A stretch of 64,000 nucleotides of DNA from positions 23,671 through 87,670 of the forward strand of contig CAWAVC010000046.1 in NCBI GenBank assembly GCA_963785325.1, in the 5' to 3' direction. Source of the stretch: an uncultured Bacteroidales bacterium (lineage in GTDB: Bacteria > Bacteroidota > Bacteroidia > Bacteroidales > FEN-979). The notes under the pieces are model-generated. The model ran no database searches and was not told the DNA's origin. It saw only the letters and a list, made by a program, of their open reading frames with translations. Made by a program: the position numbers and the translations under genes. Of this stretch, positions 1 through 64,000 are shown piece by piece; the first letter of the stretch is position 1; each line of letters begins with the position of its first letter.

Positions 1-1308
1 GCTGGGATCCTGCCTTATTTAGGGATGACGACGGAAGTATGTATTTTTATTGGGGCAGCGGTAATGATCCAAAGTCTAATTATATCAAAGGAGTGGAGGT
101 GGATCCGCGTACTGGTTTTAAAAATAAAGGACCAGTCAGGGAATTGTTCTTTATTTACCCGGACGAACATGGATGGGAGCGTTTTGGAGAAAACAATTTA
201 GATACCCTCACCAGGCCTTACGTGGAGGGATCGTGGATGACAAAACACGATGGGAAATATTACCTGCAATATGCTGCCCCTGGAACCGAATGGAATATTT
301 ATGCCGACGGTGTATATGTTTCGGATCAGCCACTAGTGACCTTTCAAATATCAGCCTTATAATCCCTTTTCGTTCAAACCGGGAGGTTACATCAGAGGTG
401 CAGGACATGGCAGCACCATGCAAGATAATTATGGGAATTGGTGGCATGTAGCCACGATGCAAATATCTGTGAAGAATAAGTTTGAAAGAAGGATAGGACT
501 TTTTCCGGCCGGATTTGACAATGACGGTGAACTATACTGCAATACAGCATTCGGGGATTATCCTCAGCGTGTTGTTCCTGGCAAGGCGGATCATCTCAAG
601 GGAATATTTACGGGATGGATGCTACTATCATATAAAAAAGCGGCGATCGCTTCTTCTTCCGATAGTGATCACCCGGTGAACCTGGCCTTTGACGAAGATA
701 TAAAAACATACTGGGCTGCAAAAAGCGGAGATAAAGGAGAATTTCTGCAAGTAGACCTGGGTGGAATAAGAACAGTGCATGCTTTACAGGTTAACTTTGC
801 TGATCATCATGCAGATTTTTATGGCAAACAGCTGAATATTTATCAACAGTACCAGGTGATGGAATCAACAGATGGCATCACGTGGAGAATGATGATCGAT
901 AAGAGCCTTAATACAAATGACATTCCTGATGACTATACAGAATTACAACAACCTGTTAAAACCCGCTATCTGAAACTGGTGAATATAAATATGCCAGGTG
1001 GATATTTTGCCATTGGTGATTTTCGTGTTTTTGGATTGCAGGATGGCGCTAAACCTGAGATGGTAAAGAATCTTACCGCAATCCGGGCTTCCGACGAACG
1101 CAATATAACTCTAAGATGGAATGCCGTGAAGGAAGCATATGCATACAATATTTATTACGGCATTGAGCCTCAAAAACTGTATAACTGCATCATGGTGATT
1201 GACCAGAACCATTATAATTTCCACGGGTTGAACCGTGATGCAGACTATTATTTCTCAATTCAGGCTGTTGGGGAAACGGGCGTGTCTGTAATGAGCAGCG
1301 TGAGATAA
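1..1308 (+). pseudogene. GH43-family glycoside hydrolase with C-terminal F5/8 type C (discoidin/CBM32-like) and Fn3-like modules. The 5' end lies outside the window and the frame is broken near 336-340.
   Basis: ORFs 39..362 and 418..1308 are one gene. Frame 3 reads ...EGSWMTKHDGKYYLQYAAPGTEWNIYADGVYVSDQPLV and then stops at 360. Frame 1 is open from 340 and continues PFKYQPYNPFSFKPGGYIRGAGHGSTMQDNYGNWWHVATM. The later segment DEDIKTYWAAKSGDKGEFLQVDLGG looks like a discoidin domain. Confidence 0.75.
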
Positions 1309-1423
1309 AAAATTAATGCCAACCCGGGAAGATTTGAATTTCCTGTTTGCCAGATAATGATTTTATGATGACATTTGCACCGGTTTTAAACGGAATTCAT
1401 GACATCTAAAATCGCTTAAGGTC

Positions 1424-2707
1424 GTGAGAATAATTGCATTAATTATTGTTTTAGTTCTTGTAAGCTTTCTGACACTTGCTCAACAGTCAGACACATCGAA
1501 GAATGACTGGTTTACTATTCATGCTCAGACAACGATAATCAATCAGTTCAAGCCTGCTTTTTCTGCAAAGTACACAGGTGACAACAGTTTAACGACCCAG
1601 CAGGAAGATAAAACTTCCATCACTTCGACGCTCTTTCTTGGAGCACGACTGTGGAAAGGTGCCAGTGTTTTTCTTGATCCTGAACTTGGAGGCGGCTATG
1701 GACTTAGTCAAACAGTTGGAATTGCAGCAGCGCCCAATGGCGAAACTTACAGGATAGGTAACCCTGCACCACAAGTCTATATAGCCCGTTTATTTTACAG
1801 ACAAATTTTTGCTTTGGGCCCTGCAAGAAATTATCAGGAGAATGACTTTAATCACCTTGGTGAATATCTGCCCGACAGGTATCTTGCTTTGACAATTGGG
1901 AAAATAGGGATCACAGACTATTTTGATGACAACAAGTACAGCCATGATCCCCGTACACAATTTATGTGCTGGGCATTAATGGATAATGGTGCTTGGGATT
2001 ATCCGGCCAACACCCGTGGCTATTCACCAAGTATTGTCTTGGAATTTGTATCATCGCGGAATGAACTCAGATACGGATTTTCATTGGTACCTCTGGTTGC
2101 CAACGGGAGCTTTATGAATTGGCATATCCTCGAAGCAAATTCGCACTCACTTGAATATACATATCGGTACAAATTGAATAAACGGAATGGGGCCATACGT
2201 TTATCAGGATTTTTTACAACAACAAATATGGGTAATTACAGGGAAAGTCTGAACTTAGATCCGCAACACCCTGTTATCGAGAATACCAGGGAAAATGGTC
2301 ACACGAAATATGGTTTTGGAATTAATGCTGAACAGGAAATAAATGATTTTACAGGTTGTTTTTTAAGGGCAGGATGGAACGATGGAAACAATGAGACTTG
2401 GGCATTTACCGAGATCGACCGTACTATAAGTGCAGGAATCACGGTGACTGGAGAAAGATGGAGCCGTAAAAATGATAATATAGGATTAGCCTATGTTGTA
2501 TCAGGAATTTCAAAGTCTCACAGGGACTACTTACAAGCTGGAGGAGAAGGATTCTTACTTGGTGATGGATATCTTAATTATGGGTTTGAACATCTGACAG
2601 AACTTTATTATTCTGCTGAATTAGTTAGAAATCATATTTATTTGAGCTTAGCCTATCAGCTTTTAGTGAACCCAGGCTACAATATAGACAGACAAGGTTC
2701 CGGTTAA
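1424..2707 (+). CDS. Carbohydrate-selective porin, OprB-like outer-membrane beta-barrel
   Basis: 427-aa ORF with a GTG start and signal peptide MRIIALIIVLVLVSFLTLAQQ. The N-terminal TIHAQTTIINQFKPAFSAKYTGDNSL and the alternating aromatic/glycine beta-strand pattern recall the OprB family. It sits beside a GH43 gene. Confidence 0.6.
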   Translation: MRIIALIIVLVLVSFLTLAQQSDTSKNDWFTIHAQTTIINQFKPAFSAKYTGDNSLTTQQEDKTSITSTLFLGARLWKGASVFLDPELGGGYGLSQTVGIAAAPNGETYRIGNPAPQVYIARLFYRQIFALGPARNYQENDFNHLGEYLPDRYLALTIGKIGITDYFDDNKYSHDPRTQFMCWALMDNGAWDYPANTRGYSPSIVLEFVSSRNELRYGFSLVPLVANGSFMNWHILEANSHSLEYTYRYKLNKRNGAIRLSGFFTTTNMGNYRESLNLDPQHPVIENTRENGHTKYGFGINAEQEINDFTGCFLRAGWNDGNNETWAFTEIDRTISAGITVTGERWSRKNDNIGLAYVVSGISKSHRDYLQAGGEGFLLGDGYLNYGFEHLTELYYSAELVRNHIYLSLAYQLLVNPGYNIDRQGSG

Positions 2708-2799
2708 CATTTTTTCTGTGCGGCTACACGCCAGGATTTGATAAAATATTAGAAATTACTGCTGCATTAAATATGCGAATGATTCCTATTCTGATGCAA

Positions 2800-2807
2800 T
2801 AATTTTG
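2800..2807 (+). promoter_or_regulatory. Bacteroidota -7 promoter box (TAATTTTG) upstream of sufB
   Basis: Exact match to the TAnnTTTG consensus, 75 nt upstream of the sufB ATG. No clear -33 TTTG at the canonical spacing. Confidence 0.4.
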
Positions 2808-2882
2808 TACCTTTACATTTCAAAAACACTGTTTTTCCAGTTGATACGATTTGTGTTTAGACTTATTCTAATTTGATTTTCA

Positions 2883-4331
2883 ATGGAATCTGACTCAAAT
2901 AAAATAATAGATTCGTTTACCCAGGGAGAATATAAATTCGGTTTTGTCACAGATATTGAAACCGATATGGCCCCAAAAGGGTTAAATGAAGATATCATCC
3001 GCTTGATTTCTGAAAAAAAGAAAGAACCGGAATTCATGCTTGAATTCCGCCTGAAAGCTTACAGGCACTGGCTTACCATGAAAATGCCCGGCTGGGCCAA
3101 TCTGAAAATTCCCCCTATCGATTTTCAGGATATCATCTATTTTGCGGCCCCGAAAAAGAAAAAACAACCGGCCGGTTTAGATGAAGTCGACCCTGAATTA
3201 CTGAATACCTTCAACAAGCTTGGTATCTCCCTTGAGGAACAAAAAAAGCTTAGCGGGGTTGCCGTGGATGCCGTGATGGACAGTATCTCAGTGAAGACTA
3301 CCTTTAGTGACACCCTTTCAAAGCTGGGTATTATATTTTGTTCTTTCAGTGAAGCTGTTCAGAAACATCCCGACCTAATAAAACAATACATGGGGTCGGT
3401 GGTTCCTTATACCGATAATTTTTTTGCCACGCTGAACTCCGCCGTATTCACTGACGGGTCATTCTGCTTTATCCCAAAAGGTGTTCGCTGTCCCGTTGAA
3501 CTTTCGACCTACTTCAGGATCAACGCTGCCAATACCGGCCAGTTTGAGAGAACCCTGATCGTTGCAGAGGAAGGGGCATATGTTAGCTACATGGAAGGCT
3601 GTACGGCTCCCCGGCGTGACGAGAACCAGCTTCATGCCGCAATTGTCGAGATTGTGGCCATGAAAGATGCCCAGGTGAAATATTCCACAGTTCAGAACTG
3701 GTATCCGGGGAATAAAAAAGGTGAAGGAGGAATCTTCAATTTTGTAACCAAGAGAGGCATCTGTAAAGGAAGCAACTCAAAGATCTCCTGGACTCAGGTG
3801 GAAACCGGTTCGGCCATTACTTGGAAGTATCCCGGTTGTATCCTTTTAGGCGATAACTCGGTAGGTGAATTTTATTCGGTAGCTGTTACCAATAACATGC
3901 AGCAGGCTGATACTGGGTCTAAAATGCAACACCTTGGTAAAAACACGAAGAGTACAATCATCTCTAAAGGAATCTCGGCAGGACACGGTAACAACAGTTA
4001 CAGAGGGTTGGTGAGGATAGCGAAGAATGCAGTAAACTCGCGGAACTATTCCCAATGCGACTCACTTCTTCTTGGTGATAAATGCGGAGCACATACGTTT
4101 CCTTATATGCAGGTGGAGAACAAATCATCCATTGTTGAACATGAAGCAACGACATCAAAAATTTCAGAGGACCAGCTTTTTTATTGTCAGCAGAGAGGTA
4201 TCGATATGGAAAATGCCATAGGTCTGATCGTAAATGGTTATGCTAAAGAAGTACTGAAACAACTTCCAATGGAATTTGCAGTGGAAGCACAGAAGCTGTT
4301 ATCCATCAGTTTAGAGGGGAGCGTAGGGTAG
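2883..4331 (+). CDS. sufB: Fe-S cluster assembly scaffold SufB
   Basis: 482 aa. Typical SufB sequence ([51 protein letters not shown]). First gene of a sufB-C-D-S-E series. Confidence 0.95.
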
Positions 4332-4429
4332 CTGGCGAATTAGCCAACTGGTAAACTGGTGAACTGGCGAATAAAAAAGATAATAATAAAATAAAATTCG
4401 TAATTCGTAATTTTTAATTCGTAATTAAT
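4332..4429. repeat. Intercistronic tandem arrays: five octamers (CTGGyrAA-like, 4332-4371) followed by five heptamers (AATTCGT/AATTTTT/AATTAAT, 4395-4429)
   Basis: Read directly: ctggcgaa|ttagccaa|ctggtaaa|ctggtgaa|ctggcgaa, then aattcgt|aattcgt|aattttt|aattcgt|aattaat. These fill the sufB stop to sufC start spacer. Confidence 0.8.
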
Positions 4430-4434
4430 TAAAC

Positions 4435-5187
4435 ATGTTGCTATCTATAAAGAATCTTCATGCTTCCATCAACGGGAAAGAGATACTCAGGGGGATCAAC
4501 CTTGAAGTGAACAAGGGAGAGGTACATGCAATCATGGGACCGAACGGGACAGGAAAAAGCACGTTAGCATCTGTCATTGCGGGAAGAGAAATGTTTGAAG
4601 TGACGGAAGGGGAGATCACCTTTAAGGGCAAGAATCTGCTGAAGCTTCCGATTGAGGATCGTGCCAGGGAAGGGATATTTATCGGTTTCCAGTACCCGGT
4701 TGAGATCCCTGGGGTCAGCATGACAAATTTTATGCGGACTGCCGTTAATGAACTCAGGAAGTACAAGGGATTGGATCCTGTTCCTGCTGTTGAATTCTTA
4801 AAGATGATGGAAGAAAACAAACGTTTAGTCGAGATCCAGTCGAGTCTGACGAACCGTTCGGTAAATGAGGGATTCTCGGGTGGGGAAAAGAAAAAGAACG
4901 AGATTTTCCAGATGGCTATGCTTGAACCTATCCTGGCTATTCTCGATGAAACAGATTCGGGGTTGGATATTGATGCTCTGCGTATAGTTGCCAATGGAGT
5001 AAATAAACTTCGTACCAAAGAGAATGCCTATGTGATCATCACTCATTATCAGCGTTTACTCGATTATATCGTTCCCGATTTTGTACATGTTCTTTTCCAA
5101 GGAAGAATTGTTAAATCAGGACATAAAGAGTTGGCATTTGAATTGGAAGAAAAAGGATATGACTGGATCAAGAAAGAATTTGAATAA
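4435..5187 (+). CDS. sufC: Fe-S cluster assembly ATPase SufC
   Basis: 250 aa. Walker A GPNGTGKST, signature-like FSGGEKKKNE, Walker B ILAILDETDSGLD. Confidence 0.95.
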   Translation: MLLSIKNLHASINGKEILRGINLEVNKGEVHAIMGPNGTGKSTLASVIAGREMFEVTEGEITFKGKNLLKLPIEDRAREGIFIGFQYPVEIPGVSMTNFMRTAVNELRKYKGLDPVPAVEFLKMMEENKRLVEIQSSLTNRSVNEGFSGGEKKKNEIFQMAMLEPILAILDETDSGLDIDALRIVANGVNKLRTKENAYVIITHYQRLLDYIVPDFVHVLFQGRIVKSGHKELAFELEEKGYDWIKKEFE

Positions 5188-5201
5188 AACCTTCCGGAAA
5201 T

Positions 5202-6623
5202 ATGACAGGTAAGATAACAACAACGCTCAAAGAGATTATCACAAAGGAAAGGATGATCACACTTTTTGAGAAGAACCGGAAGGAGATTTTCAAAAATGAT
5301 CCGGAACCGATAAGCCAACTCCGGGAAAAAGCATTTGATTCTTTTACTTTGCTTGGCCTTCCGAACAACCGGATAGAAGATTGGAGGAATACCGATCTGA
5401 AGGAATGGCTTGGGAAAGAATATGAATATTATTTTCATCCTTTACCCGGGATGGATGTCCACAAGATATTTCGTTGCAACATACCCCATCTCGACACGGC
5501 GATTATCGGCCAAATGAATGGGTGGTATGTTTCAAAAGATGTTCCATTGATCCGGTTAGGAAACGGGATGATCCTGGGAAGCCTTGCACAGGCATTCACA
5601 GAATACCCAGAGATCATGCAACAACATTATGGAAAATACGCTGGTACGGGTAAAAATGGTTTTACCGATCTGAATACTGCTTTTGCCCAAGATGGCATTT
5701 TTATCTATGTGCCTGATAATGTTCACAGTCCGAAACCCATCCAACTGATCAATGTGATCCAGCACGATGAGAACATTTTTCTACAATCAAGGAACCTGAT
5801 CCTTTTGGGTAAAAATGCTCAACTCTCAGTCGTCCATTGTGATGATTCATATAATCACCAGGCCAGCTTTTCAAATATCGTTACCGAGGTTCATCTTGAT
5901 GAAGGAGCCTTCATGGATCATTACAAACTCCAAAACCTTAACAATAACTCTACGTTGATCAACAATACAGTATTCCAGTTAGAGAAAAATGCTGAACTCG
6001 TTTCGAATTTTATTACCCTGAACGGAGGAATGCTTCGGAATGACACTCGTGTTCTTTTTAACGGGTCTCATGGAACTGCCAGTATAAATGGCTTGTACCT
6101 GATGGATCGCAAGCAGCATATTGACAACCATCTATATGTTGATCATGCATCTCCTTATTGTACCAGCATGGAAATGTTCAAAGGTATTTTGGATGAAAAT
6201 TCGTCCGGTGTTTTTAACGGACATGTCTATGTTCGTAAAGACGCTCAAAAGACAAATGCTTACCAAGGCAACCGAAACATTTTGCTGACAGATAACGCGA
6301 AAGTCAATTCAAAGCCTTTCCTTGAGATTTATGCAGATGATGTAAAATGCAGTCATGGATCCACAACCGGCCAGCTTAATACCGAATCAATGTTCTACCT
6401 GATGCAACGTGGGATTGGCCCTGAAAGCGCACGGATGCTGCTTTTATTTGCATTTGCAAATGAAATTGTAGGTAAAATATCCATTCCTGAACTTCGTTTC
6501 CGTATAGAAGACATGGTGAAAAAACGTCTCCAGGGGGAATTACAGATCTGCGAACAATGTGTGCTCCATTGCAGCACACCGGAACATCCGATGGAGTTTA
6601 ATATTGATATGAGTAAGGTATGA
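5202..6623 (+). CDS. sufD: Fe-S cluster assembly protein SufD
   Basis: 473-aa SufB/D-family paralog directly after sufC. The C-terminal FLEIYADDVKCSHGSTTGQL is typical of the family. Confidence 0.9.
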   Translation: MTGKITTTLKEIITKERMITLFEKNRKEIFKNDPEPISQLREKAFDSFTLLGLPNNRIEDWRNTDLKEWLGKEYEYYFHPLPGMDVHKIFRCNIPHLDTAIIGQMNGWYVSKDVPLIRLGNGMILGSLAQAFTEYPEIMQQHYGKYAGTGKNGFTDLNTAFAQDGIFIYVPDNVHSPKPIQLINVIQHDENIFLQSRNLILLGKNAQLSVVHCDDSYNHQASFSNIVTEVHLDEGAFMDHYKLQNLNNNSTLINNTVFQLEKNAELVSNFITLNGGMLRNDTRVLFNGSHGTASINGLYLMDRKQHIDNHLYVDHASPYCTSMEMFKGILDENSSGVFNGHVYVRKDAQKTNAYQGNRNILLTDNAKVNSKPFLEIYADDVKCSHGSTTGQLNTESMFYLMQRGIGPESARMLLLFAFANEIVGKISIPELRFRIEDMVKKRLQGELQICEQCVLHCSTPEHPMEFNIDMSKV

Positions 6624-6704
6624 GATCAGAGGTCAGAGAATTGAGGATGGAGGATAGAAGCTGGATAATGGATATTGAGAATTTCATAATTCGTAATTTT
6701 TGAT
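6621..6704. repeat. Degenerate heptamer tandem array (about 12 units, consensus RGAGRAT grading into TCGTAAT) filling the sufD-sufS spacer
   Basis: Parsed in register: tgagatc|agaggtc|agagaat|tgaggat|ggaggat|agaagct|ggataat|ggatatt|gagaatt|tcataat|tcgtaat|ttttgat. Column 7 is T in 10/12 units (C in the other 2), column 2 is G in 8/12, column 3 is A in 9/12. Confidence 0.7.
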
Positions 6705-7926
6705 GAGTAGTTTTCCCGTAAATAAAATCAGAGAGGATTTCCCAATCCTTCGGCAGAAGGTTTATAACCGACCACTGGTTTATTTAGACAATGCGGCTTC
6801 TACCCAAAAACCGGTTCAGGTCATCCGTGCAATTGCAGGTTATTATGAAACTGATAATTGCAACATCCACAGGAGTGTACATTTCCTTAGCCAAAGGGCT
6901 ACAGAAGTTTATGAAGATACAAGAAAAATGGTTCAGCGTTTCATCAATGCTGCATCTTCGAATGAAATCATCTTTACGAAAGGAGCTACTGAATCCATCA
7001 ACCTTGTCGCCTCTTCTTTCGGGCAAAAATATATTTCACGCGACGATGAAGTGCTGATTTCCATTATGGAACATCATTCGAATTTGGTTCCATGGCAACA
7101 GATGTGCATAGAAAGAGATGCGAAGGTCAAATATATTCCCATCCATGAGAACGGAGAACTCGATATAGATGCTTTTCACAAGCTCGTGAATGAAAAGACA
7201 AAACTGATTGCTATTACACATGTCTCCAACGTACTTGGAACCATTAACCCGATAAAAGAGATAATCGCTTATGCGCATTCCTTTAATATTCCGGTACTGG
7301 TGGATGGGGCACAGTCGATTTCACATCTGGGAGCCGATATGCATGACCTCGATTGTGATTTTTATTGTTTTTCCGGTCATAAAATGTATGCACCGATGGG
7401 GATCGGTGTTCTTTACGGGAAGGAAAAATTTCTGGAAGCTTTACCGCCTTACCAATCAGGAGGTGAAATGATCAAAACAGTTCGTACCGATCGTACGACA
7501 TTTAACGATTTGCCTTTTAAATTTGAAGCTGGAACACCCAATGTGGAAGGAGTCTACGGGTTGCATGCCGCGATTCTCTACCTGCAGAATCTTGGGATGG
7601 ATAATATCCGGAATTATGAACAAGAGATCCTTAATTATGCGACAGATAAACTCGCGGCCATGGGAGATATCCGTATTGTTGGCACGGCTAAGGAAAAGAT
7701 CAGTCTTATTTCTTTTCTTATAAATGGAATTCATCCGTATGATGCAGGCGTTATTATCGATAAAATGGGGATTGCGGTAAGAACCGGGCACCATTGTGCA
7801 ATGCCGTTGATTGAATGGTATAAAATCCCGGCAACGGTGAGAGCTTCATTTGCATTTTACAATACGGTAGAAGAGATAGATTTACTAATGGAAGCTATAA
7901 TTAAGGTAAAACAGATATTTGTATAA
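6703..7926 (+). CDS. sufS: Cysteine desulfurase SufS (class V aminotransferase fold)
   Basis: About 407 aa. PLP-lysine context FSGHKMYAPMGIGVLYG and catalytic-loop context RTGHHCAMPL. The ORF track starts at TTG 6700; the adjacent ATG 6703 is the likelier start. Confidence 0.93.
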   Translation: MSSFPVNKIREDFPILRQKVYNRPLVYLDNAASTQKPVQVIRAIAGYYETDNCNIHRSVHFLSQRATEVYEDTRKMVQRFINAASSNEIIFTKGATESINLVASSFGQKYISRDDEVLISIMEHHSNLVPWQQMCIERDAKVKYIPIHENGELDIDAFHKLVNEKTKLIAITHVSNVLGTINPIKEIIAYAHSFNIPVLVDGAQSISHLGADMHDLDCDFYCFSGHKMYAPMGIGVLYGKEKFLEALPPYQSGGEMIKTVRTDRTTFNDLPFKFEAGTPNVEGVYGLHAAILYLQNLGMDNIRNYEQEILNYATDKLAAMGDIRIVGTAKEKISLISFLINGIHPYDAGVIIDKMGIAVRTGHHCAMPLIEWYKIPATVRASFAFYNTVEEIDLLMEAIIKVKQIFV

Positions 7927-7954
7927 TCTGTCAGCCAGACAAAGCAAATAATAT

Positions 7955-8386
7955 ATGACTATTTCAGATGTACAGGAAAAGATCATTTCCGAATTTTCAC
8001 TTTTTGCAGGATGGGAAGAAAAATACAGATATCTTGACGAAATGGCAAGATCTCTTCCAATCATTAATGAAAAGTACAAAACCGATCAATATGTAATATC
8101 CGGGTGCCAGTCGACAGTCTGGCTTTATGCGGAATACAGGGATGGGAGAATTTTCTTTTCTGCCGACAGCGATGCCATTATAACCAAAGGAATAGTCGGC
8201 CTGCTTATTCGCGTGTTATCCGGTCATACCCCTGACGAAATCCTGGAAGCCGATATGGATTTCATTGAGGAAATAGGATTGCGTGAGCATCTTTCGCCAA
8301 CACGGTCCAACGGGCTCACATCCATGATCAAGCAAATGAAACTTTACGCTCTCGCTTTCAAGGCAAAGTCAACTTCGGGGAATTGA
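7955..8386 (+). CDS. sufE: Sulfur acceptor SufE
   Basis: 143 aa with the Cys-bearing ISGCQSTVWL motif and the C-terminal SNGLTSMIKQMK typical of the SufE/CsdE family. Confidence 0.9.
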   Translation: MTISDVQEKIISEFSLFAGWEEKYRYLDEMARSLPIINEKYKTDQYVISGCQSTVWLYAEYRDGRIFFSADSDAIITKGIVGLLIRVLSGHTPDEILEADMDFIEEIGLREHLSPTRSNGLTSMIKQMKLYALAFKAKSTSGN

Positions 8387-8388
8387 TC

Positions 8389-9243
8389 CTATTTTTCATT
8401 TGGTTCCTTGATACCTGCATCGCGTGTAATTGTATCCGGCAGGAACAAGGGAGAATGCTGATGGATTAGCAGTGACATTTTATCACGCTGCAGGGTGTTC
8501 CATGTAACTGCATCTTCATAAGCGTCACTGTATGCTTTTCCTTTAACCATCTCTTGCCGTTCCATCATCTCAATACCGATTGAATATTCCGTTTCTTCAC
8601 AGGAAATCTGTCCATCAATCCATATCTCTTTCGAAGGAATGAAATGACAGGAAAGATCATTTCCACTGAAACCGAAATCAGGGAAAATATTCTTTCTTAC
8701 AAGATAACCGTCAACAATCCATATACTGATTCCATTTCGTACTCCGAGTGGTAACCGGTAAATGTTCTGCAAGTGGATGCTGTCAGGAATATCTTTAATC
8801 TCCTTGATATTATCGTGATCTGTCACTCCAACCCTCTGAAGCGAGGTCTCATGTTCCCGGCAAATACCTTCATAAATACGACGTGTTTTTACCTCCAGTT
8901 GAAGCGAAGAGTCATGTGCCTTAAGGTATGTCCAGCCAAATTTTGCCATCAAGTGACGTTCATTCAATTCGTGGATCAGGGTCATCTCAAATTCCTCGCA
9001 GGAAAGGGCATTATCAATCCAGATCTCTCCTTTGGGGTTAAACGGATAACGTTGTTCATTTCCTCCATAGAGAAAAGAATTATAGATCTTATGACGAACC
9101 TTATAACCGTCCACTATCCAGACATTATAACCATTCCGCTTTCCCCAATAGTACCGGTAAACGCCCTCGACACTTTTTTTATTCGTGCAACTGAACAGAA
9201 AAACAGCACTAATACTGAAAAAAAGAAAATAGCGAAGTCTCAT
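8389..9243 (-). CDS. Lipoprotein of unknown function built from two tandem copies of a roughly 95-aa domain
   Basis: Signal/lipobox AVFLFSC. Copy 1 is GYNVWIVDGYKVRHKIYNSF...PKGEIWIDNALSCEEFEMTLIHELNERHLM. Copy 2 is GISIWIVDGYLVRKNIFPDF...PSKEIWIDGQISCEETEYSIGIEMMERQEM. Confidence 0.7.
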   Translation of the reverse strand: MRLRYFLFFSISAVFLFSCTNKKSVEGVYRYYWGKRNGYNVWIVDGYKVRHKIYNSFLYGGNEQRYPFNPKGEIWIDNALSCEEFEMTLIHELNERHLMAKFGWTYLKAHDSSLQLEVKTRRIYEGICREHETSLQRVGVTDHDNIKEIKDIPDSIHLQNIYRLPLGVRNGISIWIVDGYLVRKNIFPDFGFSGNDLSCHFIPSKEIWIDGQISCEETEYSIGIEMMERQEMVKGKAYSDAYEDAVTWNTLQRDKMSLLIHQHSPLFLPDTITRDAGIKEPNEK

Positions 9244-9287
9244 AATAATGAAATAATGATTTGAGTTTCTAAAGAGAATCTAGATGT

Positions 9288-9295
9288 CAAAGATA
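9288..9295 (-). promoter_or_regulatory. -7 promoter box (TATCTTTG on the minus strand) for the 8389..9243 gene
   Basis: The reverse complement of caaagata is TATCTTTG, 44 nt upstream of the minus-strand ATG. Confidence 0.45.
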
Positions 9296-9335
9296 AATCA
9301 TTTGCTGCTTAATTTTAAGGAAGGGTTATTTTCGG

Positions 9336-9343
9336 TAATTTTG
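9336..9343 (+). promoter_or_regulatory. -7 promoter box (TAATTTTG) for the 9363 gene
   Basis: Exact TAnnTTTG match 19 nt upstream of ATG 9363. It is divergent from the box at 9288-9295. Confidence 0.45.
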
Positions 9344-9362
9344 CATCCTCATTAAAATCTCC

Positions 9363-10232
9363 ATGACTTTTACACAAGTAATCAAGCAATTCAAGTTTTC
9401 CATTGCAGGGGTCCTCGTTTTTGTTCTTATCGAGAACGTCGCATGGATAATTGAACCAACTTTCTTCGGTTCATTGCTTGATGCACTGATCGATCATTTT
9501 TATAACAAAGAAGTTGTAAATTATTTATCGCCTTTATTTATCTGGATTTTTATTTACCTAGTAAATGTTCTTGGAGGTACCATGAGCAGGTTATACAGCG
9601 GAAGGGTTTATCCGAAGATGTATGCCGATATTGCTACCCGTGTTATTGTCAGTTCACAAAAACAGGGACATGCTCCTTCCAAGATCCTGGCAAGGGCTGA
9701 ACTGGCCCGGGAGTATATAGTATTTTTCAAGGAACGACTTCCGGAAGTCAGTTGGCAGTTTTTTGCCACTGGTGGGGGTGTGATAGCCTTATTCTTTTAC
9801 GATTGGAGGATTGCAGCGGTGGCATTCTTCGTAATTTTTCCTGTAGTCTTTATCAATAATATTTATAGGCGGAATGTAGTGACCCTTCAGAAGAATATTC
9901 ATGATACCAGGGAAGATCTTTACAGGTTGGTGAATGAAAAAAATCCGGTAATGATTCATCAATATTATCACGATATGGTACCACCCCAGAACAAAATCGC
10001 AAAATGGAATTCCATCGATTATGCCGTAATCAAGGTTTTACTGATGATTATTTTTATTGTGGTCCTCTTTATCTGTGTTGACGTGGATAATTTTTCGACC
10101 GGGAAAATCTATGCCGTTGTATCCTATATCTGGACCTTTATTGCCTCTACGGATTATCTTCCGGGATTAATGGAGAGCCTGACATCTATGAAAGACCTTA
10201 GTTCACGGTTGAAAGAAGAAAAGGATGTCTGA
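9363..10232 (+). CDS. Stand-alone six-transmembrane ABC-exporter-like membrane domain with no ATPase domain
   Basis: 289 aa. The hydrophobic segments and loop lengths resemble a type-1 ABC exporter TMD (VLVFVLIENVAWIIEPTFFGSLLDALI..., SWQFFATGGGVIALFFYDWRIA). The ORF ends before any Walker motif. Confidence 0.5.
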   Translation: MTFTQVIKQFKFSIAGVLVFVLIENVAWIIEPTFFGSLLDALIDHFYNKEVVNYLSPLFIWIFIYLVNVLGGTMSRLYSGRVYPKMYADIATRVIVSSQKQGHAPSKILARAELAREYIVFFKERLPEVSWQFFATGGGVIALFFYDWRIAAVAFFVIFPVVFINNIYRRNVVTLQKNIHDTREDLYRLVNEKNPVMIHQYYHDMVPPQNKIAKWNSIDYAVIKVLLMIIFIVVLFICVDVDNFSTGKIYAVVSYIWTFIASTDYLPGLMESLTSMKDLSSRLKEEKDV

Positions 10233-10352
10233 TATTACAAGAGGTAAGTAAATCCACAGATCCCTTAAAATATCTTGTTCTTTTCGGAAATAAAGGCTAT
10301 TTTTACATTTAAATCTGAATATAAATTTATCTTGGAAGACCAAGACAAAAAT

Positions 10353-10868
10353 ATGCCGCATCTTCTTGACAAAGAGACTTTCGAATCACTTTTCCGTAGT
10401 GAATTTAAGGGATTGTGTTTCTTTGCGCTTCAATATACGAAAGATCAAGATACCGCCAGGGAGATTACACAGGAAGCCTTCATTAAACTTTGGGAAAAGC
10501 GGGACAGCATCAATCTTTCGAAGCCGATAAAGACCTACCTTAAAACGATAGTTCGTAACAAATGTCTGAATTGGCTCAGAGATAATAAAAAATTCAACAA
10601 AGAGATCCTTGATATAGAAGGCTTGCTCTCGGATAAGACCTATATTCAGCCAGACCGGTTAGTTGAAGCTGAAATCAGGGATAAAATTACCAGAGCCATT
10701 GAAGAGTTACCGGAAAAATGCAGGGAGATCTTTGTGCTTAACCGGCATGAAAACCTGAAGTACCAGGAAATCGCCATCCGGTTGCAAATATCTATTAAAA
10801 CAGTAGAGACCCAGATGTCGAAAGCATTACACCACATGCGTGACCGGCTGGCGGAGTTCTTGAAATGA
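10353..10868 (+). CDS. ECF-type RNA polymerase sigma-70 factor
   Basis: Region 2 (FKGLCFFALQYTKDQDTAREITQEAFIKLWEKR) and region 4 HTH (LKYQEIAIRLQISIKTVETQMSKAL). ATG 10353 is preferred over the TTG at 10275. Confidence 0.9.
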   Translation: MPHLLDKETFESLFRSEFKGLCFFALQYTKDQDTAREITQEAFIKLWEKRDSINLSKPIKTYLKTIVRNKCLNWLRDNKKFNKEILDIEGLLSDKTYIQPDRLVEAEIRDKITRAIEELPEKCREIFVLNRHENLKYQEIAIRLQISIKTVETQMSKALHHMRDRLAEFLK

Positions 10869-10937
10869 GAACATAAAGAATTATTATTTTTGCGTAAGGG
10901 TAAAAGCCAATATAAGTGTAAAACAATCAGTAATATT

Positions 10938-11942
10938 ATGGAAACAGATCATACATATCCGATCGACCTTATCACGGTATATCTGGCCGGAGAAGCAAGC
11001 GATGACGACCTGATTTTCCTGGAAGCCTGGTTGAAGGCCGATCCCGGGCACAGGAAAATCTTTGAGGATTACCGCCGGACATGGCTTGAAATGGAAAAAA
11101 CAAGGATAGATACGGTTTTAAATACAGACAAGGAATGGAATGAACTTCAGGAAAAGCTTTTCAAGAAAGAAGAATCAAAACAAGACAGGATCATCTCTTT
11201 TTCTTTCCGGAAACTACTCCAAATTGCAGCAGGCATTTTTTTACTCATCATTGCTTCTGTTTTTGTTATCCGGTATTTTACCCATAATGAGCAGAAACAG
11301 CTGAATGCAGGCTTGTCTGTTAAGGAGGGAAATCTGCCAGATGGAACATCAGTCACTTTAAATAAAGGTACGACCCTTGAATATCCCTCTTCTTTCAAAG
11401 GAAATAAAAGAAATGTTAGACTCAACGGCGAAGCCTACTTCGAAGTAAAACATGACAATACAAAACCATTCATTGTTATAAACCAGAATGTCCGGGTGGA
11501 AGTACTGGGTACTTCTTTCTATGTGAACACCAATGTCGCAAATAATAAAATGGAGGTGATACTAAACAGCGGTTCTGTAGCCGTATATTTTGATAATCAT
11601 AAAGAGAACGGCCTTTTCCTTTCTCCGGGAGAAAAAGCCGAGATCAATCCCGGCCAGGAAAAGATGGACAAGGATATCAACACTGATCAGAATTACAGGT
11701 CATGGATGACACAACGGTTTATTTATAACAATGAACCGTTGATTATTATCATTGATGACCTGAATAAAGATTACCATACAAACCTGCGCATCACAACACC
11801 GATCATCTCGTATTGTCTTGTTACAGCCACATTCGATCATCAGTCGGTGGAATCCATCCTGCATGTCCTCCAGGCTACCCTTGATTTGACTCTCAGTAAT
11901 CACGGAACATGGACAGAAATTTCAGGTAAGAAGTGTAACTAA
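10938..11942 (+). CDS. FecR-family anti-sigma factor / transmembrane sensor
   Basis: It has an N-terminal anti-sigma segment, a single TM (LLQIAAGIFLLIIASVFVI) and a FecR periplasmic domain (VTLNKGTTLEYPSSF...RNVRLNGEAYFEVKHDNTKPFIV). It directly follows the ECF sigma gene. Confidence 0.88.
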   Translation: METDHTYPIDLITVYLAGEASDDDLIFLEAWLKADPGHRKIFEDYRRTWLEMEKTRIDTVLNTDKEWNELQEKLFKKEESKQDRIISFSFRKLLQIAAGIFLLIIASVFVIRYFTHNEQKQLNAGLSVKEGNLPDGTSVTLNKGTTLEYPSSFKGNKRNVRLNGEAYFEVKHDNTKPFIVINQNVRVEVLGTSFYVNTNVANNKMEVILNSGSVAVYFDNHKENGLFLSPGEKAEINPGQEKMDKDINTDQNYRSWMTQRFIYNNEPLIIIIDDLNKDYHTNLRITTPIISYCLVTATFDHQSVESILHVLQATLDLTLSNHGTWTEISGKKCN

Positions 11943-11958
11943 TTCGATCCAACCATCA

Positions 11959-14622
11959 TTGGAAATCAGGAAAATCATATACCCTTTCTTATTTTGCTTT
12001 CTTGTCTTCTCCAATTCCCTGCTTTCTCAGGATCTGGATAAGAAGATAACAATCATAGCCAGGAATCAATCCCTCGGAGAAGTAATAGGCAGGATCGGGG
12101 ATGAAGGAAAGATCTTTTTCTCGTACAACCCTGAAAGCCTTCCTCTCAACCTAAAGATCAGCATAACAGCAAAGAACAAATCCATTCATGAAGTGCTTGA
12201 TCTGGTGTTAAAAAAAAACGGTATTACCTATTTTATCACTGAAAACAACGTGGTTCTTAAAGCAAATCAAAAAAAGGATGCGGGCGAGACAAGGGAGAAA
12301 ATCATTCCATCGGGGAAGCATACAATCAGTGGTTACCTTAAAGATAAGGCAACCGGTGAAATGCTGATTGGTGCCAACATTTATATCCATGATCTGCATC
12401 TTGGTACCACTACCAATGGCTATGGTTTTTATTCACTAACACTACCTGCAAATATTTACCAGTTGATTTTTTCCTTTATCGGTTATAAGGATTATCAAAT
12501 GACAATCGATCTTGAGAAGGATTTAAACACGACAGTCGAGATGGAAACAACAAGCCTCCCGATCAAAGAGGTCGAAATAAAGGGAAAGAACAAACAAGAG
12601 GAAATCCGGAACAGTTCACTGGATGAATTCCGGTTTTCCTCAAAAACCCTGACTCAATTGCCAGGATTTGTGGGCGATGTTGATATAATCAAATCGTTAC
12701 AGGCTGTTCCGGGTGTCATAACTTATGGTGATGGGTCCTCTCTTTTTTATGTTCGCGGAGGTAACAGTGATCAAAACCTGATCCTCATCGATGAAGCGCC
12801 GATTTATAACCCTTCCCATCTTTTCGGTTTCTTTTCTGTCCTGGCCCCCGATGCAATTAATGAAATGACCGTCTTTAAAGGAGATTTCCCTGCAAAATAC
12901 GGTGGAAGATTATCATCCGTAATCGATATCAAGGCGCGTGACGGAAACCTCAAACGATTCAGCTTTTCAGTTAACGTTGGCCCTTACGCATCAGAATTGA
13001 CCCTGGAAGGGCCAATAGTAAAAGATAAGCTTTCCTTTATTGTCTCCGGAAGGATGTCGACCCTGAATTGGTTGAATGACATTCATACTTCTTTGAAGGC
13101 ATTTAATATCCTCTTTTATGATGTAAATGCAAAAGTCAATTTCAAACTAAATAACAAAAATCGTTTTTACCTTACTTTCTTTTACGGATATGATCTTTTC
13201 GGGCAGACGAACGAATCCACTTATCCCACCTCCGGGATGAGCTGGAATAACCTGGCAGGTACCTTCCGATGGACCCATACATTCAGCAGCAAATTATTTT
13301 CCAACACCACCCTCTGCTACAGCCGTTATCAATATTATCTTTATATTGATAATGAACAAAAAGATATATGGAATTCCGATATTTCCGGGTTGACATTTAA
13401 GACGGATTTTACCTGGTACTTAAACCCAAAGAACACAATCCATACAGGGGTGGAAATTACCAATCACAACTCGAATCCGGGAAATGTAAGCCTTCCAAAT
13501 GATCAGACTGATCCATCAGCTTATCCCATTGCCAAGTACCATTCCATGGAATATGATTTTTATCTTGGAAACGACCAGTTGATAGGAAAAAAAGTTTCAG
13601 TCGGTTATGGAATCAGGTTGCCGGTGTGGCAGGATATTGGCCCAACTATGGTCTACCAGTTCGATGGATATCACAATTTCATAGATTCCACACGAATTTC
13701 CAACCTGTCGACCTATGCGACATTTTTCTGTCCGGAGCCCCGGATCAATGTTCGTTATTTATTAAATGTTTATTCTTCCCTGAAAGGTAGTTACAGCAGA
13801 ACCACTCAGTTCTTCCAGGTTCTTTCTAATTCTGTAAGCCCATTTACATCCCTGGAGGTCTGGGCTCCCTGCGGCCCGAATATAAAACCACAGAAATCCG
13901 ATCAATATTCGCTGGGATACTATACTCAACTATTCCATACGAAACTGAGTCTTTCGGCTGAAACTTTTTACAATCTGTTTTATAATCATATCGATTATAA
14001 GGATAATGCAAACCTTTTGTTCAATCACTTGCTGGAAGGTGAAATCCGTGAAGGGAAAGCATATTCGTACGGAATTGAACTTATGTTGAAGAAAACCGAG
14101 GATAAATTTACAGGTTGGATCGGATATACCTATTCACGCACGTTTGTTCTGACTCCGGAAGTCAATGATGGAAAAGAATATCCGGCCTTCTATGACCGGC
14201 CGAACAATGTATGTATTTTTCTTTCCTATGCGGCCGGGAAACACTGGGCCTTTTCTGCTAACTGGCTTTACATGACAGGAGGTGCGATTACGACGCCAAT
14301 TGGTTTTTTTTATAATAACGGATATTCCATTCCGATCTATGGCGACCGGAATAACGACAGACTTCCTGACTATCACCGTCTTGACCTTTCCATAAAGTGG
14401 ATTCTCAGCAAACCTGAACAACGTTACCAGCATTCACTAATTCTGACTATTTACAACGCCTATGGCCGGCTGAATCCATTTTCCGTGAATTTCAACAAGA
14501 TCCAGGATGGGAATGGTGATATTGTCGTGCCTTCAAACCTGGAGGGAGGATATGATCTGATTCCAACGACCATTTCCGTTGCAGGGATGATACCATCACT
14601 TAATTATCAATTCAAGTTCTGA
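11959..14622 (+). CDS. TonB-dependent receptor/transducer with an N-terminal STN signalling domain and a CarboxypepD_reg-like domain
   Basis: 887 aa. STN-like ITIIARNQSLGEVIGRIGDEGKIFFSYNPESL...IHEVLDLVLKKNGITYFITENNVVL. Then ISGYLKDKATGEMLIGANIYI, a plug, and a barrel ending in ...SLNYQFKF. The TTG start is uncertain. Confidence 0.88.
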   Translation: MEIRKIIYPFLFCFLVFSNSLLSQDLDKKITIIARNQSLGEVIGRIGDEGKIFFSYNPESLPLNLKISITAKNKSIHEVLDLVLKKNGITYFITENNVVLKANQKKDAGETREKIIPSGKHTISGYLKDKATGEMLIGANIYIHDLHLGTTTNGYGFYSLTLPANIYQLIFSFIGYKDYQMTIDLEKDLNTTVEMETTSLPIKEVEIKGKNKQEEIRNSSLDEFRFSSKTLTQLPGFVGDVDIIKSLQAVPGVITYGDGSSLFYVRGGNSDQNLILIDEAPIYNPSHLFGFFSVLAPDAINEMTVFKGDFPAKYGGRLSSVIDIKARDGNLKRFSFSVNVGPYASELTLEGPIVKDKLSFIVSGRMSTLNWLNDIHTSLKAFNILFYDVNAKVNFKLNNKNRFYLTFFYGYDLFGQTNESTYPTSGMSWNNLAGTFRWTHTFSSKLFSNTTLCYSRYQYYLYIDNEQKDIWNSDISGLTFKTDFTWYLNPKNTIHTGVEITNHNSNPGNVSLPNDQTDPSAYPIAKYHSMEYDFYLGNDQLIGKKVSVGYGIRLPVWQDIGPTMVYQFDGYHNFIDSTRISNLSTYATFFCPEPRINVRYLLNVYSSLKGSYSRTTQFFQVLSNSVSPFTSLEVWAPCGPNIKPQKSDQYSLGYYTQLFHTKLSLSAETFYNLFYNHIDYKDNANLLFNHLLEGEIREGKAYSYGIELMLKKTEDKFTGWIGYTYSRTFVLTPEVNDGKEYPAFYDRPNNVCIFLSYAAGKHWAFSANWLYMTGGAITTPIGFFYNNGYSIPIYGDRNNDRLPDYHRLDLSIKWILSKPEQRYQHSLILTIYNAYGRLNPFSVNFNKIQDGNGDIVVPSNLEGGYDLIPTTISVAGMIPSLNYQFKF

Positions 14623-15440
14623 TGAAAAGAATTTGTCTGTCTATGTTTATTTTACTTTCCTTCTCAGGATGTGAGAAGAAAACCGACTGGACCTTGAAAA
14701 GTCAATCCAGTAATCTTATAGTTGTTGATGGGATCATAACAAGTGAAACAAAAACTCAATCACTGACTCTTACTTTTCCGGTTTCGGAATTAAATGCAAA
14801 GCCGGCACCAGTTACTGGCGCCATTCTTCAGATCTCGGATGAAGATTCGGTGTATCGGATGACAGAAACACTGGCGGGCTCTGGAGTATATAATTCTATA
14901 ACACCTTTTTCTGCCCGAGAAGGGAAGAATTATTCATTACTCATTTTTTATGGGAAACAGATAATCTCTGCAAAATCAATAATGGAACCAGCCTTACTCT
15001 TTAATTTCCTGGTTTATTCAAAAAAAGAAGATTCAGGATTATACAATATTTCATGGGTTGCCAGTTCCTTCAGCACAGGTACCCCGGCCATGTGGGAGGT
15101 ACTTCTCGACTGGTCAAAGGCTCCAGGTTATCAACAGACTGATTCTACAAGATGTAAGGCAAGGATGTTGTTTTATACCCTTTCAACGCTCGATGTAAGT
15201 GAGATCTTTGCGCCATCAGTGGAAACGATTTCTTTTCCGGCGGGAACTATGATTACTGAAACAAGATACTCCCTTACACCTGAATATGCAGAGTTTATTC
15301 GGGAAGTATTGCTGATAACTCAATGGCAGGGGTCATTGTTCAGTACTACTCCGGCCAATGTATCAACCAATTTGAGCGTGGGAGGGACTGGCTTCTTTGC
15401 TGTTTGCGGGGTTTCTTCTATATTTCAGACCGTGCCATAA
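14622..15440 (+). CDS. DUF4249-type lipoprotein (usual partner of non-SusD TonB-dependent receptors in Bacteroidota)
   Basis: Lipobox LLSFSGC. Its start overlaps the receptor stop by 1 nt (TGATG). The size and position match the DUF4249 pattern, but the family assignment is from memory and was not searched. Confidence 0.55.
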   Translation: MKRICLSMFILLSFSGCEKKTDWTLKSQSSNLIVVDGIITSETKTQSLTLTFPVSELNAKPAPVTGAILQISDEDSVYRMTETLAGSGVYNSITPFSAREGKNYSLLIFYGKQIISAKSIMEPALLFNFLVYSKKEDSGLYNISWVASSFSTGTPAMWEVLLDWSKAPGYQQTDSTRCKARMLFYTLSTLDVSEIFAPSVETISFPAGTMITETRYSLTPEYAEFIREVLLITQWQGSLFSTTPANVSTNLSVGGTGFFAVCGVSSIFQTVP

Positions 15441-15540
15441 GAAAAAAATGATCTCCGGGTATAAGGGTCGAATCTTTTCCCGGTGTATTATTCTTAAAGA
15501 ACAAGATATTAATTATAATCGCAACTGAAAAAACAAAGCT

Positions 15541-16479
15541 ATGAAAACAAAAACTCTTTTCCGGTGGGGATTCCTGATGATCACTGTGATATTATTTATT
15601 TTAGTCAGCTGTTCAAAAGACAAAACTACAAACACAGCCACCACAAACACAGAATCGCTTCAGCAATTAACTATAGATGAGAACAATGTTGTGAGTGCTT
15701 CCAACCAGGCAGTGAATGATGTCGACAATGTTTTATCACCCGCAAAATTAAAATCTACTGAATCAGGGCCATGCAATACAACAGTAACTATAGGAGGTGT
15801 CGTAAATGACACCATTTCAATTGATATCTATTATCATGGTGCAGATTGCAACAACAAAGTTATTCGCAGTGGCCATGTTATTGTGAAGAAAAAATATCAG
15901 GAAGATTGGGGCCAGGCAGGAGCCACGGTCATCGTGACCATGAACAATTATACACGTACAAGAGTCTCTAACGGGAAATCTTTGACCATGAACGGATCAA
16001 AGCATTTTGAAAATGTCAGTGGCCACTACCTTTATGAACTTGGACTTGACAGTACCGTTACTTCAGTCGTACACAGGGTATGGGGTAATATTACAGTGAC
16101 TTTTGATGATAGTACCAACAAGGTTTGGTCACTAGCACGTCAGGATACTTACACTGGTTCATCGGTCGCGCGGGTGATGACTGAAGATGGATTCGGAACT
16201 GCCGAGGGGTACACCAACCTTACTGCATGGGGAATCAACAGGAATAGAGAACAGTTTTACTCAAGCATTATGCAATCAGTGGTTTACAAAGAGGTATGCG
16301 ACTTTGATCCCTGTTCCGGAATCGAAGTTCACCAAATCCCATCTAAATCTAAATCGGCTACTATTACCTTCGGGTACAACAGCAATAACAACCTTATAAC
16401 CAATGACGATTGTCCTACCCGTTACAGGGTCGATTGGGTAGTAGGAAATAAATATGGGACATTCTTTCTTCCGCTCTGA
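15541..16479 (+). CDS. Hypothetical lipoprotein
   Basis: 312 aa, lipobox ILVSCSKD, Thr/Asn-rich linker, no recognisable catalytic motif. Confidence 0.6.
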   Translation: MKTKTLFRWGFLMITVILFILVSCSKDKTTNTATTNTESLQQLTIDENNVVSASNQAVNDVDNVLSPAKLKSTESGPCNTTVTIGGVVNDTISIDIYYHGADCNNKVIRSGHVIVKKKYQEDWGQAGATVIVTMNNYTRTRVSNGKSLTMNGSKHFENVSGHYLYELGLDSTVTSVVHRVWGNITVTFDDSTNKVWSLARQDTYTGSSVARVMTEDGFGTAEGYTNLTAWGINRNREQFYSSIMQSVVYKEVCDFDPCSGIEVHQIPSKSKSATITFGYNSNNNLITNDDCPTRYRVDWVVGNKYGTFFLPL

Positions 16480-16502
16480 TGTTGATATGATGTATACGTA
16501 AG

Positions 16503-16538
16503 AAGGCTGTTTCAAAAGTACGAGACGGCCTTTTTTTC
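16503..16538 (+). terminator. Rho-independent terminator after the 15541..16479 gene
   Basis: 8-bp stem AAGGCTGT / ACGGCCTT (one G-U pair), 14-nt loop, then T7. Confidence 0.6.
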
Positions 16539-16609
16539 AATAGCCGACTTAGAATCTTTTAATATTCAATCTTTTACAAGGAAGATAAGGTTCAAACCGT
16601 TTTTCGAAG

Positions 16610-16617
16610 TACCTTTG
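16610..16617 (+). promoter_or_regulatory. -7 promoter box (TACCTTTG) for typA
   Basis: Exact TAnnTTTG match. The TTG at 16615 that the ORF track uses as the start lies inside this box. Confidence 0.5.
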
Positions 16618-16652
16618 CACCCAATCTTAGAACAGGCCAATAAATTCATTAA

Positions 16653-18460
16653 GTGCAGAATATTCAGAAATATCGCAATCATTGCCCATGTTGACCACGG
16701 TAAAACTACCTTAGTTGACCGGATACTCCATCAGGCAAAATTATTTCGTGACAATCAGGTCGTAGCTGATCTGGTGCTCGACTCTAACGATCTTGAACGC
16801 GAAAGAGGGATCACAATCCTTTCAAAGAATGTATCGGTCAGATATAAGGGAACAAAGATCAACATTATAGATACCCCAGGTCATTCTGATTTCGGCGGGG
16901 AAGTTGAACGAGTGCTCAACATGGCAGATGGTGTTTTGCTTGTGGTCGATGCCTTTGAAGGCCCGATGCCACAAACCCGTTTTGTACTTCAGAAAGCACT
17001 GGAACTCGGGAAGAAACCTATCGTTGTTATCAACAAAGTTGATAAACCCAATTGTGCGCCGGATGAAGTCAACGAAGCTGTTTTCGAATTGATGTTTAGT
17101 CTGGATGCCAATGAAGACCAACTTAACTTCCCGACTGTCTATGGTTCATCAAAACAAGGATGGATGTCTGCAGATTGGAGAAACCCTACAACCGATGTCA
17201 CATATCTTCTTGACACGATTATTAAATATATTTCTGCCCCGTCGCACGAGCCAGGCACACTTCAATTGCAGATAAGTTCACTGGATTATTCATCGTATAT
17301 AGGCCGGATAGCCGTTGGCCGTATAACACGAGGATCGATCTCCGCTGGAATGCACGTTTCGCTCGTAAAGAACGACGGGACTATTTTAAAATCAACGGTT
17401 AAAGAATTATACCTTTTTGAAGGGCTGGGCAAAGAAAAGGTGAAATTTGAAGTTGAGGCTGGTGAGATCTGTGCTGTTTTGGGCCCCGAGAATTTTGAGA
17501 TTGGGGATACCATCGCCGATGCTGAGAATCCTGAAGGAATGAAGCCGATTCTGTGTGGATGAACCGACCATGAGCATGCTTTTCACAATAAATAATTCCC
17601 CATTCGCAGGAAAAGAAGGAATATATGTTACCTCTCGTCACATCCGTGAACGGCTTTTTAAGGAGACTGAAAAGAATCTTGCACTTAAAGTGCATGAAAT
17701 GGATTCTCCTGACAAATTCCAGGTTTACGGAAGAGGGATCCTCCACTTGGCCATACTCGTGGAAACTATGCGCCGTGAAGGGTATGAGTTTCAACTTGGT
17801 CAGCCCAATGTGATTACAAAAGTGGTTGACGGAAAGATTCATGAGCCAGTGGAATTGTTGAGGGTAGCAGTCCCGGAATCTTTTTCGGGAAAGGTCATAG
17901 AGATTGTCAGTCGCCGTAGAGGGGACCTTATCCGCCTTGAAACAAAGCGTGACCGTACCATTCTGGAATTTGAAATCCCGGCAAGAGGACTGATCGGGTT
18001 ACGGAACCCGGTATTAACTGCAACGGAAGGAGAAGCAGTTATTGCGCACAGGTTTAAAAGTTATGAATCATGGAAAGGAGATATGGGCAGCCGGAACAGC
18101 GGTTCCCTGATTGCCGGAGAAACCGGTACAGCCATTACTTATTCAATCGATAAACTTCAGTCCCGTGGAAAGTTTTTCATTGAACCGGGTGAAAATATTT
18201 ATGCCGGGCAGGTCGTAGGTGAAAGTACCCGCAGTGATGATATAGTTATTAACCTTACAAAAACAAAAAAACTCAGCAATGTACGTGCATCCGGTTCGGA
18301 TGATAAAGCAGTGATCGTTCCTGCTGTAAAATTCTCACTGGAAGAGGCAATGGAATACATTCAGGATGATGAGTTTGTTGAGGTAACGCCAAAATCTATT
18401 CGATTGCGGAAGATCATCCTGGATGAGACAGAACGGAAAAGAAGTAAAAAAGCAATATGA
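16653..18460 (+). pseudogene. typA: Translational GTPase TypA/BipA, reading frame broken twice (about 16668-16670 and about 17550-17557)
   Basis: ORFs 16615..17562 and 17555..18460 together give about 600 aa of BipA, with G1 AHVDHGKTT, G3 DTPGHSDF and G4 NKVD. The junction reads ...MKPILCG* in frame 1 and VDEPTMSMLFTINNSPFAGKEG in frame 2. GTG 16653 in frame 0 gives MQNIQ-, and it joins NIAIIAHVDHGKTT if one A of the AAA at 16668-70 is removed. Confidence 0.85.
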
Positions 18461-18500
18461 CCCAATCCCTGAGTTCAACGAGAAATATCAGAAAAATAGT

Positions 18501-18508
18501 TAACTTTG
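18501..18508 (+). promoter_or_regulatory. -7 promoter box (TAACTTTG) for the DUF59 gene
   Basis: Exact TAnnTTTG match 26 nt upstream of ATG 18535. Confidence 0.45.
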
Positions 18509-18534
18509 TTCTTTCCTGAAAAATATTAAAGCTA

Positions 18535-18852
18535 ATGGAAAATCAGGATAGTGAGTTGGAAGCAAGGATCATCGAAGCTCTTAAACGTGTGCATGACCCT
18601 GAAATTCCTGTCAATATTTATGACCTGGGATTAGTTTATGAACTGAAAATTGATGATCAATCGGTTGTGTATATAACCATGACCCTTACAACGCCAAATT
18701 GCCCAATCGCTGAGGATATGCCAGGTGTCGTTTACAATGAGGTGAAACAAGTGGAGGGTGTAAAAGATGTTAAAGTGAAACTGGTTTTTGATCCACCTTG
18801 GGATAAAGACATGATCTCAGAAGCTGCGCTCCTTGAGCTAGGACTCCTTTGA
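18535..18852 (+). CDS. DUF59 / SufT-like Fe-S cluster assembly protein
   Basis: 105 aa. VHDPEIPVNIYDLGLVYEL...MTLTTPNCPIAEDMP is the canonical DUF59 (MIP18/PaaD/SufT) core. Confidence 0.85.
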   Translation: MENQDSELEARIIEALKRVHDPEIPVNIYDLGLVYELKIDDQSVVYITMTLTTPNCPIAEDMPGVVYNEVKQVEGVKDVKVKLVFDPPWDKDMISEAALLELGLL

Positions 18853-18943
18853 AGACGTTCTTCCATTGCAATGCGGATGAACATAATTTCGTTATTCTTA
18901 TTTATAATTAATATTCTAAAGCGAACTTTGTATAAACTGAAAA

Positions 18944-20859
18944 ATGACTGTTAAGACTGGTGACCTTCTGACATTGATAAATGACCCTGCTGACCTCCGG
19001 AAGTTGAAAGTAGAGGATCTTCCAAAACTTTGTGCTGAGATTCGTCAATTCATCATTGATGTAATTTCAACCAATCCAGGACATCTGGGTGCAAGCCTGG
19101 GAACTGTCGAGTTGACCGTCGCGATTCATTATATCTTTAATACACCTTTCGATAAGATTATCTGGGATGTGGGTCACCAGGCTTATACCCATAAGATTAT
19201 TACTGACAGAAAAAATGTTTTTAATACAATCCGGATGTACAAGGGTATCAGCGGATTTCCAAAGATGTCAGAAAGCAAATATGATGCGTTTGGTACAGGA
19301 CATTCATCTACCTCGATCTCTGCTGCATTAGGTATGGGAGTCGCTGCCAATCTTAACAACGAAAGAGACCGGCACCATGTGGCCATCATTGGCGATGGCG
19401 CCATTTCGGGAGGGATGGCCATGGAAGCAATGAACAATGCCGGAGTTTCGAATGCCAACTTGCTGGTTATTCTTAATGATAATGGCATCGCAATCGACAA
19501 GAATGTCGGAGCGATCAAGGATTATCTTGCGGATATTGTGACCTCCGGAACATACAATAAAATCCGTGATAAGATATGGCTGATGCTGGGCGGTGGAACC
19601 CGTTACGGGAAAAATTCGAGAGCCATTGTCAAACAACTCGGAAATGCCTTAAAGTCGACTTTGCTGAACAGGAGTAATCTTTTTGAAGCCTTCAATTTCC
19701 GATATTTTGGACCTGTAGATGGTCACGATGTTATACGGCTTGTAAAATTGCTGGAGGATATAAAAAAAATCCATGGTCCCAAACTGCTCCATATTGTGAC
19801 TGTGAAAGGGAAAGGCTATATGCATGCCGAGAAAGAACAAACTATTTATCATGCTCCAGGAGTTTTTGATAAAAATACAGGAGAAATACGAGAAGATAAA
19901 TGCATGACCAAGCCCCAAAGTATCAGACAGTTTTTGGATGTACCATTGTTGAGTTGGCCGAGGCAAACCCAAAAATTGTAGGGATAACACCTGCCATGTC
20001 GACCGGTTGTTCACTCAATATCATGATGGCTAAGATGCCGGAAAGGACATTCGATGTAGGAATCGCCGAACAACATGCGATTACTTTCTCAGCCGGACTT
20101 GCAGCCTCCGGAATGATCCCTTTCTGCAATGTTTATTCGACTTTCCTTCAGCGTGCCTACGATCAGATCATTCATGATGTGGCGCTTCAGAAACTGAATG
20201 TTGTATTTTGCCTTGACCGTGCCGGACTAGTCGGTGAAGATGGTGCCACGCACCATGGATCCTTCGACCTTGCTTATCTGAATTCCATTCCGAATATGAC
20301 AGTTTCGGCTCCCATGAATGAGGAACAGCTCAGGAACCTTATGTATACGGCACAACTTGATGGCAAAGGCCCGTTTGCGATCCGTTATCCAAGAGGAAAA
20401 GGTGTCATGCCGAAATGGAAAACTCCTTTTATAGAATTACCGGTAGGAAAAGGAAGGATGACCCGCGATGGTTCGGATGCAGCCGTTATTACCATCGGCC
20501 ATATAGGCAATGATGCAGTGGGGGCCTGTAAAGAACTTGAACGTCAAGGATTTTCAGTTGCCCATTATGATATGATATTCCTGAAACCCATGGATATTGA
20601 TCTACTTCATGAGATTTTCCGGAAATTCAATAAAATTGTGACAGTCGAAGATGGAACCATAATTGGAGGACTTGGCTCTTCTGTCATTGATTTTATGTCG
20701 GAGAATAAATATACCGCCTGGATAAAAAAACTTGGTATTCCTGATCATTTTATTGAGCAGGGCACTATTGCAGAACTTCACCATGAGTGCGGCTATGATA
20801 AAGAAGGAATTATTGCAGCGTTGAAAGAAATGTTGGTTCCGGCTATTTCCCCGGGGTAA
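18944..20859 (+). pseudogene. dxs: 1-deoxy-D-xylulose-5-phosphate synthase, reading frame broken near 19895-19905
   Basis: ORF 18944..19981 (frame 2) holds the N-terminal TPP domain (GHQAYTHKIITDR, GDGAISGGMAMEAMNNAG). ORF 19900..20859 (frame 1) continues [29 protein letters not shown] and the C-terminal transketolase-like domains. The pattern implies one base missing relative to an intact gene. Confidence 0.88.
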
Positions 20860-20882
20860 AACTTCTGTAAAAATTCTTTCTT

Positions 20883-21633
20883 TTACCTGTTGATTCTTTT
20901 CTTCACAGTTTCCCATGTTTCTGTGATAAGGAAACTTTCATCCATATTGCCCATCATGGTAAGGAGTTTCTTCATTGGAACTGAAAATGATAAGTATCTC
21001 TTTGGGAACACAAGGCCTTGCAGAACAGTCGAACATACCAAGAACGGCCCTTGGATTTTCTTTAGCATTTTCAAGCCACGACCGATAAACTATACTTCCG
21101 CATCCTGAACTGAATGGGGCAATAACACCATCTCCATCCACCTGATCGAAATTTGCCAGGGTAAACAGGCCTGAAAGAATATCCGGAGTCGCAAAAAAGA
21201 TAACACCTTCGGGTTCATCCGGTTCTTCGAGTTTATCCCATCTTTTAAAGATGATGTATTTTCCGCCGGTGGGTATGGCCTGCATCTTTTTCATGACCTC
21301 TCTGACCATTTCGGGAGTGCGAATATAGCGTTCACCCTCCATTTCACCGGGAATCCCGCAGGAAAGAAAATACTCGAAGTTTGGTCGCATTCCTTTGGCA
21401 TACCCGAGATATCGCTTCGATCCCATACAACGAAGGCTGGATTCATTGTAAGCAAGCGATTCACCTTTTCGCACCTTTGCCAATTCACGGATGATGCAGC
21501 TCCAGTCCTTGTTTGGCTTGGCGATAACAACTGTTCCGGGATCAGAAGAGTAAAAATAGACAAAAGGAAATTCGGCCTTGCCAAAGTACTTTTCCCACTT
21601 TTCCAGGAATTCGTTTTTTATTTTACTGTCCAT
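20883..21633 (-). pseudogene. DUF169-family protein, reading frame broken near 20991-21003
   Basis: ORF 20938..21633 ends ...CSARPCVPKEILIIFSS. The overlapping ORF 20883..21074 in another frame reads PKRYLSFSVPMKKLLTMMGNMDESFLITETWETVKK, which looks like the natural C-terminus. Confidence 0.6.
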
Positions 21634-21642
21634 AATTGTATT

Positions 21643-22257
21643 TTAATTTGATATGGCCGGCATTTGACGGTCATATTGTTTATCAGTCATTAACTTAAGC
21701 ATAAAATCAGCAACATCAGCCCTGGGAATCCGGCGTGATAGCGGCGGACCCATTGAGATTTTGTATTTCCCGGTCTTCGGTGCATCGGTTAAACCGGCTG
21801 GACGGACAATCACCCATTCAAAGTTTGTAGCCGTTATGATCTTCATTTGTCTTACTTTATCTAAAAAAACCTGTTTAAGAAACAGGGATATGATTATCTT
21901 TCCAAACAGGAATCCGGCATCATTACCTAAAATACCTGCGGAAGACATGCAGATAAAGCGATTCACCTTATATTCTCCCATAGCCCGGAGAATATTCTGT
22001 GTACCTTCCGATAAAACTGTAGTGGGTTTCCTGGATTCGACACCAAGTGCACTGATAATTACATCCTTACCTTCGACTGCTTGTTTTACTTTATCATACT
22101 CAAGGATATCGCCTTGAACCACCTTCAGGTTTTTATGCTGGATCGTAACAGAAGATGATTTCCGTGCAAAGGCGGTCACCTGGTGACCCTTTTCCAATGC
22201 CTGGTAAACTGTCAGTATACCGGTACGGCCACTTGCGCCAAATATTACAATTTTCAT
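21643..22257 (-). CDS. NAD(P)H-binding, NmrA/BVR-B-like atypical SDR oxidoreductase
   Basis: 204 aa with N-terminal Rossmann motif MKIVIFGASGRTG. The length and pattern fit the NAD(P)H-binding family. Confidence 0.75.
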   Translation of the reverse strand: MKIVIFGASGRTGILTVYQALEKGHQVTAFARKSSSVTIQHKNLKVVQGDILEYDKVKQAVEGKDVIISALGVESRKPTTVLSEGTQNILRAMGEYKVNRFICMSSAGILGNDAGFLFGKIIISLFLKQVFLDKVRQMKIITATNFEWVIVRPAGLTDAPKTGKYKISMGPPLSRRIPRADVADFMLKLMTDKQYDRQMPAISN

Positions 22258-22331
22258 CAGTTAAATTTTTGTGGCAAGTTACGAACTTCCGGACGAAAAA
22301 TATAAATACATTTACACAAACAATATTCTCA

Positions 22332-24098
22332 GTGGGTTATCAGGATCTCTTCCGCAGAAAATCGATAGAACATATCCTGAAGGATGCCGACCGGCATCTG
22401 GGAGAAACGGCCCGCATGAATCGTAGTCTGAATGTTCGTGACCTGACAGCCCTTGGTATTGCAGCGATAATCGGGGCTGGAATATTCAGCACAATTGGTA
22501 CAGCTGCAGCTACCGGTGGACCAGCAGTTTCCCTTCTTTTTATTTTTACGGCGGTTGCCTGTGGTTTTTCGGCCATGTGTTATGCCCATTTTGCTTCCCG
22601 GATACCTATCAGCGGAAGTGCATACACTTATGCTTATGCAAGTTTCGGTGAACTGGTGGCCTGGATTATAGGCTGGGACCTTATCATGGAATATGCCGTG
22701 GGAAACATTGCTGTCGCCATTTCATGGTCGGATTATTTCACCCATCTCCTGAATGGAATAGGGATCAATTTTCCAACCTACCTAAGTGTGGATTTCCTTA
22801 GTGCGGTCAGAGGCCATCATGCTGCAGTTGCCCAATTGGCCCACGGCATATCCTTTAGTACACTATCGGACAACTTAAGGGACGCTTACCTGGCCTGGAC
22901 ACAGGCTCCCCATATCGGGAACTTAAGGCTTATAGCCAATATACCTGCTTTTGGTATCGTGGTTTTCATCACTTACCTTGTTTACATTGGAATTTATGAA
23001 ACCAAAATGGCCAGTAATATCATGGTTTTGTTGAAAGTGGCTATCCTGCTGGTTGTCATTGGAGTAGGATCTTTCTATATCAATCCGAAGAACTGGAGTC
23101 CGTTTGCCCCGAACGGGATAGGAGGCGTACTGAAAGGAGTAGCAGGCGTTTTCTTTGCATATATCGGCTTTGATGCTATTTCTACTACGGCAGAAGAATG
23201 TAAAAACCCGCGCAGGGATCTTCCGCGCGCTATGATCTATGCACTGATCATCACGACTATACTTTACATCCTCATCAGTCTGGTGCTTACAGGTATGGTG
23301 AATTACAGCGGACTGGGAGTCGGTGATCCACTGGCTTATGCCTTTCAGAAGCTGCATCTTACTAAATTGTCGGGGATCATTGCCATCAGCGCCGTGATAG
23401 CAATGGCCAGCGTTTTGCTGGTATTTCAGGTCGGGCAACCCCGTATTTGGATGAGCATGAGCCGTGACGGTCTGTTGCCGAAAATCTTTTCCCGCTTGCA
23501 CCCAAAATTTAAAACACCGGCATTTTCTACAATAATAACCGGCATCATCGTTGCGATCCCCTCGCTTTTTTTAAATCTGACCGAAGTCACAGACCTGACC
23601 AGCATCGGAACCCTCTTTGCTTTTGTGCTTGTTTCCGGAGGCGTGCTGATCCTGGGTGAAGAAAAAAAACAGATACCCGCGAAGGAACGTAAGAAAGAAT
23701 TTAATATCCCCTATCTTAATTGTCGGTATTACTTGCCTCTTCTATGGGCATTTGTTTTTGTTGTGCTCTGGTATTGGAATCCACTGGAATTACAACAATT
23801 AATGCATAAGATTGTGGGTGACTCAAACCAACCAATTACCTCTTTCCTCTGGCATTTATTCACGACCGAATTTCCGGTTATCCTTTTTATTTTTTCAGCA
23901 ATTATTCTCACGGTCATTAGTATTTGGAAACAGCTGACACTAATTCCTGTCATCAGTCTCCTGATAAATTTCTACCTGATGGCCCAATTGGGGATAACCA
24001 ACTGGATGCGGTTTATAATATGGCTGGTTATCGGATTGGTCATATTTTTTACTTTTAGCAGGAAGCACAGCGTTATTGCAATGAAGAATGAAGAATGA
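22332..24098 (+). CDS. APC-superfamily amino acid permease (cationic amino acid transporter-like)
   Basis: DLTALGIAAIIGAGIFSTIG N-terminal signature and at least 12 hydrophobic segments. GTG 22332 (MGYQDLFRRKSIEHIL...) is preferred, because the track start at 22155 overlaps the convergent upstream gene. Confidence 0.85.
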   Translation: MGYQDLFRRKSIEHILKDADRHLGETARMNRSLNVRDLTALGIAAIIGAGIFSTIGTAAATGGPAVSLLFIFTAVACGFSAMCYAHFASRIPISGSAYTYAYASFGELVAWIIGWDLIMEYAVGNIAVAISWSDYFTHLLNGIGINFPTYLSVDFLSAVRGHHAAVAQLAHGISFSTLSDNLRDAYLAWTQAPHIGNLRLIANIPAFGIVVFITYLVYIGIYETKMASNIMVLLKVAILLVVIGVGSFYINPKNWSPFAPNGIGGVLKGVAGVFFAYIGFDAISTTAEECKNPRRDLPRAMIYALIITTILYILISLVLTGMVNYSGLGVGDPLAYAFQKLHLTKLSGIIAISAVIAMASVLLVFQVGQPRIWMSMSRDGLLPKIFSRLHPKFKTPAFSTIITGIIVAIPSLFLNLTEVTDLTSIGTLFAFVLVSGGVLILGEEKKQIPAKERKKEFNIPYLNCRYYLPLLWAFVFVVLWYWNPLELQQLMHKIVGDSNQPITSFLWHLFTTEFPVILFIFSAIILTVISIWKQLTLIPVISLLINFYLMAQLGITNWMRFIIWLVIGLVIFFTFSRKHSVIAMKNEE

Positions 24099-24122
24099 AG
24101 AATGAAGAATGAAAAATGAAGT
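24081..24122. repeat. Near-perfect heptamer tandem repeat: (ATGAAGA)x4, ATGAAAA, ATGAAGT
   Basis: Read directly. The array contains the permease stop codon (24096-98) and ends 6 nt before the ATG at 24129. Confidence 0.9.
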
Positions 24123-24128
24123 ATTACT

Positions 24129-24911
24129 ATGTCAGGAATTGAAATTGTTGTCCTGATTGGGGCGAGAATTTTTATCGGATTTATCAATACGCTCTCAGGA
24201 GGAGGATTCTGTTATCACTCTTTCCCTATTAATCCTTTTGGGATTACCTGCAAATATTGCCAATGGAACTAACCGTATCAGCATCTTTTTTCAGACTTTT
24301 TCATCGGTAGGCAGGTTTACACGTCAAAAGATGTTTACTTCGGTAAAGCCAGTCTGGCTGGGCATCCCGGCTACTGTTGGAGCAATTCTTGGAGCTTATC
24401 TGGCCATCGATGTTAATGTTAAAGTCATTGAAATTGCAATGTGCATTGCAATGGTTTTGATGGTTTTCTTCCTTTTTATAAACCGGATAAATGGCTCAAA
24501 GAAAATTCACAATTACTGAAATATCCGGTCACATGGTGGCAACTGGTCATCTTTTTTGTTGTTGGATTTTATGGCGGATTTATCCAGGTAGGGGTAGGCT
24601 ACTTTTTATTGATGTCGCTTGTTCTTGGAGTGGGGTATGATCTGGTTAAAGCCAACGCTATTAAAAACCTAATCGTATTCTTTTATGCAATTTTTGCCCT
24701 TCTTGTATTTATTATCAACGGACAGGTAAATTATCTTTATGGACTGATCCTATCTATAGGAAGTGTAATTGGTGCTTTGATTGCGTCATACCTGGCCTTG
24801 AGAAAAGGAGCCGGGTTCATCCGTGCAGTGATAATTCTTTCGGTTATCCTGACCATTCTGCAAATAACCGGTCTTGTTAACTTTACAGAGTTTTTTAAGA
24901 AAATAATGTAA
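24129..24911 (+). pseudogene. TauE/SafE-family (sulfite exporter-like) membrane protein, frame changes 0 to 1 to 0
   Basis: ATG 24129 gives MSGIEIVVLIGARIFIGFINTLSGGG (frame 0). Frame 1 (ORF 24157..24519) carries SVITLSLLILLGLPANIANGTNRI. Frame 0 resumes (ORF 24441..24911) with PDKWLKENSQLL...FYGGFIQVGVGYFLL. The breaks are near 24205-24212 and near 24465-24480 (a T5 run). Confidence 0.75.
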
Positions 24912-24923
24912 TATCAGAATGAT

Positions 24924-25990
24924 ATGAAAAGTCTTAATAAGTTTATTTTAAGAGGCTGTTTTTTATTCTCCATCTTCGGTACTCTTATACTATGGAATGG
25001 CGCCTGTCTTTTTTCTCAGAACCTTTCCAGCATCCCTGCCTCAACGGCAGGCGGGCAGCATGCTGCATCCGGCCTCCGGAAATGGGTTCTTGTAATTCAT
25101 GGTGGCGCAGGTGGAACCGCAGGACAGAAAATATCTGAAGAAGTGCAGCAACAATATATTTTAGAGATGACTGAGGTTTTAAAAGCAGGTGCAGCTGTTC
25201 TTTCTGCTGGAGGCTCCAGTCTGGATGCTGTGGAAACCAGTATCCGGATGATGGAAGACTCTCCTTTGTTCAATGCAGGAAAAGGATCAGTGTTCACTGA
25301 AGAAGGAAAAAACGAAATGGATGCTGCGATTATGGATGGTCAGACTTTAAAAGCCGGTGCAGTAGCAGGAGTAACCACCATTAAAAACCCAATATCCGCG
25401 GCCAGGGCCGTGATGGAAAAGTCTAAACATGTGATGTTGATCGACGGGGGAGCTGAGAAATTTGCAAAAGACCAGGGCCTGGAGATCGTCCCGACTTCTT
25501 ATTTCTTTACTAAAAAGCGCTGGGATGAATTTCAGAAGATTCATAAACAGGAAATGAATCATAAACCAGATTCTGTGAAAAGTCATGGAACTGTTGGTGC
25601 GGTGGCACTGGACACTCACGGGAACCTCGCAGCCGGAACTTCAACAGGAGGAATGACCAATAAAAGAGAGGGAGGGTGGGGGATTCCCCTGTCATAGGTG
25701 CCGGAACCTATGCAAACAATAGTACCTGCGCAGTTTCCTGTACAGGCCATGGAGAATATTTTATCCGTAATGTTGTTGCTTATGATGTCTCCGCCCGTAT
25801 GGAATACAAAGGACAAAGCTTACTAGAAGCAGCAAGTGATGTTATCAATGTCAAACTGAAATCCCAGGGAGCAGAAGGCGGCCTGATAGCTGTCGACAGG
25901 AATGGAAATGTTGCCATGCCCTTCAATACTGCCATGATGTTCAGGGGCAGTATCAGTAATGATAGTAAAATACAGGTGGAAACCTATTGA
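24924..25990 (+). pseudogene. Isoaspartyl peptidase / L-asparaginase (Ntn-hydrolase, asparaginase-2 family), frame broken near 25665-25683
   Basis: ORF 24924..25697 contains the autoprocessing context HGTVGAVALD. It ends GGMTNKREGGWGIPLS*, while ORF 25676..25990 continues GDSPVIGAGTYANN. The break lies in the G-rich tract gagggagggtggggg. Confidence 0.8.
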
Positions 25991-26146
25991 TTATTGATGA
26001 GGGTATTGTTCCTACCCACGTCAAACACCCCTATTCTTTTGGTAATGTAATTTACCGGTACATATTTAAACCGGTTCATAAATCCATATAAGGTTTGTAA
26101 AAAAACAAAAATTTGAGAAATCAAGATAAAACCATTCATATTGACT

Positions 26147-26154
26147 TATCTTTG
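26147..26154 (+). promoter_or_regulatory. -7 promoter box (TATCTTTG) for the PepSY-like gene
   Basis: Exact TAnnTTTG match. It favours ATG 26197 (MKTLNS, signal peptide) over ATG 26164. Confidence 0.45.
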
Positions 26155-26196
26155 TAAGTTAATATGAATTTAATAATACCTTTAAACTTACATAAA

Positions 26197-26673
26197 ATGA
26201 AAACACTGAATTCATTGATTGTGATGTTATTATTTTTTTCGACATTAAATTTTGCCCAAAAAGTAATGCCCGATAAAGTACCAGCACCTGTTAAGCAGAC
26301 ATTTATGAAAGAGTTTCCAAAGGCAATAGAAACCGGTTGGAGGGTGGATAATGGTACATATCAGGCTTTGTTTAACCTGAACGGAGTGAGGCATGCAGCA
26401 AAATTTGATAAAAACGGGCAATGGATCGATAAGGAAGTAAGAATCGACCTTGCTGATCTTCCCAAAGAGGTGACTGCGTCCATTGCAAAGAATTTTGCAG
26501 GATACAAGTCTTACGAAGCTGAAAAAGTTGAAACACCAAACAAGGGAACTCTCTATAATGTTGGTTTGGAAAAGGGAAAAAAATTTCTGGAAGTTCATCT
26601 TTCATTTAAGGGAGAAGTCCTTGATAAAGTGACAAAAGCTACGAAAAATGAATGGGGCAAAGATAACGATTGA
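26197..26673 (+). CDS. Secreted PepSY-like (putative beta-lactamase-inhibitor-like) domain protein
   Basis: Signal peptide MKTLNSLIVMLLFFSTLNFAQ. Two repeats of the PxxVKxxFxKxFP...W / LPKEVTASIAKNFAGYK type are typical of PepSY-like tandem domains. Confidence 0.6.
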   Translation: MKTLNSLIVMLLFFSTLNFAQKVMPDKVPAPVKQTFMKEFPKAIETGWRVDNGTYQALFNLNGVRHAAKFDKNGQWIDKEVRIDLADLPKEVTASIAKNFAGYKSYEAEKVETPNKGTLYNVGLEKGKKFLEVHLSFKGEVLDKVTKATKNEWGKDND

Positions 26674-26687
26674 CCCTATAAATAAAT

Positions 26688-26818
26688 AAACGCAACCATC
26701 GTTTCTTTCTGGTAAAAATATTCCAACCACCTAGATATTAACAACTTGAATCCATTGTACCAGATTGGTAAGCCACTAACTCCATCCGGCTTCATGGATT
26801 GGAACTTTGGTTGCGTTT
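26688..26818. terminator. Long-range 11-bp inverted repeat (AAACGCAACCA ... TGGTTGCGTTT) enclosing 109 nt, T-rich on both flanks. Candidate bidirectional terminator or structured RNA.
   Basis: Arms at 26688-26698 and 26808-26818. The plus strand continues TTTTTTATTTT and the minus strand continues TTTATTTATTTAT. There is an inner hairpin TCCATccggcttcATGGA at 26781-26798. The element lies between convergent genes. Confidence 0.4.
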
Positions 26819-26839
26819 TTTTATTTTAAGTTGTGATAG

Positions 26840-28990
26840 TTATTTCAGGACGATCTTCTCGTTGATTGTACCGGTATCATTAATCAGACGCAAGACATAG
26901 ATACCTTTTGCCAGTGAGGAAAGATCCAATTGCTTGTCAACAACTCCATTAAAGTTGCCAAGGTCCTTGCAATAAATTGTTTCCCCATTCAACGAAAGGA
27001 TTTCAATCTTCACCATTTGGGACTCATTCATTATGAAATGGATATTCAGCATCCCGTCTGTCGGGTTCGGGAATATGGAAAGATCCTCAAATTCTTTTAG
27101 ATCATTGGTTCCGACAGTCACAGCATTATAACTAGCATTCCAGCCTGATCCACGAACAGTTAGATCTGAAACAAACTGAACCATTGCTTTCCCGGAATTA
27201 ATAGTAATGGGGGGAATAGTATCTGAGAGGTGGTTGCCTGAAAAGGTGTCCACCAATATTGGTGGATTTGTAGCAATGTTGTAAATCGACACATTATCGG
27301 TAAGAGGCTGGGTATAAAAGTTTGAAAATGTAATCGTAATAGCTGTTGCTGTAGGTGGGTCAATAATCCATTTGCAATCAGTTTGGTTCCTGTACTGGAA
27401 CCTTCCGCTTCCATCACCAAAATTACCCGTTCCACCTGTAAAGGTTGTATCGTTTAATTTGCAGAATGGTATCGGCGTGGCATTATAGGTGAGAAGGAAT
27501 CCTTGATCTGTTATGTTGCTGTTTGAAATGAACGTAAGTAGCATCTGTGGACCAGTGGAAGTCGGTGTTGCCGTTGGCAGGTTAGAACCGGAATAAGTTC
27601 CGAGAACAGGTGATGAGGTTGTGGGGCCATCATAAACTGTCAGTATGTCAGCCGGATTAGTACTGAACCTTGTAAATTCCAATTTGATGGAGCTTACGCT
27701 GTCATCCGGAGCAATCAGCCAACTGCAATTTGTACTGTCCTTATAATTGGCAACCGGGCCGCTTCCATCTTCTATTGTGCCATAATCATCCAAGGTAACA
27801 TTGGTTGCTCCACTGCAATAAGTAGGATACTGAGTTGAATCTGGAGAAATATGAACAACTGCTGACTGATCATTATTAAACCTATATCCACCGGGATCAA
27901 GGTTGGTGAGATAGTAATAACCATTGCAACTACCACTCCATCCCCAGTTAAAATGATAATAATCGGTGGCCTGGTAGCCGTCACATACCCATGAATGCCC
28001 GCCATCAGGACCTGACCCTGCATATTGTATCGGCTTACCAAGGTTCAGGTCGCCTTGCAGAAGGTTATTCCAGTCGGTGGTTGTATAACTACTTTTTGAT
28101 TCATAAATAGTATTTGACGAATATCTGAAATTGTTCTTCAAAGCTGTTGCAACATCTTGTAAATAAGCTCCTGAGGAACATTGGCCATCGACATTATAAT
28201 GCATGTTGACTGAAATACCAGTATGCGACATTAAAATGGCAATAGGAACACACTCGCTATTAGGTTTATCGACCATCCCGTTCCAGTCATAGGTGGTTGA
28301 ATCAAAGTACGCGCACAAGAATCCATAATTGTGAAAGCTGTCGCAATGATAACCAACGCCGGTATTTGGCCATCTCCAGTAATACATGATCTGTGACATT
28401 GCAGTCGCAACACAACCGGTTGTCACATGATAGGCAAATCCTTGGCAAGTTGAATCGGTCGGAACATACTCATTGTAAGGGAAACCCTGGTCCCAAAGTG
28501 AAGTAGTCAGAGGTGAAACATCAAGAATCGCTTCGGGAATATTTGGCAACTGGTCGAATTCCTTATTATTCAAATGTTGCCACATGGCTATGGTTTTAGT
28601 ATCGGCCGGAACATTATTATTAATGTTATAAGCTATTTCTTTTTTCCGTTCATTCATCCAATAAACAAATCCTTCCGCCTGATCTGAGGGGGAATAAGAG
28701 GATTCAAAAGAAAATCCAATAACAGGATAGCATATATCGTCGGCAGAAATGATCACAAAGCCTTTATCATTAATGTTGAACACATAGTAGACATCTTGGT
28801 TGTCGTATTTTTCTATGAACTCCCGTGTGATCGTTATCGCCTGGTAAGGAACGGCATCATGACGGTTTGCCTGCTCAAAGTATGTATTTTTTGCAACAAG
28901 TCGTGCATCTATAAGTTCAACTTTCCTGGCAAAGACGGAAACGTTTATGCAGATAAGGATTAGTAAAAACAGAATTCGTTTTATTTTCAT
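26840..28990 (-). CDS. T9SS-secreted C10-family (streptopain/SpeB-like) cysteine peptidase with two CUB-like modules
   Basis: Signal peptide MKIKRILFLLILICINVSVFA (ATG 28990). The propeptide-like N-terminus is followed by the Cys context TTGCVATAMSQIMYYW and the His context GGHSWVCDGY...FNWGWSG. Two CUB-like modules are present (CSWLIAPDDSVSSIKLEFTRF.., CKWIIDPPTATAITITFSNF..). The C-terminal FPNPTDGMLNIHF...GIYVLRLINDTGTINEKIVLK is a T9SS sorting domain. Confidence 0.85.
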   Translation of the reverse strand: MKIKRILFLLILICINVSVFARKVELIDARLVAKNTYFEQANRHDAVPYQAITITREFIEKYDNQDVYYVFNINDKGFVIISADDICYPVIGFSFESSYSPSDQAEGFVYWMNERKKEIAYNINNNVPADTKTIAMWQHLNNKEFDQLPNIPEAILDVSPLTTSLWDQGFPYNEYVPTDSTCQGFAYHVTTGCVATAMSQIMYYWRWPNTGVGYHCDSFHNYGFLCAYFDSTTYDWNGMVDKPNSECVPIAILMSHTGISVNMHYNVDGQCSSGAYLQDVATALKNNFRYSSNTIYESKSSYTTTDWNNLLQGDLNLGKPIQYAGSGPDGGHSWVCDGYQATDYYHFNWGWSGSCNGYYYLTNLDPGGYRFNNDQSAVVHISPDSTQYPTYCSGATNVTLDDYGTIEDGSGPVANYKDSTNCSWLIAPDDSVSSIKLEFTRFSTNPADILTVYDGPTTSSPVLGTYSGSNLPTATPTSTGPQMLLTFISNSNITDQGFLLTYNATPIPFCKLNDTTFTGGTGNFGDGSGRFQYRNQTDCKWIIDPPTATAITITFSNFYTQPLTDNVSIYNIATNPPILVDTFSGNHLSDTIPPITINSGKAMVQFVSDLTVRGSGWNASYNAVTVGTNDLKEFEDLSIFPNPTDGMLNIHFIMNESQMVKIEILSLNGETIYCKDLGNFNGVVDKQLDLSSLAKGIYVLRLINDTGTINEKIVLK

Positions 28991-29239
28991 TTTGTGAAAG
29001 AATTTAAGGTGAATAATTTCCATTGAATTTGAATCAAAAATCAAACTTTTGGCTTTCACACTATCGGGTTTATTTATTAAAAGAAAAGTTGAGATCTTTC
29101 TTTAACTAAGAGAAAATGAAAACGACAGTATGAAAACGTCATCTTTATTTAATAAATCTAATCATAGAATACAACAATGATATCCCAGGACTAATATATT
29201 AAAGACATCTGAAAAAGTCAGCTTCAAATAAAAAGATTA

Positions 29240-29764
29240 TTAAACAATACTTGATATTCTGGGTGGAGGTGATAGAACGTCAGTATCAATGGATTTATAT
29301 GTGTAAAGATAATCGAAATAAAGAATAGGTGTTCCGATCAAACTTTGTGTGAACAAGATCTGATGAAAGAAATAGGTAATTTCCTGCTTTTTCTGATTAG
29401 TTCTCGATTGGGAATTATCGGTTTGCTCTTTGACCAGCTTATCCAGATTTACGAACAACTTGCTTTCATTTTCATCATCAAAACAATAATAATATATCGT
29501 ATCTGCCCCTGTTTTAATTCTGACAACATCAAACATGTTACCCTTATACCTGAATTCTTTGCCATCTTCCATCCAGGTAATTTTTTTATTTTCAATCGAT
29601 GAAATTTTTACAAGGGTAAGTTCTTTTTCTGGTAAGTTATTAACTATCTTCTCTTTAATTTCTTCTTTTATCTGGTATTGCTCTACCTCAAAATTCAGAT
29701 AAAATCCCATAATACTATAGAAAAAAACAAAAACCAGTACTAAAGAAAGTATCTTCTTCATCAA
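29240..29764 (-). CDS. Hypothetical membrane-anchored protein
   Basis: 174 aa with one N-terminal TM (ILSLVLVFVFFYSIMGFYL). No recognisable motif. Confidence 0.5.
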   Translation of the reverse strand: MMKKILSLVLVFVFFYSIMGFYLNFEVEQYQIKEEIKEKIVNNLPEKELTLVKISSIENKKITWMEDGKEFRYKGNMFDVVRIKTGADTIYYYCFDDENESKLFVNLDKLVKEQTDNSQSRTNQKKQEITYFFHQILFTQSLIGTPILYFDYLYTYKSIDTDVLSPPPRISSIV

Positions 29765-29792
29765 ACGATCAAGTAAAAAAAATAAGAAGTTT

Positions 29793-29800
29793 CAAAGGTA
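29793..29800 (-). promoter_or_regulatory. -7 promoter box (TACCTTTG on the minus strand) for 29240..29764
   Basis: The reverse complement of caaaggta is TACCTTTG, 28 nt upstream of the minus-strand ATG. Confidence 0.45.
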
Positions 29801-29873
29801 TTAAGTGTTTTTAATTATTAATTTCATTTATGACAAATTTCTCATTAACTAAGCCAGTGGCCTCAATTTCATA

Positions 29874-30365
29874 TTATTGTCTTTCATATTCCTGGATTTC
29901 ATCATGGACAAATTCCAGAACAATTCCTGCCTGTCTGAACATTTCCTCAGATTCCGATCCGTCATGGTATTTTCGTTCGCAAACAACTCTCACAATCCCG
30001 CAGTTGATGATGAGCATAGCACACGTACGGCAGGGAGTCATACGGCAATACAGAGTTGCTTTTTCGAGAGGGATTCCCAGCCTGGCAGCCTGGCAGATGG
30101 CATTCTGTTCGGCATGAACGGTACGAGCACAATGTTGAGAAATATGCCCGTCTTCATGTTGAACTGATTTCATCAGGTGCCCCACCTCGTCGCAATGGGG
30201 TAAGCCTCTGGGAGAACCAACATATCCTGTTACCAAAATCTGCTTATCGCGGGCGATAACACAACCACTGCGGCCACGGTCGCAGCTTGCTCTTTTTGCT
30301 ACGGTATTGGCCACTTCCATGAAATATTCATCCCATGTAGGACGCTTATATTCTTCTTCTTCCAT
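29874..30365 (-). CDS. Deoxycytidylate (dCMP) deaminase, ComEB-like
   Basis: Zinc and catalytic motifs HAEQNAI and PCRTCAMLI. The N-terminal PTWDEYFMEVANTVAKRASC is typical of dCMP deaminases. Confidence 0.88.
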   Translation of the reverse strand: MEEEEYKRPTWDEYFMEVANTVAKRASCDRGRSGCVIARDKQILVTGYVGSPRGLPHCDEVGHLMKSVQHEDGHISQHCARTVHAEQNAICQAARLGIPLEKATLYCRMTPCRTCAMLIINCGIVRVVCERKYHDGSESEEMFRQAGIVLEFVHDEIQEYERQ

Positions 30366-30382
30366 TAGAATCAAAATTAAAA

Positions 30383-30390
30383 CAAAATTA
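30383..30390 (-). promoter_or_regulatory. -7 promoter box (TAATTTTG on the minus strand) for the dCMP deaminase; a second copy lies at 30372-30379
   Basis: Minus-strand reading is cgTAATTTTGttTTAATTTTGattctaATG, which holds two exact TAnnTTTG matches. Confidence 0.4.
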
Positions 30391-30486
30391 CGCTATTGAA
30401 GGATTGAATCAGAGCAAATTGTTGAGATCTGTGAAAATATCTGGTGATCAGGAAATATAAAAACCAAGTGAATTATTCCGCAATTC

Positions 30487-31041
30487 TTAACAAACCTGGT
30501 CCAACACTTTTTCAAGTTGAATGACCAGGTTTTTTTTTGAACCATTATTCAGCAGAATAAAATCTGCCATTTTGATACATTTCCTAAGGTTCTGCTTATT
30601 TGGGTCGGTTGTGCTCAATTCTCTTTCTTCATTTTCCAGAAAGGTCTTACGTGAAATATAATCGGTTTCAGATTGGCGAAGGAGTATACGCTTATAGCGT
30701 AACTCCGGGTCAGCATCAACTGCGAGTAAAAAAAAATGACCTTTTATCCTGAGTGAATCAATCTCTCCGGGAGTACGGATGCTTTCGATCACACAGTTCT
30801 TTCCCGATGCCAGTGCCTCCTTGTAAAGCTGATCTGTTAAATAAGATGAGCCATGGCTGGCGCGAAGTTCATTTGCCAGGTTAAACATACTGTCACGGTT
30901 CTCAAGAAGACCTTTTTCCCTGATCTTTTCCAGAAGATAAGCCCGAACCGAATAATGAACAAACCCTTTTTCATCCACAAGGTACGCGACAATAGTACCT
31001 TTGCCTGCACCCAGGGTGCCTGTTATTCCTATAATGATCAT
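30487..31041 (-). CDS. Small P-loop nucleotide/nucleoside kinase-like protein (AAA/dephospho-CoA-kinase-like fold)
   Basis: 184 aa. Walker A GITGTLGAGKGT at the extreme N-terminus, as in small NMP kinases. Substrate unknown. Confidence 0.55.
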   Translation of the reverse strand: MIIIGITGTLGAGKGTIVAYLVDEKGFVHYSVRAYLLEKIREKGLLENRDSMFNLANELRASHGSSYLTDQLYKEALASGKNCVIESIRTPGEIDSLRIKGHFFLLAVDADPELRYKRILLRQSETDYISRKTFLENEERELSTTDPNKQNLRKCIKMADFILLNNGSKKNLVIQLEKVLDQVC

Positions 31042-31134
31042 CAGAATGAGTTAAGAATTGGTAAAAACAGTACTTTTACAAATTTATCAATCAAAAGTAA
31101 ACAGAATTCATCAAATCAATTCTTCAGATTTGCC

Positions 31135-32115
31135 ATGAATGAACTTTATCTGATGAAATTTAAGCCCTTATTTAAGGATAAGATCTGGGGAGGCAACCGG
31201 ATTAAAACCATTTTGGGCATAAATTATTCTCCTTTGCCAAATTGTGGGGAGGCCTGGGTTTTATCGGGTGTTCCCGGCTCGGAAACAAGAGTGACAAATG
31301 GATTTCTGAGGGGAAATGAGTTGAATGAACTGGTTGAGGTTTATATGGATGACCTTGTCGGAGAAGCTGCATTTGAACGTTACGGGAATGTATTTCCACT
31401 GCTGGTAAAATTTATTGATTCCAATGATTCACTTTCAATCCAGGTGCATCCTGATGATGCACTTGCTGCCCGGCGAGGGATAGGAAATGGAAAGTCTGAA
31501 ATGTGGTATATATTGAATGCAGAACCCGGATCAGAGATTATCAACGGGTTCAACCGGAAAATGGATGTAAAAACCTACATTGAATTTCTTAATAAAAACG
31601 CCCTTCCTGAGATCCTTAATACGGAAAAGGCCCACAAAGGAGATGTATTTTACATTCCTGCGGGCCGCGTTCATGCACTCGGCCCGGGAATACTCCTGAC
31701 AGAGATACAGCAAACCTCCGATATTACATATCGGATTTATGACTGGGGACGCGTTGATAAAAAAGGGAAATCACGTGAACTTCACCAGGATCTTGCCCTC
31801 GAGGCTATTGATTTTACTGTACCTGACTCATACCGTACCTCATACAGAAACGTGCTGAATCAAACTGCGCCCCTGGTTGATAGTTCTCATTTTACAACCC
31901 GGATACTTTCTTTAAACAAAACCATTCGAAAAGATTATTCTGAGTTGGATTCTTTTGTGGTCTATGTTTGTGTTGAAGGAATGATAAGGGTTGAATGTGA
32001 ATCATCCATTGAGAACATAAAAAAGGGAGAGGTGTTGCTGATTCCTGCGACAGCAGAAAAGGTTATCCTTTCCCCAAAAACCGAATCCAGAATCCTCGAA
32101 GTTTTTATTTCCTGA
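31135..32115 (+). CDS. manA: Class I mannose-6-phosphate isomerase (cupin)
   Basis: FKDKIWGG, SIQVHPDD, KSEMWYIL and AGRVHALGPG motifs. ATG 31135 is preferred, because the track start at 30853 overlaps the divergent kinase gene. Confidence 0.85.
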   Translation: MNELYLMKFKPLFKDKIWGGNRIKTILGINYSPLPNCGEAWVLSGVPGSETRVTNGFLRGNELNELVEVYMDDLVGEAAFERYGNVFPLLVKFIDSNDSLSIQVHPDDALAARRGIGNGKSEMWYILNAEPGSEIINGFNRKMDVKTYIEFLNKNALPEILNTEKAHKGDVFYIPAGRVHALGPGILLTEIQQTSDITYRIYDWGRVDKKGKSRELHQDLALEAIDFTVPDSYRTSYRNVLNQTAPLVDSSHFTTRILSLNKTIRKDYSELDSFVVYVCVEGMIRVECESSIENIKKGEVLLIPATAEKVILSPKTESRILEVFIS

Positions 32116-32122
32116 AAATATG

Positions 32123-32130
32123 TATTTTTG
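32123..32130 (+). promoter_or_regulatory. -7 promoter box (TATTTTTG) for the TlpA-like gene
   Basis: Exact TAnnTTTG match 35 nt upstream of ATG 32166. Confidence 0.45.
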
Positions 32131-32165
32131 TTCGTTCATTTTCAATCTTTCTTATTCTTCATTTT

Positions 32166-32690
32166 ATGAAAAAACTTGCCTATCTCATTACTTTCCTTAT
32201 GATTACTGGTTATGCCTTTTCACAGGAAAATACCTTAGTAAAAAACCGGCCTCTTCCTTCGGTTGATATAAAAGATGTTAAAGGAAATCCGTTCAATACA
32301 TTGAAAATCGAAAATGACGGGAAACCTATCGTTATAAGCTTCTGGGCAACCTGGTGCAAGCCTTGCGTAAAAGAACTTACAACCATTGCCGATGTTTATG
32401 CCGACTGGCAGGAAGAAACCGGCGTTAAAATTTATGCTGTTTCTATCGATGATCCAAGGTCTTCTTCATTGGTCGCCCCGCTAGTTAATGGAAAGAACTG
32501 GGATTATATTGTTCTCCTCGATCAGAATGGTGATTTTAAAAGAGCCATGAATGTAGTCACAGTACCACACACCTTTGTCCTTAACGGTAAACGTGAGATC
32601 GTTTGGCAACATACTTCTTTTGCTGAAGGTTCGGAACGCGACCTGATTGAAGTTATTAAAAAAGTCAAAAACGGGGAAGAGATTAAATAG
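32166..32690 (+). CDS. TlpA/ResA-like periplasmic thiol:disulfide oxidoreductase (thioredoxin fold)
   Basis: Signal peptide plus the active site FWATWCKPC. Confidence 0.85.
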   Translation: MKKLAYLITFLMITGYAFSQENTLVKNRPLPSVDIKDVKGNPFNTLKIENDGKPIVISFWATWCKPCVKELTTIADVYADWQEETGVKIYAVSIDDPRSSSLVAPLVNGKNWDYIVLLDQNGDFKRAMNVVTVPHTFVLNGKREIVWQHTSFAEGSERDLIEVIKKVKNGEEIK

Positions 32691-32737
32691 TATCCCTGGT
32701 TAAGAAATTCATTTATAAACCTATAATATTTAAGACC

Positions 32738-34462
32738 TTGAAAAAAACATACATTCTTTTTCCAAGTCTAATTATTTTGTTTTGTATTAATCCATTTTTG
32801 TTAACTGCCCAGGACATATTTAAAGAAAGTCAGATCAGCGGAAGTTTCGAAGCCGATGCCCAGTATTATTTGAAGGATGCGAAAATGGGAATTTCCGATT
32901 CCTCACTGAATGGCCAGTTAGCCCGGATGAATGGATTTACGGAGATCAACTATTCGTTAAAGAATTTCTCGGCCGGGATGCGTTTTGAGGCATACCTTCC
33001 TCCCATGGTTGGTTATGATACCCGCTTTGCAGGTTATGGGGTTCCTTACTGGTTCCTGAATTATAAGAATGATAAACTCGAGATCACAGCCGGTAATTTC
33101 TATGATCAGTTCGGCAATGGATTAGCTTTGCGTACATGGCAGGATTGGACTCTGGGTTATGATAATTCTTTGAGGGGTTTAAGGATTAAGTTTATGCCGG
33201 TTAGCGGGATCACTCTTAAAGGTGTATGGGGCGTCCAACGTAATTTTTGGGACCCTTATACCACCGGAAGCCGTGGAATTGTTAAAGGAGCAGATATTGA
33301 TGTCTTCCTGAATGATCTGTTTTCAGGACTGAAAGATGCCAAAACCAAATTATCATTCGGGGGTAGTTTTGTCAGCGACTACCAGAGTGGAAAAACAACC
33401 GATATTCTTGTTGATACACTAGTCTATACTTTAAAATTGCCTGAGAATGTGGCGACATACAGCGGCAGGGTGAACCTGAATATAAGCGGAGTTAATTTCT
33501 ATTCAGAATACGCTCACAAGATCAATGACCCTTCTGCTATGAATAATTTTATCTACAAGGATGGAAATGGTCTCTTTTCCACACTTTCCTATTCACAGAA
33601 AGGCCTTGGTGTCATCGGAGCATTAAAGATCATGGACAACATGAGCTTCAAATCAGACCGGCTTGTTACCGATAACCAGCTTAATATCAATTACGATCCC
33701 GACATTACGAAAGAGCACACTTATGCTTTGGCGGCGATGTATCCATATGCCACGCAGCCTGTTGGGGAATTCGCCTATTCCGGCACAGTGACCTACACAT
33801 TTAAACGGAACACTGCAATCGGTGGAAAATCAGGACTGACCTTTGCAGTTAATTTTTCCAAAGTCAATGCGCTTTCAAAAGATTCGGTTTATGTAAATTC
33901 CTTTAATGATATGGCTCTGAACAGGCCAGGGACAATAGGGTACAAATCCAATTTCTTTACTCCCGGTAAACAAGTTTACTATCAGGATTTTAACATAGAG
34001 GTTGATAAAAAATTCAATAAAAAATGGAAGGGGATCTTCACTTATCTGAGCCAGGTGTATAACATGGAAGTTATTCAAGGACATGCCACGGATTACGGAT
34101 TGATCCATTCAAATATTGGGGTTGCCGATCTTACTTACAACATCACTTACGTCTATTCCATAAGGGCTGAACTTCAGGGATTATTGACTGCACAGGACAA
34201 GGGAAACTGGGCAGCAGGGCTTATCGAGTTCACGATTGCCCCGAAATGGTTTTTCTCAGTGCAGGATCAATGGAATTACGGTAACGTTGATGTTCAGCAA
34301 CAATTGCACTATTATCTGGTCAGTGCCGGGTACACATACAATACGGCAAGAATTTCATTGTCATATGGTCGTCAGAGGGCAGGGATTCTCTGTGTTGGCG
34401 GAGTTTGCAGGTATGTACCTGCTGCAACCGGACTTTCCCTGACGGTTAATAGCAGCTTCTAA
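32738..34462 (+). CDS. Large outer-membrane beta-barrel protein (DUF6029-like)
   Basis: 574 aa with a signal peptide, alternating beta-strand pattern and a C-terminal ...LSLTVNSSF ending in Phe. TTG start. The family name is from memory and was not searched. Confidence 0.55.
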   Translation: MKKTYILFPSLIILFCINPFLLTAQDIFKESQISGSFEADAQYYLKDAKMGISDSSLNGQLARMNGFTEINYSLKNFSAGMRFEAYLPPMVGYDTRFAGYGVPYWFLNYKNDKLEITAGNFYDQFGNGLALRTWQDWTLGYDNSLRGLRIKFMPVSGITLKGVWGVQRNFWDPYTTGSRGIVKGADIDVFLNDLFSGLKDAKTKLSFGGSFVSDYQSGKTTDILVDTLVYTLKLPENVATYSGRVNLNISGVNFYSEYAHKINDPSAMNNFIYKDGNGLFSTLSYSQKGLGVIGALKIMDNMSFKSDRLVTDNQLNINYDPDITKEHTYALAAMYPYATQPVGEFAYSGTVTYTFKRNTAIGGKSGLTFAVNFSKVNALSKDSVYVNSFNDMALNRPGTIGYKSNFFTPGKQVYYQDFNIEVDKKFNKKWKGIFTYLSQVYNMEVIQGHATDYGLIHSNIGVADLTYNITYVYSIRAELQGLLTAQDKGNWAAGLIEFTIAPKWFFSVQDQWNYGNVDVQQQLHYYLVSAGYTYNTARISLSYGRQRAGILCVGGVCRYVPAATGLSLTVNSSF

Positions 34463-34464
34463 TC

Positions 34465-34506
34465 AATTACGAATTACGAGTTATGAATTACGAATAAAAA
34501 ATATCG
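34465..34506. repeat. Heptamer tandem array AATTACG x3 plus variants (AGTTATG, AATAAAA, AATATCG). The unit is the reverse complement of the AATTCGT unit at 4395-4429.
   Basis: aattacg|aattacg|agttatg|aattacg|aataaaa|aatatcg, fading out by about 34534. It starts 2 nt after the upstream stop codon. Confidence 0.8.
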
Positions 34507-34545
34507 GATTTAGGATGATAAAATTTTGATAAACAACGCCGTCCA

Positions 34546-35403
34546 ATGATGAAAATTGTTAAAATACTTTTAGTATCAGTTCCCCTGATTATTTTTCTAT
34601 TTTCCTCCTGCGATAAGATCAGCGCACCTTATGCTTTGGCTAAGTATGGTCATATTACCGATACAGTGATTGATTGGGATGATACAGTCAGTGCAGTAAA
34701 AAGGGTTCTCTTGGAAGATTATACAGGGCACACATGCCAGAATTGTCCGGCAGCAGCAGCCATTGCACATAACCAGAATGCATATTACCACGGAAAGCTG
34801 ATTGTATTGGCGGTTCATGCCGGCTACTATGCCATTCCCGGGACCGGAGACTTTGATATAGATTTCAGAACGGCTGCAGGAGAACAATGGAATACTGATT
34901 TTAATATTATCGCCTATCCCTCAGGTATGATCGACAGGAAAAAATTTAACGGACAACAGGTTTTGGGATCCTCTGAATGGGTCTCAGATATTGCAAGCAT
35001 CATTAATCAGGCTCCTGTGTTGAATATGGCAATGATCAATACATATGATTCCACTTCAAGAACTGTAAATTCGATCATCTATTCACAATTTCTTCAATCC
35101 TTAACGGGATCATATACTATTACGGTTTGTGTGATGGAAGACAACATAATATCTGCACAAGACAGTTCCAACACCGTCATCGAGAATTATAATTTTAGAG
35201 ACGTGCTCCGCGGGGCAGTAAACGGCACTTATGGCGAAATCCTCACAAATTCTGTGGATCCTTCACTTACTTACCTGGGGAGATTTTCGATTGCCATCAG
35301 TACTGCCTGGGTTGCTAAGAATTGCTGGATTCTTGCTTTTGTCTCCAAATCAGATACAAAAGAGATTCTTCAGGCTATAAAACAGAAAGTGATCAAACGA
35401 TAA
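34546..35403 (+). CDS. Omp28-related outer-membrane lipoprotein with a thioredoxin-like CXXC motif
   Basis: Lipobox LFSSC. LLEDYTGHTCQNCPAA is the hallmark segment of Omp28-related proteins. Confidence 0.65.
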   Translation: MMKIVKILLVSVPLIIFLFSSCDKISAPYALAKYGHITDTVIDWDDTVSAVKRVLLEDYTGHTCQNCPAAAAIAHNQNAYYHGKLIVLAVHAGYYAIPGTGDFDIDFRTAAGEQWNTDFNIIAYPSGMIDRKKFNGQQVLGSSEWVSDIASIINQAPVLNMAMINTYDSTSRTVNSIIYSQFLQSLTGSYTITVCVMEDNIISAQDSSNTVIENYNFRDVLRGAVNGTYGEILTNSVDPSLTYLGRFSIAISTAWVAKNCWILAFVSKSDTKEILQAIKQKVIKR

Positions 35404-35473
35404 CTTAGTCTTTTATATGTCATCAGAACATGACAATATTTATTAGCAAGGATACTCAATAGTCGAAATCGAA

Positions 35474-38400
35474 TTAACGTAATAATAAAATTCTTTTTAC
35501 AAGGGTATAAGTCGGAGTCTGTATTTTCATCAGATAGATGCCATTACTTAGGTTTCCTGCCGTCATTTCAATCAGATGCTTTCCAGCAGTTTGTTTTTCA
35601 TTATCCAGAGTGACTCTGAGTTCTTTTCCAAATTCATCGAAAAGTGAGATTTTGACTGCGCCTTTTTCTTTTATTTCGTAAGAGATGGAAATGGTTTCCA
35701 TGAATGGATTTGGATAAACACTCACCATTCTGTCCATACTAAACTGGTGGATTCCATTCGTCGGGAAATAGATACCGTTGGAAGGTAATGACGGGCAACT
35801 GCTTATCGTGTCACTTACGATCACATAGTAGAGTCCTGATGCTGTTGGGGTAAAAACCTGATCTGTTGCATCAGGAATCATCGCATCATTCAGATACCAT
35901 TGATTGCCAGCGGAAGAACTGGAAATCAGCAATCCGTTGTTATAGATTATGGTTGGCGTAAGGGGAAGCGGACGTACAGTAAGCGTCATTTCTCCTGAAG
36001 TCAACGATGAGGAACCGTCAAAAACGGTAACTGTATAGGAGATATCAGAGAGTGGTGTTGAAATTGGTGTTTTACTCGTTGGATCATCGAGGTAAGTTTC
36101 AGGATTCCATTGATAAGTATAATTTCCCGAACCTCCAGCAGGAATTGCTATTAATTGTGAAGAGCTACCCAAGCAGATATTTGCCGGAAATCCATTGGCA
36201 GCCAGGTTTAGGAGACCACCAATGCAAAAGATATCGGCCGCCCATCCCGCTAAATTCACACTAACGTCGGATTTGAATTGGAAAGTCAGGGGTCCCGTAG
36301 TGCTGATAAAAGGTCCAGGAATAGTTGATCCGCAAAACGTTCCAAACAATGGATAAGTGATGTCAGGACCGTTGAAAACCTTTAGCCAGTCATAATCGCA
36401 GTTCGCTTCTTCCTCGACATTGAATGCATTGAAAATAACCTTGATCATTGCGCCTGTGTCTCCGGGCAAGAAGGTATAAGTATAATTTTCATTATCGCTG
36501 TAATTCGAGTCTGGACCACCTGAATCATAAAAGTTACCGGCGCAGGTCATAGTTGTACCATTTTTCATGTCATACTGGGGTAACTTCCCAATTATCAGGC
36601 CGATTGTATCCTGCCATGCGTATTGATTTAATGCACCTCCCGTCATCCTGAAATTGAGATTCACCTCCGTTCCTATTGGTGTGATCCCGTTTGTTGTGAT
36701 CGCGAAATTTAACAAATCAGAGCTGCCTGAACCAAGATTTCCTAAATAACAACTAGTATTCGAAGTCAGTATATAAGGCGCATATGAAGAGGGAATGGAT
36801 AGGAGTGCAATGGTATTGGAAGAAGAGGCGTGTCCTGAATTTATCGTGGAGATCCTTAACGTTGCTGATTCGCCGGGATCAAGAATCCCATTGTTATTAC
36901 CTCCGGGTAAGGGATCAAATACTGTGACGGTTCCAATGTTCAGGACCGGGGCATTCAAAATCAGGATTAATGTAGAATTCCATGAAATAGTATCGTTAGT
37001 CAAAATGAGATTGCAAAAAACCCTGTATTGATCCTGCACATACTGATGGATATTCAGGGCAAAAGCATTCTGCCCGGTTATCATTTCTCCTGCTGCTACC
37101 GGACCGAAATTAAAGGATCCGGATGTAATTGTAACATTTGTGTCGCTGGTAGATAAAGTTCCCGAAATAACTGAAGCGTTTTTCAAACCAATGTTATTTA
37201 CAGTAACATTCAACAGGATTGATTCCCCGTAATCAGCGAGGTGATTGTTATTTCCGCCCAATGAATCATTCACGGTATAGGTTGAGAGTATAACGTAAGG
37301 CCCTGTTGCAGGTATAACCTGGATAAAACCTATAAATGGTTTCCGGTTTTGTTTTGTGATAACAACCGAAAGAGAATCGGGAGAAGTCAACGGACTGAAT
37401 GTCAGGTTAACAATACCAGATGCGTCTGCACATTTTGCTGCAAGAAGTGTTGTATCATGTACTGCCAGGGCGACATAGGCATAAGGTTCCGTTGTAATAG
37501 TTAGGGTGGACATTCCGACTATCATGGTTGCAGGATAAGAAGCCGCAACCGGTCCCGGTACAGAATAATAAATGCTGAGTGATGGATCTCCCATTAGGTT
37601 ATAGGTCTCCCAATAATATTGCTTTATTCCTGAAGACGATTCCTCAACTGCAAGGTCACCGCCAAAGACCATCTGATCCATGGTTACAAACCATTGTGAA
37701 GCGTTTTCACCACGATCATGAAAAGTTACATCAAAAGCTCCCAGGTGCAGTGAATCATAGACAGGGTTCGTCGTAACAGTTTTGTACCCGCAAGCCCACC
37801 AGAAATCTTCATCCCAATATGAATAATCAGAGCATCCGATATAACCCAAAGCCCCTTTTTGTGCAGTCCTGGTCACCTCCTTGGCAAAGCAATCAGTGCT
37901 GAAATTAGCTGTTTTGCAACAATTCCCGATCATCAGGCAAAACTTGTGATTATTCTGCAGCAGATCAATATCGGAAATGAGAAATTCGGGATCAGCCCAA
38001 CCGTCTTCACTGCCGTGAGCCGTATAATTGGCAAATGCAACTCCATCTGAAACATTCTGATGGATATCCTGTGCATAATTTCCTCCCGATGGCTCGGGTT
38101 GAAGATAAGTATTTGAAAAGATTGAATGAGTAGAATTGAAATAATAGGTAGTACCATAATTGATCTGTCCGTTCCCATAAAGTGGCCCGTTGGTCTCGTC
38201 GGCACCAGCCACCATAGTCACATCGCCAAGAAATGAATCCGAGGGCATCGAATATTGTTCATATTCGAGGGTTTTATCAATGTACGTTTGTAACTGGGTC
38301 ACGTTTTGAGCTGCGAACCTGCCGTAAAATACATCAGGAATATTGTCGCCGGTGTAATCGCAATAATATAAATCAGAAGGATGGCTGTTTGTCATCCATG

Positions 38401-39389
38401 TGGGTATCTGTCCGATATCGCCCGCAAATAATACAAAACTTGGTTTCTGGTAACCTGTAGGTGGATTGTCGTAGAGTCCCTGAAGGTAGTTTTTAATGGA
38501 GGTCGTAGTCGTTCCAACAGCCGGGTTGTTGGTATAACCTGCAATTACATTAAATCCTTTTTTCTTCTTCCAGGCTATGAATGACTGGAGCGCATCATGA
38601 AAGGTAGAATCAGCAATAATGACATAGGTCACAGGAGCAGTGGTGATAAGGCTGTCAGGTATTTGCATGTAATTTCCAATCCCTGATGAATACAGATTTT
38701 GAAAATAAGGAGACCAGGTCTGTTTTTTAAGCCGGATTGTTGACGGAATATCCGAATTTGTGAAAGTGATCTTAATATCAAGTCGTTCATAAACCCGGAG
38801 TTTACCAGTTACAGGATTATACCAAACTGGTGAAATATCCAGGCGGGCGAGGTTTAATGACCTCATAATTCCAACGTGTGTTATTTTAACTACCGGCCCC
38901 CCCAGCCATTGATTCATCTGATAAGTAATGGTATTCAGGACAAACGGAATCTGTTTCGGATCAGTAATGTTTTTGGATACAGGCGCCTGTAAAGGGATAA
39001 TACGATTATTGATCCCAAAGGCAGAAAGATCATATTCTTTGTACTTCTGTTGAATTATCTCTATAGAAAGGCCAGCATTCAAAGGTATTTCAATAATTTT
39101 ATGAAAAACAGGAAGTTTTGGATCGCCAACCTTATTGCTGTATCCATATCCCCTGACAAAGATTTCATCAAACAAGCCGGAATTAGGTTTGCACATTCCT
39201 GTATTGGATGGAAGATAATGACGTGGAAAAAGATAATGACTGGTAAGATTTTGCTGTAATCCTGAATTCTGTATTACCATTGTTAACAAGAATTTCACCT
39301 GCATAAATAGTCCCGGTTAATATTGCAAAACCCAGGAAAAAAAACAGGAAAAATTTGACTGGCTGAAAAGAGTTAGACATTATTCCCAT
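35474..39389 (-). pseudogene. T9SS-secreted C25-family (gingipain-like) cysteine peptidase, about 1300 aa, frame broken near 39186-39194 close to the N-terminus
   Basis: ORF 39183..39389 encodes the signal peptide plus ...SSIQYRNVQT*. The main ORF continues in another frame with KPNSGLFDEIFVRGYGYSNKVGDPKLPVF. His context YTAHGSEDGW, Cys context LMIGNCCKTANF. A CUB-like module (GNFYDSGGPDSNYSDNENYTYTF...DWLKVFNG) and the C-terminal VYPNPFMETISISYE...GIYLMKIQT T9SS sorting domain are present. Confidence 0.85.
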
Positions 39390-39428
39390 TGCTTAAAAAA
39401 GAAAATTTAAAATGAAGGACAGAAAAGC

Positions 39429-39436
39429 CAAAGATA
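39429..39436 (-). promoter_or_regulatory. -7 promoter box (TATCTTTG on the minus strand) for the C25 peptidase gene
   Basis: The reverse complement of caaagata lies 39 nt upstream of ATG 39389. This supports 39389 as the true start. Confidence 0.45.
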
Positions 39437-39500
39437 CTAAACCCAATGATCTATGTTTAAGACGCTAATTAAGAATTATAGTTGCCTGGTATTATAAAAT

Positions 39501-40739
39501 TCAGAACCGTTGATTCAGAATATGCGTTTCGATCTTGCGAATGTTGAATACTGGGTACCATGTCGCAATTATCCCAATCAGCAGGACTGTCAGAAAGACA
39601 AAGATAAAGTCCTGAACCTGCATATGTACAGGATAGGCGCTTACCACGAAAGTGCTGTTAGCAGAGCCAAGTTTGACAAAGCCGAACTTTTGCTGTAAAA
39701 AACAAATAACTCCACCCAGAATCAATCCCCCCGCTGCACCAATAAAGGAAACAAGTAGGCCTTCGGTCATAAAAATCCTCTTCACTTTTATCTGGCTTGC
39801 TCCCAGGCATTGTAAAACGGCAATGTCTCTTTTTTTATCAAGGATCAGCATTGATAAGGATCCTGTCACATTAAAAGTTGCAATGATGAGGATGAATGTT
39901 AATATTAGAAAAATCGCCCATTTTTCCGATTTCATAATCTTGTAAAGCAACGCCTGCTGCTGATAACGGTTTTTGACATTGAACTTATCTCCTGTAAATT
40001 TGGTAAGCTGCTGTTGAATCCTTTCCACATCGGCACCTTTTGTAATCCCGATTTCCAGTCCTGTGATCTGCTTGTTATACTCAAGAAGTTTCTTAACGAA
40101 GCGCAAGGGAAGAATGATGTACTTAATATCGAAATCCTGTTGAACGGAAAAAAATCCTGAAGGGAAGATCACTTCGTTGTTAAATGCGTCACTGAATCCA
40201 CCTGAGAAACTGGCATCCCGTCGTGGAACATAGATAGATATAGGGTTTATATAGTCATTAAGGTCAGCGCCAAGATAATAAGCAACTCCATAGCCCATTA
40301 CAGCAAAATCTCGATCACCATCCTGTAAAATGAATTTCCCTTCCGACATCATAGTATCAAGTCCACACATCTTTGCATAATCTTCTCCGACTCCTTTTAT
40401 GGTTGCAATATACTGCTTGTCTTTGTATTTAATCAGGGCATTTTCTTCAATCACTTCTGCAAGATAAAGCACACCGGGTATCTTCTTCATCTTGTTTTCA
40501 GGAAGTATGCTTGAATCAAATGTCTTTCCTTCTTTCAGGGTAATTTCCACATCGGGATTAAAAGCATTGAAAAGAGAAATCACGAGTCGTTCGAATCCGC
40601 TGAAAACAGAAAGAACAATGATCAGTGCAGTAGTACAAATCAACACACCGGCGATAGAGATTGCAGAAATGATGTTGATAATATTGTGGGTTTTCTTCGA
40701 AACCAGGTATCGCCTTGCTATGTATAAAGGGAAATTCAA
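39501..40739 (-). CDS. LolC/LolE-like ABC transporter permease (MacB periplasmic core plus FtsX domain)
   Basis: 412 aa. N-terminal YIARRYLVSKKTHNIINIISAISIAGV and a C-terminal FtsX-type four-helix region. Confidence 0.8.
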   Translation of the reverse strand: MNFPLYIARRYLVSKKTHNIINIISAISIAGVLICTTALIIVLSVFSGFERLVISLFNAFNPDVEITLKEGKTFDSSILPENKMKKIPGVLYLAEVIEENALIKYKDKQYIATIKGVGEDYAKMCGLDTMMSEGKFILQDGDRDFAVMGYGVAYYLGADLNDYINPISIYVPRRDASFSGGFSDAFNNEVIFPSGFFSVQQDFDIKYIILPLRFVKKLLEYNKQITGLEIGITKGADVERIQQQLTKFTGDKFNVKNRYQQQALLYKIMKSEKWAIFLILTFILIIATFNVTGSLSMLILDKKRDIAVLQCLGASQIKVKRIFMTEGLLVSFIGAAGGLILGGVICFLQQKFGFVKLGSANSTFVVSAYPVHMQVQDFIFVFLTVLLIGIIATWYPVFNIRKIETHILNQRF

Positions 40740-40817
40740 GTGATTTTTTTGCGAATTTACGAAAAGCCTGATTAGTTTCCTTCATTTACATCAGTATTTG
40801 GGTTCCGGTCTCCACAT

Positions 40818-41141
40818 TTAATCGACAAAAGTCTCCTTGATAATGGCTTTTACTTTCATTATCTCTTTAGGCTCCAATTCTGCAATAAATTTAATAATTC
40901 TTATACTATCGATCGTTCTGATTTGATCCAGGGCAATCCAGTTTTCATTTCCTTCTAAACGAAATTTTATTCGGGTCGGATAATCTTTTGATTTTGATGT
41001 AATAGGAGCAATAATAATAGTTTTCAGATATTTATTCATTTCATCTGGTGAAATGACTAAACAAGGCCGGGTTTTTTGGATTTCTCTACCAATGGTCGGA
41101 TCCAGATTTACGATGAGGATTTGATATTGTCTTATTTCCAT
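40818..41141 (-). CDS. mazF: Type II toxin, PemK/MazF-family endoribonuclease
   Basis: 107 aa. ILIVNLDPTIGREIQKTRPCLVISPD and IIIAPITSK are classic MazF/PemK segments. Confidence 0.85.
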   Translation of the reverse strand: MEIRQYQILIVNLDPTIGREIQKTRPCLVISPDEMNKYLKTIIIAPITSKSKDYPTRIKFRLEGNENWIALDQIRTIDSIRIIKFIAELEPKEIMKVKAIIKETFVD

Positions 41142-41377
41142 TCCTCAAAATTCTCATCGTTAAAAACGTCGTTGATTAGCAGATTATCATCGCTATTAGA
41201 ATGCATTTTTTGAAATGCCTTCTCCCAATTATAACGTGGTTTTGAGACCGGTTTAAGCACAATACTTCTCTTTTCAAGGATAACTTCTATCTTATCCTGT
41301 ATGTTGTATTTCTCCAATAATGATTTTGTCAACCTAATCCCTTTAGAATTCCCGATTTTTATTATCGATACTTGCAT
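41132..41377 (-). CDS. mazE: Type II antitoxin, AbrB/MazE/SpoVT-family
   Basis: 81 aa. The swapped-hairpin motif IIKIGNSKGIRLTKSLLEK is present, and the gene overlaps the toxin gene by 10 nt. Confidence 0.8.
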   Translation of the reverse strand: MQVSIIKIGNSKGIRLTKSLLEKYNIQDKIEVILEKRSIVLKPVSKPRYNWEKAFQKMHSNSDDNLLINDVFNDENFEEWK

Positions 41378-41392
41378 TGGATTGAATTTTAT

Positions 41393-41419
41393 AATTACAT
41401 TGTAATTACAAAATTACAA
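41393..41419. promoter_or_regulatory. Candidate mazEF operator: perfect palindrome AATTACAtTGTAATT (41393-41407) plus a third AATTACA copy, overlapping a minus-strand TAATTTTG -7 box (41409-41416)
   Basis: Read directly. It lies 16-42 nt upstream of the mazE ATG. AATTACA occurs at 41393, 41404 and 41413. Confidence 0.5.
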
Positions 41420-41610
41420 CTTTTATCATCAAAAATCATTCTTTTTTCAAATATTTATTACATTACATGGTTTTCTATACTCACAAATCCCAGAAACTTT
41501 TCACTCCTTTACCATAATTTTCTTTGTAACAAAGGTGTCACAATATTGAATGATTATGAAGAGTAATAAGTACTTTATTTTCATGACGATTTAACTATTT
41601 TGAAACATCA

Positions 41611-42183
41611 TCATTTATACATATCGGGTGTTATTGAAAGAGAAAAATAATACATTCCATTTTTATCCTTGTAATAATAATTGAAAGTTGTTTCATGTTC
41701 CTGGAGATATTTCATTTGCGGACTTGTCCTGATTGTGTTAAGAATACGGGGTTCAATAAATGCTTTAATCCGTGTTGTATCTCCATTTGACCTGTCGATG
41801 GTTACAAGTGTATAATTGTACTGAAGTACTTTCCCTGGTAATGCGATGGTATTATCAAGTCTTGTCAGCGAATCAATCATTACAGGGCAAGTTTTGTTCA
41901 TTTCACTTGCAGTATTCATCAGAACTTTATCAAGAGAAGGTACTTTAAAGAATATTTGTTGAACAGAAAAATATGAAATTGCAAAGAAGAAAATACCCAC
42001 TGCTATTCCCCATATCCTTTTCCTTTTATCCCGGTTCCCCGAATGCTTTTGCGGAGATTGTTCAATCAAATTCTCAGGCTCCGTTTCAGTTTTTATTTTT
42101 GGTAATTCATAACCACAACCAGAACAGTATTTCGAAGTCACCGGATTGACAGTGTCACAATTTTTACAAGTTACTTTTTCCAT
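41611..42183 (-). CDS. Zinc-ribbon / single-TM / extracytoplasmic-domain protein of unknown function
   Basis: N-terminal CKNCDTVNPVTSKYCSGCGYELP (CxxC...CxxC), a TM segment IWGIAVGIFFFAISYFSV, and a C-terminal domain of about 110 aa. Confidence 0.6.
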   Translation of the reverse strand: MEKVTCKNCDTVNPVTSKYCSGCGYELPKIKTETEPENLIEQSPQKHSGNRDKRKRIWGIAVGIFFFAISYFSVQQIFFKVPSLDKVLMNTASEMNKTCPVMIDSLTRLDNTIALPGKVLQYNYTLVTIDRSNGDTTRIKAFIEPRILNTIRTSPQMKYLQEHETTFNYYYKDKNGMYYFSLSITPDMYK

Positions 42184-42234
42184 TATTGTTGTTGTTAATA
42201 TTAGGTTGGTTTAGTCCGTAATTTGATCATGATC

Positions 42235-43044
42235 CTACTTAAATGCCTTCACAATCAACCCCGTCCCAGTCTTATGTTTACCCACCAAATCCATCCAGTT
42301 AAATATCAGTGCAAATGGGAAGGTAACTAAGTAGTAAAAGGGGAGAAGGATGAAAAACAGTTTTGAAGTGTTCAGCAGTTGGATAGGGTATTTCATAGAA
42401 AGCCGCCAGCCAATCTGACCGGGTTTTCCATATGCATAATGGGCAGCGGTTTTATTAAAACCGGCCTTTTTCAGTTTATCCTGTATTTCATTTATATTAT
42501 ATCCATCCCGAACATGTTCATCAATGAAAGAAGTCTCTTCTCCGTGGTCATGAACATCTGACCCCCCTTGATCAGATGGAGTCGAGATCAGCAATGTTCC
42601 CTCCCTGGTTAGGGAATTAAAAAAATTACGAAAGACCTGCTCATCATCTTCAATGTGTTCCATGACATCTACAGAGAGTATCAGATCAAAAGCATCTGGA
42701 TGGCTGTAATTGGTCAGATCGGCGATTCCGAATCTGACATTGTCCCGGCCGATTCGGGTGAAGAAAGCAGTACAGTCGGCAATTTGTTCCACTTTCACAT
42801 CCACGGCTTCAACCGACCAGTTTTTGTTCTTTCCTGACAAGAAAAATGAATACTGTCCGAAGCCTGAGCCGGCATCTAAAATATGTTGATTTCCCTGATG
42901 GTCTTTACCCCAGGTGCGGATTTCTTTTTTTACATGCCAGGAACGAAGGAGAAGAATATCCAGAAGTTTATAAAAAAGAATCCGGAGAAACGGGGTTTTA
43001 TTAAAAAGATTACCCAGCGATTTTTTAATGGGATCGTATTGCAT
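42235..43044 (-). CDS. Class I SAM-dependent methyltransferase with a hydrophobic C-terminal tail
   Basis: Motif I ILDAGSGFGQYS, an acidic post-I residue, and DLILSVDVMEHIED. Confidence 0.8.
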   Translation of the reverse strand: MQYDPIKKSLGNLFNKTPFLRILFYKLLDILLLRSWHVKKEIRTWGKDHQGNQHILDAGSGFGQYSFFLSGKNKNWSVEAVDVKVEQIADCTAFFTRIGRDNVRFGIADLTNYSHPDAFDLILSVDVMEHIEDDEQVFRNFFNSLTREGTLLISTPSDQGGSDVHDHGEETSFIDEHVRDGYNINEIQDKLKKAGFNKTAAHYAYGKPGQIGWRLSMKYPIQLLNTSKLFFILLPFYYLVTFPFALIFNWMDLVGKHKTGTGLIVKAFK

Positions 43045-43069
43045 AGAGTTCGGATTGTTTTGCCAAAGA

Positions 43070-43414
43070 TCAGGATTTATCTTTTAAGAGATGATCAATA
43101 TTGTCAATATAATCCAATGAATCGTCGATAAAAAACTGAAGATCAGGAATTACACGCAACTGGTTTCGTTCGCGTGTGCCTAATTCACGACGCACCTCAC
43201 GGGTTCGTGTCCGGATCATCTCAAGCAATGTGTTTTTATCTTTTGTTGCAAAAAGACTAAGATAGATTTTCGCCAGTGACAAATCTTTGGTGACGCTAAC
43301 CTTGGTAACAGTGATGAGTGAACCGCTGAAATGATTATGCGATTGATCCTGAAAGATCGCGCTAAGATCCTTTTGGATCAGGCGTGCAATTTTTTGTTGC
43401 CTTGTAGTTTCCAT
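43070..43414 (-). CDS. rbfA: Ribosome-binding factor A
   Basis: 114 aa. RQQKIARLIQKDLSAIF...ITVTKVSVTKDLSLAKIYLS is typical RbfA. Confidence 0.88.
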   Translation of the reverse strand: METTRQQKIARLIQKDLSAIFQDQSHNHFSGSLITVTKVSVTKDLSLAKIYLSLFATKDKNTLLEMIRTRTREVRRELGTRERNQLRVIPDLQFFIDDSLDYIDNIDHLLKDKS

Positions 43415-43595
43415 CTTACAAAGGTAACGAATTCATCCACGAAAAGAACTGTATAAAATTTATAAAGTCCTTAAAGTTTGTGTCGTTATTGAACTCCTGA
43501 AATGTCATACCCCAAACTTAATACCCAATTCCAGAAGCCTGATACTAGCATCCGTCAAATTACTATCTTTGCTTCATACAATCAACCCGACTTAC

Positions 43596-43996
43596 ATGCC
43601 AACATTATTCTCCAATTACAAACTTAAAAACCATATCATAAAAGACCGAATCGTTTTTCCTCCGGTGGTTTGTTTCCATTATTCCGGAAGTGACGGTATT
43701 GTGAATGACAGGAATGTTGCACAGTACACTGCCCGGGCAGAAGGAGGGCCAGGGATCATCATCAACGAAGCAACGGCAGTGAGGAAAGAAGGCCGCCTTG
43801 CCCCTTTTCAGTTAGGTATCTGGTCAGATGCTCATCTTCCCGGTCTATCGAAGATCGCCGAGACTGTTAAAAGAATAATGTTCTTTCATTGATCCAGATC
43901 AATTATGCCGGACTTACCTCTCCTGAATCGGTGACAAAGTCTCCCGGAGGCCTTTCCCCGGATGAGAAAAGAGCAGGATCAAAGGGTTCTATTTAG
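43596..43996 (+). pseudogene. Remnant of an Old Yellow Enzyme-family NADH:flavin oxidoreductase (N-terminal roughly 130 aa only, with a frame break near 43866-43872)
   Basis: KLKNHIIKDRIVFPPVV...ARAEGGPGIIINEATAV...FQLGIWSD is the OYE N-terminus. After an A4 run the frame shifts to NNVLSLIQINYAGL (the Q-x-x-H/YAG segment) and stops at 43996. The rest of the TIM barrel is absent. A TATCTTTG box lies at 43564-43571. Confidence 0.7.
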
Positions 43997-44041
43997 ATGG
44001 CGAAGTTGTGGATTAGTTTATTTATACAAAAAACAAACAAT

Positions 44042-44821
44042 ATGAGTAACATCGCATTAATTACTGGCGCAAGTAGCGGCATCGGTGTAGGGTTAGCACA
44101 TGAATTTGCAAAACACAAAACAGATGTCGTGTTGGTAGCAAGAAATGAGGTGAAACTGAAAGAAATTGCCCGGGAACTGTCATCCACTTATAATGTAAAA
44201 ACCATCGTAATGGCGAAAGATCTCAGCAAGCCTGATAGTGCAGAGGAACTTTTCCTGGAGGTGAAACAAGCCGGGTTAGAAATCGGTTACCTGGTAAATG
44301 ATGCAGGATTTGGTGATTACGGGATGTTCAGCGAATCGGACTGGAATAAGCAGCAAGATATGATCACACTGAACATTCTGACCCTGACCCATTTGTGCAG
44401 ACTTTTCCTTCCTAAAATGATCGAAAGGAAACAGGGAAAGATTCTGAACCTTGCGTCTATTGCGTCATTTCAACCCGGCCCCCTGATGTCAGTCTATTAT
44501 GCAACAAAAGCATTCGTTTTGCACTTTTCTGAAGGTATAAATAACGAACTGAAAGGAAGCGGCGTGACCGTCACCGCCTTGTGTCCCGGACCAACTATGA
44601 GTGGATTCGAGGAAGCAGCCAACCTTAAGACGTCGAAATTATTTAAAAGGAAAAAATTACCCGATGCAGCAATTGTAGCTGAATTTGGTTACCGTGCCAT
44701 GATCAAAGGTAAAAGTGTTGCAATTCATGGCTGGATGAACCGTGTCATAGCTTTTTCCGTGAGATTAGTACCCAGGAATATAGTCACAGTTATAGTAAGA
44801 AAAATATCGGAAAAGCAATAG
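44042..44821 (+). CDS. Classical SDR-family oxidoreductase
   Basis: TGASSGIG cofactor motif and the YYATK catalytic YxxxK. ATG 44042 (MSNIALITG) is preferred over the track start at 43997. Confidence 0.85.
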   Translation: MSNIALITGASSGIGVGLAHEFAKHKTDVVLVARNEVKLKEIARELSSTYNVKTIVMAKDLSKPDSAEELFLEVKQAGLEIGYLVNDAGFGDYGMFSESDWNKQQDMITLNILTLTHLCRLFLPKMIERKQGKILNLASIASFQPGPLMSVYYATKAFVLHFSEGINNELKGSGVTVTALCPGPTMSGFEEAANLKTSKLFKRKKLPDAAIVAEFGYRAMIKGKSVAIHGWMNRVIAFSVRLVPRNIVTVIVRKISEKQ

Positions 44822-44845
44822 ATACAAAAGCTCTTATCTGTAATT

Positions 44846-45883
44846 ATGAATACTACCCGTTCTATAGCATTTCATCTGTTGCCCTCAATAACAAAAATCT
44901 TACCCCTGAACGGATTGATATGGATCACAGGGAAAAGAAGTATTTTCCCTTTTTATCATCTTGTTTCAGATGATGACATTCCTCATGTGAAACATCTTTA
45001 CCGGGTAAGGACCACAAAAGAATTTATTCTCGATCTTGACTTTCTCCTCAGGTATTATAAACCTATCGGGATTTCCGATTTCCTGAGTTCCATCAATAAC
45101 GGACGACCATTGCAGGACAAGAGCTTTTTATTATCGTTTGATGATGGCTTACGCGAATTTCATGATGTAGCTGCTCCCATTCTTCAGCAAAAGGGCATTC
45201 CGGCAGTATGTTTCCTGAACTCAGGATTTATTGATAATACAAACCTGTTTTACCGTTATAAGGCAAGCCTGCTGATCGAAAGACTTCAAAACAGGAATGA
45301 TCTGACAGAGAAAAAACACATACTTGAGAATTGGTTCCTTGAGAATCATCTTTCATTTACTGCTGATTACCATGGATTGCTTGAGATTTCATACGATGAC
45401 AGGCATCTTCTGGATGAACTGGCTTCAATGTTGGACATTCATTTTGATGAATTCTTATTGAAACAAAAACCTTATCTTGACTCAGTGCAAATTTTTTCAC
45501 TAATTCAACAGGGATTTACCTTTGGTGCGCACAGCATCGATCATCCCGAGTATAGGTTTCTTAAGGAAGAAGAACAAATCAGACAAACGGCCGGGAGTAT
45601 TCGCATCGTAGCGGAAAAATATGAAATTAAGGAAAAACTATTTTCTTTTCCGTTCACCGATCACGGGGTGAAGAGAACCTTCTTTGAAAATGTTTTTAAT
45701 CCATTAAGACCTATAGCAGACCTGACATTTGGAGGCGCAGGCCTTAAGCGAGATTCCATTCGGAGAAATATCCAACGGATTCCGTTTGAGGGGACTTCCT
45801 TGAATGCTAAGGAGATACTGGGAACTGAGTATCTTTATTACATGATTAAAGCTATCTTTGGAAAAAATATGATCAAGCGATAG
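44846..45883 (+). CDS. Polysaccharide deacetylase (NodB-homology, CE4-like)
   Basis: Motif 1 LLSFDDGLREF and motif 2 GAHSIDHP. Confidence 0.75.
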   Translation: MNTTRSIAFHLLPSITKILPLNGLIWITGKRSIFPFYHLVSDDDIPHVKHLYRVRTTKEFILDLDFLLRYYKPIGISDFLSSINNGRPLQDKSFLLSFDDGLREFHDVAAPILQQKGIPAVCFLNSGFIDNTNLFYRYKASLLIERLQNRNDLTEKKHILENWFLENHLSFTADYHGLLEISYDDRHLLDELASMLDIHFDEFLLKQKPYLDSVQIFSLIQQGFTFGAHSIDHPEYRFLKEEEQIRQTAGSIRIVAEKYEIKEKLFSFPFTDHGVKRTFFENVFNPLRPIADLTFGGAGLKRDSIRRNIQRIPFEGTSLNAKEILGTEYLYYMIKAIFGKNMIKR

Positions 45884-45886
45884 GGT

Positions 45887-46978
45887 ATGGAGTTCAGGGT
45901 TTACACCACTGGTAATATTCTTGAATTTGTTACTTCGGATCAATTCTCGAGGCTGAAAAATATCCCGATTACAAAACACCGGGCACTTTCCTATGTCCAT
46001 AATCCAAGGACCGATGCTTCCGATAAGATATTATTTGTTGCCTTTGAAGATGATGAAGTTGCCGGATACCTGGGTGCTTTGCCTGAAAAGATATTTTACC
46101 GGGGGGAATGGAGGCGGATGACCTGGTTATCTTGCTTCTGGATCGATCCGAAGTTCAGGGGAAAGAATATTTCAAAGCAGTTGTTCGATATGGCAATGAA
46201 GGCATGGGACAATACTGCCATGATCACAAATATGAAACCAGGTACTCTTAAGATATATGAAAGGGCAGGCTATTTTCATGATCCTTTAACACGGATAGGG
46301 ATTCGAGGCTATCTGAGGTTCAACCTATCAGAGATCCTGCCTCCGAGAGGAGGCATTTTCGCCAGGATCAAACCGGTTTTTCAGGTCCTTGATTTTGTTT
46401 TTAACATTTTCAATTCAATCCGCCTGGTTTTTTATCCTGGTTACAAAATTAACAACAATATTCATTATGAATATGTTGAGGAGATCAGTCTTGAAGCCGG
46501 AAAACTGATCGATGAATATAATCAGTTCTATTTAATAAAAAGAGGGAAACAGGAAATGGATTGGATCAAAAGCAATCCCTGGGTTCTGGAACAAGAAGAA
46601 GATGCTGACAGCCGTCGTTACTATTTTTCTTCAGTTTCGAAACGGTTTATTTACCAACAACTGGAATTCCGTGATGATACCGATAAGGTCACCGCCTTCA
46701 TTATGATTGCTATCCGGAACAATCATTTAACCGTTCCCTATGTGTTCTGTACAAAAAGTATGGAATCGATCCTGGTAAGGTTTTTATTCAATACCATGCT
46801 CGATTTCCAATTAAATATGCTGACCGTTTTTCATCCGGAACTATCAGAAGAGATCAGAAAAACATCTTCTCCATTTCTTTTTAAAAAAAAGATCCTACGG
46901 CCATATTTCATTCCTAAAACACTTGATCTTTCTGACCTTGCTTTCCAGGATGGTGACGGGGATTGCGTGTTTACATAG
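45887..46978 (+). CDS. GNAT-like acyltransferase-fold protein of unknown specificity
   Basis: 363 aa. VAFEDDEVAGYLGALP...FWIDPKFRGKNISKQLFDMAMK resembles a GNAT acetyl-CoA-binding core. It starts 4 nt after the deacetylase stop. Confidence 0.5.
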   Translation: MEFRVYTTGNILEFVTSDQFSRLKNIPITKHRALSYVHNPRTDASDKILFVAFEDDEVAGYLGALPEKIFYRGEWRRMTWLSCFWIDPKFRGKNISKQLFDMAMKAWDNTAMITNMKPGTLKIYERAGYFHDPLTRIGIRGYLRFNLSEILPPRGGIFARIKPVFQVLDFVFNIFNSIRLVFYPGYKINNNIHYEYVEEISLEAGKLIDEYNQFYLIKRGKQEMDWIKSNPWVLEQEEDADSRRYYFSSVSKRFIYQQLEFRDDTDKVTAFIMIAIRNNHLTVPYVFCTKSMESILVRFLFNTMLDFQLNMLTVFHPELSEEIRKTSSPFLFKKKILRPYFIPKTLDLSDLAFQDGDGDCVFT

Positions 46979-46988
46979 CATTTAATGC

Positions 46989-47010
46989 AATGACGGATTT
47001 GTCATTTTAT
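46989..47010 (+). terminator. Weak rho-independent terminator hairpin
   Basis: AATGACggatttGTCATT followed by TTAT. 6-bp stem. Confidence 0.35.
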
Positions 47011-47038
47011 TCATTGAAACCGTTGGGAGATTCAGTAG

Positions 47039-47851
47039 TTATTTCCCAAAATTGATCTTTACACCTAAGACCAAACCTGCATTAGCAAATGAGTAATTGA
47101 TTAATGGATCTTTATCGGGATCGCTAGCTGAAATAGTTTGGCTTTCATCTAATTTTTTTACATAAACCCAGGTCTTTTCCTTGGTTGTCATATTACTAAG
47201 CTCATCCACTCCATTAAACGTGTATTTGGTGTATTTCCCATTAGACGGTGCCCAACTGATCCCATTGAGATTTATTTCTCCAAAAAGTGACAGGAGATCG
47301 CTCAATGGAAATTCTGCTCCCACTGCAGCTTGAGCCCCTATGGCAATTCCGCCATAATCTTTGATAGTGTAATTTGCCATGCCATATGTAGTTCCTCCGC
47401 TCGAAGTATTCACTGTTTTTGCATCGTTTAACACACCAATCATTATGCCAAGACGTGCATAGGGTTTTATTTTATCAAGGGAAAACTTCATCACGAATGC
47501 CGGAACGAGGGAAAGCATTGAACCGGAAATTTTTGTCGTATAAGTTGAACTATTCTCGTTATTGACAGTCTTATTTGGAAAGCCCAGGAAATAATCGACA
47601 CCGAGTTCTACTCCAAAATTATCTCCAAAATAATACCCGGCTGCAACCACAAAGGGCATACCGTTGCCAAGCCCACCCCTTTTAGCTTCAATGGTTGGCT
47701 CAGATTCATTGTTATTATATGCATCCTGGTATATCATATGCGGCGCTGTGCAGATAGCAGCACCAAGACCGGCGCGAACATAGATAGATTGTGCCTGGGC
47801 ACTTAATGACATCACTGATAAAATCAGCAGGAGTAATTTTGTTGTTTTCAT
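47039..47851 (-). CDS. Outer-membrane beta-barrel protein (small porin-like)
   Basis: Signal peptide MKTTKLLLLILSVMSLSAQAQ (ATG 47851). Gly/aromatic alternating strands (GVELGVDYFLGF, LGIMIGV, GLVLGVKINFGK). Confidence 0.7.
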   Translation of the reverse strand: MKTTKLLLLILSVMSLSAQAQSIYVRAGLGAAICTAPHMIYQDAYNNNESEPTIEAKRGGLGNGMPFVVAAGYYFGDNFGVELGVDYFLGFPNKTVNNENSSTYTTKISGSMLSLVPAFVMKFSLDKIKPYARLGIMIGVLNDAKTVNTSSGGTTYGMANYTIKDYGGIAIGAQAAVGAEFPLSDLLSLFGEINLNGISWAPSNGKYTKYTFNGVDELSNMTTKEKTWVYVKKLDESQTISASDPDKDPLINYSFANAGLVLGVKINFGK

Positions 47852-48067
47852 GGGATTTTTTTTGGTTAGACTTGCAAGAATATTTATCAACATGGGATTA
47901 ATAGATTAATCCAGGCTATCACATGCAAAATAAAACAATATTTAACAGTTGAACAAAGAAACCTAAAAAATACTTTATGAAAATGAATTAAATATGTGCG
48001 ATCTTCAGCAAATTTAAAAACATCTGGTAAAAATTGTTTATCTTCGCAATACAAATAATCATAACCT

Positions 48068-48412
48068 ATGGATGAATTTGAAAAGATCCTCGATCTTAAC
48101 AATGAGTTTGAAGCTGAGAATATGGAAGATATGCTGAAAGAGAGGAATATACCATATGGTATCGTCCCGGTATCAGATTCAGCTTTTGGCAGCATTGAAG
48201 TTCTCGAAAACGGTTGGGGTTACCTGGAAGCTCCGTCCCGCTTTAAAAAAGAGATACTCGAAATCTATGCAGATATCACGGAAAAAATAACTTACGTGTT
48301 GCTGCAGGATAATTTATTCCATTCCCTTTTCAGGGATCATGAAATTTTATTGTCTCCTGGCTTTTCTTTCTTTTTTAATTCAAAAGAGAAACTTTTATCT
48401 TTGCACCGGTGA
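48068..48412 (+). CDS. Small acidic hypothetical protein
   Basis: 114-aa ORF. The first roughly 75 aa look protein-like and the tail is low complexity. The stop overlaps the next gene's GTG (GTGA). Confidence 0.4.
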   Translation: MDEFEKILDLNNEFEAENMEDMLKERNIPYGIVPVSDSAFGSIEVLENGWGYLEAPSRFKKEILEIYADITEKITYVLLQDNLFHSLFRDHEILLSPGFSFFFNSKEKLLSLHR

Positions 48413-50244
48413 GGAACTTCTTCAAAATACTACGATACGCCCGTCCCTATTGGTGGCATGCCTTTCTAAATGTTCTTTTTAACATTTTTGCCGTTCTCTT
48501 CTCGCTGGTATCTTTCACTATGTTCATCCCGATTCTTCAAATGCTGTTCAACCAGATGGAAATCCCGAAATCTGCGCCCCCATTGAATTGGACTAGCTAT
48601 AAATTATTATTTAATTCATTAAAGGATAATTTTTATTTCGAATCGGGCAAACTGATCCATATTTATGGAAACAACAGGATCCTCATTTACATCGGCATTA
48701 TTATCATTATTCTTTTTTTTCTCAAGAATTTTTTCCGTTATATGGCAATGTACTTTCTTGCGGTTGTAAGGAATGGGGTCGTCAAGGATCTCAGGAATGC
48801 CCTTTATAAAAAAGTACTAATCCTGCCCCTGTCTTATTATAATGAACAACGGAAAGGCGATATCATAGCCAGGATGACAAACGATGTTCAGGAAGTGGAA
48901 TGGTCGATTATGAGCTCACTGGAAATGGCCTTCCGCGATCCTATTACGATGTTAGCATACCTGGTTTTCATGTTTGCCCTCAGTCCTTCCCTTACCATTT
49001 TTGTCCTTGTCCTGCTGCCACTCAGCGCCCTTGTCATTGGTCGTATCGGAAAAAGCCTGAAACGCACTTCCGACAAGAGTCAGAAAAGAATGGGGTTTAT
49101 TCTTTCCATGATCGAAGAATCGATCTCAGGGCTAAGGATAATCAAGGCTTTTAACGCCATCAATTTTGCCGATAACCGGTTTAAAAAAATCAACCAGGAA
49201 TATACCAGACTGATGATCCGCCTTTACCGTAAGCGCGATTTGGCCTCTCCCCTCAGCGAATTTCTTAGTGTTCTGGTCGTGACTATTGTTTTATGGTATG
49301 GTGGAAACCTGGTATTCACGAAAGGAAATTTGCTTGATGCTGCTGCATTTCTGGTGTACCTTGGTATTTTTTCCCAATTGATGCCTCCGGCCAAATCAAT
49401 TACCCAGGCATATTACAACATTCAGAAAGGGGCTGCTTCAGTCGAAAGGATCACCCAGGTTCTGGTTGCCCCGGAAGTGATTGAACAAAAACCGGACGCC
49501 ATCACGAAAAAGAATTTTATCGACAAGATCGAATACCGTAATATTAATTTCCGGTATGACAAAGAGAACGTGCTTCAGGATTTCTCGCTTTCTATTCCAA
49601 AAGGAAAGACCATTGCGATAGTTGGGCCTTCCGGAGCCGGAAAATCAACAATGGTAGACCTTTTACCCCGTTTTTATGATTGTTCAGAAGGCGAGATCCT
49701 CATTGATGGTATCCCGATTCGTGACCTCGTAATCGAGGACCTGAGAGGATTGATGGGAATTGTTTCACAGGAAACAATATTGTTTAATGATACGATCTTT
49801 AACAACATTGCCTTCGGGATGGTGAATGTAAGCGAGGAAGATGTGATCTCTGCTGCTAAGGTAGCCAATGCTCATGAATTTATAGAGAAAATGCCTGACG
49901 GATATTATACCAATATCGGTGATCGTGGAACTAAACTTTCAGGAGGTCAGCGCCAACGGATCAGTATCGCACGTGCTGTGCTGAAGAACCCGCCGATCCT
50001 GATACTTGATGAGGCAACCTCTGCATTGGATACCGAATCAGAACGGTTAGTGCAACAGGCCATCGAAAACCTTATGCGAAACCGTACTTCAATCGTTATC
50101 GCACATCGGCTTTCTACAATACAATTCGCCGACGAGATCATTGTGCTTCAGAACGGTAAGATTGTTGAGCGCGGTACCCATTTTGGCCTTCTTGAGGATA
50201 ATAATGTGTATAAAAAACTGTACGACCTTCAATCCTTTGTCTGA
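48409..50244 (+). CDS. ABC exporter, fused TMD-NBD (MsbA-like lipid/multidrug exporter)
   Basis: 611 aa. Six-TM domain, Walker A GPSGAGKST, signature LSGGQRQR, Walker B ILILDEATSALD. Confidence 0.88.
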   Translation: MRNFFKILRYARPYWWHAFLNVLFNIFAVLFSLVSFTMFIPILQMLFNQMEIPKSAPPLNWTSYKLLFNSLKDNFYFESGKLIHIYGNNRILIYIGIIIIILFFLKNFFRYMAMYFLAVVRNGVVKDLRNALYKKVLILPLSYYNEQRKGDIIARMTNDVQEVEWSIMSSLEMAFRDPITMLAYLVFMFALSPSLTIFVLVLLPLSALVIGRIGKSLKRTSDKSQKRMGFILSMIEESISGLRIIKAFNAINFADNRFKKINQEYTRLMIRLYRKRDLASPLSEFLSVLVVTIVLWYGGNLVFTKGNLLDAAAFLVYLGIFSQLMPPAKSITQAYYNIQKGAASVERITQVLVAPEVIEQKPDAITKKNFIDKIEYRNINFRYDKENVLQDFSLSIPKGKTIAIVGPSGAGKSTMVDLLPRFYDCSEGEILIDGIPIRDLVIEDLRGLMGIVSQETILFNDTIFNNIAFGMVNVSEEDVISAAKVANAHEFIEKMPDGYYTNIGDRGTKLSGGQRQRISIARAVLKNPPILILDEATSALDTESERLVQQAIENLMRNRTSIVIAHRLSTIQFADEIIVLQNGKIVERGTHFGLLEDNNVYKKLYDLQSFV

Positions 50245-50248
50245 ATCC

Positions 50249-52021
50249 TCAGAAAAGAGAAGATGTTTTTTTCAGGATCCTTCGGTAAAATGAAAGAACA
50301 TTTGACCGCGAAACAAATCCGATATATTTTCCATTCCGTGTAACAGGAATATTCCATAGGTTTGAACTCTCCAGTTTTGTCATGACTGCTTCCATATTTT
50401 CAGCCGCATCGATCGAAAGGACATCCCTTGCAACGATATCCCCGATAGTCAGATCCTTATGAAGTTCCGGCTGGAATAATAGTTCCTTCACATTATCGAG
50501 CTGAATGATGCCAGATAAAATTATTGTCGGAATCCACAACAGGAAAAATATTTCGGTTACTATTTGTAAATGCTTCGATCAGTTTTCCGAATTTATCGGT
50601 AATCAGTAAGGGAATGAATTCTGTTTCTATAAGATCGTCAAGAAGGATCTGGCGGAGGACATTAGTGTCTTTATCACCGGTGAACACATGGCCTTTCTGA
50701 GCAAGTTTTTTCGTATAGATAGAATATGGTTCAAAATATCTGCTGATGAAATAAGAAAGTGCTGAAACTATCATAAGCGGAACAAACAGGACATATCCGC
50801 CTGTTATCTCTGCAATCAGAAAGATGGCAGTGAGCGGTGCATGAATTACACCGGCCATGATACCGGCCATTCCTACTGCCACAAAATTGTTGATATGAAG
50901 GTCACTGATACCTAAAGTATTTACCAGGAAGGCGAGTCCAAAACCAGCCATAGCACCTGTGAAGAGAGAAGGAGCGAAGATACCTCCATTACCCCCGGAA
51001 CCAAGGGTCAGGGCAGTAGCGATGGGCTTTACCAGGACAATTGCAAATGCAATAATGAGCAATTCCCATGGATTATCACGGAACCCGCTGAAAATACTGT
51101 TGTTCATTATATCCTGGAATGATCCTTTCAGGAGGGCTGTCACCGTGATATATCCTTCCCCAAACAGGGGAGGGAATAGAAAGATCAGACCGCATAACAG
51201 CAATCCTCCTAACAGTGCCTTGATATAGTTTTCCTTTGTCGTCTCCATTTTTTCCTCGATGAAAAGAGAAACCCTTGTCATATAAACTGAAAGAAGTCCG
51301 CAAATAACACCGAGAAGGATATAAAAGGGGATGGCATGGTAGTACCAGTCGTTGGTGATCAGGTAAAATAATTGTCCCCGGTATAAAAGCTTTGAAACAA
51401 TGATCGATGTAGCGGTGGATATCAGTAGGGGAATGAAAAGAGGGATGGTTATATCGGTGAGTAATACTTCGATAGCAAATATGACGCCGGCGATTGGACA
51501 GTTGCAAAACTGCTGCTATTCCTGAGGCAGCCCCACAAGCAAGAAGCAGCACCCTTTCCTTGTCGCCGAAACCAAGCTGCGTAGCGATGTTTGACCCGAT
51601 GGCTGAGCCTGTGATGACTATAGGAGCTTCCAAACCGGCGCTACCGCCAAAACCCACTGTTATTCCACTGGTAATAATGTGTGAGTACATCTTGTTTCTT
51701 TCCACCCGGCCCGACTTACGAACGATAGAAAAGAGGATGCTCCCCAGCCCTTTTTCCATTTTCCCTTTAAAAAAAATTTCTAACCACCATTACAGTCAGC
51801 AGAATACCTATGACCGGCAACAGAAAGTACCAGATACGATGTACTGAAACCTGGAAAAAATATTCAGAGATCTGTTGCATAAGGTGGACAAAAGTCTTCA
51901 GAACGATAGCGGATAATGCAGAAATAATCCCCACCAGTATGCTTGCCATTACAAGCATCGTGCGGCTCCCTAAATGGGACTTCTGCCAGACTGTTATAGG
52001 CCGGAGGAGTTTGTTAAACAC
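50249..52021 (-). pseudogene. ClC-family voltage-gated chloride channel / Cl-:H+ antiporter with a C-terminal CBS domain, broken by three frame changes
   Basis: Four ORF pieces (51767..52021, 51076..51759, 50493..51281, 50249..50539) tile one ClC: GFGGSAGLEAPIV (GxEGP-type), GSGGNGGIFAPSLF (GxFxP), and a CBS tail. The breaks are near 51766-51780 (A8/T8 run), 51500-51512 (GIAAV then NCPIAGVIFAIEVLL in another frame) and 50508-50520. Confidence 0.85.
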
Positions 52022-52119
52022 CTTGAGAAATAATAATTATCATCCGGCTCAAAGATAAAGAAAATGCAACGAAAAGGGAAAATAATCAATGAGTTTACAA
52101 CTTCGATCCGGCAGGCTAT

Positions 52120-52971
52120 TCAGAGATTGACCATCCCCAGCATAAAATCTTCCACACGTTGTTTAAGAATTTTTGTCCGGCAACTGTAATTGTTTATAAT
52201 CAGAGTGAAAATAAGTTTTTTTCCACTTAACGTGCTTACATAACCGGCATAACTTCTGACACCTCCAAGGGAACCTGTCTTAGCCCTGATCCTTCCTTCA
52301 CCGTTGCTTCCTACAAGCCATTTGTGCATTGTTCCTGAGATACCGGCTAACGGGAGTGAATTGTAAAAAACCTGAAAGACAGGAGAGGTAGTCATCTTGT
52401 AAAGAACATCTGCCAATTGTTTTGGACTTGCAATATTGTCATGCGATCGGCCACTGCCATCACACATGTTAAGTCCTGAAATATCTATTCCTTTAGCTTT
52501 CCAGTATTCCATTACAGCTTGTGTTCCGTGCAGAAAATCGTATTTTCCGTATTTCTGTTGTCCGATTTTCTGTAACAACCGGTTAGCACGCCAATTGATA
52601 CTGTTTAGATTAGTAATCGTGACTTCCTGATAGATGGGTTCACCGAATAATTCCAGAGCGGCTGCCGTAGTCAGTATCTTTTGTGTGGAAGCAGGAACCA
52701 TTCCCATCGCAGCATTATGATCGAAAATCAGATTCTGTAACCCTTTCGTGAAATCATAGATAGTATATCCTATAGTAGCGCCCATGAAACAAGGATCATG
52801 AATAAAATGATCAAGTTCAGCCGACAATGAGTCGTGTCTTGCTTTTTCATTAAGCCGAAAAACGGTTGAATCATTCTTTATCATAGCCTGTTTCTTTTCC
52901 CCTCCATGTTTGCAGGAAAGCATTGTGAGTGAAGACAAGAAAATAAAAAAAAACAGGGAAATCCGATTCAT
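52120..52971 (-). CDS. Short PBP4/S13-like D-alanyl-D-alanine carboxypeptidase-type serine hydrolase
   Basis: 283 aa, lipobox LTMLSC. Motifs are SxxK as PASTQKILT, DGSGRSHDN (PBP4-style SxN region) and KTGSL. Confidence 0.6.
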   Translation of the reverse strand: MNRISLFFFIFLSSLTMLSCKHGGEKKQAMIKNDSTVFRLNEKARHDSLSAELDHFIHDPCFMGATIGYTIYDFTKGLQNLIFDHNAAMGMVPASTQKILTTAAALELFGEPIYQEVTITNLNSINWRANRLLQKIGQQKYGKYDFLHGTQAVMEYWKAKGIDISGLNMCDGSGRSHDNIASPKQLADVLYKMTTSPVFQVFYNSLPLAGISGTMHKWLVGSNGEGRIRAKTGSLGGVRSYAGYVSTLSGKKLIFTLIINNYSCRTKILKQRVEDFMLGMVNL

Positions 52972-53243
52972 ATCAGTAAAATAAATTTAACTGCAAATAT
53001 CGGAAAAATGTCTGATGACCCAGATTTCACAATCATATTATTCATAATGACGTTTCATTACACCGAATCAGGGGATATATTATCAACAATCCAAAATCAT
53101 GGTACGAAAATAAAGTTTACAATTAATGCTGGTATAGACGGGTGTTGCCCCAGTCTATATAGCCCATGTTAAACCCTTCTTTATGATTATTGGGTATTTT
53201 TGATTTGAAAAAGAAGGATAAGAATATGATGCACAAAATGTAA

Positions 53244-53251
53244 TATCTTTG
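53244..53251 (+). promoter_or_regulatory. -7 promoter box (TATCTTTG) for the amidohydrolase gene
   Basis: Exact TAnnTTTG match 22 nt upstream of ATG 53274. Confidence 0.45.
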
Positions 53252-53273
53252 GATATTTAATTGTCACCCGGTT

Positions 53274-54467
53274 ATGAATAATCTTAAGGATCAGATAAAA
53301 GGGCTTTCTTCAGAATATTTTGAGGAGATACGTACAATTCGCCGCCATTTCCATCAGCATCCGGAACTTTCCTGTGAAGAATTCAAAACTGCAGATTTCA
53401 TTTGCAAGAAGCTCGATGAATACGGGATTACTTATGTCAAAGGAGTTGCAGAGACTGGAATTGTTGGCATGATCAATGGGATCAACCCGGAATCAAGAAA
53501 CATCGCATTACGGGCTGATATGGATGCATTGCCTATCCGTGAAGAAAATCCGGTTGAATACAAATCACTGGTTCCTTCAAAGATGCATGCCTGCGGCCAT
53601 GATGTTCACATGGCAAGTTTACTGGGTACAGCAAAGATCCTGAACCGGATTAAAGACCGGTTTGAAGGGAGTGTAAAATTAATCTTTCAACCCTCCGAAG
53701 AAACCTATCCCGGAGGCGCCATCCGCATGATACGTGAAGGTGTGCTGAAGAATCCCGAACCTGAATCTATTATCGGGCAACACGTACTCAACACGGTGGA
53801 TACAGGAATGATCGGTTTAAAAGCAGGCCCTTACATGGCTTCTACGGATGAAATCTATCTTACCGTTAAAGGTAAAGGAGGACATGCCGCAACACCCGAA
53901 CAGTTAATCGATCCCATCCTGATCGCATCCCATATTGTAGTAGCATTGCAGCAGATTGTAAGCCGGAATGCAAGTCCAATCATCCCGACGGTGATTTCAT
54001 TCGGTAAGATTTCCGGGGAGGGCAGGACGAATATTATTCCCGACAAGGTTTCCATTGAAGGCACAGTAAGGACTTATAATGAGATCTGGAGAAAATCCAT
54101 CCATGAAAAAATAACCCTCATGACATCATCAATTGCAAAAGGCATGGGGGGAAGTTGCGAAGTGAGGATAGCACATGGATATCCATTCCTCGATAACGAT
54201 GTTCAACTGACTACTAATATCCGTGAATGGTCCATAGAATATCTTGGAGAAAAAAACGTTCTTGAGCTTGATGCGCGAATGACATCGGAAGATTTTTCCT
54301 ACTTTGCAAACGAACTTCCTTCCTGTTTATACAGGCTCGGAATCAGAAATGAAGAAAAGGGCATTGTTTCCAATATTCATACCAGCACATTCGATGTGGA
54401 TGAAAGTTGTCTTCAAACAGGAATGGGTCTCATGGCATGGATCGCCATCAAACGGTTGAACCAATAA
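53274..54467 (+). CDS. M20D-family amidohydrolase (N-acyl-amino-acid amidohydrolase / hippuricase-like)
   Basis: 397 aa. IRRHFHQHPELSCEEFKT and the metal-binding MHACGHDVH are typical of the family. Confidence 0.85.
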   Translation: MNNLKDQIKGLSSEYFEEIRTIRRHFHQHPELSCEEFKTADFICKKLDEYGITYVKGVAETGIVGMINGINPESRNIALRADMDALPIREENPVEYKSLVPSKMHACGHDVHMASLLGTAKILNRIKDRFEGSVKLIFQPSEETYPGGAIRMIREGVLKNPEPESIIGQHVLNTVDTGMIGLKAGPYMASTDEIYLTVKGKGGHAATPEQLIDPILIASHIVVALQQIVSRNASPIIPTVISFGKISGEGRTNIIPDKVSIEGTVRTYNEIWRKSIHEKITLMTSSIAKGMGGSCEVRIAHGYPFLDNDVQLTTNIREWSIEYLGEKNVLELDARMTSEDFSYFANELPSCLYRLGIRNEEKGIVSNIHTSTFDVDESCLQTGMGLMAWIAIKRLNQ

Positions 54468-54476
54468 TCTTTCTTT

Positions 54477-56360
54477 ATGCGCTTTCGTTGTTTATATTTT
54501 ATCATTTTCGTTATTCACTATTTACTATTCACTTTTCATTGTATTGCCCAAGATCATCCGGCCACAAATGTTCCTGTGTTGCCATTCCAGACAAATGCCA
54601 CAGATAATAATGATGAACAGGTTGCCATGCAATTTTTCCAGAATCAAGAATATGCAAAGGCGGCAGAAGTCTATGAAAAGCTGTATGCCCTGAAACCCTC
54701 TTATTATCTCTATTCTTATTATTTTTTCAGCCTGGTTGAAATCGAAGATTTCGCTAGGGCTGAAAAACTGGTAAAAATTGCCCAAAAAAATGACAAGGAA
54801 GCCTTGAAGTACATGGTCGACCTGGGTTATATCTCATACCGGAAAGGTGATCGGGAAAAAGCAAAAAAAATGTACGATGAATCTATCAGGAAACTTGAAG
54901 CAAACCAGCAGCAGATTGCTGATCTGGCTAATGCCTTCATTAGCCGGAATGAAAATGAATATGCAGAAAAAGTTTATCTGAAAGGACGCCAGCTCCTGAA
55001 TAATTCTTATCCTTTCGGATTTGAATTGGCGATGATCTATGAAAGAACCGGAGAGTTCAAAAAAATGCTGGATGAGTATTTTAATCTGTTGGAAATTAAC
55101 AAAACGTATTTAACTACTATTGAGGACCGTTTGCAATATGATCTTGCTAATGATCCTGATAATTCAAAGAACGAAACTTTCCGGAAGTATCTGCTCGAAA
55201 AGTCACAGAAAGAACCCGATAAAATTTATTTTTCGGAAATGCTTTGGTGGTATTCCATTCAGCAAAAGGATTTTGATCTTGCATTGATCCAGGCCAGGTC
55301 GCTTGACCGGCGTTTAAGGGAGGATGGAGGAAGGGTTTTCCAACTGGCAAAAATGGCAATCTCAAATCAGGAATATGAATCCGCAATCGAGGCTTATAAA
55401 TATGTGATATTGAAAGGGAAAGAATATCCATTTTATGATGAAAGCCGAACGGAATTGCTCAACACTAGGTTCATCAAGTTGGTTTCACATCCCAGTCCAT
55501 CACTAAAATCCCTGGAGGAACTGGAAAAGGAGTTCGAAAAAGAAATCGCTCAGACTGATAACAGTGATCAATCTGTGATACTATCAAAAGATCTTGCTCA
55601 CCTGGATGCATTTTTTCTTGGGAAAAATGAATCAGCCATCGCGATGTTATCGACTATTGTAGAACGAAAAGATATCAACCTGAAATTAAAATCCCAAGTT
55701 AAGCTTGAACTAGCTGATATTTATCTATTTACAGGCAATGTGTGGGAGGCTACCTTATTATATCAGCAGGTCTACATGGATTTCAAAAACGATGAGATTG
55801 GGGAAGACGCCAAGTTTAAAAATGCAAAATTATCTTATTATATCGGTGAATTCAAATGGGCACAAGCACAGTTGGATATTTTGAAAGCCGCAACCTCGAA
55901 ACTTATTGCAAATGATGCAATGGCATTATCACTTCTTATCAGCGAACATTTTGATGCCGACAGTAACACAATCGCATTGGGATATTTTTCACATGCCGAT
56001 CTTCTTGAATACCGGAATAAAAATGAAGATGCCGTAAAAACCCTGGATTCGATTACACTGGCATTCAAGGATCATACGATATTTCCCCACATGTACCTGG
56101 AAAAGGCTAATATTCTGAAAAAAGAGGGAAAATTTCAGGAAGCAGATACCCTCCTGGGAACAATTGTCAAAACATATCCTGATGATGTGCTGGCCGACCA
56201 GGCTCTTTATATACGCGCTCATATGAATGAGGAAGATATTAAAGATACCTCGAAGGGAATGGAGTATTATGAATCGCTAATGAGTAAATATCCAGGTAGT
56301 ATCTATGTTCCTGAATCCCGTAAAAGATTCCGGTTGTTGAGGGGAGATAAAGCATTCTAA
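54477..56360 (+). CDS. Tetratricopeptide-repeat protein (secreted or periplasmic)
   Basis: 627 aa with an N-terminal hydrophobic signal and repeated 34-aa A/Y/L patterns (YAKAAEVYEKLY, YESAIEAYKYVI, ...). Confidence 0.7.
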   Translation: MRFRCLYFIIFVIHYLLFTFHCIAQDHPATNVPVLPFQTNATDNNDEQVAMQFFQNQEYAKAAEVYEKLYALKPSYYLYSYYFFSLVEIEDFARAEKLVKIAQKNDKEALKYMVDLGYISYRKGDREKAKKMYDESIRKLEANQQQIADLANAFISRNENEYAEKVYLKGRQLLNNSYPFGFELAMIYERTGEFKKMLDEYFNLLEINKTYLTTIEDRLQYDLANDPDNSKNETFRKYLLEKSQKEPDKIYFSEMLWWYSIQQKDFDLALIQARSLDRRLREDGGRVFQLAKMAISNQEYESAIEAYKYVILKGKEYPFYDESRTELLNTRFIKLVSHPSPSLKSLEELEKEFEKEIAQTDNSDQSVILSKDLAHLDAFFLGKNESAIAMLSTIVERKDINLKLKSQVKLELADIYLFTGNVWEATLLYQQVYMDFKNDEIGEDAKFKNAKLSYYIGEFKWAQAQLDILKAATSKLIANDAMALSLLISEHFDADSNTIALGYFSHADLLEYRNKNEDAVKTLDSITLAFKDHTIFPHMYLEKANILKKEGKFQEADTLLGTIVKTYPDDVLADQALYIRAHMNEEDIKDTSKGMEYYESLMSKYPGSIYVPESRKRFRLLRGDKAF

Positions 56361-56361
56361 G

Positions 56362-57128
56362 ATGATACAACCGAAAAAGCATCTGGGTCAGCATTTCCTA
56401 CATGATGAAAACATTGCCCGCAAGATTGTCGGTTACCTTTCCAAAGATATTATCAATGTTGTCGAAGTAGGTCCGGGTTTAGGGGTTCTGTCAAAATATC
56501 TTCTTGAAAATCCAGGATTGAATCCATATTTTTTTGAGATTGATAGTGAAGCAGTTTTGCATCTTCAAAAAGAGTATCCAGCCATTTCCGGAAGGTTGAT
56601 AGAGAAAGATTTCCTGCAGGTAGATCTTTCGATAATTCCTGTTCCATTTGCAGTTATCGGTAATTTTCCTTACAATATTTCCACTCAGATCCTATTCCGC
56701 GTGCTTGAGTATAGAAATTCGATTACAGAGGTGATTGGCATGTTCCAGAAAGAGGTTGCCGATAGAATTGCTTCGCCTCCGGGTTCGAAAAAGTATGGTA
56801 TCCTGAGTGTACTGCTGAAAGCGTGGTTCCATATAGAATATATGTTTACTGTAAATGAATCAGTGTTTTATCCTCCTCCCAAAATCAAATCAGCTGTTAT
56901 ACGTTTACAGAGAAACGAGGTTAAAAAACTGAATTGTGATGAGAAACTTTTTTTCGCACAGTAAAAACCGCTTTTAACCAACGCAGAAAGACATTAAGGA
57001 ATGCCTTGAAAGAGATGATTACAGTTGGAAAATTACCTTTAGACGAAATTCAATCATTGCTGGATAAACGTGCGGAACAATTAAGCGTGTCTGATTTTAT
57101 AGAGCTGACACGATACCTTGAAGGATAA
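56362..57128 (+). pseudogene. rsmA: 16S rRNA (adenine1518/1519-N6)-dimethyltransferase RsmA/KsgA, frame broken in a T7 run at 56948-56954
   Basis: KKHLGQHFLHD, VVEVGPGLGVLS and GNFPYNISTQILF motifs. ORF 56362..56964 ends EKLFFAQ*, while the next frame continues RTVKTAFNQRRKTLRNALKE...LSVSDFIELTRYLEG* with the stop at 57126-28. Confidence 0.88.
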
Positions 57129-57154
57129 GCTGAAGCGATTTCTGTTAAAATTCC

Positions 57155-57162
57155 TATTTTTG
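57155..57162 (+). promoter_or_regulatory. -7 promoter box (TATTTTTG) upstream of ATG 57181
   Basis: Exact TAnnTTTG match 18 nt upstream of ATG 57181. Confidence 0.4.
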
Positions 57163-57180
57163 CATTTCAACTTCTAAATC

Positions 57181-59303
57181 ATGGGTAAGAATTCATATAA
57201 TAAAAAAAGCAAGTCGTTTAAAAATTCGAAAACACGATCTTCTTCAAGTAACAAATCAAAAAATGTAGTGCGACCTTCGCTTGATAAAACCAGGATCCCC
57301 TCCTGACAAAGGGATTATAAAAGCAGATAATTCAAAAAAAGCAAACCGTTATTTTGTTCTCTTCTTTTTTGTATTTAGCGCTATTCTTTACGGGAATACG
57401 GTTCTTAATAAATGGGCGATAGATGATAATTTCGTTACCGGCCCACAGAATGAACTTGTGAAAAAAGGATTTGCAGCGATTCCCAAAATATTTTCCACTT
57501 TCTATGTGGATCTAAAAGGCAATGTGGGAAATCAGGAAACCGATTATCGTCCTATTGTCAAAATGACCTTTGCCTATTGAATACGGACTGTGGGGAGGAC
57601 AAAAAGCCGGTAGAAGCCACATTAACATCAATGTACTTCTCTATTTCTGCATTTTGTTTTGCTGTTTTTCATACTCAGGCGATTACTGAAGAAATCATAA
57701 CATCCTATTTCCTTTCCTGATCACACTGCTATTTATGGCACACCCAGTTCATACGGAAGTAGTTGCCAGTCTCTAAGAACCGGGACGAAATGTTGTCATT
57801 TCTTTGCGGACTCGGGGGACTGCATTTTATACTCCGGTATGCTGAAAGAAAAAAATCATTTATGTTTTTGCGACTCTGATCGTATTCTTCTTAGGTTACC
57901 TGTGCAAATCGTCCATATTGTCTTTTGTTGTAATATATCCCTTGGTGCTGTATTTCTTTACCGACATCAAACCAAAAAATTTCATCTGGATATTCGCAGC
58001 CGTACTATTTGTTGGATTAGTGGCCCAATTCCTACCACGGGTTTTTCTTCCGAAGGCAATCCATGTGAATTCCTTTAACGAGAACCCGTTATTCATGGAG
58101 AAGATCTTTTGGATACGTACAGGTACAGGGCTGATTACATTATTATTTTATTTAAGAATACTCATCTTTCCGCATCCTTTGCTTTATTATTATGGTTACA
58201 ATATGATTCCCATTACTGGTTGGGGGAATATCTGGGTGATACTCTCTTTTATTATATACCTCGGTATATTTATTTATGCCATTTTGAAATTTCGGGAAAA
58301 ACATATTCTTTCATTTGCCATTTTATATTATTTCATTGCCATTGCCATCTATACAAATGTGATAATACCGGTTCCGGGTATTGTTGCCGAACGGTTTGTG
58401 TTTAGTGCATCATTGGGGTTTATCATTGCACTGGTTTATTTTATTTTCCTGGCTTTCCATACAGAACCCAGGAGTCTCACCATTGAATTCAGTGAACGGG
58501 CAAAAATTATTGTGATTATTGCCTTACTTCTGATTCCCTGTACAGCCATGACCATTAGGAGGAACCGTGATTGGCGGAATTTGCGTGATCTTTATACTAC
58601 GGATATAAAGTATCTGGTTAAATCATTTAAAGCCAATACTGAATATGCAGAATTCCTGTCAGGGATGGTCTATAAGGATCCTAATTATCAGCAAAATGGA
58701 ACAGTCAATGAAAGATTGCAGAAAATGATTATTACACATTTCCGCAGGGCATTGAAGATATATCCTAATGATTATGTCACTCTGAACGATCTTGCAACAG
58801 TTTACATTAATTTTTCACACAAACCTGATTCAGCACTCGTTTTTCTGAAGAACGCAATTAATTTACAGCCTGAACTTCAACCTGCCTGGGTAAACATGGC
58901 CATGGCATACCAAAAGAAAAACAAGATCGACAGCGCCATCATTTGTTACCAGAAGGTTCTACAAATCAATCCGAAAGCATTGACTGCTTATTTTAAGATG
59001 GCAAATTTTTACTTTGAAAAGGGTGAAGTTGGAAGGGCTATGAATATGAATGAGGCTCTCATGAGAAAGTATCCCGACCTGGATGTTCCATATTTTAACA
59101 TTGGATATTATTTTATTATGCAGGGAGATACCACAAATGCTATAAAGTACTGGGAACAAGCTGCTCAACGAAAAGCCACTTATGAAGTTTGTACAGACCT
59201 GAGTATAATGTACAAAGCAAAAGGAGATATGGAAAGAGCAAGATACTATTATGGACTTGCAGAAGATGCCCAACAAAGGCGGAATGCAGAAAGAAATCCT
59301 TGA
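57181..59303 (+). pseudogene. TMTC/DUF1736-like polytopic membrane protein with C-terminal TPR repeats (putative glycosyltransferase). The N-terminal third is broken by at least 5 frame changes.
   Basis: Fragments in three frames can be chained: ...ANRYFVLFFFVFSAILYGNTVLNKWAIDDNFV...VKMTFA / IEYGLWGGQKAGRSHINNVLLY / LLFFILRRLLKKS / NILFPFLITLLFMAHPVHTEVVASL / NRDEMLSFLCGLGGLHFILRYAERKKSFMF / ATLIVFFLGYLCKSSILSFVVIYPLV. These run into the intact ORF 57918..59303, which holds TM segments and then TPRs. HPVHTE is the DUF1736 hallmark. Confidence 0.7.
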
Positions 59304-59327
59304 CCATGAAAAAATGTCGGAAGAAAA

Positions 59328-61013
59328 ATGATAATCAATACTTTACAAGATATACTTTATTCAAATACTGAAAACTTTCCAGATCATGGTATTGGCTACG
59401 TCCGTTCTGACCGTACTGTTAAATTTGAGACATATCCGGAATTATTGCACCACGCCAGGGTCTTGCTCGGGGGATTACAGCAGGTTGGAATTAGAAAAGG
59501 TGATATAATCATTCTTTGTCTTGACAAGAGTTTCGAAATCATTCCTACTCTTTGGGCTTGTTTTCTCAGTGGCATTGTCCCTGCTTTGTTGCAGCCACCG
59601 GTTTCATTCTCAACCTATAATTCGGCTGCAGAAAAAGCCGAGAAAGTATTCCTGCAGTTGAATTCACCCAGCATCGTGCTTTCACATAGTCATATTCAGG
59701 CTTGGGAATGCAGTCATGTTCCAAAGAAAAAGTTGATAGATTATTCTTCTCTTCCAGATGATTTACCATACAAAGAGTCTAATGAATTATCTTTTGGTGA
59801 TCTTGCCCTGATTCAGTTCTCTTCTGGTAGTACCGGCGATCCAAAAGGTGTAATGTTGACGCATAAGAACATCATTACCAATATATGGGATATCACAAAA
59901 AGAATCATGCTTGACCAAAAAGATGTACTGGTGAACTGGATGCCATTATATCATGATATGGGGCTTTTATTCCATATCACTCCCACTTGTGCCGGATCTA
60001 CGCACTACTTTATTGAACCGGTTGATTTTGTGAAAGATCCTTTTCTCTGGCTCGATACGATTAGCAATCAAAAAATCACTGTTACAGGATGTCCGAATTT
60101 CGGGCAGATGCTGGTAAACCGTTATATGAGCCGCAGGCCGGGCAATCAATGGGATTTCTCTTCTCTCCGGATCATCTTTAACGGAGCGGAACCCATTTCT
60201 GTACCGATAATGGAAGAATTTCTTAAGCGCCTGCAAGCTTTCAGGCTTGATCCTACGGCAATGTTGCCGGCATACGGGATGGCAGAATGTACACTGGCAG
60301 TGACCTTTCCTCCTTTGGGTAAAGGAGCTATCGTTATCTCTTTCGATAGAAAAAAATTGTTGAAGGAAGGAATAGCCGTTACAGTCGACTCTATCGGTAA
60401 CGATGCAATCCAGATGGTCAACCTGGGTAGAAGCTTAGAACATTGTGCTATTCTGATCCTGGATGATGATGGAAATCCAGTACCAGATGCGACTGTGGGT
60501 AATTTGCTTGTGAAAGGTGATAATGTCACACAAGGATATTTCCGTAATCCTGAGCTATCGGCTGAATCTTATTCAGGAGAATGGTTTCGTACAGGTGATC
60601 TTGGATTTATTTGGGAAGGTGACTTTTTCATCACAGGAAGGGCCAAGGATATTATTTTCATCAACGGGATCAATTATTATGCACACGACCTGGAAAACCT
60701 TGCGATCAAAATTCCGGAAGTGACATACGGGAAGATTGTAATGGCCGGTTATTTTGATGAGCCGGAAGGAAGAGATAAAGTTGTAGTATTTTTGGTAGGG
60801 CCACTGAATGAAGCCACACATCAGTTGTTTAGGAAAATCAAGGAACATTTTACGAAGATGATTGGTCTTGCCATTGATACATACATTCCCATAAAATCGA
60901 GTGATATTCCCCGGACAAGTTCAGGAAAGATCCAGCGATATAGAATAGTGAACCGTTTCCTGAAAGGGGAGTTTTCAAAGGTAATCAAGCTGAATAACCT
61001 TGCGGAAGGTTAA
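59328..61013 (+). CDS. Fatty acyl-AMP ligase (FAAL-type adenylating enzyme)
   Basis: 561 aa. AMP-binding core FSSGSTGDPKGVMLTH, FAAL-style NWMPLYHDMGL and VKDPFLWL, C-terminal SSGKIQR. Confidence 0.8.
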   Translation: MIINTLQDILYSNTENFPDHGIGYVRSDRTVKFETYPELLHHARVLLGGLQQVGIRKGDIIILCLDKSFEIIPTLWACFLSGIVPALLQPPVSFSTYNSAAEKAEKVFLQLNSPSIVLSHSHIQAWECSHVPKKKLIDYSSLPDDLPYKESNELSFGDLALIQFSSGSTGDPKGVMLTHKNIITNIWDITKRIMLDQKDVLVNWMPLYHDMGLLFHITPTCAGSTHYFIEPVDFVKDPFLWLDTISNQKITVTGCPNFGQMLVNRYMSRRPGNQWDFSSLRIIFNGAEPISVPIMEEFLKRLQAFRLDPTAMLPAYGMAECTLAVTFPPLGKGAIVISFDRKKLLKEGIAVTVDSIGNDAIQMVNLGRSLEHCAILILDDDGNPVPDATVGNLLVKGDNVTQGYFRNPELSAESYSGEWFRTGDLGFIWEGDFFITGRAKDIIFINGINYYAHDLENLAIKIPEVTYGKIVMAGYFDEPEGRDKVVVFLVGPLNEATHQLFRKIKEHFTKMIGLAIDTYIPIKSSDIPRTSSGKIQRYRIVNRFLKGEFSKVIKLNNLAEG

Positions 61014-61031
61014 TTGACAATGATGACTATT

Positions 61032-62387
61032 TCACTCTTCCCTGAGTACCGAAATTTCTTTCTCAAATGCGATGTTCCTATAGTGAGTATTGCTCATAAA
61101 GGCCCAAAATGATGCACCGGGATTCTTTGTCCGCATCAGGGCTTTTATAAAGCGCAAATAAATGGCTCGTTTATTATAGACGCGATGGTAACAGTCTGCC
61201 ATTTCATCAGCAAGAGTTTGTGCAGACATATTCTTTGGACGGAATACAACATCTGCGTAATGATAATGCTGCCAATCTTTTGGGAAGGAACTCATCCCAA
61301 ACCGGCCTTCCCGGATGATCTTTTTATACACATTAGTGCCTGGCATGGGTGTCAGAATACCCGCTTGAATGGCATCTACTCCACAACTCAGAGCAAAATT
61401 TGTTCTACGGCTGAGGTCCTCCTTTCGGTCGCTGTCGAGGCCATATATGAAGGTTCCCAACACCGAGATCCCATGTTTCTGAATCTTCCGGAAAGAATTT
61501 CGAAAGGAGGCAACACCTCGGTTTAGGTTCAGCTGTTTATTGAATTCCTGTAACCCTTCTGCCTTCTCCACTTCAATCCCGATCATAATTAACCGGCAAC
61601 CGCTTTTGGCAGCATAATAAAGCAACTCATCATCATCGGCAAAATTCAACGATGCCTGTGAAAACCATCGCTTATTCATTTTTCGGTCTATCATTTCCTT
61701 GAAGAGTGCAATAACTCTTTCTCTTGAATGTTTCCCATAACCGCAGATATTATCATCTACGAAGAAAATATTCCGACGGTCAATCGTTTCAAGTTCCCTG
61801 ATCACTTCATCGATAGGGCGTTCCCGGAAATGTCTTCCATTGAAAGCCGAAACAGTACAAAATTCACAATTGAAGGGACAACCACGAGATGTTTGAACGG
61901 AATCGAAGATGTAAGCCGGATAAAACAGATCATGCCGCGGTATTGGCTGAGATTTCAATTCAAGTAATTCACCTTTATAACTTTTTTGAAGGTTCCCTGC
62001 AAGGAAATCTTCAATCAACTTCGGCCATACCCCTTCTGCTTCACCGATAACAATTGTATTTACAAAATTCTCTGCTTCATCCGGCAACATTGAGGCATGA
62101 ATTCCTCCCATCACAACCGGAATTCCCTTTTCACGGTATAATTTTGCGATATCATAAGCTCGTGGGGCCGATGAAGTAAAAGATGTAATACCAACAAGAT
62201 CCGCGTCACGGAATTTGAACCGCTGAAAATTTTCATCAATTATCCGGATATACCAGTCTTTAGGAGTGAGCGCTGCAATAATGCCAAGCCCCAAAGGGGG
62301 ATAACGCGAACTCCAATCGATGGCGAACCCCTTGCGGTATTCATTCATAGGGTTGATTAAAATCAGTCTTTTTTTTTCTCCGGACAT
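61032..62387 (-). CDS. B12-binding-domain radical SAM enzyme
   Basis: 451 aa. The N-terminal cobalamin-binding-like Rossmann region (LVGITSFTSSAPRAYDIAKLYREKGIPVVMGGIHAS) is followed by SRGCPFNCEFCTV (CxxxCxxC). Confidence 0.85.
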   Translation of the reverse strand: MSGEKKRLILINPMNEYRKGFAIDWSSRYPPLGLGIIAALTPKDWYIRIIDENFQRFKFRDADLVGITSFTSSAPRAYDIAKLYREKGIPVVMGGIHASMLPDEAENFVNTIVIGEAEGVWPKLIEDFLAGNLQKSYKGELLELKSQPIPRHDLFYPAYIFDSVQTSRGCPFNCEFCTVSAFNGRHFRERPIDEVIRELETIDRRNIFFVDDNICGYGKHSRERVIALFKEMIDRKMNKRWFSQASLNFADDDELLYYAAKSGCRLIMIGIEVEKAEGLQEFNKQLNLNRGVASFRNSFRKIQKHGISVLGTFIYGLDSDRKEDLSRRTNFALSCGVDAIQAGILTPMPGTNVYKKIIREGRFGMSSFPKDWQHYHYADVVFRPKNMSAQTLADEMADCYHRVYNKRAIYLRFIKALMRTKNPGASFWAFMSNTHYRNIAFEKEISVLREE

Positions 62388-62444
62388 TATGCAAAATTAT
62401 ATTTTTCCTCTCAACTTAAGGATGACCGGTCTTAAAATATTTAT

Positions 62445-62452
62445 TACTTTTG
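62445..62452 (+). promoter_or_regulatory. -7 promoter box (TACTTTTG) for the ACP-KAS III-SDR genes
   Basis: Exact TAnnTTTG match 17 nt upstream of ATG 62470. Confidence 0.45.
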
Positions 62453-62469
62453 CCTTAAACAAAAATAGT

Positions 62470-62706
62470 ATGACGATAAATGATTTTATTAAAAATATTG
62501 AAGGTGAATTTGATGATCTGAAACCGGGAATCCTTAAACCTGATAGCAACTTCAGGAATGTCTTCGAATGGAACTCGATCAATGCTCTTATCCTGATTGC
62601 GATGGTGAAGACTGAATATGATGTAACCCTTACAGCAGAAGATTTGATAAAATCAAAAACAGTAGACGATATTTACAAACTTATTGAAACACGTACCACG
62701 ACTTAA
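62470..62706 (+). CDS. Acyl carrier protein (stand-alone)
   Basis: 78 aa. FEWNSINALILIAMV places a Ser at the start of helix II, where the phosphopantetheine Ser sits. ATG 62470 is preferred over the track start at 62320. Confidence 0.7.
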   Translation: MTINDFIKNIEGEFDDLKPGILKPDSNFRNVFEWNSINALILIAMVKTEYDVTLTAEDLIKSKTVDDIYKLIETRTTT

Positions 62707-62707
62707 A

Positions 62708-63763
62708 ATGGCTCTTTTTTCTTTTTCAGGCATCCGGTTTGCTGGCATCGCAGCTACTGTTCCCCTAAAAAAGGAATACAATTCAGAATACAACTGGATC
62801 ACAAAGAAAGAACGGGAGTCTATTATAAAAAATATTGGTGTCGAATCCCGGCATGTGGCTGAAAAAGGCGTCACTACTTCTGATCTTTGTGTTGTTGCGG
62901 CCGAAAAACTCATTGCGAATTTAGCCTGGGATAAAAAAGAGATCGAATTACTGGTTTTTGTTTCACAATCGCGTGATTATCTCGTTCCCACTACAGCATG
63001 CATCGTCCAGGACCGTCTGGGGTTACCTCATTCCTGCATTGCATTTGATGTTGGCATGGGATGCTCAGGTTACATTTACGGGCTTTCTATCGTTGCCGGA
63101 ATGATGCAGGAGGGAATGATCAGAAAAGCTCTTTTGATGGTCGGTGATATTTCCACTATCACCGCGGCCTATCGTGATAAAAGTACTTATCCTTTGTTCG
63201 GAGATGCAGGTACGGTTACGGCGCTTGAATATGCCCCCCCGGCTCCTGCAATGATCTTTAATCTTCAGACAGATGGTTCACGGTATAAGGCCCTAATCAT
63301 TCAGGACGGGGGCGCCCGAAATAAAATGTCTCGAAAATCGTTCGAGTTCAAATCTTACGGAAAAGGGATCCACCGTAACCGACTAAATCTTGAACTGGAT
63401 GGTATTGAGGTCTTTAATTTCAGCCTCAGGGAAGTCGTTCCGAACATAAAATCCCTTTTGCGTTTTTCGGAAAGAACACTGACAGATATTGATTTTCTGA
63501 TATTCCATCAGGCCAACCGGCTGATAAATGAAACCTTGCGAAAAATGCTGAAACTTGATCCCGAAAAAGTACCTTATTCGATAAAGGAATACGGAAATAC
63601 AAGTGGTGCATCGGTACCTTTGACCATGGTTTCTCAATTGAAGGAAAATCTTTCGCAAACCCGGGTCAGATTGTTGCTTTCCGCTTTTGGCGTAGGATTA
63701 TCATGGGGATCCGTGATTCTGGAAACAGAGAATATCTGCTGCCCGGAGGTAATCGAAGTATAA
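62708..63763 (+). CDS. 3-oxoacyl-ACP synthase III (FabH-like KAS III)
   Basis: Cys in DVGMGCSGYIYGL, His in IFHQANRLI, Asn in YGNTSGASVP. The ATG follows 1 nt after the ACP stop. Confidence 0.85.
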   Translation: MALFSFSGIRFAGIAATVPLKKEYNSEYNWITKKERESIIKNIGVESRHVAEKGVTTSDLCVVAAEKLIANLAWDKKEIELLVFVSQSRDYLVPTTACIVQDRLGLPHSCIAFDVGMGCSGYIYGLSIVAGMMQEGMIRKALLMVGDISTITAAYRDKSTYPLFGDAGTVTALEYAPPAPAMIFNLQTDGSRYKALIIQDGGARNKMSRKSFEFKSYGKGIHRNRLNLELDGIEVFNFSLREVVPNIKSLLRFSERTLTDIDFLIFHQANRLINETLRKMLKLDPEKVPYSIKEYGNTSGASVPLTMVSQLKENLSQTRVRLLLSAFGVGLSWGSVILETENICCPEVIEV

Positions 63764-63782
63764 ACCTGTTAATCTTTTTAAT

Positions 63783-64000
63783 ATGAATGAGTTTCTGTTG
63801 ACAGACAAAACTATTCTGATTACAGGAGCCTCCTCGGGAATTGGAAAGGAAACAGCCTTGCTCGTGAGTCAATACGATGGATCAGTTTATATCACCGGTC
63901 GCAATGAGACCAGACTAAATGAGACTTTTCAAAAACTCTCTTCTTCACGTCATACGTCACATGTCACACATCATAAGAAGTTTATAGCCGATCTCACTGT
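63783..64000 (+). CDS. SDR-family oxidoreductase (FabG-like ketoreductase), 3' end outside the window
   Basis: MNEFLLTDKTILITGASSGIGKETAL... runs open to the window edge. Confidence 0.7.
   Translation, partial: MNEFLLTDKTILITGASSGIGKETALLVSQYDGSVYITGRNETRLNETFQKLSSSRHTSHVTHHKKFIADLT

What the first reader, a model, noticed from the sequence alone, without database searches (positions are those of the whole stretch)
1..64000. About 11 conserved genes carry roughly 20 single-base frame changes across the window
These genes can each be rebuilt as one normal-length protein only by switching reading frame once or more: GH43, typA (x2), dxs, DUF169, tauE (x2), asparaginase, C25 peptidase, OYE remnant, ClC (x3), rsmA, and the TMTC-like gene (at least 5). 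Three of them (dxs, typA, rsmA) are core housekeeping genes. Several breaks sit in homopolymers: A8/T8 at 51769-76, T7 at 56948-54, T5 at about 24472, A4 at about 43867, and G-runs at about 25670. That pattern points to homopolymer miscalls in the assembly. Other breaks do not sit in homopolymers (for example an extra G at about 51505 and the tgtg tract at 17552-57). The long TonB receptor and the suf genes are clean. Either the assembly is error-prone, so every annotation from it under-calls genes, or this lineage is undergoing real gene decay.
Basis: partly seen in the sequence, partly recalled or inferred. Interest (0 to 1): 0.6.

Follow-up and report, generated by a model that had tools for sequence, protein, structure and literature searches.

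The report
Frameshifts from assembly consensus errors
About 20 single-base insertions or deletions split 11 otherwise normal genes in this Bacteroidales contig; almost all look like consensus errors of the assembly, not real gene decay, so this is an ordinary data-quality problem.

Summary
Twenty single-base frame changes break 11 genes: GH43, typA x2, dxs, DUF169, tauE x2, asparaginase, C25 peptidase, an OYE relic, ClC x3, rsmA, and a TMTC-like gene x6. I placed 18 of them to the base against relatives or same-strain contigs. The GH43 site is inferred from the sequence and the OYE site is approximate. Nineteen one-base edits restore full-length ORFs in the ten non-relic genes.

The cause is almost certainly assembly consensus error.
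- Independent Logan contigs of the same strain (0 SNPs over 11 kb) lack the extra base at all three conserved-gene sites they cover (typA start, C25 N-terminus, ClC N-terminus).
- There are no nonsense codons or deletions in these genes.
- The densest stretch (6 indels in 550 nt) is more conserved than the rest of its gene.
- SNPs between strains are 14 synonymous to 1 nonsynonymous.
- The sites are strongly clustered.
- Among eight related MAGs, only a Nanopore-only MAG shows the same pattern (22 private 1-nt indels in 5.3 kb).

The homopolymer link is weak: 6/20 sites lie near runs of 4 or more. The OYE relic is the one real pseudogene: it is truncated, and its frame state is reproduced in another run. 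Known artefact, low interest.

The parts
3..1305 (+). GH43 glycoside hydrolase with F5/8-C and fn3 domains (5' end cut by the window). One extra T at ~337 (CTAG[T]GACC).
   Evidence: After removing the T, the GH43 profile match runs unbroken across positions 123-286 of 288 and the sequence reads the LGPF motif. No relatives were available, so the exact base is inferred.
16651..18460 (+). typA/bipA. Extra C at 16665 (codon 5) and extra T at 17549 (relatives GATC, window GATTC).
   Evidence: L102, which has 0 SNPs against the window over 7.5 kb, lacks the C at 16665. The corrected ORF is 601 aa, as in relatives.
18944..20859 (+). dxs. One base missing at 19902 (relatives TGCCAT or TGTCAT, window TGCAT).
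   Evidence: All 80 related loci match across the break site; most match residues 1-630 or more in one segment. The corrected ORF is 639 aa.
20886..21633 (-). DUF169 gene. Extra T at 20995.
   Evidence: The corrected ORF is 252 aa, against 250-252 aa in L002 and L009.
24120..24911 (+). tauE/safE permease. Extra T at 24207 (GGATC to GGATTC) and a T lost at 24473 (T6 to T5).
   Evidence: The corrected ORF is 263 aa and matches the TauE profile at positions 2-236 of 237.
24924..25990 (+). Isoaspartyl peptidase / L-asparaginase (Asparaginase_2). A T is lost at 25665, after A4.
   Evidence: The corrected protein matches profile positions 1-306 of 309.
35474..39380 (-). C25 (gingipain-like) peptidase with a T9SS tail. 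Extra C at 39186 separates the signal peptide and propeptide start from the main ORF.
   Evidence: Logan contig L105 lacks the C, and its gene call starts at the signal peptide.
43605..43993 (+). Old Yellow Enzyme relic. Only about 130 N-terminal residues remain, with a frame change at ~43867. This is a genuine pseudogene remnant.
   Evidence: (profile positions 2-90 of 342 only). L104, from run ERR11596056, has no gap against the window across this region.
50252..51960 (-). ClC chloride channel with CBS domain. Extra bases at 50513, 51505 and 51777.
   Evidence: The best 46 homologues listed (84-94% identity) are unbroken, at 542-590 aa. L103, with 0 SNPs against the window over 3.5 kb, lacks the base at 51777.
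56362..57128 (+). rsmA/ksgA. One base missing at ~56954-56957 (T8 to T7 or the adjacent base).
   Evidence: The corrected protein matches the RrnaAD profile at positions 4-261 of 263.
57181..59303 (+). TMTC-like / TPR O-mannosyltransferase-like membrane protein. Six single-base indels between 57297 and 57845.
   Evidence: The corrected ORF is 707 aa, against 705 aa in orthologues. The indel-dense segment is 81-86% identical to orthologues, against 75-79% for the rest of the gene.

Best explanation
Apart from the OYE relic, the frame changes are consensus errors of the assembly that produced this contig, not mutations in the organism. The contig is most likely a long-read assembly, probably Nanopore-only, from a metagenome. 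In some stretches the consensus was poorly supported, for example through low coverage, mixed strains or difficult sequence. There the polished consensus gained or lost single bases. Each such error splits a normal gene into two or more ORFs. The organism itself carries intact typA, dxs, rsmA, ClC and the other genes.

Shown: the indels exist. Each is one base. Removing them restores normal genes. Three of three testable ones are absent from independent assemblies of the same strain.

Inferred: the remaining 16 have the same cause, and the platform is Nanopore.
For: 1. Independent contigs of the same strain.
- L102 has 0 mismatches against the window over 7,518 nt and lacks the extra C at 16665, giving VQNIRNIAIIAHVDHG as in relatives.
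- L103 has 0 mismatches over 3,469 nt and lacks the extra base at 51777.
- L105 lacks the extra C at 39186, and its C25 gene starts at the signal peptide.
- Across L102 and L103 together there are 0 SNPs and 3 one-base indels in 11 kb. That is the reverse of what real divergence looks like.

2. All 20 disruptions are single-base indels. There are no nonsense codons, no larger deletions and no IS elements in the 10 conserved genes.

3. There is no relaxed constraint.
- The TMTC-like segment with 6 indels in 550 nt is 81-86% identical to orthologues, against 75-79% for the rest of the gene.
- typA is 92-97% identical to relatives on both sides of its break.
- SNPs against near-identical strains are 14 synonymous to 1 nonsynonymous, including SNPs in dxs and typA (two codon frames corrected by hand).

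4. dxs, which I take from general knowledge to be essential in bacteria that rely on the MEP pathway, is hit.

5. The sites are strongly clustered: 7 lie within 1 kb, which 0 of 20,000 random placements reach.

6. Technology association.
- Among eight relatives over the same region, L002, L004, L005 and L007 have no private non-3n indels.
- L006 has one 1-nt indel. L003 and L008 have only longer ones.
- L009 has 22 private 1-nt indels, all within 5.3 kb.
- L009 comes from the Microflora Danica long-read catalogue, which is Nanopore-only (Flye plus one round of Medaka). Its authors report Nanopore-associated errors in lower-coverage MAGs (PMC12313526).
- Frameshifted gene calls from Nanopore consensus indels are a documented problem (PMC9262707).

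7. Logan contig ends fall within 60 nt of an indel site in 3 of 10 cases, against a 3.4% background (P=0.004). This suggests the reads are ambiguous at these positions.
Against: - Only 4 of the 20 sites are covered by independent contigs. The other 16 are judged by analogy.
- I could not establish the sequencing platform of the window or of the Logan runs. The source record is masked from look-ups.
- L105 carries its own frameshift, at about window 36808, where the window is intact. The comparison contigs are therefore not error-free. If they derive from the same noisy reads, they are not fully independent.
- The homopolymer bias usually cited for Nanopore errors is weak here.
- The frame change in the OYE relic is reproduced in another run, so not every indel is an artefact.
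Confidence: 0.9

Rival explanations
1. Real gene decay. The lineage is accumulating inactivating frameshifts, for example through relaxed selection in a small or host-restricted population, or through a mismatch-repair-deficient mutator.
For: About 20% of the genes in the window are broken. One true relic, the OYE fragment, exists and is reproduced in an independent run. A few sites lie in short runs such as T6->T5.
Against: - Three of three testable sites are absent in same-strain contigs.
- There are no nonsense mutations, deletions or IS elements in the conserved genes.
- dxs is hit.
- Six indels in 550 nt sit in a segment with higher-than-average conservation.
- Strain SNPs are 14 synonymous to 1 nonsynonymous.
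- Most sites are not in homopolymers, unlike mutator spectra.
Confidence: 0.04
2. Mixed-strain consensus. Real frameshift alleles exist as minor variants in the population, and the assembler stitched them into one chimeric contig.
For: L105 and L001 show that closely related haplotypes co-occur (7 and 8 SNPs). Logan contigs break near indel sites. L105 has a different frameshift in C25.
Against: This would need about 19 independent loss-of-function alleles, including one in dxs, at appreciable frequency. L102 and L103 have no SNPs against the window, so the same haplotype differs from it only by indels.
Confidence: 0.05
3. Programmed recoding. Ribosomal frameshifting or transcriptional slippage restores the proteins, so the breaks are functional features.
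For: One site adjoins an A8/T8 run (51769-76).
Against: None of the breaks is conserved. All relatives encode these genes in one frame. There is no shared slippery motif. The base next to the A8 run is absent in the same-strain contig L103.
Confidence: 0.01

Closest known systems
Indel consensus errors in Nanopore-only (meta)genome assemblies that fragment gene calls (PMC9262707; Microflora Danica long-read MAGs, PMC12313526)
   Same: Single-base indels split otherwise conserved genes. They are worse in some stretches than in others. They are absent from independent data for the same strain. A Nanopore-only MAG of a related species (L009) shows the same signature.
   Different: The classic description stresses homopolymers. 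Here most errors are insertions in non-repetitive context and occur in tight clusters. The platform of this contig could not be confirmed.
Pseudogene-rich genomes of recently host-restricted bacteria (for example Mycobacterium leprae or Sodalis; from my own knowledge)
   Same: A high fraction of genes is interrupted by frameshifts.
   Different: Those genomes, from my own knowledge, also carry nonsense mutations, deletions and IS elements, show relaxed constraint, and spare essential genes. None of this is seen here, apart from the single OYE relic.

Membership tests
Assembly/sequencing consensus indel artefact | The indel is not reproduced in an independent assembly or read set of the same strain | tested here: met
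   Sites 16665, 39186 and 51777 are absent from L102, L105 and L103. Only 4 of the 20 sites could be tested, and the OYE relic site is reproduced.
Assembly/sequencing consensus indel artefact | One-base corrections restore full-length proteins colinear with orthologues, with no other lesion | tested here: met
   Ten genes are restored by 19 edits, and no in-frame stops remain.
Assembly/sequencing consensus indel artefact | The pattern is associated with an error-prone platform or low coverage | tested here: inconclusive
   Among eight relatives, only the Nanopore-only MAG L009 shows the same pattern (PMC12313526). The window's own platform and coverage are unknown, because the source is masked.
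Assembly/sequencing consensus indel artefact | Raw reads contradict the consensus at the indel sites | not testable with these tools
   No read data are accessible.
True pseudogenes / genome decay | Lesions are reproducible across independent data | tested here: not met
   Zero of three in conserved genes. Met only for the OYE relic.
True pseudogenes / genome decay | A mixed lesion spectrum (nonsense, deletions, IS elements) and relaxed constraint | tested here: not met
   Only 1-nt indels are present. Conservation is equal or higher in the indel-dense segment. SNPs are 14 synonymous to 1 nonsynonymous.
Programmed frameshift / slippage sites | The frame change and a slippery motif are conserved in orthologues | tested here: not met
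   All relatives are in a single frame at every site.

The most novel reading that the evidence does not exclude
A subset of the untested sites, above all the six-indel cluster at the 5' end of the TMTC-like gene (57297-57845) or the T insertions inside GATC motifs, could reflect something real. One possibility is a locally hypermutable or phase-variable gene. Another is a reproducible motif-linked (methylation-dependent) miscall that marks an active GATC methylation system in this lineage.
Probability: 0.05. Interest if true: 0.35.

Novelty: not a real feature. Interest (0 to 1): 0.08.

Why it matters
The value is practical. Any annotation of this contig under-calls or truncates about a fifth of its genes. 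It would wrongly suggest loss of dxs, typA, rsmA, a chloride channel and other genes, so metabolic reconstructions or pseudogene counts made from it would be wrong. The same defect appears in L009, a related MAG that serves as a species representative in GTDB. It therefore affects reference databases too. Frameshift-aware annotation, or polishing with accurate reads, is needed before drawing biological conclusions.

Tried and rejected
- A concatenated query of four rebuilt proteins for the search for homologous proteins returned only unrelated long multidomain proteins and wasted one search.
- Exact-protein look-ups for the 204-aa NAD-binding protein, the 169-aa protein, SufC and the rsmA N-fragment found nothing.
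- The source contig (111,149 bp, in NCBI and ENA) is recognisable through P0164 but is masked from look-ups and carries no accession. The platform could therefore not be read off.
- The run and analysis accessions ERR11748453, ERR11594402 and ERZ25039479 were not found in the paper library or in the held supplements.
- No near-identical full-length ClC or TMTC-like protein exists in the protein collection. The best are 94% and 79% identical, so those sites could not be checked against the same strain.
- A strong homopolymer explanation was rejected on the counts.
- A GATC-methylation explanation was considered. Three T insertions fall in GATC, but this is too few to establish anything, and the three verified errors are not at GATC.
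- Other adjacent ORF pairs (47.0-48.2k, 62.3-63.8k, 30.5-32.1k) were checked for additional splits and are separate genes.
Full report
**What the window is.** It is a 64-kb Bacteroidales-type contig with 41% GC and no tRNA genes. It carries T9SS-tailed proteins, a TonB-dependent (SusC-like) receptor, a suf operon, typA, dxs and rsmA. The closest genomes are uncultured Bacteroidales/Prolixibacteraceae MAGs from fen, peat, permafrost, lake and Danish soil metagenomes. They are up to 93% identical in Dxs.

**Checking the observation.** I translated stop-to-stop segments and scanned them with Pfam.
- Adjacent segments in different frames match consecutive parts of one profile for typA, dxs, tauE, asparaginase, ClC and rsmA. 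GH43 stops at profile position 218 of 288. The OYE hit covers only positions 2-90 of 342.
- The C25 ORF looked whole. However, its signal peptide and first propeptide residues lie in another frame upstream.
- I fetched relatives around dxs from GTDB genomes (L002-L081), around the 54.5-56.4k TPR gene from JGI metagenomes (L082-L099), and around ClC through two homologues (L100 and L101).
- MAFFT alignments with these relatives place 15 of the breaks as one-base gaps private to the window. Three more (16665, 39186, 51777) are fixed to the base by same-strain Logan contigs. The GH43 site is inferred from the sequence, and the OYE site is approximate.
- The tally is 20 sites in 11 genes: 13 insertions, 6 deletions and one undetermined (the OYE relic).
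- Applying 19 one-base edits restores every non-relic gene to a single ORF of orthologue length. The six corrected proteins I re-scanned each give one continuous match; five cover nearly the whole Pfam profile, and GH43, cut by the window edge, covers profile positions 123-286 of 288.
Three of its local descriptions need small corrections (17549, 25665, 51777).
- Other adjacent ORF pairs that I checked are separate genes.

**Is it more than background?** I applied the same private-indel count to eight relatives over the homologous ~10-17 kb.
- L002, L004, L005 and L007 have no private non-3n indels. L006 has a single 1-nt deletion. L003 and L008 have only longer indels (2, 74 and 22 nt).
- The window has seven 1-nt indels.
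- L009 has 22, all inside its first 5.3 kb (18 insertions, 4 deletions).

**Error or decay: the direct test.** Exact-protein look-ups found five short contigs from Logan assemblies of public runs.
- L102 (ERR11748453) has no mismatches against window 9185-16704 over 7,518 nt. It lacks the extra C at 16665, which restores the typA start as in all relatives. It also has a one-base gap inside its terminal k-mer, which I regard as a contig-tip error.
- L103 (same run) matches 51727-55196 with no mismatches. It lacks the extra base at 51777, which restores the ClC N-terminus.
- L105 (same run) covers 36343-42282 with 7 SNPs, six of them synonymous. It lacks the extra C at 39186, and its C25 gene is called from the signal peptide. 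It also carries its own extra T at about window 36808, which truncates C25 where the window is intact.
- L104 (ERR11596056) covers 43039-46312 with one SNP and no gap, so it has the same frame state as the window in the OYE relic.
- L001 (ERR11594402) covers 17557-19806 at 99.6% identity with 8 SNPs, all synonymous. It spans none of the sites but begins 8 nt after the one at 17549.
- In sum, three of three testable frameshifts in conserved genes are not reproduced. The one in the truncated relic is.
- Across L102 and L103 the window differs by 0 substitutions and 3 one-base indels in 11 kb. That ratio is typical of consensus error, not of divergence.

**Indirect tests.**
- All lesions in the 10 conserved genes are one-base indels. 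There are no nonsense codons or larger deletions.
- The 550-nt stretch of the TMTC-like gene with six indels is 81-86% identical to orthologues once corrected, against 75-79% for the rest of the gene. Neutral decay long enough to collect six indels would, by my expectation from general knowledge of mutation spectra, have brought many substitutions and stop codons.
- typA is 92-97% identical to relatives on both sides of its break.
- dxs, which I take from general knowledge to be essential in bacteria that rely on the MEP pathway, is among the broken genes.
- The sites are clustered: bins of 4 kb hold 1, 0, 0, 0, 3, 1, 3, 0, 0, 1, 1, 0, 3, 0, 7, 0 sites. Seven sites lie within 1 kb, which 0 of 20,000 random placements reach.
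- Three of ten Logan contig ends lie within 60 nt of a site (P=0.004). This suggests the underlying reads are ambiguous at these places.

**Mechanism.**
- L009 belongs to the Microflora Danica long-read catalogue. That catalogue was assembled from Nanopore reads only, with Flye and one round of Medaka. Its authors note Nanopore-associated errors in lower-coverage MAGs (PMC12313526).
- Fragmented gene calls from consensus indels are the documented weakness of Nanopore-only assemblies below about 40-fold coverage (PMC9262707).
- The window shows the same signature as L009: clusters of private one-base indels, mostly insertions. I therefore infer the same cause, a locally poorly supported long-read consensus.
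- I could not verify the platform. The source contig (111,149 bp, in NCBI and ENA) is visible only through the 452-aa C-terminal TMTC fragment P0164 and is masked from look-ups.
- The homopolymer component is minor: 6 of 20 sites lie within 1 nt of a run of 4 or more, against 2.6 expected (P=0.04), and 2 of 20 near runs of 5 or more.
- Three T insertions fall inside what is GATC in relatives (17549, 20995, 24207). This hints at a motif effect but does not establish one.

**What is real.** The OYE fragment at about 43.6-43.99k keeps only about 130 N-terminal residues between rbfA and an SDR gene. Its state is reproduced in another run, so it is an ordinary pseudogene relic.

**Verdict.** The cause is a known assembly artefact, with confidence about 0.9. 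Real decay, chimeric strain consensus and recoding are unlikely. The finding has practical value as a quality warning but little biological interest.

Noticed in passing
L009:600-5300 (CAWDBP010000007.1, MFD01689.bin.1.120): This GTDB species-representative MAG has 22 private single-base indels (18 insertions, 4 deletions) in 5.3 kb. They shred its sigma factor / FecR / SusC-like receptor genes. There are none in the following ~10 kb.
   Followed up: partly
window 17549, 20995, 24207: Three T insertions fall inside a site that is GATC in the relatives (GATC to GATTC, or G-T-ATC). GATC is frequent here (6 per kb), so this is only a weak hint of a motif-linked, perhaps methylation-linked, miscall.
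   Followed up: partly
window 16704, 17557, 51727 (ends of L102, L001, L103): Three of ten ends of independent Logan contigs lie within 60 nt of a window indel site (P about 0.004), as if the reads were ambiguous at these positions.
   Followed up: partly
L105:5474 (window ~36808): The Logan contig carries its own extra T (T3 against T2), which truncates the C25 peptidase at 875 aa where the window is intact. The comparison contigs are therefore not error-free, or a variant strain exists.
   Followed up: no
window 52100-54500, compared with L100:3845-9901 and L101: Relatives carry an acetyl-CoA carboxylase cluster (carboxyl transferase, BCCP, biotin carboxylase; about 3.7 kb) between the M20 peptidase and the S13 peptidase next to ClC. 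The window and the same-strain contig L103 lack it, and the S13 peptidase is 283 aa against 314 aa.
   Followed up: no
window 43605-43993: A truncated Old Yellow Enzyme relic (about 130 N-terminal residues) lies between rbfA and an SDR gene. L104, from another run, has no gap against the window there.
   Followed up: partly
window 40818-41377 (- strand): A PemK-type toxin gene and a small upstream partner gene sit between the FtsX/MacB permease and a zinc-ribbon protein.
   Followed up: no

Follow-up and report, generated by a model that had tools for sequence, protein, structure and literature searches.

Tandem arrays of 7- and 8-nt units make up two spacers of the suf operon of an uncultured Bacteroidales bacterium, and further arrays occur elsewhere in the window (i.e. 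the whole 64,000-nt stretch of DNA that was analysed). The suf arrays and those at 24080 and 34465 are most probably slippage-driven intergenic repeats of the LSSR class, purged from coding DNA and filtered by orientation. The finding is descriptive, and both the anatomy of such arrays (Xanthomonas, Nostoc) and the presence of heptamers in five Bacteroidetes are already known (PMC4692102, PMC4679880). It adds a new lineage, an uncultured Bacteroidales clade in which the same operon junctions are filled across family-level divergence with units turning over, and extends a published orientation rule for G-rich, quadruplex-forming units to AT-rich units and to metagenome and viral-contig loci.

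Period-7 and period-8 arrays in the suf operon

The suf gene calls were upheld by Pfam, with all five genes on the + strand. The genes and the array segments between them are listed below.

2883-4331, + strand: sufB (Pfam SUFBD_core, 3.8e-78); its TAG stop (4329-4331) abuts the first octamer
4332-4371, + strand: stop-proximal octamer array, as read from the sequence, of five octamers, CTGGCGAA TTAGCCAA CTGGTAAA CTGGTGAA CTGGCGAA
4372-4394, + strand: A-rich linker of 23 nt, TAAAAAAGATAATAATAAAATAA, separating the octamer and heptamer arrays
4395-4429, + strand: start-proximal heptamer array, AATTCGT AATTCGT AATTTTT AATTCGT AATTAAT, separated from the sufC ATG by 5 nt
4435-5187, + strand: sufC (Pfam ABC_tran), ATG at 4435
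5202-6623, + strand: sufD (Pfam SufBD_N and SUFBD_core), TGA stop at 6621-6623
6624-6679, + strand: segment of the sufD-sufS array nearest the sufD stop, with eight purine-rich heptamers sharing one register, GATCAGA GGTCAGA GAATTGA GGATGGA GGATAGA AGCTGGA TAATGGA TATTGAG
6680-6700, + strand: start-proximal part in the same register, AATTTCA TAATTCG TAATTTT, ending 2 nt before the sufS ATG
6703-7926, + strand: sufS (Pfam Aminotran_5, 2.7e-144), ATG at 6703
7955-8386, + strand: sufE (Pfam)

The sufB-sufC spacer (4332-4434, 103 nt) was made up of two arrays. Its octamers, which carry more G than C in the sense strand, had a lag-8 identity of 0.72 (z 6.4, p<0.0005 against shuffles), and Tandem Repeats Finder (TRF) called period 8 within them at 4346-4367. 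These octamers belong to an NNGGYRAA unit family found also in L004, L008, L011 and L013 (relatives described below). The heptamers had a lag-7 identity of 0.77 (z 5.2, p<0.0005 against shuffles) and were called by TRF as period 7 with 4.6 copies and a score of 50. A first-pass annotation of this DNA had described the spacer as five octamers followed by five heptamers, with letters that proved exact; it made no mention of the linker, which gave a weak period-5 AATAA signal (TRF period 5, score 33).

In the sufD-sufS spacer (6624-6702, 79 nt), 11 heptamers ran in one register, beginning directly after the sufD TGA and stopping 2 nt short of the sufS ATG; eight were purine-rich NNNNNGA units and three AT-rich. 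The earlier description of a strict stop-to-start register was borne out, with the count corrected from about 12. Lag-7 identity was 0.62 (z 6.3) and lag-14 identity 0.54 (z 4.5), with |z|<2 at the remaining lags. TRF missed this array at score 30 because its units are too degenerate. On its sequence, the 6680-6700 segment appears to be a decayed AATTCGT-type array. The sufC-sufD spacer comprised only 14 nt, without an array, in the ORF list.

Other arrays in the window

Two further arrays were located outside the suf operon.

24080-24121, + strand: AATGAAG x6 array (TRF period 7, 6.0 copies, 94% matches, score 77)
34465-34495, + strand: AATTACG x4.4 array (TRF period 7, score 48), the reverse complement of the AATTCGT register

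An amino-acid permease gene draws its last five sense codons and its TGA stop (24096-24098) from the array at 24080-24121 (lag-7 identity 0.82, z 7.0); 7 nt lie between the end of this array and the ATG (24129) of a frameshifted TauE-family gene (Pfam). The array at 34465-34495 (lag-7 identity 0.75, z 5.6) starts 2 nt past the TAA that ends a DUF6029 gene, with an Omp28-family gene following after 50 nt. This placement matches the geometry of most AATTACG-sense arrays in metagenomes. Both sites had been listed as recurrences of the suf units. This holds for 34465, where the AATTCGT register is present but reverse-complemented; AATGAAG at 24081 is a different purine-rich unit. Three or four unit families thus coexist within the window alone.

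A window-wide scan (21-nt window, at least 17 matches, periods 4 to 12) detected four period-7 segments and one period-8 segment as compared to approximately none in shuffles, and no segment at periods 4-6 or 9-12. Two period-7 stretches flagged by TRF and the scan (54511-54540 and 63946-63973) were weak and coding-like and were not counted. The proposal that the suf spacers consist of period-7 and period-8 tandem arrays stands well beyond chance, with z of 5.2 to 7.0 at lags 7 and 8 against shuffles; a period-7 autocorrelation no stronger than in shuffled sequence had been named as counting against it. The periodicity might be dismissed as a chance trait of AT-rich low-complexity spacers or as an assembly artefact, given the degeneracy that let the sufD-sufS array escape TRF and the signs of indel errors or pseudogenes in the window (e.g. 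the TauE gene split over three frames). This reading is refuted, with scarcely any probability left to it, by z scores that reach 5 to 7 only at lags 7 and 8 (identities 0.62 to 0.82, p<0.0005), by the absence of comparable segments from shuffles and by the presence of arrays at the same junctions in independent assemblies of 13 relatives.

Conservation and turnover of the suf arrays in relatives

The comparison set consisted of 13 relatives (uncultured Bacteroidales; loci L001-L013, with L007 taken from OY759717.1), all centred on the suf operon, and orthologous spacers are non-independent samples. The relatives are Bacteroidales/Prolixibacteraceae MAGs; the nearest SufD homologue was just 89% identical to that of the window, and exact-protein look-ups with the window SufB, SufC and SufE gave no match. 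The sufB-sufC, sufD-sufS and sufS-sufE spacers of these loci were mostly occupied by period-7 or period-8 arrays, usually of other units. The outgroup L012 had compact suf spacers without arrays, and L006 and L007 had short sufD-sufS spacers with little or no array.

Between close relatives, copy number changed in whole units. L009 and L010 (sufD 93% identical) differed by 29-nt and 17-nt indels that fell only in the arrays, with the unique centre of the spacer kept, and an alignment showed the AATTCGT array before sufC to be homologous, with unit changes, in the window, L006 and L002. Copy-number variation between orthologous spacers had been named as a check on the arrays, and these two comparisons both provide it; the indels confined to the arrays of L009 and L010 also favour the earlier suggestion that the spacers were generated by slippage. 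At greater distances among the relatives, arrays drift or are replaced. The sufD-sufS units of L003 and L004 (sufD 89% identical) were quite different, which looks more like replacement than gradual drift and weighs against the slippage account. The GGTCAGA unit of 6624-6679 was found reversed in relatives, as TCTGACC/TCTGACT arrays at L004:13370 and L005:13263, and TCGTAA-type arrays were present in L003, L004 and L005 at the position matching 6680-6700 of the window.

Folding of array spacers and search for known signals

Twenty array spacers were folded and compared with dinucleotide shuffles. None of the four window array spacers folded better than its shuffles (z -0.96 and -0.16 for the suf spacers, +2.1 for 24060-24135 and +1.0 for the fourth), and folding was poorer than in shuffles for 24060-24135 and for L013 (+3.4). 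Strong folding was observed in some relatives (L009 sufB-sufC, z -5.7; L011 sufD-sufS, z -9.7; L011 sufB-sufC, z -3.7), and in these spacers the two arrays are exact reverse complements. Terminator prediction found no site in the window spacers, where promoter-like matches were at chance level, and searches of the whole window gave 0 matches to Rfam covariance models at the gathering score and no tRNA or tmRNA.

The strongly folding spacers suggest that the arrays could be intercistronic hairpins, formed by pairing between purine-rich arrays on the 5' side and pyrimidine-rich arrays on the 3' side, that stabilise or terminate transcripts. The purine-then-pyrimidine layout is identical on either strand, and inverted heptamer-array pairs are common in Xanthomonas too (PMC4692102). 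For the window, however, the hairpin model is ruled out by the comparison with dinucleotide shuffles, and it holds in few relatives only. The suf spacers of the window, like those of 24060-24135 and L013, lack such folding, no terminator-like site was predicted in the window spacers, and the two arrays of the sufB-sufC spacer have periods of 8 and 7 and are therefore unable to pair in register. As a general account, hairpins are very unlikely.

Genomic distribution and shared units

In 293 kb of the clade, 90 intergenic and 15 coding arrays were counted, i.e. 2.71/kb versus 0.058/kb (47-fold), using crude gene calls (longest ORFs of at least 100 codons). A further 311 loci yielded 1.8 to 3.1 arrays/kb in intergenic DNA versus 0.06 to 0.11/kb in coding DNA. 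Periods 7 and 8 dominated the clade arrays, with few of other periods. Within the 293 kb, densities were 3.1/kb in co-directional, 2.4/kb in divergent and 2.5/kb in convergent spacers. The first-pass annotation had treated the arrays as a feature of intercistronic same-strand spacers, which the similar divergent and convergent densities contradict; equal frequency inside genes, which it had also named as counting against it, was not found, given the 47-fold rarity there. The arrays are a clade-wide trait of intergenic DNA in all orientations.

The clade contains at least ten unit families. Identical units were found in different spacers of one genome in 6.5% of pairs, as compared to 0.06% for composition-matched random units, and in viral contigs (AATTCGT)3 outnumbered permuted controls 3- to 6-fold. 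Units recurring across unrelated loci and genomes were AATTCGT, ACCTAAT, AATGAAG, NNGGYRAA, TAGCGAAA, GATGTAC and CGTGAAC. This sharing is not predicted by pure neutral slippage.

The recurrence of a limited vocabulary at unrelated loci of different genomes, the excess of (AATTCGT)3 and the non-random orientation of the arrays relative to genes (see below) would suit units that are words for putative trans-acting factors, be they RNases or proteins that bind RNA or DNA, multimerised into sites that punctuate transcripts, e.g. so that operon segments are processed or differ in stability. Bacteroidota are without Hfq and CsrA and depend on RRM-type binders of single-stranded RNA, which offer a candidate class only (PMC11697453, PMC13370968); RbpB-type proteins were considered as readers and set aside, as the literature offers no motif tying them to the units. 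A fixed binding site is a poor fit to the differing units at the same junction in close relatives (L003 and L004), the vocabulary is large with words that grade continuously, ectopic recombination between arrays could also give shared units, and the window had 0 matches to Rfam families. A trans-acting reader is an unlikely explanation.

Orientation of arrays relative to genes

Arrays followed a polarity rule in which the sense strand was rich in G or purines beside a stop codon and, beside a start codon, purine-poor with C in excess of G. Within the suf clade, purine content dropped with position along the spacer (Spearman r=-0.53, p=4e-7); stop-proximal arrays had G>C by 11:4 and start-proximal arrays C>G by 7:1. 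The corresponding ratios were 72:29 and 38:13 at independent loci drawn from metagenomes and viral contigs, where the taxonomy of the metagenomic AATTCGT loci was approximated solely via use of SD-like motifs. Array-free spacers exhibited no such G/C skew. The rule yields a concrete constraint on array sequence on either side of a gene, and its occurrence in AT-rich units argues against a quadruplex-specific explanation.

Three simple sources of the polarity were considered. Stop-codon content was unbiased (stop-proximal sense 87 versus antisense 99). Avoidance of upstream AUG fits the start-proximal arrays, in which in-sense ATG was scarce (8:23), but not the post-stop enrichment (45:18), and is only a partial cause. 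An artefact of ORF calling was discounted, as the effect persisted with masked high-scoring arrays alone and bait units excluded.

The start-proximal arrays (AATTCGT before sufC, TCRTAAT before sufS) might have been selected as unstructured, G-poor, AU-rich putative landing pads that aid ribosomes, e.g. through protein S1, at the next cistron without Shine-Dalgarno pairing; MacGregor put forward the same idea for TAACTGA repeats (PMC4679880). The C-over-G, purine-poor composition and the scarcity of in-sense ATG both point this way, as do gaps of just 0 to 20 nt between array ends and start codons, window spacers that fold no better than shuffles and a low use of SD-like motifs in the clade (0.23 by a lenient measure). 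Against this, convergent spacers, which have no start codon, are equally array-dense, and half of the arrays lie near stops, where the composition is reversed. Arrays are also dispensable, because the suf spacers of L012 and the sufD-sufS spacers of L006 and L007 are short and carry little array sequence or none. Low structure is no evidence of selection, since tandem copies of a non-self-complementary unit are bound to be unstructured, and the polarity is the same in Xanthomonas, an SD-using host (PMC4692102). Selection as landing pads is thus possible but unlikely. The first-pass idea of an unstructured initiation platform survives only for G-poor, AU-rich start-proximal arrays in spacers as unstructured as shuffles; post-stop arrays, convergent spacers and the array-poor L012 and L006/L007 junctions are left unexplained by it.

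A bolder proposal would combine both ends of the spacer into a putative two-part mRNA punctuation of a non-SD host, with purine-rich NNGGYRAA-type octamers after stops and G-poor AATTCGT, ACCTAAT and ATCGTAA units before starts each being read by a trans-acting factor or by the ribosome (e.g. for hand-over or standby). The orientation rule would then reflect a general, quadruplex-independent RNA-level function, which we consider speculative and improbable.

Proposed origin of the arrays

Under the favoured explanation of slippage-driven repeats, arrays would be born and remodelled via replication slippage or unequal recombination. Loops of 7 or 8 bases evade MutS-type mismatch repair. Arrays would persist only where a 7- or 8-base step leaves reading frames unshifted. 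Those of the window probably ride in the suf polycistronic mRNA as unstructured filler, lengthening the spacers to their present sizes. The orientation rule is likewise not predicted by pure neutral slippage and, together with the shared unit vocabulary, suggests a further filter on the arrays. Most plausibly this filter would be selection at the transcript level, for instance for a downstream-cistron leader that stays unfolded and low in both G and AUG in a non-Shine-Dalgarno host.

Comparison with known repeat systems

Knowledge of heptamer arrays between genes goes back to 1990. Such arrays are over-represented in scattered bacterial lineages and, to our knowledge, have never been explained in terms of function. 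Mazel et al. reportedly described the cyanobacterial STRR heptamers of Calothrix and Anabaena in 1990. STRR elements comprise several tandem heptamer families in non-coding DNA, including intra-operon spacers, and vary between close relatives; their units (CCCCAGT, TTGGTCA, CAACAGT) occur in heterocystous cyanobacteria, with copy numbers per genome established genome-wide. The likeness to these arrays drawn in the first-pass annotation was apt, as both systems consist of tandem heptamers filling variable spacers, including within operons. The window belongs to another phylum, however, and its units differ from the STRR set. The REP, BIME and REPIN elements of Proteobacteria are imperfect palindromes of 20 to 40 nt in single or paired copies, mobilised by RAYT transposases. 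They resemble the present arrays in being short intergenic repeats, often within operons, and in sometimes forming hairpins from inverted pairs as in L009 and L011, whereas the present arrays consist of head-to-tail 7- to 8-nt units and, in the window, are without hairpins.

In Bacteroidales, the present arrays correspond to the heptamer arrays known from Nostoc/Calothrix, Xanthomonas and Beggiatoaceae. Rehm et al. (2015; PMC4692102) described intergenic G-rich heptamer arrays in Xanthomonas (GGGAATC) and Nostoc PCC 7120 (GGGGAYT), in which the G-rich strand is often the sense strand where an array directly follows or overlaps a stop codon, and the antisense strand where an array immediately precedes a start codon. 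Inverted array pairs are frequent within single spacers, arrays vary between species and the neighbouring genes share no functional class (PMC4692102). Both sets are strongly intergenic tandem heptamers with the same polarity (within about 50 nt of a stop or start). The present units, in an uncultured Bacteroidales lineage, are by contrast AT-rich, with no GGG tract among the window units and no quadruplex possible. Many units coexist per genome here in place of one dominant unit, octamers are common and divergent spacers were not depleted in the present sample.

The LSSR survey of Mrazek, Guo and Shah (2007), as relayed in PMC4679880 and PMC4692102, covers units of 5 to 11 nt with a sporadic taxonomic distribution. 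Heptamers are the commonest class, polymerase slippage was proposed as their origin, and units that are not a multiple of three are excluded from coding DNA. The present arrays share the traits of beyond-chance tandem copies, coding exclusion and copy-number change in whole units; as relayed there, the survey is silent on this lineage, on shared unit vocabularies and on gene-relative orientation.

The first-pass annotation was aware of no equivalent described for Bacteroidota, which is out of date: MacGregor (2015; PMC4679880) reported TAACTGA direct repeats in marine Beggiatoaceae, some Cyanobacteria and five Bacteroidetes (Flexibacter litoralis, Paludibacter, Gramella forsetii, Aequorivita and Elizabethkingia), with other heptamers in the same spacers. 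Many of these repeats end a few bases before a start codon or lie reversed just after a stop codon, and the same gene neighbourhood can be repeat-free in close relatives. The present arrays are likewise intergenic heptamer direct repeats that are start-adjacent and reversed after stops, but their unit vocabulary is different and broader; a TAACTGA doublet, with one mismatch allowed, was absent from the window. The TAACTGA repeats also break assemblies (PMC4679880). In MAGs such as those compared here, the arrays account for contig breaks and for mis-called gene ends and starts, as exemplified by the array-supplied permease stop at 24096 and by ORFs running into arrays.

Tandem arrays in the suf operon spacers

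The suf genes of the window were assigned using Pfam, and two of their spacers were occupied by arrays, i.e. head-to-tail copies of a 7- or 8-base unit.

2883-4331, + strand: sufB
4332-4371, + strand: octamer array of the sufB-sufC spacer (CTGGCGAA TTAGCCAA CTGGTAAA CTGGTGAA CTGGCGAA)
23 nt between the octamers and heptamers of this spacer: A-rich linker
4395-4429, + strand: heptamer array of the sufB-sufC spacer, ~5 units (AATTCGT AATTCGT AATTTTT AATTCGT AATTAAT)
4435-5187, + strand: sufC
5202-6623, + strand: sufD
6703-7926, + strand: sufS
7955-8386, + strand: sufE

The sequence of the sufB-sufC spacer (103 nt) bore out the five octamers and approximately five AATTCGT-type heptamers described in the first-pass annotation, although the linker that separates these two blocks had gone unmentioned. 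As compared to shuffles, the octamer block exhibited a lag-8 identity (i.e. self-match at that offset) of 0.72 (z 6.4) and the heptamer block a lag-7 identity of 0.77 (z 5.2). The sufD-sufS spacer (79 nt; 6624-6702) was a single-register array running from the first base past the stop codon to 2 nt short of the sufS ATG. Its proposed periodicity was upheld, with a lag-7 identity of 0.62 (z 6.3), a lag-14 identity of 0.54 (z 4.5) and |z|<2 for the remaining lags versus shuffles, but the array contains 11 heptamers and not 12, of which eight are purine-rich (NNNNNGA) and three are decayed AATTCGT-type units. An 18-codon upstream ORF (6647-6703; MEDRSWIMDIENFIIRNF) lies within this array and its TGA overlaps the sufS ATG as TGATG, a typical pattern for termination-reinitiation coupling. 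This ORF may have arisen by chance, given a heptamer array with ATG in all three frames.

In a window-wide periodicity scan, period 7 accounted for four segments and period 8 for one. There were no segments for periods 4-6 and 9-12, and shuffles contained no comparable segment. Period-7 autocorrelation exceeded that of shuffled sequence, as anticipated. Two further arrays were located:

24080-24121: AATGAAG x6, within which a permease gene has its stop codon
34465-34495: AATTACG x4.4, beginning 2 nt past a stop codon

An earlier statement that the suf units recur at 24081 and 34465 was only partly correct, as the second array corresponds to AATTCGT in reverse complement, and the first consists of AATGAAG.

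Distribution of arrays between coding and intergenic DNA

Related loci were obtained by a SufD scan of species-representative genomes, which yielded 13 loci (SufD identity 48-90%), all from uncultured Bacteroidales, Prolixibacteraceae or Bacteroidota MAGs. Tandem Repeats Finder detected 167 non-redundant arrays in the window and these loci (the suf clade; 293 kb), of which 57 had period 7, 25 had period 8 and 23 had periods of 14, 16, 21 or 24. The few remaining periods were chiefly two-copy matches in coding DNA. Following masking of arrays ahead of ORF calling, period-7/8 arrays were strongly excluded from genes, as had been predicted, with densities of 2.71/kb in intergenic and 0.058/kb in coding DNA; these values derive from crude gene calls and from related loci that all centre on one operon, such that orthologous spacers are non-independent samples. 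Array coverage of intergenic bases was 6-41% for most relatives, with L011 at 41%, but only 2.9% for the window, 2.0% for L002 and 1.5% for L012. The proposed specificity for stop-to-start spacers was not found: densities were 3.1/kb for co-directional spacers (53 arrays, 17.0 kb), 2.4/kb for divergent spacers (18 arrays, 7.5 kb) and 2.5/kb for convergent spacers (10 arrays, 3.95 kb), and these spacer types did not differ significantly (chi-square ~1.1). An equivalent intergenic excess was observed in 311 extra loci, drawn from the metagenome and viral contigs with heptamer triplets described below, with densities of 1.8-3.1/kb for intergenic and 0.06-0.11/kb for coding DNA.

Inheritance and replacement of arrays in orthologous spacers

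At the 13 loci, period-7/8 arrays with differing units filled nearly all of the orthologous spacers between sufB and sufC, between sufD and sufS and, often, between sufS and sufE. Examples are as follows.

L013: TGTGGTAA x11 then TTTTCAA x4
L011: ATGTACG x14
L007 (OY759717.1; 3.5 Mb): AAGTGAG x7
L002 (CAWDBP010000007.1; 547 kb): CTAATAC x4
L004: GTGGTGAA x4 then CGTAAAT x6

The suf spacers of the most distant locus, L012, were compact and devoid of arrays. Copy-number variation between orthologous spacers, a further expectation, was observed for L009 and L010 (sufD 93% identical): on alignment of their sufB-sufC spacers, the unique centre is conserved and indels of 29 and 17 nt fall only inside arrays. 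The pre-sufC AATTCGT array was homologous across the window, L006 and L002 but differed at the unit level, and TCGTAA-type units precede sufS in the window as well as in L003, L004 and L005. Between L003 and L004 (sufD 89% identical), the sufD-sufS spacer units differed. These array-confined indels, homologous arrays and differing units indicate that arrays are inherited, slip, decay and get replaced; the sufD-sufS array of the window is an old, degenerate array.

The sufD-sufS junction also takes gene insertions, of ~1.1 kb in L008 (2344-3481) and ~2.3 kb in L013 (11401-13759), and in another relative (P0093) a MutS-like gene follows sufD in place of sufS. In L011 the contig end falls within an ATCGTAC x37 array (16096-16354), and several (AATTCGT)n matches lie at metagenome contig ends (e.g. 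L052, L067, L017 and L028). Short-read assembly seems to stop at long arrays, so that MAGs probably understate both how long and how numerous the arrays are.

Folding and known signals

Hairpin folding was strong in some relatives (sufB-sufC z -5.7 in L009 and -3.7 in L011; sufD-sufS z -9.7 in L011), and the 5' and 3' arrays of these spacers are reverse complements. Exact reverse-complement pairs were present at L009:9055-9225, L010:9022-9212 and L011:11408-11530 (TAGCGAAA/TTTCGCTA; TGTACGA/TCGTACA), producing long imperfect hairpins with a z of just -1.8 in L010. Pairing between 5' and 3' arrays was ruled out for the window (z -0.96, -0.16, +2.1 and +1.0 versus shuffles), and several array spacers folded less well than shuffles. 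Searches of the spacers identified no Rfam family, tRNA or terminator-like site, and promoter-like matches did not exceed chance level.

Orientation and unit vocabulary

Array purine content dropped along spacers of the suf clade (Spearman r=-0.53, p=4e-7, n=81), and no gradient was observed in array-free spacers. The sign of this trend agreed in ++, divergent and convergent spacers and was not seen in -- spacers, for which there were 8 arrays only. In all five locus sets, arrays lying up to 30 nt past a stop codon were G>C and purine-rich in sense, and those lying up to 30 nt ahead of a start codon were C>G and purine-poor. A stricter test, restricted to masked high-scoring arrays and leaving out bait units, gave stop-proximal G>C ratios of 72:29 (p=2e-5) and start-proximal C>G ratios of 38:13 (p=6e-4) for the independent loci; in the suf clade, G>C versus C>G was 11:4 for stop-proximal and 1:7 for start-proximal arrays. 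AATTACG-sense arrays lay a median of 3 nt past stops and AATTCGT-sense arrays closer to starts, in exact agreement with the window geometry (34465, AATTACG after a stop; 4395, AATTCGT before a start). Stop-codon content does not account for this rule, and avoidance of upstream AUGs accounts for the start-proximal half only.

Units were also shared far above chance, being identical in 6.5% of pairs from different spacers of the same genome and 1.7% of pairs between genomes versus 0.06% for random units of equal composition. Recurring families were AATTCGT, ACCTAAT/CTAATAC, AATGAAG, TAGCGAAA, GATGTAC, CGTGAAC and the NNGGYRAA octamers (CTGGCGAA, CTGGTGAA, GTGGTGAA, CTGGTAAA and CGGGTGAA). Under neutral slippage, neither the sharing of units nor the orientation rule is explained, so a functional reading is possible: start-proximal arrays may constitute an initiation platform, or arrays, whose units include AAUUCGU and CUGGUGAA when written as RNA, may be sites for a trans-acting factor.

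The triplet (AATTCGT)3 was present in at least 120 metagenome contigs and 57 viral contigs; the corresponding viral-contig counts were 18 and 9 for permuted controls of the same composition and 107 for (TAACTGA)3. Heptamer arrays of any unit are thus common in microbial and viral DNA, with some units favoured. Exact heptamer triplets, including (AATTCGT)3, occurred in contigs assigned to giant-virus MAGs (IMG/VR GVMAG L137, L160 and L172) and many other viral contigs (e.g. L194, L198, L209 and L297); either arrays arise in viral genomes as well, or the contigs in question represent misassigned cellular DNA.

Relation to known heptamer repeats and proposed origin of the arrays

Intergenic heptamer arrays have been described in Xanthomonas (GGGAATC) and Nostoc (GGGGAYT) by Rehm et al. 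2015 (PMC4692102). Their G-rich strand is sense within 50 bp of stop codons and antisense within 50 bp upstream of ORFs, inverted pairs are frequent, and length and sequence vary extensively at the same gene junctions between close species; the arrays are transcribed and have no assigned function (PMC4692102). In their arrangement, these arrays have precisely the anatomy of those in the suf clade. MacGregor 2015 described TAACTGA direct repeats immediately 5' of start codons in Beggiatoaceae and Cyanobacteria, and also in five Bacteroidetes, with other heptamer repeats sharing those spacers and with ribosomal protein S1, cold-shock proteins or CsrA as proposed readers (PMC4679880). As this anatomy is already published, the window arrays are the same kind of element in a new lineage. 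They differ in that their units are AT-rich and incapable of forming quadruplexes, unit families are numerous and octamers occur often.

As cited in these two papers (PMC4692102, PMC4679880), Mrazek et al. 2007 reported that, in many bacteria, heptanucleotides outnumber other long simple-sequence repeats, with polymerase slippage as a possible cause. We interpret the arrays as slippage-generated long simple-sequence repeats with an extra orientation filter. The data show that the arrays are repeats of this type, are excluded from genes, differ by unit-wise indels and obey the orientation rule, whereas slippage as the mechanism, co-transcription and any selection on RNA are inferred. Slippage would generate the arrays, which would be tolerated only outside reading frames and would ride passively within the suf transcript, whilst the additional filter on orientation would act through putative selection at the RNA level.

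Gene ends and broken reading frames

Each reading frame of the AATTCGT strand (4395-4429) encounters a TAA within 21 nt. The complementary strand, AATTACG (34465-34495), has no stop codon in any frame (TNYELRI repeats if translated); ORF callers would therefore carry genes on into AATTACG-sense arrays and place their ends wrongly. Weak period-7 stretches were present at 54511-54540 (TATTCAC x3.9; apparent coding sequence for a hydrophobic signal-peptide-like N-terminus) and 63946-63973 (CACGTCA x4; inside a short-chain dehydrogenase-like ORF starting at 63784). In L005 and L006, arrays of CGCGTCA are located between genes.

Long 'intergenic' stretches at 30375-30852, 41142-41610, 51282-52119 and 56965-57917 are coding-like but without a long ORF; they may be more broken genes or indel errors, which would inflate the apparent intergenic fraction of the window. 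A TauE/SafE-family gene 3' of the AATGAAG array (24129-24911; ATG at 24129) is broken across three frames, with ORFs 24157-24519 and 24441-24911 matching profile positions 20-112 and 121-236, respectively, and is either a pseudogene or the product of assembly indel errors.

Follow-up and report, generated by a model that had tools for sequence, protein, structure and literature searches.

A variable Bacteroidota gene cassette with a dedicated acyl carrier protein, likely the acyl-donor part of an Arn/Gtr-like lipid-linked monosaccharide glycosylation system

In the Arn system (PmrHFIJKLM), by which L-Ara4N is placed on lipid A, a C4 aminotransferase of the DegT family (ArnB) is used, the 4-amino sugar nucleotide is N-acylated with a formyl group (ArnA) that is later removed, and the sugar is passed to undecaprenyl phosphate (Und-P) by a GT2 enzyme (ArnC), followed by a flippase (ArnE/F) and a periplasmic GT-C transferase (ArnT). 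Three-component glycosylation from Und-P-sugars has been described for the CsbB/GtcA/YfhO system (PMC5836110). Together with GtrA/GtrB/Gtr* and PgfS/PgfM, it relies on a GtrB/PgfS-like GT2, a flippase and an extracytoplasmic GT-C enzyme, and plain Glc, GlcNAc or similar sugars are transferred. Eukaryotic TMTC1-4 are protein O-mannosyltransferases of the GT-C/PMT clan in which a multi-pass GT-C domain is followed by TPR repeats, and full-length prokaryotic TMTC homologs exist but are uncharacterised (PMC7801869). In the FdhC/QdhC branch of O-antigen synthesis, a dTDP-amino-6-deoxyhexose is N-acylated from a 3-hydroxyacyl donor by an acyltransferase of the GNAT type. The class B radical SAM enzymes CysS and TokK/ThnK combine an N-terminal B12-binding Rossmann domain with a radical SAM barrel and act on carrier- or pantetheine-tethered substrates.

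The window, that is, the whole 64,000-nucleotide stretch of DNA analysed here, contains the following genes at its end:

57182..59303, + strand: TMTC-like GT-C/TPR membrane glycosyltransferase, reading frame disrupted in the window
59328..61013, + strand: FAAL-like adenylating enzyme, 561 aa (Pfam AMP-binding, 194 bits)
61032..62387, - strand: cobalamin-binding (class B-like) radical SAM enzyme (rSAM), 451 aa (Pfam B12-binding and Radical_SAM)
62470..62706, + strand: dedicated ACP, 78 aa (Pfam PP-binding)
62708..63763, + strand: FabH-like KAS III, 351 aa (Pfam ACP_syn_III and ACP_syn_III_C)
63783..64000, + strand: N-terminus of an SDR (classical, 3-oxoacyl reductase type), truncated by the window end

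The FAAL, B12-rSAM, ACP, KAS III and SDR start reported by the initial annotation were all present at these positions, and the cluster is cut by the window edge, as had been recognised, within the SDR gene. The start of the ACP was placed at 62470; a longer open reading frame from 62320 is not the gene, and the same 78-aa gene is called in the related loci L001 and L003. Ser36 of the ACP was kept in 83 of 83 homologs, and the ACP lies directly 5' of the KAS III in nearly all loci. The Cys-His-Asn triad previously noted as intact in the KAS III (C119/H267/N297) was invariant across 26 homologs. The KAS III scored 234 bits against NCBIfam PRK09352 (cut-off 249) and 19.6 bits against DarB (cut-off 550), and its best PDB matches were 4efi and 3gwa, then true FabHs, with OleA weaker. 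These profile and structure comparisons favour a FabH-like condensing enzyme, the anchor of the conserved core, over the DarB-like or OleA-like placements considered before. The SDR matched SDR families in the NCBIfam search and shows a TGxxxGxG motif in its window part; it was lengthened to 129 aa by L089, and its orthologs in L005 (254 aa) and L175 (251 aa) carry TGxxxGxG and YxxxK motifs. The gene identifications and the earlier proposal of a short acyl assembly line built on a carrier protein both stand up.

Out of 589 confirmed matches, no fewer than 80 loci, spread over different species of Bacteroidota, showed the ACP-KAS III-SDR order, a repetition that argues against a chance arrangement. 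Among the 32 complete loci, defined by flanks of 8 kb or more on each side, this order formed part of a core ACP-KAS III-SDR-GT2-GNAT, in which the KAS III was present in 32/32, the GNAT in 31/32, the GT2 in 30/32 and the SDR in 27/32. The accessory genes were a WecE-type 4-aminotransferase (DegT, 14/32 complete loci), a Wzx-like flippase (likewise 14/32), one or more sulfotransferases that travel together with the flippase in related loci, zero to four B12-rSAM paralogs, one or more FAALs and the TMTC-like GT-C/TPR. Neither rmlA/rmlB nor an acceptor is encoded in the cassette, and no published description of it was found in the literature. Two of the closest relatives of the window locus extend past its end: L175 (KAS III 89%, FAAL 78% and rSAM 85% identity to the window) continues SDR-GT2, and in L005 (KAS III 87%) the SDR is followed by GT2 and GNAT and after these by sulfotransferase, Wzx and DegT. 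Because the window ends inside the SDR gene, the GT2, the GNAT and the other genes past it in the window's own genome are predicted from these relatives.

Full-length alignments of the cassette GT2 were obtained with ArnC (9hwj, 3e-37) and GtrB (5ekp, 3e-36), and the protein has two C-terminal hydrophobic segments. It scored 125 bits against NCBIfam PgfS and 148 bits against ArnC, too far below the ArnC cut-off of 529 for an ArnC ortholog; judged by sequence, it is an ArnC/GtrB-like polyprenyl-phosphate glycosyltransferase. The top two solved relatives of the GNAT profile were FdhC (1.7e-10, near full length), a 3-hydroxybutanoyl transferase, and PseH (8e-10), both nucleotide-sugar N-acyltransferases. 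For the DegT proteins, the thresholds of the WecE equivalog models were exceeded (514 bits, cut-off 375; 469 bits, cut-off 435). A lipid, pigment or resorcinol product, as first suggested, is disfavoured by the FabH-like KAS III and by the ArnC-like GT2 and sugar-type GNAT that follow the SDR in relatives. The option listed last, an N-acyl group decorating a surface glycan, is favoured by the same two genes, usually with WecE, sulfotransferase and flippase.

Upstream of the FAAL, the GT-C/TPR frame is disrupted in the window by several frame-shifting indels; the gene is intact at the window indel sites 57773 and 57849 in the short-read contig L002, and intact orthologs are 657-705 aa long with a C-terminal TPR domain. 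Its DD (first loop), YRP and ER motifs are invariant and correspond to the TMTC motifs M1, M2 and M7 (PMC7801869). Among 20 cassette-linked GT-C N-terminal domains, Pfam TMTC_DUF1736 was matched in 13 and PMT_2 in 10, Pfam scores being mostly below the gathering threshold. The AF2 model showed a multi-TM part plus TPR (pLDDT 83), and many homologs carry the JGI label protein O-mannosyl-transferase. The gene was found no more than 10 kb from the cassette in 17/32 complete loci, distant lineages included; it adjoins the cassette in the window, L175, L090, L172, L173 and L011, and in distant Chitinophagales, Flavobacteriales and Sphingobacteriales loci as well. It also belongs to a conserved Bacteroidales backbone, M20-TPR-ksgA-GT-C, and occurs in L174 without a nearby cassette, so that inherited synteny could explain part of the adjacency. 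Within the system, the GT-C/TPR probably acts as the periplasmic transferase.

The best solved relatives of the FAAL were acyl-AMP ligases that load carriers, McyG A-PCP (1.6e-90) and E. coli FAAL 3pbk (1e-63), compared with just 3e-21 for the acyl-CoA synthetase FadD13, and it scored 337 bits, under the cut-off, against the NCBIfam FAAL subfamily PRK09192. Its probable role is to charge the dedicated ACP with a free carboxylic acid. The rSAM matched Pfam B12-binding (43 bits, cut-off 32) and Radical_SAM (50 bits), has a conserved CX3CX2C motif (C170/C174/C177) and reached no NCBIfam equivalog cut-off. The best folds for its AF2 model (pLDDT 93) were AprD4, MgmA, TsrM, CysS, OxsB and TokK, the nearest being class B enzymes; the top solved relative, AprD4, is a dehydratase, not a methylase, and the protein methylase MgmA came next. 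With CysS and TokK the window rSAM shares the domain architecture (Foldseek TM ~0.7) and a carrier context, its gene adjoining the ACP, but sequence identity is 14-18% and the rSAM family mostly lacks an ACP context. The window rSAM is orthologous to the FAAL-proximal member of the four-gene rSAM array of L175. In cassettes, arrays of as many as four distinct paralogs keep a fixed order (orthogroups 14-16-12-5) across genomes, and the multiplicity of paralogs suggests stepwise modification, as in the iterative methylation by CysS/TokK. The putative role of the rSAM is to tailor the acyl group carried by the ACP.

We propose that the five genes are, on balance, likely to form one half, the part providing the acyl donor, of a compact Arn/Gtr-like cassette for 'lipid-linked monosaccharide' glycosylation. 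This small gene set, common in Bacteroidota and highly variable, most likely makes a lipid-carrier-bound N-acylated, often sulfated, amino sugar for a cell-surface target. We infer its substrates, step order, rSAM chemistry and acceptor as follows. A WecE-type transaminase would convert dTDP-4-keto-6-deoxyglucose to a dTDP-4-amino-4,6-dideoxyhexose (Fuc4N or Qui4N). On the dedicated ACP, the KAS III would condense malonyl-ACP with a starter, either an acyl-CoA or a free acid supplied through the FAAL, and reduction by the SDR would give a 3-hydroxyacyl-ACP. One or more B12-rSAMs would alter unactivated acyl carbons, C-methylation being the most likely chemistry. Both FAAL and rSAM would be optional enzymes that tailor the acyl group. 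The FdhC/PseH-like GNAT would then transfer the acyl group to the 4-amino group of the sugar, and sulfate would be added in loci that have sulfotransferases. The ArnC-like GT2 would load the sugar onto Und-P and the Wzx-like protein would flip it. Finally, the Und-P-linked N-(3-hydroxyacyl)-4-amino-4,6-dideoxyhexose would be transferred in the periplasm by the GT-C/TPR to a periplasmic or surface acceptor, protein Ser/Thr or LPS. Wzx-type flippases usually act on Und-PP-oligosaccharides and not on Und-P-monosaccharides, and the flipping step for this reason counts against the pathway. The lack of rmlA/rmlB and of an encoded acceptor, and the presence of DegT and Wzx in fewer than half of the complete loci, likewise weigh against it.

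The logic of this proposed pathway corresponds one to one with that of Arn, the WecE-like enzyme standing for ArnB and the GNAT for ArnA. In contrast to Arn, the sugar would be a 4-amino-4,6-dideoxyhexose rather than Ara4N, the acyl group would be made on a dedicated ACP by KAS III and SDR, with FAAL and rSAM as options, there is no deformylase, a MOP/Wzx-type flippase takes the place of ArnE/F, and the GT-C is TMTC-like with TPR. The cassette is small, modular and strain-variable like gtr operons, but differs from the three-component systems in that it brings its own enzymes for sugar tailoring (a transaminase, acyl synthesis on an ACP, rSAM, sulfotransferases) and in that its GT-C bears a TPR domain. 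The GT-C shares the layout of TMTC1-4; its host, however, is bacterial and its presumed donor, in place of Dol-P-Man, is the acylated amino sugar on Und-P. FdhC draws 3-hydroxybutanoyl-CoA from general metabolism and acylates a 3-amino sugar, whereas the cassette donor is presumably the dedicated acyl-ACP and the amine presumably at C4; the cassette GNAT also carries about 80 extra aa at its C-terminus, and the similarity is remote (profile E ~1e-10).

A lipid or polyketide line, in which FAAL, ACP, KAS III, SDR and rSAM yield a free metabolite, appears very unlikely. The enzymes for starting and reducing one extension are all present, the AMP-ligase, KAS III and SDR superficially resemble OleC/OleA/OleD, and B12-rSAMs are known in lipid pathways, but the weak NCBIfam matches to HpnJ, HpnR and 'ladderane' rSAMs, like every rSAM lipid model, fell far under cut-off. 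The KAS III comparisons, with DarB far short of its threshold and OleA structures well below FabH-like ones, and the near-constant GT2 and GNAT partners point away from such a line, and no dehydratase, enoyl reductase, thioesterase, aromatase or alpha/beta-hydrolase was recurrent in 81 loci. The products of such a line would include a branched or beta-hydroxy fatty acid, an alkylresorcinol, a pigment, an Ole-type olefin or beta-lactone, or a membrane lipid. It is also unlikely that the cassette merely supplies an N-acylated sugar nucleotide to an ordinary O-antigen/capsule (Wzx/Wzy) locus, with the repeat unit built by glycosyltransferases elsewhere and the GT-C/TPR unrelated. WecE, FdhC/PseH-type GNAT, Wzx-like flippase and sulfotransferases are usual in polysaccharide loci, N-(3-hydroxybutanoyl) amino sugars are familiar from O-antigens, the swapping pattern described below is serotype-locus-like, and the GT-C also occurs apart from the cassette. 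However, an initiating phosphoglycosyltransferase, Wzy polymerase, chain-length regulator and export genes were absent from the annotated relatives and recurrent families; the sole glycosyltransferase belongs to the polyprenyl-phosphate monosaccharide class, which feeds periplasmic GT-C enzymes; and the GT-C/TPR accompanies the cassette across phylogenetically distant loci whose gene orders differ. The initial annotation had weighed a standard polysaccharide locus with a known N-acyl sugar pathway downstream: glycan genes do follow in relatives, but they form neither a standard Wzx/Wzy locus nor a described pathway.

A third reading, in which FAAL and/or rSAM merely lie beside the ACP-KAS III-SDR-GT2-GNAT core and function independently of it, the rSAM for example sharing a housekeeping role with its many orphan homologs, is about as improbable as the O-antigen/capsule reading. 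Their co-conservation with ACP-KAS III-SDR, considered at the outset, did not hold. Each was found in just 16/32 complete loci, mutually uncorrelated (both in 9, one alone in 7 and 7, neither in 9; p=0.72); between the FAAL and the GT-C gene an association was seen (Fisher p=0.03). The cassette was present in only about 5-7 of 35 rSAM-centred metagenome loci (at least 6 kb), and the rSAM family is large (4725 members at E<=1e-40), reaching archaeal and Firmicutes proteins at ~53% identity; homologs at 50% identity, archaeal ones included, are mostly not in cassettes. Within cassettes, in contrast, the rSAMs adjoin the ACP and paralog arrays keep their order, the window rSAM sits between FAAL and ACP with gaps of 18 bp and 82 bp, FAAL-ACP pairs are co-duplicated in variant cassettes, and the solved relatives CysS and TokK use pantetheine-tethered substrates.

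Comparison of related loci showed that the cassette is exchanged at a conserved ksgA-GT-C site in a serotype-locus-like manner. The L090 backbone was 87-93% identical to that of the window, yet its KAS III was 59% and its FAAL 38% identical; its cassette is inverted, and an MBOAT replaces the rSAM. In L011 the backbone was 51-63% identical, but the KAS III 73%. Such replacement of a cassette at a fixed site is typical of surface-antigen loci.

The five genes reported in the initial annotation were all found in the ORF list and family scans, and a further gene, GT-C/TPR, was located directly upstream of them.

Genes of the window considered here (coordinates, strand, assignment and its basis)
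57182-59303, plus strand, GT-C/TPR, a predicted TMTC-like membrane glycosyltransferase gene (Pfam PMT_2 and TMTC matches, DD motif)
59328-61013, plus strand, FAAL (Pfam AMP-binding, 194 bits)
61032-62387, minus strand, B12-binding radical SAM protein, rSAM (ORF list and family scans)
62470-62706, plus strand, ACP of 78 aa (ORF list and family scans)
62708-63763, plus strand, KAS III (Pfam PF08545 and PF08541)
63783 to the window end, plus strand, classical SDR, first 72 codons (ORF list and family scans)

The rSAM gene was convergent as annotated, facing FAAL across an 18-bp gap, and 82 bp separated it from the divergent ACP gene. ACP, KAS III and SDR are closely spaced on the plus strand. Ser36 of the ACP was kept in 83 of 83 homologs, and the Cys-His-Asn triad of KAS III was indeed intact, with C119, H267 and N297 invariant in 26 homologs. 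No tRNA genes and no Rfam families at the gathering threshold were detected across the whole window (1-64000).

When the KAS III alignment was scanned against one genome per GTDB species, at least 589 matches were confirmed among the species representatives. The best 80 of the 589 all came from Bacteroidota MAGs, covering Bacteroidales, Prolixibacteraceae, Draconibacterium, Lentimicrobiaceae, Chitinophagales, Sphingobacteriales and Flavobacteriales. One relative, L013, is assigned to D. orientale. Loci were mapped by tblastn and all-against-all ORF clustering, and gene families were counted in those flanked on each side by 8 kb or more, 32 in all. KAS III was present in 32, GNAT in 31, GT2 in 30 and SDR in 27 of these loci, followed by sulfotransferase (18), GT-C/TPR (17), rSAM in zero to four copies (16), FAAL (16), DegT (14), Wzx (14), a second KAS III (8) and MBOAT together with a partner of no assigned family (5). 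Almost every locus also has an ACP in front of KAS III. On this evidence the conserved unit comprises ACP-KAS III-SDR-GT2-GNAT, with FAAL and rSAM optional. Co-conservation of FAAL and rSAM with the ACP-KAS III-SDR unit was thus not borne out, each gene being found in half of the 32 loci and the two showing no association with each other (p=0.72).

The closest locus, L175, has the same gene order as the window (M20 peptidase, TPR protein, KsgA, GT-C/TPR, FAAL, rSAM(s), ACP, KAS III, SDR), with identities of 89% for KAS III, 88% for ACP, 85% for rSAM, 78% for FAAL and 79% for GT-C. Its SDR is followed by a 305-aa GT2 and then the contig end. In L005/L006 and L007 (KAS III 87% and 73% identical to the window, respectively, the latter in a 5.3-Mb genome), the SDR is followed by GT2 and GNAT, then by a sulfotransferase and a Wzx-like gene on the opposite strand, and then by a DegT aminotransferase. 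Exact-sequence matches of KAS III, rSAM, FAAL, ACP and the GT-C fragment lay on contigs of just 2-4 kb, and L089 adds 169 nt past the window edge. The genes beyond the SDR were read from these relatives, and we infer their presence in the genome of the window.

The GT2 of the relatives aligned end to end with ArnC (9hwj, 3e-37) and GtrB (5ekp, 3e-36), and its C-terminal end, seen in the relatives only since the gene lies past the window end, carries two hydrophobic segments. It is therefore predicted to be a polyprenyl-phosphate monosaccharide transferase; in NCBIfam it was ArnC- and PgfS-like, with scores under the equivalog cut-offs. The DegT proteins exceeded the WecE equivalog cut-offs (514 bits compared to 375, and 469 compared to 435), and the predicted activity is that of a dTDP-4-amino-4,6-dideoxyhexose transaminase. 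The GNAT was PseH-like in NCBIfam. Among solved structures a 19-sequence profile matched FdhC best (1.7e-10, almost the entire length aligned), followed by PseH (8e-10); in Fuc3N O-antigens, FdhC acts as the 3-hydroxybutanoyl transferase (PMC4869667). The sulfotransferases contain Sulfotransfer_3/1 domains and a PAPS-loop match to NoeE. The Wzx-like MOP flippase occurred solely in cassettes with at least one sulfotransferase (14/14, Fisher p=7e-6), a pairing read in L005:5651-8043, L007:13794-16177 and 12 other loci; a sulfated (anionic) lipid-linked sugar may need a dedicated flippase. Neither ArnE/F-like nor GtrA-like genes were recognised in the cassettes, whose families include f23 and f32, both of unassigned function.

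The initial annotation had suggested placing KAS III in a phylogeny relative to DarB-like, OleA-like and FabH enzymes. At the family level its sequence matched neither DarB (19.6 bits against 550; StlD/DarB, 22.7 against 450) nor OleA (about 86 bits for OleA structures compared to 211 for FabH-like ones). The enzyme also fell under the housekeeping FabH equivalog cut-offs (PRK09352, 234 compared to 249; TIGR00747, 203 compared to 292). By these scores KAS III, which has both PF08545 and PF08541 domains, is a FabH-like paralog, and the enzymes nearest to it, 4efi and 3gwa from Burkholderia, are uncharacterised.

A free lipid or polyketide product, the type of product that the initial annotation had placed foremost, is unlikely given that KAS III is FabH-like, that further chain-processing enzymes did not recur among the related loci and that GT2 and GNAT are invariant partners. 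The option which it had listed last, N-acyl decoration of a surface glycan, is the part of that interpretation that stood. A standard Wzx/Wzy O-antigen or capsule locus is unlikely too; no initiating phosphoglycosyltransferase, Wzy polymerase or extra cytoplasmic glycosyltransferases were present in the Pfam-annotated loci L005, L007, L090, L172, L173 and L175, and the same genes were missing from all ORF families that recur across 81 loci. Several described cluster types were also rejected: an Ole/beta-lactone cluster (OleB missing, ACP present, KAS III FabH-like), flexirubin/dialkylresorcinol synthesis (negligible DarB score), sulfonolipid/capnine synthesis (AONS-type enzyme missing, sulfur chemistry of the PAPS-type sulfotransferase kind) and a ladderane-type lipid rSAM cluster (score far under the cut-off).

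The FAAL has the adenylation fold of the ANL superfamily, with an AMP-dom_DIP2-like domain at its C-terminal end (Pfam). Its score against the NCBIfam FAAL subfamily PRK09192 was 337 bits over the full length, under the cut-off of 600, and about equal to the 344 bits against the CoA-ligase subfamily PRK07768. Scores against PDB entries were 307 bits for McyG, 218 for EcFAAL and 206 for Legionella FAAL compared to 78 for FadD13, which places the enzyme nearer, as judged from these scores, to FAAL/carrier-loading adenylation domains than to acyl-CoA synthetases. A carrier partner is nearby, the window ACP being 1.4 kb downstream; in L011 FAAL directly abuts ACP, and L090, L172 and L173 contain FAAL-ACP pairs. 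Across the 32 loci, FAAL and the GT-C/TPR gene tended to occur together (p=0.03).

The rSAM contains an N-terminal B12-binding domain (Pfam, 43.4 bits; cut-off 32.1) and a CX3CX2C motif (C170, C174, C177) that was invariant in 19 cassette paralogs and 40 wider homologs. Its AF2 model (pLDDT 93) matched AprD4 (TM 0.71), MgmA, TsrM, CysS, OxsB and TokK and superposed on cobalamin-bound TsrM, CysS, OxsB and TokK, and a sequence profile returned the same list of relatives. The best solved relative, AprD4, is a dehydratase, and the next, MgmA, TsrM, CysS and TokK, are methylases. No named NCBIfam equivalog was reached (BchE, 101 against 481 bits; HpnJ, 95 against 578; HpnR, 78 against 650; 'ladderane' lipid rSAM TIGR04072, 76 against 360). 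The most likely, if weakly supported, role would be C-methylation of an ACP-bound acyl chain.

Taken by itself, the rSAM family is not specific to the cassette. It is a very large orphan family, with 4725 proteins at E<=1e-40 (members including P0247-P0360), and relatives of about 53% identity occur in Bathyarchaeia, WOR-3 and Halothermothrix orenii in mostly unrelated gene contexts. In an rSAM-centred metagenome scan the cassette was present in about 5-7 of 35 loci of at least 6 kb; the others had unrelated neighbours of varied kinds (MarR, HD-GYP, methyltransferases, MgtE), no context pattern pointing to function emerged from that scan, and the source names were uninformative, being generic. 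It is possible that FAAL or rSAM are merely independent neighbours of the core, but the ordered rSAM arrays beside ACP and the duplication of FAAL-ACP pairs speak against it. Up to four distinct B12-rSAM paralogs are arrayed beside ACP (L175:3295-8837, and upstream of ACP in L007, L009, L013, L016 and L052). These paralogs form orthogroups in a fixed order, 14-16-12-5 in L009 and L016 with subsets elsewhere, and the window carries only the FAAL-proximal type, 85% identical to its L175 ortholog. The arrays and the single copy in the window suggest stepwise, subfunctionalised chemistry and lineage-specific loss or gain.

In the GT-C/TPR gene, the window ORFs 57281-57580 and 57918-59303 are pieces of one gene whose intact orthologs encode 657-705 aa. 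D81/D82 (DD, first extracytoplasmic loop), Y122-R123-P124 (YRP) and E402-R403 (ER) were invariant in 41 homologs and correspond to TMTC motifs M1, M2 and M7 (PMC7801869). Among 20 cassette-linked N-terminal domains, 13 matched TMTC_DUF1736 (best 3e-7) and 10 matched PMT_2 (best 1e-8), with no other meaningful Pfam family, and the C-terminal region gave TPR matches in Pfam. In the AF2 model (pLDDT 83) a membrane domain of many helices leads into a TPR solenoid, and many homologs are annotated by JGI as 'protein O-mannosyl-transferase'. The gene adjoins the cassette in the window, L175, L011, L090, L172 and L173, and the two also occur together in distant lineages with differing gene orders; the homolog in L174 has no cassette within 10 kb. 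From its motifs and context, this upstream gene is probably part of the cassette system and a periplasmic transferase. The eukaryotic TMTC relatives are O-mannosyltransferases of cadherins, and the literature describes the prokaryotic homologs as uncharacterised (PMC7801869).

Frame-shifting indels were observed in three conserved genes of the window: a CLC channel in three reading frames (50493-52021, minus strand), ksgA with a frame change near a T-run at about 56950 (56362-57125, plus strand), and GT-C/TPR with at least four frame shifts (57182-59303, plus strand). Because L002, a short-read contig with 99.9% identity, is unbroken at two of the sites (57773 and 57849), these indels are probably long-read assembly errors, not pseudogenes.

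Cassettes were found to be swapped within a conserved backbone. In L090 the backbone (peptidase S13, M20, TPR protein, KsgA) is 87-93% and GT-C 79% identical to the window, and the cassette is inverted, with KAS III only 59% and FAAL 38% identical and an MBOAT gene plus two FAAL-ACP pairs where the window has rSAM. In L011 the backbone is 51-63% and KAS III 73% identical. A mosaic of this sort is typical of O-antigen/capsule serotype loci and speaks for a product that lies on the cell surface and is under diversifying selection.

The alternative cassette of L090 (12222-22118), L172 and L173 occupies the same ksgA-GT-C site as window 56362-59303. It is inverted, lacks rSAM and contains MBOAT, a partner of about 320 aa without a Pfam match and the two FAAL-ACP pairs; its Dlt-like combination of adenylase, carrier protein and MBOAT hints at extracytoplasmic O-acylation.

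Proceeding from the observed gene families, order, co-occurrence and mosaicism, we infer a pathway in which the WecE-like enzyme would transaminate dTDP-4-keto-6-deoxyglucose and an acyl group would be built on ACP, starting from an acyl-CoA or a FAAL-loaded acid that KAS III would extend with malonyl-ACP. The SDR would yield the 3-hydroxyacyl form, the rSAM(s) would edit the acyl group, and GNAT would join it by an amide to N4 of the sugar. Sulfotransferases would sulfate the product, GT2 would move the sugar to Und-P, the Wzx-like protein would flip the Und-P-linked sugar, and the TMTC-like GT-C would pass it to a protein or LPS acceptor. These proposed steps have one-to-one equivalents in the Arn pathway and in three-component systems of the Gtr/CsbB-YfhO/Pgf type (PMC5836110), but the sugar, acyl chemistry, flippase type and transferase all differ. 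The general type of system, in which an N-acyl 4-amino sugar serves glycosylation as a lipid-linked monosaccharide, is known; new in the cassette are the ACP-built acyl group, the rSAM arrays, sulfation, the TMTC-like transferase and the serotype-like swapping. Full-text searches of the published literature yielded neither an account of this cassette nor one of a TMTC-like enzyme from Bacteroidota.

We put forward, as a tentative idea that is possible rather than probable, that prokaryotic TMTC-like GT-C/TPR proteins act as the transferases in a serotype-like surface glycosylation system that spans the Bacteroidota and whose donor is an Und-P-linked 4-amino-6-deoxyhexose with a sulfated, ACP-built, rSAM-array-diversified 3-hydroxyacyl amide. 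If true, the decoration would represent a chemical class new among glycans, and bacteria would have a counterpart to the TMTC protein O-glycosylation of eukaryotes. If the pathway model is right, bacterial TMTC homologs would gain a functional genomic context for the first time, and the N-acyl sugar would carry an acyl chain made on its own ACP and altered by sulfotransferases and as many as four different B12-radical SAM enzymes. For Bacteroidales from the environment and from anaerobic digesters, the model would also define a locus for surface structures that is hypervariable and fixed in chromosomal position, with a bearing on phage/predator recognition and strain typing, and FAAL/ACP/KAS III/SDR sets called 'fatty acid' or 'PKS-like' could then be glycan-tailoring modules.

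A gene for a BNR/sortilin-Vps10 repeat protein of about 1100 aa was observed after DegT in several Bacteroidales loci (L005:9340-12705, L007:17516-20833, L011, L014, L015, L026 and L031), which could reflect plain synteny or be a candidate surface acceptor. Versions of the cassette in Chitinophagales, Sphingobacteriales and Flavobacteriales have a second, divergent KAS III in place of the rSAMs and gain a 305-aa protein without a Pfam match (f23) and LpxO/AspH-like dioxygenases (L048, L061, L066, L081, L086 and L087, downstream of GNAT; L074, L077 and L061). These additions look like further acyl-tailoring variants.
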